A DNA stretch of 42,739 nt from Chiloscyllium plagiosum. Lineage: Eukaryota. Below, piece by piece: positions 1-42,739 of the stretch. Below the pieces are notes generated by a model, which did no database searches, had not been told where the DNA came from, and worked only from the letters and a program-made list of their open reading frames with translations. The position numbers were made by a program, and so were the translations under genes. Each line of letters starts with the position of its first letter. The first letter of the stretch is position 1. Location: the NCBI RefSeq assembly GCF_004010195.1, contig NC_057719.1, positions 15,014,269 to 15,057,007 on the forward strand, written 5' to 3'.

Positions 1-117
1 TCAAGTGGTACATGAGGAGGATGGAAAGGAAAGGATAATATCATTAATGACCATCACCTGCCCTGAAGCTTATTTAAATGATATACTTAATACAAAATAG
101 AGATTGTCAATTGCATA

Positions 118-220
118 GATGATCTTTAATCAACCTGTATAACAATTCTGGAGTAGATGGGACTTAAACTTAGGCTCCCAAGCTCAGGGGAAGAACATTA
201 CCACTGTACCATGGCAGCCC
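118..220 (-). mobile_element. Degenerate tRNA-derived SINE head (family C)
   Basis: Reverse complement reads gggctgccatggtacagtggtaatg...cctaagtttaagtcccatctactccag (A/B-box-like) and resembles 466-571 on the opposite strand. Confidence 0.5.
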
Positions 221-465
221 TTTTCTCACAGTGCTAAGATGATGCCGTGTGACTCCGTAGTGTGTGACACAATGCAATCAAACTGTCACATCCAAATGGC
301 GTGTGGGGATAGCAGAACATGGTTGACTCAAACTTGTTCACGTTTAATCTGGCTGCTCTCTTAAATGTTAGCTATGTCCACCTAAAGTGATCATTCATTG
401 ACATGTATCAAATAGTAGATCATTACTATCAATGGCTGTCATTACTTGAAGGTAGTTTAAGATAT

Positions 466-571
466 GGCTTGTTTAATGCAGTGGTAGTGTCTCTACCGCT
501 AAACCAAAAAGCCTGAATTTAAGTTCCACATGCTCCAGAGGTGTGCCTGAATATGTTGGTGAAAACTATTT
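466..571 (+). mobile_element. Degenerate tRNA-derived SINE head (family C)
   Basis: gcagtggtagtgtctctacc...cctgaatttaagttccacatgctccagag; similar to 118-220. Confidence 0.5.
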
Positions 572-1204
572 GAAACTCCAAGGGCATAACACAGGCAATT
601 GCAGGTGGGTAGGGGATGAAACACATGTTTGTTGGGGTGTGAAAGTGCTTCTGGATTTTTTTTTTAAAAGAGGCAAAAATCTCTTATGGGGAGGAAATGT
701 TTGGCAGGATGAAATGCTGGGAGCCTTTTGTGAACTGAGTCTCTGTTGTGAAAGGGTGGAACATATCTGACGATGAGAGAGAATTTGCATTAAGGAGGTC
801 TGAGCAAAAAGAAGAGAAAATGAGGTCTTTTACACCTGTGAGAGTTGCAGAGATTTCTTGTTATATATTTTCAGGAGACAATGGGAGATCAATGCCATAA
901 CCTTTCCCATTATTTTTGACACCCTTCCATTGACTATTGAGGGCTTCTTCAGAGCAATCCAGCCAAGGGGAGTGTTTCTTGGCATTACTAATATTTGGCT
1001 ATCAGTATAGGCGCGTTGTGCATGTGAGCATAGATTTCAAATCAGAGCCCTGTGCCATGTTACAAGTGGGTAGTAATCAGGCTGTGACGGGTGATGGTGT
1101 GTCAGATACAGTTGGCATATGGAGGACTGACTGCAGAACAAAGGAATCATGACTCAGGTTAATGAGAAGTTATCTGCATATTGCATTGCCTGTCATTCCA
1201 TGTA

Positions 1205-1391
1205 CAAATTGGCTGGCTCTGGAGGCTGGATGACTGGCCTGTAATAGACACCAATACTAACAGGTTAAATTCCTCCACTGTAGTTCCTGAGAAAGATTCC
1301 CTTCACAACCTTTCCGCTTGCCTGAAGTGTGGTGACCCACAAGTTAAACACCACTCACGAGAGAGCGGTAGGACCATGGTGACTTTGCCTT
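1205..1391 (+). mobile_element. Old SINE-like interspersed repeat (family D)
   Basis: Shares cctga(a/g)gtgtggt..ccc.caagttaa and ggtaggac.atggt.actt with 12213-12411. Confidence 0.55.
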
Positions 1392-2374
1392 GCCAACTGC
1401 ACATTGTGCGATTGGGATATTTCTGATTTATCAAAATGGGGCACGCAAAGTCATGTGTGTGCAGCCAATGACACCCTACACCAGGAGGACATCTACAGTC
1501 TCAGACAGGCCTTCGTGTTGGTTTTACCTGATTGCCTCTAGATAAGGAGAATGAGCTGAAAGTATCTGTTTATGTAGCGAGCTTCAGCAACTGTCTACTG
1601 CTTAAAGTCTTCACCCAGACACAAAGGTCAACAGTGACAGTCACCATGACAGCCATGGGTACCTTGTCTTTGCCTATCTTTACAGTTGTAGCTATGGTAA
1701 CAGCAGAGTTGCCAATTTCAGTGACTACCGCTTTCATGAGAAGTCATCTCATAGATTGGCCCTCACTGATTCAGGTCAGAGAATTGTTTCCTAAAGGTCC
1801 TTTTTGTAAATGACTTGCTGACCTTCTTTCCCCTCCTCTGCCTCTGCCTCCCTCAGATAGCTGCTTGCCCTGAGGTGCATGTTCTTGGTCTATTCAGTCC
1901 TTGATGCTTCAGGTGCATAGAATGTGCCATAAACATAGTCAGGTGTGTGCAGTAACCAGGGCAGTTTGCTTTGTAAAAGAGGAAGACTGGAGTGCCTTTG
2001 ATTCTTGCTGTATTAGATTAATGTGAAAGAAATTTACAGCCCCATATGGGTAGTTTCATCCTTAAGGTCAGGATTTCCTGTATTAAACCATAAATCTCTC
2101 TTCTCTTCCCAAAGGTAATAGAGATAATATTTGGTGAAGGGACGACTGAATTCTATAAATATTTATGGGGTAGATTTTCCTGCACAACATGCAGGCAAAG
2201 AGAATTCCGCAGGCCAGATGCTCTTCATGAAATCCTGAAAATAAACTGCTCACAAACTGTTAACTATTTTAAAATGGGCAAACCATTATAGGCTACTGGT
2301 TGTTTGTAATAAATGCTGCTTCACATCTGAGCTCTTGCACACAGCTAATGTATGGGAGAATCCACTTCTTAGGG

Positions 2375-2632
2375 TCTGTGTTTGTGCATGTGTGAGACTT
2401 TTTGTGTGAAACTGCGTGTTTGCTTCAGTCTGAATGTTTGTGTATCCGTCTGAGGGTGTGAGAGGTGAATGAAATGTATGTGTGAATGTTTGTAACTGAG
2501 TGAACGTGACATGCACGAGTGAAATTATATTGGAGAATGTGTGAGTGTGATTGTGTGATTATGTGTGTGTGATTATGTGATTGTGAGAGTGTGTGTGTGA
2601 GTAAATGATAGTGTGATTATGTGTGTGTGTGT
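2375..2632. repeat. Degenerate (TG)n-rich microsatellite
   Basis: Runs of gtgtgtgt/gtgatt, densest at 2537-2632. Confidence 0.85.
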
Positions 2633-3276
2633 TAATTGACTTGGGAAAGAATACTCCAGACACATGTTAAACCATTAAACTTGTGGTATGTGTACTGTGC
2701 ATGGGCTTTGATCCAGAAGCTCTTAAGGCCAAAGGGACTTTAGTAATTGTCTCTTTGGCTATGATTGCAGAATAACAAGATGAGTCAATGAAGAACTGTG
2801 AATGTAATTTGAGTGTCAAAGAAATACCAGGATTTAATAGCTGACATGATTTCAAGATATGATTGTAAATAGAATTATACCATTGTACACAGACATGAGA
2901 AAAACAAGATTTTTATATGCTTTTATTGCCGGATCATACTGACTTTCAAATCTTTTATTTTAAGGGCATTTTCCCATGAACATGACTCAGTCTCTTGATT
3001 TAGTATGCCTTGTATGGAGACCAAGGTTCAAGTCTCACAGGCTGCGCACATTAAGCCAAAGATGACTGATCCTACCCATTAGCTAGTGAGAAACCAACAC
3101 AGCAGATATGTTTGTACAATTGTGATTATTAACTAGAAAGGCACCCCTTCTCTCTAGCATGCCCTCCACCAACATGGACAAAGGGCATCCAACACTCCAC
3201 ACAAGTAATTAACAAATCGAGCACAGTGTTGATATTTATATAGTTTATGGGAGATCATTCCTCTTTTTTATAAATG

Positions 3277-3560
3277 TACGAAATAGGAACAAAAGTCAGT
3301 CACTTGGCCCTTGAGTTTCCACCATTTAATAAGATCATGAATGTTTTATGTTTGCTTCCAATCCCACCTATTGGATTACTCCTAATAACCTTTGATTCCC
3401 AAGGCCAGAATAATCCATCTACCTCCGCCTCAAATGTATTCAATGATTCCACTTCCACCCACCTCTGAAGCAGAGTTCCAAAGTTGTACAAATCAGGAAG
3501 AAAAATAAAATCTCCTTATCTCTCCTATAAAATAAAGCCCTAATTTCAAAATAGTATCCT
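3277..3560 (-). mobile_element. CR1-clade LINE 3' end, degenerate
   Basis: Minus-strand translation LQRWVEVESLNTFEAEVD resembles the CR1 ORF2 C-terminus seen at 30805-31000; tail resembles 30713-30800. Confidence 0.7.
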
Positions 3561-4068
3561 ATTGTTCCCAAGTATCTATTGTTCTTATCCTCCTAGATGG
3601 TAATGGTCATGGGTCTGGAAGGTGCTGTTTAAGATTGTTGGTGCATTTCTACAGTACATCCTGTAGATAGTACACACTACTGCTACTGAACATCAGCAGT
3701 GGAGGGAATGGATGTTTGTGGATGTGGTGCCAGTTGGTGTCAAGCTTCTTGAACATTGTTGGAGCTGCACAGCATCCAGGCAAGTGGGGAGTGTTTCATC
3801 ACACTCCTGACTTGTGCCTTGTAGTTGGTGGACACTCTTTGGGGAGTCAGGAGGTGAATTATTCACTGCAGGATTCCTAGCCTCTGACCCGGGCTTGTGG
3901 CCACAGTGCTTATGTGTCTAGTTCAACTTCGGGTCAATGGTAGCCCCCAAATGTTGACAACTGGGGAGTCAGCAATGACAATGCCATTGAATGTCAAATG
4001 GCAATGATTAGATTCTCTCTTGTTGGAGATGGTCAGCGTCTGGCACTCGTCTGGCATGAATCTCACTT

Positions 4069-4258
4069 AGAACATAGAACATTACAGCGCAGTACAGGCC
4101 TTTCGGCCCTTGATGTTGCACCGCCCTGTCATACTAATCTGAAGCCCATCCCACCTACACTATTCCGTGTACGTCCATATGCCTGTCCAATGACGACTTA
4201 AATGCTCTTAAACTTGGCGAATCTACTACCGATGCAGGCAAAGCATTCCATACCCTTA
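4069..4258 (-). mobile_element. CR1 LINE 3'-terminal fragment inserted in the family B LINE
   Basis: agaacatagaaca tail repeat and caggcc..tcggccc hairpin typical of CR1 ends; 5-bp direct repeat CACTT at 4064-4068 and 4259-4263. Confidence 0.75.
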
Positions 4259-4805
4259 CACTTGTCAGCCCAAAACTGGGTATTATCCAGGTCGCACTCC
4301 ATTTGAACATGGTTAAAAATCACACAACACCAGGTTATAGTCCAACAGGTTTAGTTGGAAGCACTAGCTTTCGGAGTGCTGCTCCTTCACCAGATGGTTG
4401 TGGAGGCCACAATTGTAAGGCACAGAATTTATAGCAAACATTTACAGGATGATATAACTGAAATTATACATTGAAAAATACCTTGATTGTCTGTTGAGTC
4501 TTTCATCTGTTCGAATAAAATGATAGTTTCACTTCCTTCAAGTGTAAATCACAAAACATTTTTTTAAACTTTGCATTCTCAGGTTAGCTGTAACAATTGG
4601 TGTTAGCTAGACAATATGTTGACGGTGTTAGCCCCCTGTGTTCTCTGTCTGTGCCATGATGTTTAGATTGATTCTAATCTAAAAAGTGAGATAACGGAGT
4701 TTTACATGAATTTATGCAGTTTTTGAGCCAAGTACAATGTAACTCTGCAAGTACAAATTTACCCCACAAAATATATGTATATGTGTGCATGTGGGTCTGT
4801 ATGTC

Positions 4806-5100
4806 ACAGACATGCACACAGACACTCACACACACCCTTACAGACACCCACACTCCCACTCACACATGCATCCTCTCAGAGACTTAGACCACTCTACACT
4901 CACACATACACATATACACCCTCTCACACAGACACTCACAACCCTCCACCCCAGACACACACTCACTCATGCACCCCCTCACAGACCTAAGACACTCTAC
5001 ACTCACATACACATACGTATACACTCTCACTCACACTCACAACCCCCTCAACTCAGACACACCCACACAGACACACACACACACACAGGCACACACACAC
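4806..5100. repeat. Degenerate (CA)n-rich spacer of the fold-back element
   Basis: cacacac/cactcac runs between the two arms. Confidence 0.9.
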
Positions 5101-5297
5101 AGACCCACATGCACACATATGCATATATTTTGTGGGGTGAATTTGTAATTGCAGAGTTACATTGTACTTTGTTCAAAAACTGCATGAATTCATGTAAAAC
5201 TCTGTTATCTCACTTTTTAGATTAGAATCAATCTAAACATCATGGCATAGACAGAGAACACAGGGGGCTAACACCTTCAACATATTTCCCCTCAGCC

Positions 5298-6056
5298 GTG
5301 GTTGACGATGCTCTCCACCGCATCTCCTCCACTTCCCGCTCCTCCGCCCTTGAACCCCGCCCCTCCAATCGCCACCAGGACAGAACCCCACTGGTCCTCA
5401 CCTACCACCCCACCAACCTTCAGATACATCGTATCATCCTTCGTCATTTCCGCCACCTCCAAACAGACCCCACCACCATGGATATATTTCCCTCCCTTCC
5501 ACTATCAGCGTTCCGGAAAGACCACTCCCTCTGTGAATCCCTCATCAGGTCCACACCCCCCACCAACCCAACCCCCACTCCCGGCACCTTCCCCTGCAAT
5601 CACAAGAAATGCATAACTTGCGCCCAGACCTTCCCCCTTACTTCCCTCCAAGGCCCCAAGGGATCCTTCCATATCCGCCACAAATTCACCTGCACCTCCA
5701 CACACATCATTTACTGCATCCGCTGCACCCGATGTGGCCTCCTCTATATTGGGGAGACAGGCCGCCTACTTGCGGAACGTTTCAGAGAACACCTCTGGGA
5801 CACCCGGACCAACCAACCCAACCACCCCGTGGCTCAACACTCCAACTCCCCCTCCCACTCCACCAAGGACATGCAGGTCCTCGGACTCCTCCATCGCCAG
5901 ACCATGGCAACACGACGGTTGGAGGAAGAGCGCCTCATCTTCCGCCTAGGAACCCTCCAACCACAAGGGATGAATGCAGATTTCTCCAGCTTCCTCAGTT
6001 CTCCTCCCCCCACCTTATCTCAGTCCCAACCCTCGGACTCAGCACCGCCTTCTTGA
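5298..6056 (+). pseudogene. C-terminal part of a PLE ORF: RT thumb/linker, Cys knuckle and GIY-YIG endonuclease (RT core absent)
   Basis: PLVLTYHP...CNHKKCITC (Cx4Cx2C linker)...HIIYCIRCTRCGLLYIGETGRLLAERFREH...EERLIFRLGTLQPQGMN; frame open for 252 aa. Confidence 0.9.
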
Positions 6057-6208
6057 CCTGCAATCTTCTTTCTGACCTCTCTGCCCCCATCACCTCTCTG
6101 GCCTATCACCTTCACCTTAACCTCCTTCCACCTATCACATTCCCAATGCCCCTCCCCCAAGTCCCTCCTCCCTACCTTTTATCTTAGCCTGCTTAGCACA
6201 CCCTCCTC

Positions 6209-6245
6209 ATTCCTGAAGAAAGGCTTATGCCTGAAATGTCAATTC
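6209..6245 (+). ncRNA. Minimal hammerhead ribozyme motif in pLTR (decayed stem III)
   Basis: CTGAAGA-A-AGGC-TTAT-GCCT-GAAA-TGTC. Confidence 0.6.
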
Positions 6246-6568
6246 TCCTGCTCCTTGGATGCTGCCTGACCTGCTGCGCTTTTCCAGCAATACATTTTTC
6301 AGCTCTGATCTCCAGCATCTGCATTCCTCACTTTCTCCTACCTTCAACATATTGTCTAGTTAACATCAATTGTTACAGCTAACCTGAGAATGCAACTTTT
6401 TAAAAAATGTTTTGTGATTTTCACATGAAAGAAGTGAAACTATCATGGTATTCGAACAGATGAAAGACTCAACAGACAATCAAGGTATTTTTCAGTGTAT
6501 AATTTCAGTTACATCACACTGTAAACTTTTGCTATAAATTCTGTGTCTTACAATTGTGTCCTCCACTG

Positions 6569-6605
6569 TCAACTGATGAAGGAGCAGTGCTCTGAAAGCT
6601 AGTGT
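6569..6605 (+). ncRNA. Minimal hammerhead ribozyme motif in pLTR (second family); mutated mirror copy on the - strand at ~4362-4395
   Basis: CTGATGA-A-GGAGC-AGT-GCTCT-GAAA-GCTA with palindromic AGCT stem III. Confidence 0.7.
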
Positions 6606-7194
6606 GCTTCCAGCTAAACCTGTTGGACTATAACCTGGTGTTGTGTGATTTTTAACTTTGTACACCCAGTCCAACACCGGCATCTCCAAATCATTTGAAC
6701 ATGGACTGCTTCAGTATCCGAGGTATCATGAATAATGTTGAACTTTGTGCAATTATCGGCGAATATCCCACTTCTCACCTTACGATAAACCGAAGGTCAT
6801 TGATGCAGGAGCTGATGCAGTTGAGAAGAGCATACTGCCCTGAAGAACCCCTGCAGAGATGTCCTGGAGCTGAGATTGCTGATGTCCAAGAAGTACAACT
6901 ATTTCTGTTTCAAGTGTTACTCCAACATCAGGGTGCTTTACATCTGATTTCCTTTTATCCCAGTTTTGCTGGGCATCCTTGGAACCCCATTTGGTCAAAT
7001 GCAGCCTTGATATCAAGGGCTGTCACTCTCACCTCCCCTCTGGAATTCAGCTCTTTTGTCCATGTTTGGACCAAGGCTGTAATGAGGTCAGGAGCCGAGT
7101 GGCCCTGGTGGAACTCAAATCGTATGTCAGTGAGCAATGCTACTTGTTAGTTTTAGTGGTAACAGCTTCCATCACTATGCTGATGATTAGTTAA

Positions 7195-8740
7195 GCATAA
7201 TTTCCCTTTCACAAAACTACACTGACTCTCCATGATTACTTTGTGTTTTTCTAAGTGCCCAGTAATAACTTATTGATTTTAACAGCTTCTCAATGACAAA
7301 CCTCAAGGAAGATGTTCTATAGTTCCCTGTTTTCTGCCTTCTTCCCTTCTTGAGTACATAAGTTATAAATGCTAATTTCCAGTCAAATGGAATTTTTCCT
7401 GACTGGAGAAAAATCTGTAAAATTAACACAAACATGTTTATGACCTTATTAGCCATCTCTTTTAGATGGATGAAGTCTATCTGGACCTCGAGACTTGTCA
7501 GTCCAGAGCTCCCGCAGTTGCTTTGTACCACTCCCCTCATGGTTGTTTTTTTGTTCTACACTCCTCTCTCTCTTCAACTCCTGATTTGCAGATATTACCT
7601 GAATTCTTTTTGTATTCTTTGTACAGAAGTCAGAAGCAAATCAGTTGTTCATTTCATCTGTCTTTTAATATCTGCTATTAACTCCTCATTCTTACTCTTT
7701 ACAGCAACAACACAATTTTTTTTCTTTTTAAATGCCTGTAAAACGTCTCGATATCGATTTTTGTGTTTCTAGCTAGCTTCTTCTCATACTTTAATATCTT
7801 TCTGTTGATTAACTTTAGAGTCATTCTCTGCCATTCTTTATATTCTGACCTATCATCTCTTATCATTGCACAGCTTGATGCATACTTTAGTTAACCATTG
7901 ATGATGGGTCCACCCTTTAAGTGGTTTCTTTATAGTACAAATATACTTCATTTGAGTGTTTTGAAATGTCCCTTAAATTTCTGCCACTGCAATCTATTTC
8001 TGATTCTCTTCATTGAGCTCAGATTTTATGTCTACAGAGTTGCCCTTAGTTAAGCTCTTAGTCACAATCTTCTACCTTTCAAACTAGATATAAAGTTCAA
8101 TAATATTGTGGCCACTGCAACTTAAGAGTGCTTTTAATCAGAGATCATTAATTAATTCTGTCACAGTATATACTACCAAGTCTAATATAACTTGATCTCC
8201 AATTCCAGAGCACGTTGCTCTAAGAAACTATCTTGCAAACATGCAGTGAATTCCTTATTCATATTGCTACTGTCATCTAATTTTTATGTATACATTAAAT
8301 TCTCACATGATTATTTCCAGTCCTTTATCACAAACATTTAATATACCATCTTGTATACTTTAACCTACACTATGGTTAATGTTGAGGCCTGTAGACCACT
8401 GTCACTCCTATTAGAGAATTCTTTCCCCTGCGGTACTTCATCACTAGTTAAACTAATTCTAAACCTGATCTGAATAAAGTGATATCTAACTGTTGCCCAA
8501 ATGCCATCCTGGATTAACAGTTCTACCTCTCCATCTTTACCTGGCTCCTTTCTTTTTAAGTGTCATGTACTCACTCAATACTCACACCAAATCCCTGTTA
8601 AACTGCAGCTACATTTCTGTAATGACTATCAGGTCATATTTATTAATCACAATGTAAGCAATCGGTTAATTTACTTTGTTATAAATGGCATGTGCATTCG
8701 CATACAAAGCCCTTAGTTTGTCCTTTTTATTATTTTTGCA
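7195..8740 (-). mobile_element. Heavily degenerate, internally deleted CR1 ORF2 (endonuclease to start of RT)
   Basis: ALYANAHAIYNKVN...YDLIVITE near 8710-8610; GKIPFDWKLAFITYVLKKGRRQKTGNYRTSSL near 7400-7300. Confidence 0.8.
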
Positions 8741-9689
8741 ACATGCACTGTTTGGAAATTTTATTATCAATTTACCATTTACTTGTCTATGCATATAAAG
8801 GGAAAAAAATGCATCTTTTGTTTCTATAGAACCTTCTAGAACTTCAGGCTAAATTTCTTTGAGTAATCATTGTTGAGGAAATTTGGAGAATTTCCAAATG
8901 CTGGCGGTTTCTTATCTTCCTTTGGTAGCAACAATGCCAGTTACAGTCATTACCACTTTTTGTAAACATTATACCATTATACAACTGGCTTACGGCTATC
9001 ATACTTCACTTCATAAAATACTTATGAAAATGTATACTGATGCAAAGCTCCCATTCAGCTCAATCTAAAAATCACAAAGAGAATAAATAGCCCATCTATA
9101 AATAAGCCTGTCTTCAGACTGATGTTCCAGAGATCAAGCCAACTTAGTTAATGGTAGTCAACCTATTATAGACATAAATATTTTAATCCTCACGTGATAG
9201 TTGCCAAAACCATTGTTAGTAATTCATAACACTACTTAATCTATAGCCTTGTTTAACTACTCCTGTTTGTGTGCTAAATTATAAGCAAGTAAAGGGTTCT
9301 CACAAACTTCACTCTTGAATGCTGTTCCTCATTTCCCCAACCCACCAGCTCTAAACACAATCTCCCTCCACCTCACTATAGCTGTGAAGGTCAAAACTGG
9401 AGTGAAGGTGAAGGGATTGTTCAAACTGCATCCATAACCATTATATGTGACAATGTGCAGAGGCTGTTTATGATCAGGAATGTTAGGCATTACGTTAAAA
9501 TCAACCTGAAGGAAAGAGAAAGAGAAAAGATGTCCTAAAATGCAATGATATGTTTTTGAGGTGTTATCACTATGTAAGTTATTAAATATATTAAGTGGTT
9601 ATCGACTCTCCATTTGAAAAACAACCTTGTAAGTTGTTGAAGTCTTCATACCCTTTCATTGCTCTTTGTTAACATTTATAATATTACAA

Positions 9690-10915
9690 TGAATCTCCGA
9701 AAACTGCCTCAATGTACCTACCTTTATCCTCAACAAGGGATTCACCTCCACGAATTTGCCACACTACCTGCCTTCCCAGAGCCACAATAGGGACCCTTAT
9801 ATCCTTATCTTACACCTCACAACCTGGATTGAATGAAGAGGCTCCACCGTATCTGCCATCTCCTTCACAGGGCTACCACCAAATACATTATCTCTTCCTC
9901 TTACTTTTCAACATTCTGAAAGTACGTTCCCTCTGAAACACTCTGGCCTCCTCATCCAGTGCCCTGACCACATCCCATAGAAGCACAGGGAGATCAAAGC
10001 AACTTGCTCACCACTTCCTTTTGCACTACCTGAGGCCCACAAACATTTATTTCATATGACATAGCAATTTACTTGCAATTTAACAAGCTATATTCACTAC
10101 TCAAACTGTGGTCTCCTCTACAATGGAGAAACCGAATGTAGGATGGATGACTGTTTCAGGGAAATGTGACTCAGCTGAAGAATCTAGTCATATGCTATTT
10201 TAATTACTATTCCACTCTGTCCTTGGGCTTTTACGTATTTCCAAAGAAACACAGAGTAAATTTATGGAACAACATCACATTTTTCAATCAAGTGCATTAC
10301 AACTGAGTGCAATGTTAAGTTCAACAACTCATGATCCTTTTTTTCAGCCAAGGGATGTTCATGACTCTGCTGTAAACATTTATACCTCTTCTGAATTTAC
10401 CCTCTGTTTCTATATTATCCCATTGCCAACCCTCTTTTGTTTTGCAACATTTTTGTAATTTAATCATTCCTGCCCCTCCACCCCATCACTGACAATCCCT
10501 TCATTTTTTAAATTTGATTTACTGTTGTCACATGTACCTAAGTACAGTGAAAAGTTTTGTTTTGCGAACTGTTCAGGCAGGCCATAACATATAGATCATA
10601 GGGTGATTGAACACAGTGAGGCATACAAAGGTACGGCTGCACAGGAAGTGTACAAAAGCAATATCAACATTAGATTTGATATTGGATAGCTCCATTCAGC
10701 AGTCTAAAAACAGCAGGGAAGAAGCTATTCTTGAACCTATTGCTGCATGTGTTTAAGCTTCTGTATCTTCTGCCTGATGAAGGAGTGTTCTCCTTTCCCT
10801 TCTCCTCTTGCCTCCACAGTTGCTTATAAATCAAAACAAACTGAAATGTTAGTGCTATTCTCTCTCCACAGATGCTGCCAGAGTTGCTGGGAGTGTTCAA
10901 CATTTTCAGTTTTTA
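9690..10915 (+). mobile_element. Old Penelope-like element remnant (GIY-YIG region plus pLTR), interrupted by a Rex1 fragment
   Basis: YIHYSNCGLLYNGETECRMDDCFRE at ~10089-10163 parallels the 5298 ORF; pLTR-like ctccacagatgctgccaga at ~10865. Confidence 0.7.
10510..10778 (-). mobile_element. Rex1/Babar-type LINE 3' end
   Basis: SGRRYRSLNTCSNRFKNSFFPAVFRLLN, followed by a UTR ending ...cactgtacttaggtacatgtgacaacagtaaa. Confidence 0.7.
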
Positions 10916-12212
10916 CACGTCCTTGCCATGTTGGAAGAAATGATCAATTCAAGGATCATGGGCAGACCTTCAACTGACAACATCCCAAAGTGTCACTCAG
11001 ACAACTGTTAGATAAATTTAAGAAAGGCAAGCCAATAGCAACTTGATATGAATTTAATTTTATCCCATAAAGATTCTTGGATTAGCTATTTTCTTATCAA
11101 CTAGTCAACATTGGATAGAAATGGCTGCTGATATTGGGATGGGATTGAAACTGAGAGTTCAAGTTGCTGGAATAACATCTACAAAATGCAAATGAGAATG
11201 TCAAACCTAAACAAACACTGACTCTATCATTATCACTGCAGATGGTCCTGCGTTAAAGGTCTTTGGACACGGCCACCTCTTTAGGGTGACTGGATAAACT
11301 AAATTCTGTTCTTTTTCAATGGAGTTCTAATATTTTGACCATGTTTTGGCATCACTTTCTTCAATTCCATTTATAATCCAGCCAACTGGGCTATGGTGGC
11401 TGAATAATACAAATTCTTTGTTTATTACTCAGCAATAAAGAATTTCCCTGGACATTCACTCGTGTTTCAGGAATTGTAGTCTATAATTCTGTTCATTTTC
11501 CCAGAGAAGCTGCAAACGAGTGACCTTGTCTTCAAATAATCAGCTGCTGTGGTATTAGGGGAGGAGGATTGTGCATGGCTTACTCACACAACCTGGAACA
11601 GAGATACAAAGAAACCATACAGCAACAGATGTTAGTGAATTAACATTTTTCACCCAGTGCATGCACAATGAGAAGTGGTAATTCACCCTCATCTGCTGGG
11701 GCAGTTAACATATAGGAGATCACACTCAAACATGAATAAATCACACACTATTTAGTGTGTAATAATGTACATGTATAAGAAAAAGCACAAAGTCCAGACA
11801 TGTAATGCTCCCATTGTATGGAATGGCAATATAACCAAACCATTCCCCATTCAGTCCAATTGTATAGAACCCTGATGTATTAAGCCACTCTACTATTTGA
11901 TTCTCACTCTATTTGATCAATGTACTTCTCAAAACATATCAAATCCTTCCAATATACTCCCAGTGTGACATGTAGATCAATCAATCCAGCCCATTTCTGT
12001 AGTGAACATTGATTCTCAGCTTGACTCAGCATTGTCTGTAGTATGTCAAGCTCAGGAAGCTCCTCAGGTCCAGGCTGGTATTGCAATGACTACCAATATT
12101 CTATTTGGAAATATAAACCAGATAGTAAAATAAAAGCTTGGACTGCTTTGTTGCAGAGAATATTCTTTTTTATATATGTTACTCAAAGGAAAGTGGAACT
12201 ATTGGTTACACA

Positions 12213-12411
12213 AAGATTAGCTCAGTTTGCTAGATGGCTGGTTTGTATTATAGAGTGATCCCAATAGCATATGCCCTGCATTGGCAGAGGTTACCAATGA
12301 GGGTCCCACCTTCTCAACCTCACTTCCTGCCTGAGGTGTGGTATCCCTCAAGTTAAGCCATCACCCATTGTCTCTCTCTCTCTCTCTCTCTGGTAGGACT
12401 ATGGTAACTTC
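12213..12411 (+). mobile_element. Old SINE-like repeat (family D) with internal (TC)10
   Basis: tagctcagtt A-box-like head; similarity to 1205-1391. Confidence 0.6.
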
Positions 12412-12761
12412 TTACACAAAAGCATGTCTTTTTAAAGAATGATTTTTGGCACATGTTAGAGAGTACTTTTAATATAATAAGTACGTAAATGTTTTTTTTG
12501 TTCATTGGTAAAACCTGGTGTAAGTTTCTTCTATCTTACACATGGGCCACAATTAGACATTAACCATTCTAGTGATTAAATTGGTCATATTTCGCACTCA
12601 TTACAGCTCATGGAATAGTGGGGCTTGACATCCCACACACTATTATTATCAAGGTCGTAATAATATTACAAACAGTATACAGTCAATCCTTCTCTCCAAT
12701 TTACAGTCAATTCAAATCTGCAAAGTTATCAAACCCTGCTCTTCCAATGTGTTTAAAAAAT

Positions 12762-13175
12762 AAAGACTTACAGTAATATAGCAAATTTCACAACAACATG
12801 ACAACCCAAAGCGAATTAAAATGAAATACAAGTCGGTTCTGCTATAACGCATGTTTCAACGTGAATCGGCTTTAACGCGCTTGAAAAATTTAGACTGTTA
12901 TTGTAGAATGTGAACTTTCCTTAACTGAATTGGCTCTAACACGATTCCATCCCCATTAGTTTAAATTGCATGATTTTCTTATGACGTGATATCACACATG
13001 AACAGAACTGGGACATTATTTCAGAACCAACTGTAAATACTATCAATGCACATTCATTGTAGCAATGTAGGAAGCACAGCAACTGTGCACAGTAAGCTTC
13101 CACTAAGAACAATGTGATAATAAGCAATCTGTTTATACAGTTATTGGTTGAGGGCTAAATATTTCCCAAGACAAT
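12762..13175 (-). mobile_element. DeuSINE-like (SacSINE1/AmnSINE-type) SINE with L2-type tail, split by a MITE
   Basis: Minus strand aatatttagccctcaaccaa...cagattgcttattatcacattgttcttagtggaagcttactgtgcac...ttcctacattgctaca recalls the Deu domain; tail cgctttggg...gctatattactgtaagt. Confidence 0.6.
12829..13033. mobile_element. Tc1/mariner (pogo/Tigger-like) MITE
   Basis: TA at 12827-12828 and 13034-13035; imperfect TIRs caagtcggttctgctataacg / cattatttcagaaccaactg; internal repeated (c)tataacg-like motifs. Confidence 0.7.
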
Positions 13176-13974
13176 AAATTGGAGCCTAACCTCTACATAT
13201 TGTCAGTTTGACTCACTGAACTCCATAGTCAAAAGTTTCACGGCCTGAGAATTTCTTTATAAAAGTTATGTCTTAAATCTGTTGCAGTGATGTAAAAATC
13301 TAATTATTGGAGATAGAAGTATTAAAAATATCTTAAATGAGTTCTTTGCATGCAATCCAAGATTATGAAGATTACTTTACTGCACAAATTGTATTATGCA
13401 GCATCCTGCCATATAATTAGTTAAGCCCACTCATTGTCTGTAATGAAACCACTTCTATGTTCTCCTTCCTATCAATAGGAATGCATGCAGCCAAGCATTA
13501 CCATTCTGTGGTGTGTTTTTCAGATTAGCCCAGCGGGACAAAAACATTTAAAATGTGTATGACATTTATGTACCTTCTCAGTATCTAATCTTAATACTAA
13601 CCCTAATGAAAAACACTTTTATTTACTGTTCAAAGGGAAAAAGGTTTAAGTCAATGCAGATGTTTTAAGGTTCTTTGCATGTCTCCTCTCACCATGTGCC
13701 TGGTCTGACCAGACAAGCTCCAGGTTTTGTGATTCCATGTTTTCATTATGGAATAGGTCTAGTTCACAAGGGATAGTATTCACCTTGTTTATAACCAGCT
13801 ATGGGTAAAGTGAATGTGTATCATACTAGATCAAGAAACATAGAACAATATTTTAACAAATTTGAAATCCACTCACTTGTGCAAAGTTAAATTTGGGTAC
13901 TAAGTCTATCAATGCACTGCCCATATTATATTTACATGTGATGTGATTTGAGTTGTATCTGTATCATGTGGGAA

Positions 13975-14560
13975 TTCATTGCACCAGTAATCTAGAGGCT
14001 GAGACCACTGGACTATTTCAAATCACATCAATTGAAGAGTTAAATTTGGTGAATTAAATAAGTTTTGAGTTAAAAGGAAAGTTTCAGAAATGGTGTCTAT
14101 GAAGATACCACATGACTGTCAAAGCCCAATAAAACAGAAATTGCTGGAGAAACTCGGCAGATCTGGCAGTTTCCTTGGAGAGAGAAACAATTAATGTTTG
14201 AGTCTGATATGACCCTCAGCTCCCAATAAGAGTCATATCTGATTTGGAACAATCGACTTTGCTTCTTTCTCTACAGATGCTGTCAAAACTGTTGAGTTTC
14301 TGCAGCATTTTCAGTTCCATTCAGATCATCAGCATCTAATGTATTTTGCGATTTATGATAAAACCCCATTTGGTTTACAATCATCCTTTAGGAAATCTGA
14401 TGTCTTTAACTAATTTAGTTTAGATGTGAACTGCAGATCTATCTATAGTTGACTCTTTAACTACCCATCAAAATGGCGTGTATTCAACAAAACAGCTAAC
14501 CTTCTTTAGTGCAATTAAGCGTGGTCAATAAAATCCACTCCAACTTGTGAATGAATAAAA
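13975..14560 (+). mobile_element. Degenerate tRNA-SINE (family B), interrupted at ~14128-14350
   Basis: aaaaccccatttggttt...cctttaggaaatctg...gttgactcttt matches 21225-21325. Confidence 0.6.
14128..14352 (+). mobile_element. Old fold-back PLE pLTR element
   Basis: aaacagaaattgctggagaaactcggcagatctggcag is mirrored by ctgtcaaaactgttgagtttctgcagcattttcagtt; gatatgacc/agtcatatc at the centre; tail agcatct. Confidence 0.65.
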
Positions 14561-14584
14561 TAATCTTCCTGTGTTGGTACATAA

Positions 14585-15275
14585 GCACATTCAAATAGGA
14601 AAAGAACCATATTGGTCCTTGAATCTACCTTGCCCTCCAGTAAAATTATAGTTGGTACTTTTCCTCAACTTCATTATCCCACCCACTCCCATTATCCCTT
14701 GATGCCCTGAAATTTAAAATCTGCCCTCACATATACTCCACAAGGAGCCTCTATGCTCTTTGGATACACAATTCCAAAGATTGATACCCTCTGAGTGAAT
14801 GAATTTCTGCTCATCTCTATTCCAGACAATCAATTCATTATGCGCCCATGTTCTGGATTCCCCAGTCAGGCGAAACAACTCTCACGATCTACCTAGTAAG
14901 GTCTCTTCAGAATCTTGAACTCTTCAATGAGATCCCATTCTCATTGTTCTAATTTCAAAATATTTAGACTCAACTTCCTCATCCTGTCATTGCAGGGATC
15001 TAGTCCTTATCCCAAGACCCAATCTAGTATCAATTCACTATACAACCTCCAATGCAAGTGTTACGTATAGGGATCAAACTGTGTACAGTGCAACAGATGT
15101 GGTTTCCTACATAGCTGGAGTAAGAGTTCCTCATTCTCATTCTCCAATGTCTTTGTAATAAAGTTCAAAATGACATTTTCCTTCATAAGTGCTTGCTGTA
15201 GATTGTCAACTTTTTTGTATTCCTTGTACAATTACATTCAACTCTCTGCGAACATCAACATTTGGAAGTTTCAAT
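14585..15275 (-). mobile_element. Degenerate CR1 LINE 3' portion
   Basis: Collinear with 30713-31351 (aattccaaagattgataccctctgagtgaatgaatttc; caaactgtgtacagtg). Confidence 0.75.
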
Positions 15276-15304
15276 TCCAGAGCATCCATAACCTGAACTG
15301 GATA

Positions 15305-15815
15305 ATAGTGGAAGGATACTCTTAAACTGGAGAGGGTTCAGAATAGATTTACCAGGATGTTGCTGAGAATGGACGGGTTTGAGATGTAAAAATAGACGGA
15401 ATGGTTGGAATGTTTTTCACTGGAGCGTAGGAAGCTGAGGGGCGACCTTATTGAAATTTGTAAAATCATGAGGGGCATAGATAAAGTGAATGACACCTTT
15501 TCCCAAAGGTGGGGGTGTTTAAAACTAGGGGGCATATTTTTAAAGTGAGAGGAGAAAGATTTATAAAGGATATGAGGGGCAATTTCTTTGTACAGAGAGT
15601 GGTTTGTGTGTGGAATGAACTGCCAGAGAAAGTGATAGATGCAGGTACAGTTACAACGTTTAAAAGATATTTGGATAAGTTCACAAATAGGGAAGGTTTA
15701 GAGGGATATGGGCCAAGCACAGGCAGGTGAGATTAGTTTAGTTTGGGAACATGGACAGTGTGGACCAGTTGGACCGAAGGGTCTGTTTCCATGTTGTATG
15801 ACTCTATGACTCTAT
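15305..15815 (+). mobile_element. CR1 LINE 3' end
   Basis: KTRGHIFKVRGERFIKDMRGNFFVQRVVCVWNELPEKVIDAGTVTTFKRYLDKF; (TATGACTC)n tail. Confidence 0.9.
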
Positions 15816-15940
15816 GATAGAGGTCTTCTGCTCGAAAGGTTGACTGTCCTGTTCTTCAGATGTTGCCAGACCTGCTGTGCTTTACCAGCACCACACTTTT
15901 CGACTCTGATCTCCAGCATCTGCAGTCCTCACGTTCTCCT
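15815..15940 (+). mobile_element. Solo PLE pLTR fragment inserted in the CR1 tail
   Basis: Decayed hammerhead region followed by cctgctgtgctttaccagcacc...tctccagcatctgcagtcctcac; ctatgactc on both sides. Confidence 0.75.
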
Positions 15941-16374
15941 CTATGACTCAATGACTCTTTAGCTGAATCGACTAACGAACAAGATAGAAATGGACTAACC
16001 TAGACCTACATAACCTCTATGAAACCAACACCTTTGCAGAAGCTAACTTTGGAGCCCATCTCTAGAAACAAAGCAGCAAGGTTTTATTGTGTTTTTAAAA
16101 ATATTCTGCTTTCCTATTCTTGTATCCGAGGTGAATGATATTACACTTTCTAGCTTCTTACATCAGACTCTATCAGTCACTGCATTGCCCTGCATCAACA
16201 GTGCATTCATGTTTCTAAGCAGCAAATCCCTTGGCCAAACACAAATGGACTGCCACTTGCCCAAAATAGAACTTTGACTATTTATCATCATTTTCCACGT
16301 CATTTTACCAACTCAGCTTCCAATCCCACCAACTAATTTTCAATTAACGCAATGATCGCTTTCTCCAAAAGAAT

Positions 16375-16684
16375 GGGCGGCATGGTGGCACAGTGGTTAG
16401 CACTGCTGCCTCACAGCGCCAGGGACCTGGATTTGATTCCTGCCTTTAGTGACTATGGAGTTTGCACATCCTCCCCGTGTCTGCGTGGGTTTCCTCTGGT
16501 GCTCTGGTTTCCTCCCACAGTCCAAAGATGTGCAGCTCAGGTGAATTAGCCATGCTAAATTACCCAGAGTGTTAGGTGCATTAGTCAAAGGGAAATGGGT
16601 CTGGGTGGGTTACTCTTCGGAGGGTTGGTGTGGATTTATTGGGCCAAAGGGCCTGTTTCCACATGTAGGTAATCTAATCTAATC
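16375..16684 (+). mobile_element. HE1-type V-SINE
   Basis: gggcggcatggtggcacagtggttagcactgctgcctcacag tRNA head; V-domain ggagtttgcacat..tccccgtgtctgcgtggg; (TAATC)n tail. Confidence 0.9.
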
Positions 16685-16862
16685 AGTATTCCAGTTCAGA
16701 ATTAACCATCAGAAGCAAATACTATTACATTTTGGAATTTTTGTACAGCTCTAAGACTGTAAGAAACTTAGCATTAATGAATTTACCTCCAATGCTAAAA
16801 CCACAATATAATCTCAGGTTTCAGGACCTCCCTAAGCAAAGATGGGAGGTTTCCACCAAAGT

Positions 16863-17283
16863 TTAGATTACAGTGGTGCTGGAAAAGCACAGCAGGTTAG
16901 GCAGCATCCGAGGAGCAGGAAAATTGACATTTTGAGCAAAAGCCCTTCATCAGGAATGGAGGCAGGGAGCCTCCAGGGTGGAGAGATAAATCGGGGNNNN
17001 NNNNNNNNNNNNNNNNNNNNNNNNNNNNNNNNNNNNNNNNNNNNNNNNNNNNNNNNNNNNNNNNNNNNNNNNNNNNNNCTGACAGTGTGGTGCTGAAAAA
17101 GCACAACAGGTCAGGCAGCATCCGAAGAACAGGAGAATCGACGTTTCAGGCTGGAACCCTTCATGAGGAATCCCAAAACGTCGATTTTCCTGCTCCTCGG
17201 ATGCTGCCTGACCTGCTGTCCTTTTCCAGCACCACTCTAATCTAGACTCTGGTTTCCAGCATCTGCTGTCCTCACTTCTGCCT
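16863..17283 (+). mobile_element. Complex tandem/inverted PLE pLTR insertion spanning the assembly gap
   Basis: TSD GGTTTCC(A/T)CCAAAGT at 16848-16862 and 17284-17298; two minus copies and one plus copy. Confidence 0.8.
16997..17078. other. Assembly gap (82 N)
   Basis: Run of n. Confidence 1.
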
Positions 17284-18246
17284 GGTTTCCTCCAAAGTCA
17301 GTCTTGGGTGCAGAAGTAGTTGCTTGATAACAATTCATTTGGTACCCTTTCAACCCTCTCCGGCCTCTTAGGGAATATCTGGATTTCACCCTAGCAACCT
17401 CTTTGTTGTTACCATTTATAAATAGATTAACATCTAAAAATGAGAATTCAGGAAAAAAATTGAGTTCAGAATCTGTCTGGCTCTCAACTGAGTTCCCTCT
17501 TGCCTATTTTCACCTTTGTTTTTAGATTCTCTTAAAGCTGTGTAAAGACACATTGTGACGTGACTTGACCTGTTCCTAATTTGGTGGATTTGAGATTTGC
17601 ACAATCTGTCAAGTGTATGTTTCCCATTTCTCCTGTTCAAGCGATGTGGCATATGCATAGTACTTCGAAAGTAATTCACACCTTGCAGCTCTTGAGGGTT
17701 TTGACAATGTGATAAATTGTTAAGTAAACACAAGGATTTTTTTTTACATTGTAAATGAGGCAAGGGGAGGAGAGTACCTGTAAATTGATTCCAACTTCTG
17801 TTTGAAGAAGGCAATAATTGAATGCTGCCAAATTCAATCAGAACATTACAGAAGTGGGGCCGTTCAGATCCTCAAATCTGTTCCACCATTCATTGAAGGC
17901 CAAATTGTACTCAACTTAATTTTCTTACCTGAGTTTTACACATAGTTTGCAGTATATAGGTCAACCCTGCGTACCAAATAACCTTGGTTTCTCAGTGCCA
18001 AAAAATCATGCTTTTGTAGATACTTAGCATATAAATCAAATCTCTTTTACAGCCATATTTAGCTCCTTTTAAACCATTAAACACTCTGATCATCGCACAC
18101 CGCAATCTCCCACATTCCGTATTTATATTTGTAGTCAGCCTCAGTTTTTCACCCCAGAAAAGCTAGTTGCAGTGTAAGTTTATGGAATCAAGATGATGAT
18201 ATAGGTTGTGCTGTAAAGAAACTGCATAGGAGTTTGTTTAACACAT

Positions 18247-18699
18247 TCCTCATTCCTGATGAAGGGCTTTTACCTGAAACGTTGATTTTCCTGCTCCTCG
18301 GATGCTGCCTGCCCTGCTGTGCTTTTCCAGCACCACACTCTCAACTCTGGAGCGGCACGGTGGCTCAGTGGTTAGCACTGCTGCCTCACAGCACCAGTCT
18401 CCCAGGTTCGATTCCAGCTTCGGGCGACTGTCTGTGTGGAGTTTGCACATTCTCCCCGTGTTTATGTGGGTTTCTCCAGGTGCTCCAGTTTCCTCCCACA
18501 GTCCAAAGATGTGCAGGTCAGGTAAATTGGCCATGTTAAATTGCCCATAGTGTTAGGTGCATTAGTCAGAGGGAAGTGTGTCTGGGTGGGTTACTGTTCG
18601 GAGGGTCGGTATGGACTGGTTGGGCCAAAGGGCCTGTTTCCACACTGTAGGGAATCTAATCTAATCTAATCTCCGGCATCTGCAGTACTCACTTCCTCC
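18247..18699 (+). mobile_element. Solo PLE pLTR element with hammerhead motif, split by an HE1 SINE
   Basis: TSD TTTGTTTAA(C/G)ACAT at 18233-18246 and 18700-18713; CTGATGA at 18256. Confidence 0.85.
18349..18672 (+). mobile_element. HE1-type V-SINE (full length)
   Basis: A box tggctcagtgg, B box ggttcgattcc, V domain, (TAATC)n tail. Confidence 0.92.
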
Positions 18700-18930
18700 T
18701 TTGTTTAAGACATGCCTGCACCAAAGCATATTGTGCATGAGTAGGTGAGTGACAAGACAAAATGGGACCTCCAACGAAACAAATCAAGCACGAAGCTGAT
18801 TTCAAGCTAAAAGTCAAAACATTTGCTTACTGTACACAAGGGAGTCTGATGTTGCTGAGAAACTTCTGCAAGAATGGAAGAAGAAAGAATACACCTTGAG
18901 GAAGATCCTAAGACCTATTCCCCCTGAGGA

Positions 18931-19133
18931 AGCTGAAAATGTGTTGCTGGAACAGCGCAGCAGGTCAGGCAGCATCCAGGGAACAGGAGAATCGACGTTT
19001 CGGGCATAAGCCCTTCTTCAGGCTTATGCCTGAAACGTCGATTCTCCTGTTCCCTGGATGCTGCCTGACCTGCTGCGCTGTTCCAGCAACACATTTTCAG
19101 CTCTGATCTCCAGCATCTGCAGACCTCACTTTC
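18931..19133 (+). mobile_element. Young fold-back PLE pLTR element (82-bp arms, 1 mismatch, ~31-bp tail)
   Basis: Arms 18931-19012 and 19021-19102; TSD TCCCCCTGAG(G/A)AAG at 18919-18932 and 19134-19147; intact hammerhead core on the - strand. Confidence 0.9.
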
Positions 19134-19153
19134 TCCCCCTGAGAAAGATGCCT

Positions 19154-19272
19154 ATTCCTGATGAAGGGCTTTTGCCAAAACGTCGATTTTCCTGCTCCTC
19201 GGATGCTGCCTGACCTGCATCACTCTGATCTAAACTCTGGTTTCCAGCATCTGCAGTCCTCACTTTTGCCTA
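19154..19272 (+). mobile_element. Solo PLE pLTR fragment with internal deletion
   Basis: attcCTGATGAagggcttttgccaaaacgtcg...tttccagcatctgcagtcctcacttttgcct. Confidence 0.8.
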
Positions 19273-19929
19273 AAATCAAGTCCAGTGCTAACTTTATAGA
19301 ACAAAGCAGTCTAATTTTGTGATGGAAAACCAAGATTGCTCTGAGATGTCCAGGAGGTCTCAGTGCCAAAAGAACAGTTTATAACTGTTCCTAATCAAAC
19401 AATTGTAAAAAAACACAAGTAACTATTGACTTACATCAGTAACAGAGGAGATTTTTAACATGCCTTGCACCCTGAAATGAAAAGGATAAAGAGAGATCTA
19501 GTGAAAACCATGCAACACGAAAAGACAAAATGTATAGTGGTATTAACCTGTGTGGTCACTCGAACAAAATTAAAGTTTATGGTCATTCTAAACTTAAAAC
19601 TATGCCAAACATCAAGTTCTGTGCAGAGCTTTATGTGGTTGTCCATGACAATGAGAATGTGGTGACATTATCATGCTGTGTGATAAAGTTGTCCCAGTCG
19701 CCCACACAAAGAATACAGTTTCTTAGTTTTGTAAATGTTCAGATTCCATACAGCTGATGAAATCAAGCTATGCAAGCAAAGTAATATCTGCAATACAGTT
19801 ATACCAGGGGATCTAACATCAGTTTTCAGATGTGTGTCATTCAAGCACCAGACTCACTGTAAAGGGAAGGAACAGATGATTGACAGAGAACGGGATATTT
19901 ACAAAGAATGTGGGAAGCAGGAATCTGTC

Positions 19930-20142
19930 TGGTGAACCTTTGCTGCATTCCCTCCATAGCCAGAACATCCTTTCTTAGATAATGAGACCAAAGCTACACA
20001 TAATACTTCAGATGTGGTCTCACCAATTGCATGAAATATCCCTGCTCCTACACTCAGATCCTCTTGCTGTGAGAGCCATTATACCATTTCCCCTCTTCAC
20101 TCCCTGCTGCACCTGCAAGCATTCTTTCAGCAACTGGTGTAT
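19930..20142 (-). mobile_element. CR1 RT fragment
   Basis: ggtgaacctttgctgcattccctcc...gagaccaaagctacacataatacttcagatgtggtctcacc corresponds to the LVRPHLEYCVQFW region. Confidence 0.75.
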
Positions 20143-20151
20143 AGCCACTAA

Positions 20152-20452
20152 TTTAGATTAGATAGATTAGATTAGATTCCCTACAGTGTGGAAACAGGCC
20201 CTTCGGCCCAACAAGTTCACACCGACCTTCCGAAGAGCAACTCACCTTGACTAATTCACCTAACACTACGGACAATTTAGCATGGCCAGTTCACCTGACC
20301 TGCACATCTTTGGACTGTGGGAGGAAACCGGAGCACCCGAAAGAAACCCACGCAGACACGGGGAGAATGTGCAAACTCCACACAGACAGTTACCCGAGGC
20401 GGGAATTGAACACGGGTCAGTAGTGCTAACCACTAAGCCACCATGCCGCCCC
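20152..20452 (-). mobile_element. HE1-type V-SINE
   Basis: Reverse complement of 18349-18672 with short deletions; (GATTA)n tail. Confidence 0.9.
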
Positions 20453-20537
20453 CTTTTAGAAAGCAAGTCAATTTTATTCAAGCTGTATTCACAATTTAAC
20501 AATGATCAGGCTAGAACAAATGCGTCTTTCAATAACA

Positions 20538-20663
20538 GGGAGAAAGGTGAGGATTGCAGATGCTAGAGAGTCAGAGTCGAAAAGTATAGCACTGGAAAAG
20601 CAGAGCAGGTCAGGCAGCATCTGAGGCACAGGAGAGTCGACATTTCATGCATAAACCTTCAGA
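20538..20663 (-). mobile_element. Solo PLE pLTR fragment
   Basis: Reverse complement of the pLTR consensus from the decayed hammerhead core to the tail. Confidence 0.8.
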
Positions 20664-20699
20664 GTAAAATAATGATTAATTGCTAAGAGACACATCTTT

Positions 20700-21040
20700 C
20701 TTTTATTCATTCACAGGATACAGACAGCATTTACTGCCCAACCTTAATCCCAGAGGGCAGTTTAAAAGTCAACCACATTGCTGTGAGTCTGGAGTCACAT
20801 GTAGGCCAGACCAGATAAGGATGGCAGTTTCCTTCCCTAAAGGACGGTAGTGAACCAGATGGAGATTTTTTCCCAACCATCAACAATGGTTTCATGGTCA
20901 TCAATAGACTCTTCATTCTAGATTTGTTATTGAATTCAAATTTCATCACCTACAATGGCCGGATTTGGACCCAGATCCCCAGGACATTTTCTAAGTCTCT
21001 GGATTAATCATTCAGTGATAATACCACTAGGCCATTGCCT
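20700..21040 (-). mobile_element. tRNA-derived SINE (family B)
   Basis: Minus-strand head ggcaatggcctagtggtattatcactg...ttaatccagag; same as 24830-25163. Confidence 0.85.
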
Positions 21041-21142
21041 TCTCTGAGACTTTGCATCCTGGTCCATTGACTGAAAATTGATTGAAATCAATCCTCTTGC
21101 TGCTTTATTGGTATAAATCGTAATTGGATTTTCACTCTTTCA

Positions 21143-21390
21143 CTGATGTTCTGGGGACATGGAGTCAAACTCTACCATGGCAGCTTGGGATAGTTCAATT
21201 CAATAAATCATACCCATTGGTGTAAAAACCCATCTGATCACTAATGCCTTTTAAGGAGGGAAATCTGCCATTCTGGTCTGGTCTACATGTAACACAGCAA
21301 TGTGGTTGCGTATTGACTGCCCTCTGGATGGTTAGGGATGGGGAATAAATGCTGACCTAGCCAATGATGCCCACATCGCTTGAATTAAAC
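21143..21390 (+). mobile_element. tRNA-derived SINE (family B), 5'-truncated
   Basis: aaaaacccatctgatcactaatgcctttt...cagcaatgtggttg; reverse complement of 20700-21040. Confidence 0.8.
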
Positions 21391-23431
21391 AATTTCCATT
21401 CTTTAGATGAAAGAAGGCATGAATTACATCCACCAAAAGAATAAACTGTCTGTACAATGCATACACCTCTTTCCGTTCCAGATTACAAACAGTCATTCTT
21501 GATGATCCATTACGTACAATTGCCTTCCTTCTTTCACCTTTCCAATCAGTATTCTTTGTTTTTTGCAAGTTGTAAAAATACAAGAGAAAGTGATTTGTAG
21601 AGAGCAATGTCCTCATGTTATTGTGGGAGTGACACAGAGAAGACAAACATTCTAGATACTTCTGGAAGGAATTGTAGTTTGCGCATTTATGCATGTGATT
21701 CTCTGATCATTGCACCAGACACCAAACAAGATTGACAGAAACCCCAGAAGCAGATAATCAATTGCGCATGACCCATCCATTGCTGTATATGGTTTAAAGC
21801 AGATTGGAGGTAGACCCCAAGAGAAGACTACAGGTTTTTCTTTATTCTGAGCTACTCCAGTTATAATATCATCCCTGTAAGATTTGTGTTTTATTTCAGC
21901 AGGGAAAGGGTTAATGTCAGATTGTGCATGCTGCCCTTTATGTCATGTTGAATCGCACTTGATAAAACCCAGGTGCCTTGAATTGCCAAAATCACTTTAC
22001 ATGAGTACAATACTTACTTTTCCCAAATTGCTTTGTCTGACCCTGGGACTGAACATTTAATCCGATTGGAATCACAGGAAATAATTACTGCGAGACTCTA
22101 ACTGTTGTCTTTGCCTGTTTGCCAGTTTTTTCTAGCCTGATGCCTTAACTGCTGTTTGCATTAATAGGGCCCTTTGACGTTCAAGACTGCTTGGCTGCTT
22201 CTCAATGAAGAAACCATAGTCCTGAAGTTTTTCAATGGAATTGAATCTACCCTTACACATGTTAACTCCATCTCCCCTTAACGCCATTAATGTCTGTTAC
22301 CTTTCCGCATATTAGCCAGAGAATGTGTTTCTTAATGCCCAAGCTGCCAGTGGGCATTGATTGCCACTAATTTTATTGCTACCTTTTCTGTATGTTTGAT
22401 GTCTTTGGGAACAGAGAACGGGCTTTTTACTGATGATCTGTTCGGCATCTACTTTTATGTCCTCATCCTTAAGATCCGACAGATATAATTTGAGTGGAAC
22501 ATGCTGTTACCAATATTCTAGATACTTAGAAAATATATAAACATTATAATACCATAAATATCTAAAGAAAAATTAGTATGCAACAAATAGCATATGTTTA
22601 TATTAGTCGGCTAATAGTTAACAAAGGGCATTCATGAACCAGTGTGTTTTTATATCAAAGCAACACTTTCAAAGTCATATGAACACTTACATATTGTACA
22701 GTTTTAAATTCCACTTTTTAAAAACTGAAATCTAATTCTCAATTTGCAATGGTGGGACTGGAATTCATTCTCTCTGGATTAGTACTTCAGTCCATTAGAA
22801 TTCATTACTATTATGTTATTTGTACCTTGAATGCTTTGACATCAACATGGTGAGGAAGAACTTTTATTCCTTACAGTGTCCACACAGTTCACTGCCCATT
22901 TATTGGAAAGGATATGAAATACCATCAGGCTGCACTATGTGCAAGGCCTGCTCTACGCCTGATTCCCCACAGCATCCAATAGCTCTAGGCACAGAAACAG
23001 GAAAACATGCCTCCGTTAGTTTCACTAGAAATCAGTGAAACTCGAGAGGTCTGTATATTCTGACATTACCCTGTGTAATAATAACCTTGGAATGCTGAAT
23101 ATATTGGTCTCAAATTACCTTATCCAACATCAACAACAAACCTGAGAAGAAAGAGACAGAATGAGAATTAGAGAGGGAACTTAAGGCTTAGACAGTAAAA
23201 GTCACAGCCACCAATCAACCTGCGTACCAGCTGTCTGAGCTGCGTAATGACAATATAGAGTGGAATTTCAACCAATAGTGACAACCGTATACTCCAAACT
23301 AACAGTTTAATCTGAATAATTATCTCTCAACAATTATTCCATCCTTTTTTTCATCATCTACAATTGTTCTTTAGCATTCACAAATTGTAACATCTAAAAA
23401 ACATTTCTGTCTATGCATGCATGGGATCTCC

Positions 23432-23505
23432 CACTCTCTCGCTTTCTCTCACACACCTACACACACGCATGCACACAGATACACACACACATACACACCC
23501 ACACA
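23432..23505. repeat. (TC)/(CA) microsatellite
   Basis: ctctctc...acacacacac. Confidence 0.85.
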
Positions 23506-24721
23506 AGGTGTTAATGGGTTACAGGATTTACACCCAGCAAAGTTGATATATTTCCAAATCACGGGATGGCGGTGCATGTTTCATGTGCCTGCAGTCTTTA
23601 CAGGCAGAAGAAGATTGTGGATTTAGAAAATAACCTTAAAGGTGCTTTGTCCAGGTATTGCCTTCATTTCTGGGATGGTACACGTAAGACATGGATGCCA
23701 GTGGTGAACAAAATGAACATGAATCTATACGTAACTTGGAAAATGGACAAACTGGTGTCTATATACCAACATGTTTTTAAAGGAAAGGTACAGCTACATT
23801 AATACTATCTGTGTTTGTATGGATCAAAACATTTTTGATGATTCTTTCTTTAAATATATAACTCAGCTTTATCAATTAAACTGATTTAATCAATTTCTCC
23901 ATCTCCCTGTCACCTCCTCAGGTAGAAGAGAAATAGAATAGTTAAGAATGGATTTGTGGTGAATTTGGATTAAAATGATAAAATACTCCATGGTTCCAGT
24001 CACGCTGAAACCGTGTTATCTCTGGCATTTAAAAAATGCAGATTGTAATGTTAGATTTACAGTCTGGATTGGAATTATCTTTATGAAGCAATGTCACCAG
24101 CTCCAGCATTATGTTTCCTTTGGCATTGATCCTCTTCCTTGACTTTTTAATGTTGAAATAAATTAGGCTCTAATTGCTGAACTTATATCAAGTAGAGCAC
24201 CAAATTATCCAATTATTACGGTTGTGACTAGCTGAGCTGCTATTTTCTTCATGCTCCATTGCAACAGGGAATTGCTGATGGAAGCTTGTCTTGAAAGCAA
24301 TGGAAAATAAATTTGGTTGGGGTCTAATCAAGACTGCTGATTGGCCACCACCCATTTTTGCTAGTGTCCAAGACCAATATTTTCCCCCAAATGTTTCATC
24401 ATTTCACTCGAGCATGCATGAGGGTTCAGTTAATGTGAATCTATCGTGATTTGTGCCACTGTAGGGAGCTATCAATCCACTAAATGCATACTCAAAGGGC
24501 TGAAAAGTAATGTCTGCATCTGATGAAAAGTCCATTTTCAGAATAATAAACACAATTCATATTGATTTCTTTGCTATTATGTCAATGCATAGCATCAAGT
24601 AATGAAGCCATTAATTTTCACATCAATTTTCACAATTACACACTGAATCCAAAATAATAGAATATAGCAGAACAATATAGCAATGTTTCCACACTGTAAT
24701 TAATCCAATCTAATCTAATCT

Positions 24722-25565
24722 AATTCTCCACCCTCACATCTGTAGGATTACTATTGAGCAGAAATTTAACTGGACCAACAACATAAATGCTGTGGTGACA
24801 AAAATAGATTTCCAGTGTTGAATGATTTTTTAAAATTCATACGCAGGATGTGGGCATCACTGCCTAGGCCAGCATTTATTACCCATCCCTAATTGCCCAG
24901 AGGGCAGTTAAGAGTCAACCACGTTGCTGTAGGTTATGTGTAGGCCAGGAAAGGACAACAGTTTCCTTCCCTAAATGACATTAGTGAACCACATGGGTTT
25001 CTCCCCAACAATCAATTCATGATCAACATTAATTTCTTCTTTCCAGGCTTTTGTTTTAAATTTAATCATATGCTGTAGGAGGTTTCGAACCCAGGTCCTG
25101 ACAACACTATCAGGGTCTTTGATTTAACAGTCCAGCAATAATACTGTTAGACCATTGCCTCCCTATTAAGCCAACTTATCTCTTGACTTCAAAAAGCATG
25201 TTTCAAGACAGAAGTCAGGAGTATGATGAAACGCTCTCCATTTGCCCAGCTGAGTACAGCTCCAACACCACTCAAGATGCTCAACAGCATTCAGGATGAG
25301 GTTCATCAACCCAACAATCAATCTACATGTCCTCCACTACCAGAGCACCAGTGTGGTGGTGGAATGTACCAGCTACGACATGTGCTTGAGCTGTTCAGTT
25401 ATGTTTCTTAGGTCTTCCAAACCTGCAAACTCTATCATTAAGAGAAGGGCCGCTGTTGCATGGAAACATGACCAACTAAGCTGCACACCAAGTTACTCAT
25501 CACCTTGATTTGGGAATACATCATCATTCCTTTGCTCTCACTGGGTCAAAATCCTGAAACCCTCT
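24722..25565 (+). mobile_element. Family B LINE RT 3' fragment, split by a SINE at 24830-25163
   Basis: VRSMMKRSPFAQLSTAPTPLKMLNSIQDE parallels VRSVMEYSPLAWMDAAPTTLKKLDTIQDK at 31791-32036; matching tail at ~26130-26202. Confidence 0.75.
24830..25163 (-). mobile_element. tRNA-derived SINE (family B)
   Basis: Collinear with 20700-21040; B box gggttcgaaacc on the - strand. Confidence 0.85.
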
Positions 25566-25575
25566 TGCTTATATG

Positions 25576-26080
25576 GGGAATGGCACGGTGGCTCAGTGGT
25601 TAGAGCTGCTGTCTCACAGCGCCAGGGACCTGGGTTAAAATGCACCCTTGGGCAACTGTCTGTCTGGAGTTTACACACTCTCCTTGCATTGGTGTGGGCT
25701 TTCTCTGGTGCTGTAGTTTCCCCCAACAGTCCAAAGATGTGCAGGTAATCATTAGACTCATAATTCAACACTTTTTTATTGAATTTAAATTTCACCATCT
25801 GCCATGGTGAGATTCAAACCCGGACTCTTAGAACATTATCTGGGTCTCTGGTTTAACAGTCTAGCATTAATACCACTAGGCCTTTGTGTTCCTAAATAAC
25901 CTAATAGACCATTGGCCATGCTAAATTGCTCACAGTGTTCAAGGATGTGCAGGCTAGCTATGGGAAATACAGGGCTACAGGGATATGGGACGGAGTGGTA
26001 GGTCTGGATGGGATTCTCTTCGGATGATCATTGTGGATGTGATGGGCCAGGTGGCTTGCTTCCACACTGTAGGAATTCTA
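25576..26080 (+). mobile_element. HE1-type V-SINE interrupted by an antisense family B SINE head (~25751-25885)
   Basis: ggcacggtggctcagtggttag head to gatgtgcagg; resumes attggccatgctaaattg at ~25911. Confidence 0.85.
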
Positions 26081-26242
26081 TAATACCATGTGATTGTATC
26101 CGGGGTGGACTGCGCATTTAAAAAGTGCAGTTTCTCAGGGTCAATAGAGGATAAGCAATAAATGTTGACCTGAATCCATGTCCCATGAATGAACAAAAAA
26201 AAGGTCAAACTTCAAAATATTCATCTTCCAACACTGAGATCC

Positions 26243-26420
26243 AACAACTTGCATTAATCATCCTTAATATTGTAAAACATCAAAGATATCTCTCAGGTAT
26301 TCCATCAAACAAAACTTTGACCTGAAGTGATGTAAGGATATATAAGAATATGTTCCCAAAAGTTTGGGCAAGGAAGTAGGTTCAGAGCTTTGAAAGTTCT
26401 GGCCACTGATTTGTAAAGAC
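26243..26420 (-). mobile_element. Degenerate L2-type LINE 3' end
   Basis: aacaacttgcatt...gtaaaacatc...caaacaaaactttgac...aagtttgggcaaggaagtaggtt recalls an L2 3' UTR. Confidence 0.5.
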
Positions 26421-26444
26421 ATACATTGGCTGAAGGTATTGCAA

Positions 26445-26558
26445 GGAGAAAGTGAGGTCTGCAGATGCTGGAGATCAAAGTTCCACATACCCTACGAAGA
26501 TGGATTGTTCCACATACCCCCTGACCTGCTGTGCTGTTCCAGCAATAAAGTTTCAACC
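26445..26558 (-). mobile_element. Collapsed fold-back PLE pLTR element with filler DNA
   Basis: TSD CTGAAGGTATTGCAA at 26430-26444 and 26559-26573; both ends match the ends of 33928-34141. Confidence 0.85.
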
Positions 26559-27284
26559 CTGAAGGTATTGCAAAGCTAAACCACATGAAACAAGGAGGGG
26601 AATGGCTTCAAACTAGCAAAAATAAAATATACAACTGACAATCAAGACTTTTCTCCAAGCATGTAAAGTGATTCATGCTTGGTTGTAAGGTAAAACAATG
26701 GACATTAAAGACCATAGAAAATACATAAAGGAGCAGATTATTTGGGCTATGCTTGTGATAATGTTACACATACACACCTCCTCCTTTCAGCTTGTATACA
26801 CTATCTCACCCTATTGTCATATCCATCTAATCCTCTCTCCTTCGCCTAGATTTCCTTTAAATGCATCAAATCCATTTAAGAAGCTATTAGATATTCAAGA
26901 ATTGGAACAGTGGATTCTTATGGATGGATGAATTGAGATGGGCCAATTTTCCTTCACATCATTTATTGTTATAGAGGTGATTCCATGACTCCGGAATGTT
27001 GATGAAGGAATAAAAATACAACATTGTTTTTCTGATTCTCACAAACATGATCGCTGTCAGTCTGACTCCCCAGTGGGAACACAACATCATGGGATTACCA
27101 CATATTCTGAAGCTGCCTTAAAGGGACAATACCAAAATGCCCGGAATAGGAGTTGTTCAAGGCAAGCTGTTTTGAATGTGGATAAATCAGAACAAAATTG
27201 GTGATTCAAAAGGTAAAAAGAAAAGGGATAGGCATCTTTAAAAGTGTCACAAATGTGCAAAAATTCCAGAAAAAAAAACAAAGT

Positions 27285-28330
27285 AAAGCCTGGATTTTTC
27301 CGCTTTTTAACTGACAGGCTAAGTGAGGGAAGGCATGAAATTGACTGAGTTTGTGTTGGAAACACCAGTAACTGATTTTCCAAGAGGCATGCCCTTTTGG
27401 AATGGCTTGCGGATCTGATATAAGTGTTTAAAGCAATTAAGTTGGCAGGTGACCAGGATTTTTCAAAAGCATTCCAATTTTCTTCATAGTACATAGGGGC
27501 CACGGAGCATGTGAACATTGACAGTCCCTCGGGGTGGTAACGAGGCAACAGGTCAGCTCACTACTGCATCCAACAGCCATTGGGTGAGCGATGCGTACTC
27601 AGGTCAGATTCTCGGGGGCATGGACTATCTTTTGGAGATGGCTAATGATTCCAGTGAGGAGTGATGAAATCCAAAACTTGCCATACAGTGACCTGAGGCA
27701 CCATCAGACTGACCATAGTTCTTCATGGGATGAGATTCAGGTTCCTGGCTCATTCCAGTGAGTCACTTCAATATGTTCCAGACTCTGCTGTGATTCACAT
27801 AACCTGACAGTGCAGAGGAGCTGCGTTTCTGGGAAATGATGATATCACGAAATATGAGGTATCTTTTGTTGAGGAGAAATGTAAGGAAGCTGATGACTGT
27901 TGCATCCCGCATGACAGAGGAAATAGGAGCTGGAACAAGCAATTTGAGCCCACAGCACCATTCAACATGATCATGGCTAATCATCTAACTCAATACCTTT
28001 CCCCACATTCTTCTATACCCTTTGGACCCTTCAATCTAAGAACTATATCTAACTTCTTCTTGAAAACATTCAATAATTTGGCCTCAATTGCTTTATTTGG
28101 CAGAGAATTCCAGCAGCTCACTACACTTTGGATGGAAAAGAATGAATCATGTGAAAGGTGCCATGATGTAGGCACAAGGGAGGCAGGGCAGGAACTCATA
28201 CACACAAGATTGAAATGAGCCTTGCCCATCAGTAAAGATTGATCTTCAACCTTTCACAGCTGCTATCTCCTCATTTGCAAGGCCTACTTAGTCTCACCCA
28301 TGTTGCCGTCCACTAGGATTGCCCTGAGAG
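27285..28330 (+). mobile_element. PIF/Harbinger transposase relic, with a CR1 fragment nested at ~27915-28140
   Basis: Frameshifted motifs IGATEHVNIDSP (~GAIDCTHVAIKAP), LGGMDYLL/RWLMIPVR (~GDKGYPLRRWLMTP) and TIVLHGMRFRFLAHSSESLQY (~TIGLLKMRFRCLDRSGGALQY) at 27490-27790; outer limits approximate. Confidence 0.7.
27915..28140 (-). mobile_element. CR1 LINE 3' end
   Basis: QSVVSCWNSLPNKAIEAKLLNVFKKKLDIVLRLKGPKG. Confidence 0.85.
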
Positions 28331-29917
28331 AAGCTCCCAGGAGTAGAAAGTAGGTTATTCACTTTTCTTCCTTCATAAGAGTCACAATCAAGTGAGGAAT
28401 GGCTCCCTCCTTGTTCAATCTCTTTGACTGCAGTAGTCCTTTTCTTTAATGAATAGAGTATGTATAATAACTCAGTGAGTGCTCAAAGTTTGTGTTTTGT
28501 GACTGCAAAAGACACAGGCAGAGGATTTTCATGTGACCTTTTCAAAAGCAGAGAATAATTTTATGATCTTTAACCAACTCTAAGGAAAATAATAAAAACA
28601 TGCTAATTTTTATGCACAAACATGCACCTTCGCTCACAGATACACAACAATAATCTACAAGTGAAAGGATAAATGCAGAGATCATTTAAGGGTCTAATAA
28701 AGATTAAAATTGCAATGGGCAAGGTTGGAGGAGGTCTCTCTCTTTCTAGTCCCACTACTCTTTTGTAGTTAGCATATATTTAAATGCTTTGCCTAGATAC
28801 TGATATGAGCAATTATGTCAATTTGTCAACATGCAATTCAGAATTTAAAAAATGCTTTGGACAGGTTTCTTTAATAAGATATTGTTTTATTATAATAGTA
28901 AATTATATTGAACAAAGATGCAAAGCTGACTACCTTATAGCTTGAAAATTAAAAGAATTAATATTTATCCTTCTATATAATCCCCACACACACACACACA
29001 AAATCACATAAGTTAAAGGAAAGATAAGGAAACTTTCACTGCAAGGATTAACTTTGAATTAATAAAACACATCTGCCAGACAGTTAATAATTCTCAGAGA
29101 ATAAAACAATATGATATGAATGCTCCAGGTTGCTTTCCATCTGACATCTTTCTGCACATAAAATGAGTGACTAAGCATAGACCATTGTCACAAGACACGG
29201 GGTTGTCTTTCTGGAATATTTTCAGTTGCAGTTAGTTGAGAATATCGAGGGAAAGTCTTCTAGAAGCCTTTCAGAGAGAATAGCTGTTTCATCTGTTCAG
29301 CTTTCACATATGATGCTCAAAAGAGTTTCTTGTAAAGGGTGACTAAAGATGAGCTTTTGGTCTTACCTCATCACAGACTACATTTCCATGAAATTCTAAA
29401 GCAATATAAAATAGCTACACTACCGGCAGCCATAATCCCAGACATGTGACTTCCTGTATATCCAAGCAATTAGCCAAAGACAGGTGACTTCCAGTAAACA
29501 AGTTCAAGAAGTTAGCTTAATTCAAGTTAGCTTCTAGTAAATGTGCTTTCACAAAAAAAAGAGTCAAGCTGTGTTCTTTCAGTGACTCTTGACAAAAACA
29601 AGCCCAGATATCTCCTCAAAACCTCAATGAACCAATTTTCACTATCCTTTAGAAATGAGTCTTCAAAATAATATCAATAATGGAGACCTTCGTAAGAAAA
29701 TTGTATGGTTCTTACAGGGTGATGAGTTGGACAGACTCAGTGATCCTTCTACACTTGGTGGGAAAGTAGTTTAATAGGTAAATAGTTGAATTGCCTGTTC
29801 TTATGGAAACAGCAGTTTTAAAAATCTTTGTGTACAGATAGTCAAAGGCAGTAAACAGAGTTTCAGCATGTAAGTCAGTAGAGGAACAGATGATCACAGA
29901 GTGATCTTGTCTGCTGT

Positions 29918-30298
29918 GATAGAGTCATAGAGTCATTGAGATGTACAACACAGAAACAGATCCTTTGGTCCAACTCATCCATGCTGACCAAATACCCTAA
30001 CCTAGTCCCTTTTGCCAGCACTTGGTCAATATTCCTCTAAACCCTTCCTATTCCATGCACACATCACTCTCTGCATGAAAATGTTGTCCCTTAGTTCCCT
30101 TTTAAATCTTTCCCCTCTCACCCTAAACCTATGCCCTCTAGTTCTGGACTCCCCACCCCTGGGAAAAGACCTTGTCTATTTAACCTATCCATGCCCCTCA
30201 TGATTTTATAAACTTTTATAAGTCACCCCTCGGCCTCTGATGCTCAAGGGAAAACAACACTAGCCTATTCAGTCTCTCCCTATAGTTCAACACTCCAA
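29918..30298 (-). mobile_element. CR1 LINE 3' end, internally deleted
   Basis: (GAGTCATA)n tail; reverse complement of the 15305-15815 family. Confidence 0.85.
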
Positions 30299-30328
30299 CT
30301 CATTTACAGCTTGGCTTATTTCTCCACA

Positions 30329-30562
30329 TAGGCAGAAGTGGGTACTGCAAATGCTGCAGATTAGAGTCAAGATTAGGGTGGTGCTGGAAAAGCACAGCAG
30401 GTCAGGTAACATCCGAGGAGCAGGAAAATTGATGTTTCAGGCAAAAGCCCTTCATTAGGCCATCAAAAGTCATTCCTGATGAAAGGCTTTTGCCCGAAAC
30501 ATCGATTTTCCTGTTCCTCGGATGCTACCTGACCTGCTGTGCTTTTCCAGCACCACTCTAAT
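30329..30562 (-). mobile_element. Fold-back PLE pLTR element
   Basis: TSD CTTATTT(C/T)TCCACA at 30315-30328 and 30563-30576; ~85-bp inverted arms around a short spacer; CTGATGA at 30476. Confidence 0.88.
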
Positions 30563-30712
30563 CTTATTTTTCCACACGTCTAGTTCAGAGAGTAGATATT
30601 TATTATTGAAATTAATTTGGTGGATGTGATTTGAAATAACTCCACAGAGGTCAGTATCCCATCATCAAGTCACCCTTTATTTACCAAGTGGAGATTTCTT
30701 GACACTGATCCA

Positions 30713-31351
30713 TAAGACCATAAGACCATAAGACATAGGAGCGGAAGTAAGGCCATTCGGCCCATCGAGTCCACTCCGCCATTCAATCATGGCTGATGGG
30801 CATTTCAACTCCACTTACCCGCATTCTCCCCGTAGCCCTTAATTCCTTGTGACATCAAGAATTTATCAATCTCTGCCTTGAAGACATTTAGCGTCCCAGC
30901 CTCCACTGCACTCTGCGGCAATGAATTCCACAGGCCCACCACTCTCTGGCTGAAGAAATGTCTCCGCATTTCTGTTCTGAATTTACCCCCTCTAATTCTA
31001 AGGCTGTGTCCACGGGTCCTAGTCTCCTCGCCTAACGGAAACAATTTCCTAGCATCCACCCTTTCCAAGCCATGTATTATCTTGCAAGTTTCTATTAGAT
31101 CTCCCCTTAATCTTCTAAACTCCAATGAATACAATCCCAGGATCCTCAGCCGTTCCTCGTATGTTAGACCTACCATTCCAAGGATCATCCGTTTGAATCT
31201 CCGCTGGACATGCTCCAGTGCTAGTATGTCCTTCCTGAGGTGTGGAGACCAAAACTGGACACAGTACTCCAAATGGGCACAGTACTCCAAATGGGGCCTA
31301 ACCAGAGCTTTATAAAGTCTGCTTTTATATTCCAATCCTCTTGAGATAAAT
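30713..31351 (-). mobile_element. Young 5'-truncated CR1 LINE (ORF2 C-terminus open)
   Basis: LYKALVRPHLEYC...VQFWSPHLRKDILALEHVQRRF...FFSQRVVGLWNSLP; (TAAGACCA)n tail; TSD GACA(C/A)TGATCCA at 30701-30712 and 31352-31363. Confidence 0.93.
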
Positions 31352-31462
31352 GACAATGATCCAGCTCCCTCTGAGCCAGCTCTCAGAGCGAACAGAACCT
31401 CTGACACTCCTGTTTAAATCTGCCAGCCAAGGCTCTCTGATTGAACCAGATTAACAATCCCA

Positions 31463-31538
31463 CTGAGGATGTCACCTAGACAGGGGACGAAATGTCTGCA
31501 ACACAAATTCCCAGCTCGGCGAACAGAACCACAACAAC
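31463..31538 (+). mobile_element. 76-bp PLE-type insertion consisting of a hammerhead motif plus tail (third family)
   Basis: TSD ATTAACAATCCCA at 31450-31462 and 31539-31551; CTGAGGA-T-GTC.CCT-AGAC-AGG.GAC-GAAA-TGTC. Confidence 0.8.
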
Positions 31539-31609
31539 ATTAACAATCCCAATCAGGGAACTCATATTCTATGAGCTCCTGATTTCTTAAACTATTGCAG
31601 TCCATTTGT

Positions 31610-32048
31610 TGTGGGTTGACCCACACTGCCTTTAGGAACAGAATTCTAGGAATTTGACACAACAACACTGAAGGAGTAGTGACATATTTCCAAGTCAGGG
31701 TTGGAGAGTAACTTGAAGGTGGAGGTGTTCCTATGTATCCCTTATTCTGTTGCTTTTAGGTGGAAGTGATTGTGGGTTTGGAAGGTGCTGTCAAAGGAGT
31801 CTAGGTGAATTTCTGTAGTGCACCTTGTAGATGGTACACACTGCTGCTATTAAGCTTTCGTGGTGGAGGGAGTGAATGCTTGTGATTGTGGTGCTAATCA
31901 AGTGAGTTGCTTTGTCCTGGATGGTGTCAAGCTTCTTGAGTGTTGTTGGGGCTGCATCCATCCAGGCAAGTGGGGAGTATTCCATCACACTCCTGACTTG
32001 TGGCTTGGAGATGGTGGACAGGCTTTGGAGTGTCAAGAGGTGAGTTAC
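31610..32048 (-). mobile_element. Family B LINE RT 3' fragment
   Basis: QVRSVMEYSPLAWMDAAPTTLKKLDTIQDKATHLI...AAVCTIYKVH. Confidence 0.85.
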
Positions 32049-32823
32049 TCAATCTTACTTAAATTTATTTGAAGTTAGGAGCCATTGCTGCATAATAATG
32101 AATGGATGGTAGCTATTCACACTTATTTGTGATGAACTCGATTCTCTACAGATCTCAGTATGTGTGAATACCACCAATTATTTTATTTCCACATACCCCT
32201 TCAAGGGAGGTTACCCCACCCAATTAGTTAAATTTTTCTAGAGACTTGAGGAAACTTTGACCTCATAGGTCACCTAACACTTGGTAGCCACATTTATAGC
32301 TTGCTCTTTTAAAACTCAGTTAGCATTTTCCAACCATTTTTTATAATTAGTAATTTTTTTATGCAGCATAGTTTTAATACGCAAAAATGATATAGATCTG
32401 GGGGAGACTCCAGGCAACTTATCCCCCACTCACATTGTCACTATTGGATCGAGATCACTGCTGAGGTGATGACAATGTAAGTCTCCATGCAGCCACTGAC
32501 TCGCCTGCTAGATGTGGCTCTCCATGAGTTTGACAATCACTCAATGGCATTTCTGCCAGATCTTGACATAGCCCATACCAAACCTTAATATCGTCACCTC
32601 ACATATGGCTTCAGAGGTGCTTCATCACCTTGGACTCAGCTTTAGCTTGGCATCCCACACTCCTCCATTGTCAGAGGCCACAGCTGCCACTACCTCTGAA
32701 AGCTGGCCAGGAAGGGCATGCAGTGCTCTCACCAGGTTGCCTCTCTGAGATGGATGACTGTAAGTGAAAAAAGTATCCTCTAAAGTGTCCTCTCCCTCGT
32801 CAGTGGCAGACAATTGTTCCTAG

Positions 32824-33497
32824 CGTTACGGACCAGACCAGACCCCCAACGTACATCACGCAGATAGCCTGGACACTAACTTTTATATTTTTTAAAAAGA
32901 TAAGTGTAAGGCTCTGTGCTCTAGATCTGATTCGATTGGTCCACTACTAAGTTTTAATCAAAACATGTTTAATTCTTGCAAGAGTTAAAATATGACAAAA
33001 CGGATTGGCATAACTTTACTCTATTGAAATACTTAACAAGGTATTGCATTATTTAACCACTATTTAATTGTTCCAGTATAGGCAGCATCCCATAAACACA
33101 CCCTTGGCAAAGGCAATTGGGCATCACAGTTATGATTCTCATGTGCTGTCCAGTCCAGTAGAAAGAAACACTGAAAGAAATGATCTGCCCCTTTTGATTT
33201 TGAAGAGGAAGTCTCTCTGTCTGGCTCTTCTCTCTAGCAGCAGAGCATTCAAGCTTTCAGCTCCAGAAGCCAGCAAAACCACCAACTCACTGAAAGCAAA
33301 AGCAGAATTCTCTGTCTGTGTGAGCCTGGCCCTGTCCACTCATGATTCTTTATGTCTTATTTCTAAACAAAGATGAGAGAGAACTCAAAACAGTTTACCG
33401 ACCACTTGCCTAAAGGAGCCATTTTGGCATCATTGTGACAACACCGCTCTGCAAGTAAACAGGATCGAACACATGTCTTAAAGGCACAGTGTCAATG
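32824..33497. mobile_element. Possible solo LTR
   Basis: Block starting (c)gttacggaccagacc and ending aaaggcacagtgtca that interrupts GC-richer transposon-like DNA; no clear TSD. Confidence 0.4.
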
Positions 33498-33749
33498 CAT
33501 CAGGCAGTGGCAACTTTCTGCTCTTGTGACTAATCTCTATAACAAGACAGGACTCTGTCCTTCTAAACACAAATTGCGAGAAACAACAGGTGTTCATATT
33601 GATGTATGTACAGTGAAAGTCAAAGAAACAACCCTCGTGCTCACCTAAAACTGTCTACTGTCCCGTCACGAGACAGGAGCAGACTCAAATGGCAAAATGG
33701 CCAAATTTCTGCTCCTATCTCTTATGGTCCTCTGAGACTATCACCCTCT

Positions 33750-33912
33750 TGCACCCATACCCATGCCTCCTTCTCCGCACTGGAGCAGTCGCCATGCACC
33801 TCTGCCAGTTTCATAGTTTCCACCACCATGGGCATGAAGATGGCAAGGAATGGGACCATGTCACTGGTCAGGGATTTTTTCCTTGACATTGTGGGCTCTC
33901 TTTTTCTGCAGG
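33750..33912 (-). pseudogene. Harbinger ORF2 (Myb/SANT-like accessory protein) relic
   Basis: Frameshifted KKRAHNVKEK/SLTSDMVPFLAIFMPMVVETMKLAE recalls the K.AHN..E...TGGG.P....LT..EE.A motif. Confidence 0.45.
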
Positions 33913-33927
33913 GACTAAAATGAGGAA

Positions 33928-34141
33928 AAAGTGAGGTCTGCAGATGCTGGAGATCAAAGTTGAAACTTTATTGCTGGAACAGCACAGCAGGTCAGGCAGC
34001 ATCCAGGGAACAGGAGATTCGACGTTTCGGGCACAGGCCCTTCTTCATTCCTGAAGAAGGGCCTGTGCCCGAAACGTCGAATCTCCTGTTCCCTGGATGC
34101 TGCCTGACCTGCTGTGCTGTTCCAGCAATAAAGTTTCAACT
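33928..34141 (-). mobile_element. Very young fold-back PLE pLTR element: perfect 90-bp inverted repeat, 4-nt loop, ~30-bp tail
   Basis: Arms 33958-34047 and 34052-34141 are exact reverse complements; TSD ACTAAAATGAGGAA at 33914-33927 and 34139-34152. Confidence 0.95.
34047..34082 (+). ncRNA. Intact minimal type I hammerhead ribozyme motif
   Basis: ATTC-CTGAAGA-A-GGGC-CTGT-GCCC-GAAA-CGTC-GAAT: stem I ATTC/GAAT, stem II GGGC/GCCC, palindromic ACGT, GTC cleavage triplet. Confidence 0.75.
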
Positions 34142-35189
34142 AAAATGAGGAATCCTACTTACTCCACAATAACAGATGTAATGCCAAAACCGCTGTCAGC
34201 CTAATTGTTCATTCTGGTGGCACTCACATGCAACCACAGTCTGGCCAACTGGAAGCAACCTTGCAAGGGTTGCTATTAAAGGATTAGTGCTCATCGGCCA
34301 AGTTTCATCCAATCCTTTCAAAGGAACCCCTGCAGCCTAACTCCACTGACAATGGCCAGGTGGCCTCTGTCTCCACAATGACTGCTCCCTCATACTTAAC
34401 CAGCTGCTAATTCCTAAAGGAACTGAGGTATGGAGTGCTCCCCTTAATGAAAATATTATTCAAGCATTTCCTGCTTCTGAGTTCTCAATCAGCCTCATAA
34501 CTGCCGATCTCCTCTGCAACCTCGATCCAGGCTTACTTTGTCCTGTTCTGTTGAGTTATCACCTTTAGAGTGATATCCCTTTAAGAGTTTCAGGTGTAAA
34601 TGAGCCAAGTACCTGAATGTTATCACACAAATCTATATTACATGGTCTCTGCACTGTAGTACTCAAGGCACGGGCTGTGCCTATTACTCTGTAATATACA
34701 TATTATTTCAGCTGTAAATACATGTTTAGGATTGTTTGATTAAATGGAATACATACAACTTAATTGTATTACATTTTGTTAATCCTAAAATATAATCAAA
34801 TGATTTACAGCTGGGAAGTTTAAAAAAACCCACAAAGAGGGCACCAGTCTTCCAGAATTAAGGAGAACAGAAGCAAACAAAACATAACAGTCATCTAGAA
34901 ATTCCCACAGTATAGCAAACAGAAACAAGTAAGATGTATTTGTAATCAGTATCTCTGAACTGGCCAGGATCATGCCACAGCTGACTGATTTTGAACCCAT
35001 CCAAACTATAGGCAATTCCAAATTGGGACTTTGCTGAACTAAGAGAAAGCGTACCTAAGTTCAACAACAGAAAAAGGCAGGCTACATTCAGAAACAACGC
35101 AGAGCCAACAGAATAGCCCTTGGAACAAGTTTCAAGCCCAAGTTAAATAGAAAAAAAAACTAAGGACAGCACTGAAAGCACATTTGGAT

Positions 35190-37945
35190 GGATACAAAGT
35201 CCCCTAGTATGAACTGGGAAGCCATGGATCTTCTATATGAGTTCAATGTTTTTAAACAAAGGATTCTGTTATTTTTCAGAGACCAAGCAGTGGCAGGCCA
35301 GTTGAGGTCTTCATGAAGATTCTGATATCTGTTGGTAATGAGGGATTACACAGAGTCAGGCTTATCTGAAGATCCATAAATACCTAGAAAATGTTAAAAG
35401 AGCAACTGCATGCAAGAGTTCACTTTAAAATTAATTGCTTTGAATTGGTGCCATATAAATAAATGCCAGAGGAATCAGTAGATTAATTTGTCAGTAGATG
35501 CTGCAGCAAGGGCAAAGTATATGGCTGTTCAGAGGCTGATCTGTCAGAGCAGATAATGGAGTTAGTGAGTACCTCAACACCTATTGAAAAAGACCTCTTG
35601 GGATATAAAGAATGGTCGCCACATTGATTCACTGCAAATAGACGGCACAAGTATTGAATTTACTGTAGCTGGATAGCAACACTGCCAATCATTAGGCATA
35701 GCAAACAGCATTAACACTGTAATCAGGACACAAAAAGACAGAGGTAGTCTATCACACCCAATATAAAACTGTCCTGAATTCCAAGGTCTGTGCATGGCAA
35801 GCAGTATTAAAAGGCTCACTCAAAAAGGAAATCTGGCATCAGGGTATAACAGAGGACAACCAAATAGATTATAGATGCAGTAGAACAGCAACAACAGCAA
35901 GGAGTGCACCAGAAATTAAGCACAAACTAATACATGATGATCACAGCAATGCAGAAGCAAGTCAAGACCAGGAGTGGAACAACTTCCAATCAGAGGACAA
36001 ACAGGATTTCCACATGGTGAGTGGACCAAATCAACCAACCAGAAGCTTTTGCCACAATCAATGCTATTAGCCCAAAGAAAACTGACAAAAACACATACAA
36101 TACATGAGATCTAGTACACATATCCCACCAGTCTGTATCCGAAGAGACATGCAGCAGGATCATTGGAACTCATGGGGCAACTGACAATAATACGACTGAC
36201 AACCACTAAATTGTCTGCACTGATTGTGAGCTAATGCATTATATTACTACACCAACAATGTATTGCAGCTAAGAGTATGTACAGTTCTGAACATTGTAAC
36301 TACCCGTAAGATCAACAGGACATCTCTTGTTAGCTTAAGAGACCAAGAATACAGAGATTGATTCAATCCCAGATAGAACAATTGTACTCGGACAGATCTG
36401 ACGCCATAGGAAATTTCAAAGACGATGGCATATTGCACCTCAAAGAAGATGCGATTCCATCAAGCAACTTTTCCAGGAAGTGCACCATTCGCAATCAAAG
36501 AAAGTTTAACTGCAAGCTGGGTGGTATCTGATGCCTTGTCATAATCTGCCAGGTCGGTCAACTCAAGTTAGTGTAGATCAATTATGTCTGTACTAAAGAA
36601 AGATCTTGCAGTCAGGATGTGGCTAGATAAAAAATATCTAAACCTCTCCCTAACTGTACAAGATTCTAACGCTAGAGGAGTTCAATCCCAAGTTCACAGG
36701 AGCTAGGTTCTTCTTTAGTTTGGACACCAAACATGGATATTAATCGGTATACTTAGTGAACAACTATCAGGAAGTCACTACCTTCAGATCGCCTTTTGGA
36801 TAATATTGTTTCCAAAGATGACCATTTAGTTTATCTAGCAGATAAATCTGTCAAGATCTGTTTCAGCATCTTATGGACTGGATTACAGAACATACATGGT
36901 TAATGCTCATGGTATTATGGTAATGGACAACACCAAAGAAGAGCATGATTTGAACCAGCACTCACCAATAGCAATAGCTCATCACAAAAGGCTCATGGTC
37001 AACAGCAAAAGGTACCAGGTGAATATACTTCAGGTCAGTTTTTTTTGGAGCTTTCAGTCTGGTTATGGAATCCATCCTGACTCAAGCAGAGTTGCAGATG
37101 TGCCACAAATGCTAACCCCACAATGGGGAAAGACCTACACAGATGCCTTGCATTATTCAACGTCTTGACACCTTTAATTTTGAACTTTTCCAGGAAAGTA
37201 TCATCATCGGGCTAGCTCCGATGAAGTACCACAGGTATGGGAGAAAAACTGTCAACATGTGTCTGAGCCTTACAAACACTGACAGCACTCCACAGCACTA
37301 CAACCCAAGGAAGAGAAAGATTTTCCTTTGCAGAGAGAACCTAGGAAGTGCAAGATGGAAAATGGCAAACCAATTGCATTTTGATCCAAATGTCTATTGC
37401 AAAAGCAATCCTATTATACTAACATAGTGCATGAAACACCCGCTCTTGTATTCAATATCAACTTGGTGAGCAATTCATTGTGGAAACTATTCACAAGCCA
37501 TTGGAAATAATTTGGCACAAACCAGTGACAAGTGTACCACCCAGACTAAAAGGATGTGACTTCAATATCTCCTAGAAACCTGACACCAAAATGATCACCT
37601 CGGATACATTGAGCAGTTTACTCAACACAAACAAGGATGCAGATGTTCCATTGGATCTACAAGTTGACAGTGTGGTGGGCAATGGCTCAAAATTAATTTG
37701 TTGCATTTTTTCAGCATATGTGCCATTGTCTTCAATCAGAAACAACCAACAAATGAAAGCACTGTGGAGAAATTCGATCCAATAAAAGAGGTGCTAGACA
37801 CTCTCTTAGCCTTATTGCGATGAGCTCAGTACCTCAAGAAGAGTTATCTTCTAAGGAAAGTAAGTACCTGTTCCTGAGTCTCTCCACCAGGACACATTAC
37901 TGCATCTACACCAAGGACCTAGAGGTATAGAGTGTATGAGCCAAC
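35190..37945 (+). mobile_element. Degenerate Ty3/Gypsy internal region (gag, RT, RNase H, start of integrase)
   Basis: PSMNWEAMDLLYEFNVFKQR (gag); GARFFFSLDTKHGY and TTFRSPFG*YCFQR*PFSL (RT); KPIAF...YYTNIVHETPALVF and HKPLEIIWHKPVTSVPPRL (RNase H); VPESLHQDTLLHLHQGPRGIE (integrase HHCC); many stops. Confidence 0.85.
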
Positions 37946-38149
37946 TAGCCTTTGGGAAAAGTTAGTTTTAGTTTTGTCTTTCTTGTACAAAGGTAGGCTC
38001 CAATCAGGAAGACTGTGATTGTGTTCCGCTGCTGTCTCCCTTTAAAAATGGTGGCAGCAGACCCATTTGTGCCAGCTGGCTTTGTGGCTGGCACTGCTGT
38101 GCCCATCTCCTTCTCTGGAATGGTTGGCCTGATTGCCCGTTGACGGTTA

Positions 38150-38750
38150 ATTGATTGAGATGGTAGTGCCATCTGGAATCAAGTTGTTAGTGTTGTGCCA
38201 TCCACTTTTAGCGCCAGCTGCCAAACCTCAGCTCTGCTCATTAAAAACCTAGTCAAGCATTGGATCACCTTGCACAATCTTCAATGGTTCATCATGACAT
38301 TTTGCCATTCTAATGGTTCCTTCTCAGCCAATCTCTCTGGCACTAAAAATGTAATGGATATTGAAAAAGGCAAGACATTTTGCTCAATGTATATCCTATA
38401 AAGAAGTTAAATGTCACAGGGGTTAAGTTTCATCTTTGGGTCTAAGCCAGTTCCCACCCACTCAGAAAGTCAAGTGCAAAGAATGCTCACTTCCTTAGGG
38501 TAGGCTTATTTGCATAATCAGTCTTGGAACTTGGTGTCAAGTTGGATCTGTCTTGGGTAAGTTATGGGGCGGGGGTGGATTTTAGTTTCTGTTGTGCGTG
38601 CTTTTGGGTGGAGTTGAAGTGGAAAATGCCTCAAAATGTAGCAGAAATAAATTCTGTCTGATTTCGATCTATTTCTGGATACACACACTCTCCTGAAGAG
38701 CTTGTGGTAGGCAGTGGAGACTCTCATCCAAACATGGTGGTAGTTTCAGG
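38150..38750 (-). mobile_element. Possible degenerate LTR-retrotransposon gag/protease fragment
   Basis: Weak motifs WQLALKVDGTTLTT (protease N-terminus-like) and YPKEVSILCT (decayed zinc knuckle). Confidence 0.35.
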
Positions 38751-39289
38751 AATATATTCAAAGCAGTGTGAAATCATAAGAGTGGCTACACAAATCTATT
38801 CCCTTTTACATTTCTGCATGACTGCTTACTGATTCTGCTCAAAACATCGGAGAGTTGATTTTAACATAACAACAATGAGTACATTGAGTTCATGGGCTGT
38901 AAAATGTCCTGATATCATAAGAGGTGATTATATTAAATGTAAGACTGCCAAATATTTCTTTTCTTTTAATACAATTCAAACAGCAAATTGAAAAGGGCTT
39001 CTTTTACATAATGTTTTAAAGATCGCAGCTAAATGTTGTAACTATTTTTTGTGATGAGTTGCTATACTGACAACTGTAGGCTTCTAAATGTGAAAGGGGT
39101 TTAGAAGACAGAGTCCCGGTGAGACCACCATAGCCGACATTACCCCTTCGTATTATGGAATTCCTTCTCAGAACTCCTCGGCCCATTGTCCGCTCGAAGG
39201 AGAAGGAATATGGAAAGAAACAAGGATGCTGCTCATAGTTCAAGACACAGGAGAAGGTTTACTCACACCCAGACTTACCCTCTCCTAGC

Positions 39290-40000
39290 CAAGTGCACAG
39301 GCTGTGCCAAACATTCCTGCACTTTCACTGAGAAGCATGAGGAGACTGTGGCTCTCCAGGGAGCCAATGAAAAATGTATATTGTCTGCACTGCCAGCCTC
39401 TGAGGCAATCGCTGCACTGCCTAATGCAGGAAAGGTCATTGCAACTCTTGAACTGTTTTGTTCCAGTGGCTCCTTTCAGACTGCAAAGGGGGACCTAAGT
39501 GATGTTAGCCAATCTGCAGACCATACAAGAATCCAGCAGATCAGTTTATCAGAGTTAATGCCTTCCACTGTTTTCCATGCAGACGGCCAGGAACAACAGG
39601 GGAGACCTGTTACTGCTCAAAAATCCAGTCTTTACAAATTGCATAGATTTTGACTTCATGATTTGAAACAATTTGTGCTCTATCCGTTCTGTGATTATCT
39701 GTAGATCACATCTGCCATGAATGCAGTTCACCACAGGCTAAGATGCTGTAAAAGTCTTCTGTTTCCTAAAGGAAACAAAGTACAAGTAAGGTCTCTGCAG
39801 GTGGCCTTACGACAACTTTGCGATAAGCACGTGCACCTCCTGAAGAGATATGCAAATATGCTCAGTGCTTCGAAAAAGGACCACGACTGAGCCCATTAGG
39901 AATCTCATACGTATGACAGAAATCTGCAGGAGTGGGGCCTTCGTACATTACAATTTATCCAAACTGTCATATATCCTTGAGGTTCACTGCTGAATAGGTT
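39290..40000 (+). pseudogene. PIF/Harbinger (HARBI1-like) transposase relic
   Basis: MRRLWLSRE and ALPNAGKVIATLELFCSSGSFQTAKGDLSDVSQSADHTRIQQI (~ALPVAVKVTAALNFFASGSFQ...GD..GISQSA.H.CI); RSGAFVHYNLSKLSYILEVHC near 39930-39990. Confidence 0.75.
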
Positions 40001-40142
40001 TACAGTACTGTGTAATGAAGGATACCAATGGATCTGACAGAGAACTCATAGAAAGATGTGACTGTGTTACATTCAGTTCCCTAGGTGGAGTTCCTAAATT
40101 ATTATAGTTCAAAACGGGATCCAGAAAATTGGCAAGCTCCAG

Positions 40143-40550
40143 CTAATCCTAACCCTAACCCTAACTCTGACCCTATCACTAACCCTGATCCAAATCTTAA
40201 TGCTAACTCTACCCTAATCCTAAATGTAATGCTAAACCTAACCCTATCCTTAACCCTCACCTTAACCTTAATGTTAACCCTCACCCTAACCCTAACCTTA
40301 ACCCTAAATGAACTCTAACCCTAACCTTAACCCAGACCCTAACTTTAATGCTAACCCTGATCCTATTCCTAACACTAACCCCAAGCCAACTCTAACTCTA
40401 ACCCTGACCTTAATCCTAACCCTAACTGTGACACTAACCCTCACTCCACCCCTAGCCCTAACTCTGATCTAAACTATAATCCTGACCCTAATACTAGCCA
40501 TAAACCGAATCCTAATCCTAAATCTAACTATAACCCTAATCATAACCTGA
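40143..40550. repeat. Degenerate interstitial telomere-like array (CCCTAA)n, ~68 hexamers
   Basis: 6-bp periodic ccctaa/ctctaa/tcctaa/ccctga/ccttaa variants. Confidence 0.9.
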
Positions 40551-41222
40551 TGTTCCGGTTCCCCTTCATTATTTGCCTACCTCCTTGATTGGTTGTATCA
40601 GAACCAACTTCCAAAGGATTCTCCACTTCTGGATATCTTTTGCCCACATTAAATGGCTTTGTGTTTTAAAAGGAGTCCATTTATCCAGGCTTTTTTGACT
40701 TAATAAAGGTTGAGTTTATTAATTACTGAATGTGAGAAGTTATAATAACACCATACACATGTATACAGATTACAAATAAGAAGTGAGTTAAAAGATACAT
40801 ATTAGTTAAATTAATCACTACAGGTAACTTGCGAAGATTTGTGAAGTAATTTGTATAGGCATTTTTCTCTGCCCAATAGCACACATAGCACACAAACGGC
40901 TCACTAGTTTTTAATCCCTGTTTTTTTGCATTCCTGAAACGGGGAGATACAAACCTTGTCAATCCTTTTTCTCCCATCATGTTCAAAGTCTGAGATAACT
41001 CCCAGGCAATTACAGTTTTGCTGCAGTGCATTTCTTCCTAACACATCCATCACTGTGAAGCTTCCAGGACAACTCATCATTCCAGAACACTCTACGATCT
41101 CTCTCTTCAGACAGCCACTGAATTTACGTAAGCAGGTGTAAGTTCTTTATCATAAACAAAAGCATATAATTGAAAATTCAGTATGTCAGTAAGTACATTG
41201 GGATTCCAAAGTCCTGATGACA
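40551..41222 (-). mobile_element. Putative 3' LTR (672 bp) of the adjacent Gypsy element
   Basis: Minus strand starts TGTCA right after a purine tract (ggggaaag) and ends GAACA; AATAAA at ~40715. Confidence 0.6.
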
Positions 41223-41990
41223 CTTTCCCCACAAGATGAATAAAATGACATACATTCTCATTTCATTACAAAAGGAGGAAATCAAAATCAAAATATGAAC
41301 TTAAAACAACAAATTTACACACATTCATTCCTCCAACCTTGGTCAATTACATCTCCTCAGCACTATCTGTAACATCTGTCGGCTCTGGATGTTTGAGATA
41401 AAGTTCTGTTTCCTGGGATTAGGGTTAATTTTTAAGTGGTGCAGTTGAAGGATCAGGCTCCAACATAATAACCTGGTATTCTGGGTCTTAAATTTCTCTG
41501 CAAATGTTAATGAGTTGCATTCAGTATAGACAGTGGTCTCTTTGTATCCATTTCGGGCACATATCCCAAAGTGTTTGAGATGAAAATCAAACTCAGTGTT
41601 TCATTCTTTATTGTGGAGCACCGTCTCTGATGCTTTTATAGCTTTATTTGGAGGGGTACCCGATTGATCTCTCTATTCTGGAGTCACCTTCCTGAATGAA
41701 ATCAGCCTTTATCCCATTGTTGCTCGTGTCAGTGGTTACTTTAAATGACTGTGTAAAGCTTGGAGCTGCCAGCATAGGATCACTGACAAAAATGGCCTTC
41801 AGCATTTCAACAGCTGTCTGGAATTTCTCAGTCTGTGCTAGCTTTGCTCTTTTTCCCCCCTTTTGTAGGTCTGGCAGTGACACAGCTGCTGTGCTGATGT
41901 TCGGGGAAACCTTTTGTGGAAAGCAAGACCCCTCGAGAACCTCACAATTTCCCATTTTGTTGTGAGAATCCAGAAGCATGCTGCCACTTA
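41223..41990 (-). mobile_element. Gypsy-type RT tether/RNase H remnant, directly followed by PPT and LTR
   Basis: FQTAVEMLKAIFVSDPMLAAPSFTQSFKVTTDTSNNGI...IGYPSK; VYTECNSLTFAEKFKTQNTRLLCWSLILQ...RKQNFISNIQSR. Confidence 0.85.
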
Positions 41991-42087
41991 TACTCAGCAG
42001 TCCTACCCTATACTGAAGCTACCGTGCTCTAAGGAAGCTTGCTCCACCCTGCAGCTATAACACGACACTAGGTTGGATAACAGTGTG

Positions 42088-42135
42088 TAGATTAGAGTGG
42101 TGCTGGAAAAGCACAGCAGTTCAGGCAGCATCCAA
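42088..42135 (-). mobile_element. 48-bp internal pLTR fragment between 13-bp direct repeats
   Basis: GGATAACAGTGTG at 42075-42087 and 42136-42148; insert matches 30370-30414. Confidence 0.75.
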
Positions 42136-42217
42136 GGATAACAGTGTGGCATATATCTCTTGATGCAAGAAATCTCACTCACTGAAATTCCTAACTGGCT
42201 GGCAATTTCCACCATCC

Positions 42218-42342
42218 AGTCCTGAAGAAAGGTTACACCCAAAACGTCGACTTCTCCACCTCCTGATGCTGCCTGGCTTGCTGTGTTCTTCCAGCCTCCT
42301 GCCTGTCTACTTTGGATTCCAGCACCTGCAATGTTTTGTTGG
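42218..42342 (+). mobile_element. Solo PLE pLTR fragment (divergent subfamily)
   Basis: CTGAAGA-AAGGTTACACCC-AAAA-CGTCGA...tgatgctgcctggcttgctgtg...ttccagcacctgca. Confidence 0.75.
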
Positions 42343-42379
42343 ACTCTAACCTAGCTTCCGCCATCTTGGCAATGCTTTG

Positions 42380-42482
42380 GAAATGAACATGCGGGAGTAA
42401 GGCCATTCAACTCCTTCAGTCTCCTCTACCCCCATTCAGTCAGGATGTGGCTGATCTGATTGCAATCTTAAATCTGCATTCT
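42380..42482 (-). mobile_element. CR1 3' tail fragment
   Basis: ggagtaaggccattcaa...ccattcagtcaggatgtggctgatct, similar to 30735-30800. Confidence 0.6.
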
Positions 42483-42639
42483 AGTGATTCAAGATGGCAC
42501 CAGCGCATGGCGCCTCTTTGCCAGCTCTCTACAGCAGATACAGCAGAACCTGAGCTGTATACCAGAGGTGAGAGTTGATGCAGATGAGGCAATAGCAAGA
42601 GGTAGACCAGCTGGTGGGAAGGATTTTCCTGGGAAGGAA

Positions 42640-42739
42640 CCAAGGGGTCAGTTAAAGTGTGTTTGCTTTAATGCAAGGAGTATCAGAAATAAAAGTGATG
42701 AACTTAGAGCATGGATCAGTACCTGGTGCTATGATGTTG
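42640..42739 (+). mobile_element. CR1 ORF2 N-terminus (AP-endonuclease domain), runs off the window
   Basis: LKCVCFNARSIRNKSDELRAWISTWCYDV. Confidence 0.85.

Follow-up and report, generated by a model that had tools for sequence, protein, structure and literature searches.

The genome of the shark Chiloscyllium plagiosum features a stretch of 42,739 nucleotides (contig NC_057719.1, positions 15,014,269 to 15,057,007; hereafter the window, with coordinates counted from its first letter) in which short sequences with hammerhead motifs accumulate. This raises the question of whether they form a class of ribozyme elements of their own or the ends of ordinary Penelope-like elements (PLEs). The original prediction, made from the letters alone, saw small hammerhead-bearing PLE pieces of at least three families and interpreted them as ribozyme cassettes that arose by extreme 5' truncation or as a retrozyme-like non-autonomous class. 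The observation is confirmed and the interpretation is partly supported: the pieces, mostly decayed stubs, represent the 3' pseudo-LTR (pLTR) end of a Neptune-type PLE. A separate class of ribozyme elements is not supported, as the short pieces contain neither a module of their own nor hammerhead tandems.

Penelope-like insertions in the window

A profile built from family-A arms yielded 22 matches that resolve into twelve family-A and two older A-like insertions. With one insertion each of families B and C, 16 are counted where about 15 had been predicted, a density of 16 per 43 kb or ~11% of the window. Stubs are far more numerous than coding copies (14 of 16 insertions are non-coding) and coding sequence is, as predicted, retained in two copies only (remnants 5286-6040 and about 10000-10314). 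All ten target-site duplications (TSDs) originally listed are present, with 13-15 bp and 0-1 mismatch, and among 4000 trials with randomly placed intervals, 7 gave such a flanking TSD. Two less certain TSDs, an ambiguous eleventh one within a microsatellite at 15797/15942 and a weak one of 10 bp at 42207/42356, were also noted, while a search at insertions 19151, 20537, 14140 and the ~10000 remnant found none. The ten TSD-flanked pieces are not all hammerhead-bearing as had been stated, since those at 26430 and 42075 lack the motif.

Family B is represented by an inverted insertion (4300..6704; 13-bp TSD 4300-4312 / 6692-6704) with a tail-less left arm on the minus strand (4313-4804) and a tail-bearing right arm with a CA-rich centre on the plus strand (about 4805-6691); 455 of 492 aligned bases match between them. 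Nested within the right arm is a 5'-truncated family-A coding copy (5273..6353, plus strand, 14-bp TSD). The copy proper (5287-6339) comprises an ORF remnant, a pyrimidine-rich 3' UTR, a hammerhead at 6209-6244 (C3=6213) and a tail at about 6305-6339. An older A-like copy on the plus strand (9999..10915) is broken into a GIY-YIG remnant (9999-10314) and a probable 3' end (10857-10915), and an older A-like inverted insertion at 14119..14345 carries degenerate hammerheads.

Solo stubs of family A reside on the plus strand at 15814..15941 (tail-bearing, 5' start inside the core, flanked by the microsatellite TSD), 18233..18713 (14-bp TSD, whole core at 18256, with a SINE at about 18352-18659 inserted where the tail begins), 19149..19272 (tail-bearing, with an internal deletion) and 42212..42345 (divergent, nearest arm 67%, core G12>A, flanked by the 10-bp TSD), and on the minus strand at 20537..20661 (tail-bearing, 5' start within the motif) and 42075..42148 (a tail-less 48-bp stub with an exact 13-bp TSD). 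Family C contributes one solo stub on the plus strand (31450..31551), which is flanked by an exact 13-bp TSD and has the core (C3=31463) at its start.

Family A also includes inverted insertions. At 18919..19147 (14-bp TSD, junction microhomology of 2-3 nt) a tail-less left arm from -1, relative to the core, meets a tail-bearing right arm from +9. The insertion at 26430..26573 (exact 15-bp TSD) combines a left arm that is tail only, a 39-nt filler and a tail-less right arm from +53, and that at 30315..30576 (14-bp TSD) has a tail-bearing left arm from -1, a filler of about 10 nt and a tail-less right arm from -6 with a whole core at 30476. At 33914..34152 (exact 14-bp TSD, 3-nt junction microhomology) the arms are 100% identical across 90 nt, the left one tail-bearing from +2 and the right one tail-less from -6. 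A three-arm insertion of mixed orientation (16848..17298, 15-bp TSD) consists of a tail-less arm (16863-16996, minus), an 82-N gap, a second minus-strand arm (17079-17173) and a tail-bearing plus-strand arm (17170-17283); the second arm belongs to another subfamily, and two subfamilies are mixed across the gap.

The enzyme that had been read as GIY-YIG/RT at 5298 is so in part: the GIY-YIG domain, the Zn linker and the post-RT end are present and the RT catalytic motifs are absent, the copy being cut past the RT core (PF00078 lies upstream in longer relatives). Its GIY-YIG Pfam match (E 1.6e-4, 22.3 bits) is just below the cut-off of 22.6, and the CCHH residues C143, C146, H165 and H181 are, together with the linker, invariant across 11 aligned proteins. 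The linker between RT and endonuclease (EN), C100-X4-C105-xx-C108, fits the CX2-5CxxC motif shared by Neptune and Nematis. Longer relatives number 46 and in many cases include RVT_1; Chiloscyllium (69%), Rhincodon (64%) and Hypanus (56%) supply the nearest ones. Neptune-clade EN+ PLEs (PMC8557442; PMC3846280) likewise encode a C-terminal GIY-YIG with CCHH and the CX2-5CxxC linker, and share 5' truncation, an adjoining inverted copy, a 30-40 bp tail at one end, solo pLTRs and TSDs; pLTR, inverted 5' copy, one-ended 30-40 bp tail and TSD all occur in families A and B. They differ in that TSDs have 8-10 bp in Adineta and 13-15 bp here, and in that most insertions in the window barely exceed the pLTR end. 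The Neptune assignment is one by domain architecture and linker. No RT/GIY-YIG ORF joined to family B or C was found within the window, and the PLE status of both is therefore judged by architecture; the family B stretch gave no matches in metagenomes. Stub 19020-19136 is colinear with the 3' end of the coding copy at 92% identity, the highest among the short copies. Architecture, TSDs and this colinearity agree with the predicted PLE pLTRs with minimal type I hammerheads, and the stubs are very probably dead-on-arrival 3' pLTR insertions of endonuclease-positive, Neptune-type PLEs.

Three minimal hammerheads and their decay

Mutually unrelated minimal type I hammerheads are present in families A, B and C, with stem II sequences as first described. 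They feature the core CUGANGA/GAAA/UH, helices I and II, a bulge and a palindromic tetramer. The latter had erroneously been placed after GAAA; it takes in A15.1 and U16.1, the sequence being GAA-ACGT-C in family A, GAA-AGCT-A in family B and GAA-ATGT-C in family C, whose tetramer is non-palindromic. A strict descriptor found 4 matches versus a mean of 0.03 (maximum 1) over 30 shuffles. With one core mismatch allowed, 4 matches stand against 0.77 (maximum 3), so that this relaxed version, whose stem counter overlooked some decayed copies, contributes little beyond the strict one. Motif-like strings at 5973, 14287, 23888 and 35366 failed the stem tests and were left out of the hammerhead count. 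In family B, the left-arm motif (4365..4396, minus) has a core change A6>G (CTGGTGA) and a stem I of 3 bp, and the right-arm motif (6570..6604, plus) a whole core (C3=6573) with the cut site at 6601|6602; its stem I is broken in the genomic copy yet paired in 757 of 827 RNA reads. Stem II of family C spans 7 positions with one mismatch. RNA-read majorities for family A show ACGT (1260/1441) and G1.1 (1395/1553). The best-preserved hammerhead is 34047-34082 in the right arm of the 33914 insertion, where the minimum-energy fold of the 37-nt motif consists of helices I and II. In the three constructs of 51-56 nt proposed earlier the hammerhead is not the minimum fold (z -1.65 to -0.22), and 34040-34095 is a poor test construct because inversion-junction bases form an 8-bp hairpin across the core.

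Core conservation and stem covariation had been named as tests, and the outcome is split: 2 of 109 core cells are changed compared with 23 of 161 in the flanks (p=0.0004), and covariation among the 11 arms within family A does not exceed that in shuffles (307/500). In these arms 82% of stem cells pair, versus 9-43% when slid, and across the three examples A, B and C the stem sequences differ yet still pair. The core/flank contrast and the abundance of the cassettes in RNA could be taken as signs that the dispersed motifs are functional ribozymes retained by the host. We consider this extremely unlikely, as selection acting on the source subfamilies would be expected to produce such a contrast, decay at CpG positions of the motif is unchecked (15 changes in 65 cells, 15/15 being C>T/G>A), four of the seven whole cores lie within inverted repeats and poly(A)-anchored reads of family B pass through the cut site. 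Selection probably keeps the ribozyme in source elements, not in stubs. The term ribozyme cassettes overstates function, given whole cores in 7 of 16 insertions, CpG decay and inverted copies that fold as long hairpins. With E values of up to 10 allowed, the Rfam check that had been suggested gave 15 matches, none of them to a hammerhead family, and the miRNA-family matches on inverted insertions all fall below the gathering score. In practical terms, Rfam overlooks these motifs and wrongly labels the palindromes as weak miRNA-like hairpins.

Arm ends and the origin of the palindromes

Element 3' ends fall on two fixed positions, 33-36 nt apart, which bound the tail (in family B 36 nt, 6656..6691, plus strand, on one arm only). 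A tail-bearing arm is paired with a tail-less arm in 6/6 inverted insertions, and six of seven solo stubs are tail-bearing. At the other end, the start falls at -10..+20 relative to the core in 13 of 17 family-A arms and at the cleavage site in 0/17 (offsets read by hand and compared with local alignments, some of which extended too far; arm 16848L with its N gap left out). For the short arms, 13 of 16 starts cluster within 31 nt. Under a uniform or exponential null this corresponds to p about 1e-10, a post hoc value in that the interval was picked after the data had been seen and paired arms are non-independent. The predicted extreme 5' truncation is supported, with truncation sharply non-random in position. 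Plain random truncation of ordinary PLE copies, with the hammerhead as no special stop, agrees with the heavy 5' truncation of PLEs in general (PMC8557442) and with the four family-A arms and both long family B arms (490 and 820 nt, neither starting at the hammerhead) that begin elsewhere. It appears improbable in view of the clustered short-arm starts and of an RNA read depth that is flat across the ORF, without slope.

Anolis carolinensis Poseidon provides a biochemical precedent: its protein nicks and extends both strands in vitro, starting at two internal sites that flank the tail, on unprocessed RNA as the template (Frangieh et al., 2024, PMC11167929). The two tail-bounding 3' ends and the lack of RNA-seq ends at the cut site are common to both systems. 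Poseidon belongs to another clade, and the available parts of that paper are silent on inverted insertions, on any clustering of 5' ends and on where polyadenylation occurs. The element's GIY-YIG may cut staggered nicks 13-15 bp apart, either of which would prime cDNA at one of two internal RNA start sites and give a tail-bearing or a tail-less arm. The RNA template would be uncleaved at the hammerhead, and copying would mostly stop just past the core. A single cDNA would become a solo stub, two cDNAs with 3' ends joined via microhomology or filler a head-to-head palindrome, and the inserted copies would decay neutrally afterwards. In line with this model, the partner arm is the closest sequence in the window (90-100%) in all four long-arm family-A insertions, an identity that could also derive from later gene conversion. 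We favour two-nick priming with moderate confidence; for the 5' stop, RNA run-off is close to an even call and RT arrest somewhat less likely.

The palindromes could also stem from fold-back self-priming of one cDNA or antisense RNA. Arkhipova et al. (PMC3846280) interpret palindromes at junctions as the outcome of self-priming, with an antisense template, the arms at 18919 and 33914 are 99-100% identical, and the native pre-core sequence is able to form a mini-hairpin of 3-4 bp. Fold-back leaves unexplained that the tail boundary is invariably the precise end of one arm, and also the tail-only arm at 26430, the fillers (30315, 26430) and the deleted centre of 18919. At 33914 the native loop sequence resides in the tail-less arm, and fold-back of its cDNA therefore cannot give the tail of the other arm. 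We regard this route as rather unlikely. L1 twin priming, associated with Ostertag and Kazazian, reportedly leaves an inverted 5' part, a TSD and junction microhomology, as in the stubs. It involves adjacent, non-overlapping segments, whereas stub arms copy the same sequence from fixed starts. A literature search for Penelope twin priming retrieved nothing relevant.

Transcripts, replication and significance

RNA evidence comes from a single run of a poly(A) single-cell library, which tests only weakly for circles. In family B, 405 reads have poly(A) loose ends behind 6630 and 490 reads behind 6633, within a polyadenylation signal region at 6613..6633 (plus strand) upstream of both element 3' ends, and the reads anchored there run through the cut site and further upstream. 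Family B contig joints occur at 6657-6659 and 6692-6694. Contigs with tail-to-tail A-B end joints were also seen and could be chance given the density. Depth is 7-, 12- and 31-fold higher on the cassette than across the ORF, a step confounded by subfamilies with upstream sequence of <82% likeness. In this run, starts or ends do not pile up at the cut site, and none of the joints listed, which exclude 658 weaker ones, falls at 6240/6241 or 6601/6602.

These data bear on the retrozyme-like non-autonomous class, in which short hammerhead RNAs would be excised and made circular before the PLE enzyme retroposes them in trans. Animal non-LTR retrozymes (PMC7229834; Li, Clavereau & Pollet 2026 preprint) are likewise non-coding, PLE-related and equipped with type I hammerheads, and the preprint derives them from pLTRs, tallies monomer derivatives and has retrozymes in one chondrichthyan. 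The excess of non-coding stubs and a 6339-to-6250 back-joint (1 RNA read, 2 contigs) point the same way. Retrozymes, however, are head-to-tail tandems expressed as circles, whereas the stubs are solo or head-to-head, possess TSDs and end off the cut site. Hammerhead-bearing tandem repeats make up 0 of 19 TRF rows in the window, the motifs are minimal rather than canonical with loop-loop contacts, and family-A cassette reads derive from both strands (788 vs 1286). With no arm start at the cut site, no peak of RNA ends there in this run and stubs colinear with the coding copy, the retrozyme part of the prediction is not supported and appears very unlikely.

As a tentative and rather doubtful extension of two-nick priming, the stubs might be integrated 'strong-stop' cDNAs, with the pLTR acting like a retroviral LTR. 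Transcription would begin some 10 nt before the hammerhead core, and the poly(A) tail would be added some 30 nt past the cut site, ahead of both RT start sites, so that the mature mRNA would have start sites only in the 5' pLTR. An RT dimer primed by both nicks would copy about 90-130 nt and then run off the 5' end. A failed jump to the RNA 3' end would leave solo stubs or tail/tail-less palindromes, and a jump via the shared start-to-poly(A) segment would lead to a full copy with two direct pLTRs. If true, this would fill in missing steps of PLE replication and render hammerhead cleavage dispensable for such insertions.

Abundant solo minimal hammerheads from truncated PLEs are already known; the window adds a shark host and a very high density. 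Solo and opposite-strand motifs have been published for coelacanth, Xenopus and schistosomes. In the accessible text of Cervera & de la Pena 2014 (PMC4209133), minimal hammerheads of metazoan PLE pLTRs are mostly solo, with some opposite-strand pairs 100-700 bp apart, and total about 4,000 in the coelacanth genome and about 9,000 in that of Xenopus. Those motifs share with ours the type I core, a bulged base after A9, G10.1-C11.1, palindromic 15.2-16.2, a short stem I and the presence of several families in each genome. The density in the window extrapolates to far more, and that text lists no shark among the hosts and does not treat breakpoints or tail pairing. Our searches of openly accessible literature listings returned nothing on shark PLE stubs or pLTR polyadenylation, and one linking hammerhead ribozyme, Penelope and shark returned a single review in which 'shark' is the shape of the fold. 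The finding is of value mainly for mechanism: a stub every few kilobases amounts to a large natural data set on how PLEs replicate and on what the hammerhead does. Fixed tail pairing, pre-core 5' ends and poly(A) upstream of the RT starts allow direct tests of two-nick priming and of 5' run-off.

Census and identity of the insertions

The analysis drew on the window, one round of read mapping, protein relatives and published papers. All ten target-site duplications (TSDs) named in the original prediction are present (13-15 bp, 0-1 mismatch), and TSD-like flanks occurred by chance in 7 of 4000 randomly placed intervals. A profile built on family-A arms, i.e. single copies, solo or within inverted (head-to-head) insertions, yielded 22 matches in the window, representing 12 insertions of family A plus two older, A-like insertions. 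Family B is found as one inverted insertion (4300-6704) enclosing the family-A coding copy, and family C as one stub at 31450. The resulting 16 insertions compare with the earlier estimate of about 15 Penelope-like element (PLE) pieces and cover ~11% of the window (4,943 bases summed, a figure that takes in the 82 Ns of a gap as well as a CA-rich centre). Two of the TSD-flanked pieces feature no hammerhead motif. At 16848-17298, three arms reside within one TSD, the middle one belonging to another subfamily, with the 82-N gap intervening; three arms and mixed subfamilies would result from either a template switch or mis-scaffolding.

Coding sequence is confined to two pieces, as had been noted: one spans 5286-6040, and the other is a broken remnant in the region of 10000-10314. 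In the ORF remnant at 5298, the GIY-YIG is C-terminal, CCHH residues are present and the linker reads C-X4-C-xx-C. The nearest of its 46 longer relatives are proteins from Chiloscyllium punctatum (69%), Rhincodon typus (64%) and Hypanus sabinus (56%), which suggests a host resembling carpet sharks. Linkers of this type are assigned to Neptune and Nematis (PMC8557442). The RT core is absent from the window's coding copy. The short family-A pieces align with its final 50-135 bases (92% identity for 19020-19136), and neither an added head nor a poly(A) tail or tandem unit was found on them in the window. Architecture is the basis for classing families B and C as putative PLE ends.

Other repeats are also present. 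We take 18352-18659 to be an HE1-like SINE, situated on the tail boundary of stub 18233, with further presumed copies near 16377 and 20160-20450. The element at 30710-31413 (-), presumably a CR1-like LINE 3' remnant, ends in an 8-nt tandem tail and has no Pfam match of note. An LTR-retrotransposon-like RT_RNaseH_2 domain remnant resides at 41644-42018 (-) (E 4e-9), and a degenerate telomere-like hexamer array at 40143-40547 (68 copies, 63% matches).

The hammerhead motif and its decay

The PLE hammerheads are real and were correctly recognized. A strict descriptor of the minimal hammerhead gave 4 matches in the window versus 0.03 in 30 shuffles and a relaxed one 4 versus 0.77; Rfam, proposed as a check, reported no hammerhead in the window. 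Position numbers used here (C3, A15.1, U16.1, G1.1) follow standard conventions. The palindromic tetramer noted at the outset had been misplaced, since A15.1 and U16.1 belong to it, just as in the published minimal motif.

In 11 family-A arms, non-CpG core positions are changed in 2 of 109 cells and the downstream flank in 23 of 161 (p=0.0004, arms of one insertion not being independent), matching the expected conservation of the core. Within the motif, the six CpG positions show 15 changes in 65 cells, every one of them C>T or G>A; CpG decay is a general feature of vertebrate genomes. Stems pair in 82% of family-A cells versus 9-43% when slid, and the anticipated stem covariation was no higher than in shuffles. 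Our RNA evidence consists of 7,839 reads from one single-cell poly(A) run on the same organism or a relative (a sister run gave 0 reads). Most copies in these reads show the pairing letters, with ACGT in 1260/1441 and G1.1 in 1395/1553 for family A, and the stem I pairing base in 757/827 for family B. The conserved non-CpG core, the CpG decay and these pairing letters together indicate that source elements retained the motif and that the dispersed copies are decaying neutrally. The whole core is kept in seven insertions (5273, 18233, 18919, 30315, 33914, the B right arm and C), four of which sit in inverted repeats; among these four, the three from family A form hairpins with energies between -162 and -200 kcal/mol.

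Earlier work described several families of minimal hammerheads within a genome, mostly solo, some in opposite-strand pairs and "probably related to truncated PLEs", and counted about 4,000 copies for coelacanth and 9,000 for Xenopus; of the constructs tested, a monomer failed to cleave and dimers did so weakly (PMC4209133). Inverted 5' copies, solo pseudo-LTRs (pLTRs) and a one-sided 30-40 bp tail are likewise known from PLEs (PMC8557442, PMC3846280). The window pieces thus extend an already known kind, the minimal hammerheads of PLE pLTRs. A retrozyme-like non-autonomous class, one of two options raised at the outset, is not upheld: animal retrozymes are defined by a tandem array of units that each carry a hammerhead (PMC7229834; 10.64898/2026.07.22.740005), whereas our stubs lack such units and no hammerhead-bearing tandem repeat occurs in the window, so that on present evidence this is not a retrozyme class. 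Other parts of this genome may hold retrozyme arrays, since the 2026 preprint derives retrozymes from pLTRs (10.64898/2026.07.22.740005).

Ends and pairing of the arms

With C3 set as +1, the start falls between -10 and +20 in 13 of 17 family-A arms, and in none of the 17 does it come within 3 nt of the cut site (+28|+29). Offsets were read by hand, arm 16848L being excluded owing to the N gap; local alignments match them to a few bases in most arms and over-extend in some. This is a large excess (p about 1e-10, for a -10 to +20 interval picked post hoc). The family C stub likewise begins at the core, and opposite-strand contig joints lie at 6573-6574, where the B core starts (16 and 19 contigs); against such clustering, the two B arms and four of the A arms begin elsewhere. 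Depth is roughly flat across the ORF and then rises on the cassette 31-fold in RNA reads and 12-fold and 7-fold in contig sets; this step, which does not measure copy number, is exaggerated by subfamilies diverging upstream. Sequence upstream of the cut site is contained in the stubs, so their templates were uncleaved there; uncleaved RNA also served as template for the Anolis element in vitro (PMC11167929).

In every family there are two 3' ends, separated by 33-36 nt, which bound the tail. A tail-bearing and a tail-less arm are combined in all six clear inverted insertions (4300, 16848, 18919, 26430, 30315, 33914; the old one at 14140 was left out), for which a coin flip gives odds of 1 in 64, and six of seven solo stubs bear the tail. 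In the four family-A cases with long arms, the nearest sequence of each arm in the window is its partner. Junctions show 2-3 nt of microhomology at 33914 and 18919 and filler at 30315 and 26430, the latter comprising 39 nt (26481-26519) flanked by a 12-nt direct repeat. One arm at 26430 is exactly the tail. At 33914 the native loop lies in the tail-less arm; simple fold-back of the tail-less cDNA would therefore not yield the other arm's tail. In the Anolis element, extension occurs on both nicked strands and starts at two sites on either side of the tail (PMC11167929). From this result together with arm pairing and junctions we infer that both target nicks would prime cDNA, one at each tail-bounding site. 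Self-priming on an antisense template has been proposed instead as a source of such palindromes (PMC3846280). A literature search on twin priming in Penelope elements listed only unrelated papers.

Some contigs join the family-A 3' end (6339) tail-to-tail to family-B 3' ends (6657-6694; 9-27 contigs per joint) or family-B ends to each other; a target preference for PLE termini is possible, as is chance at this density. The family-A tail is tandemly doubled in some contigs (6337/6339 to 6305).

RNA reads and the family B poly(A) site

In the RNA reads, from a library blind to short cleavage products and circles, there is no place where many molecules begin or end. Family A reads come from both strands, which fits intronic passengers. 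The family A cassette contains a splice-acceptor-like stretch ~45 nt past the cut (6262-6290 and equivalents; branch-point-like word, pyrimidine tract, CAG), directly followed by AATAAA in one subfamily (33914, 26430).

Family B reads are strongly sense, and several indel haplotypes among them suggest more than one locus. Poly(A) begins after position 6630 (405 reads) or 6633 (490 reads). Both positions lie ~30 nt beyond the cut site and upstream of the two B 3' ends (6655, 6691), and an A-rich hexamer at 6613 precedes them by 12-15 nt. Sense depth of 500-790 is held for 200 nt upstream of the cut, pointing at many uncleaved polyadenylated molecules, which may come from host genes that make use of the B signal. 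The B pLTR poly(A) site at 6613-6633, used by 895 sampled reads, may be donated to host transcripts. If the site is instead the element's own, its mature mRNA would lack the RT start sites at the 3' end, which motivates a strong-stop cDNA reading.
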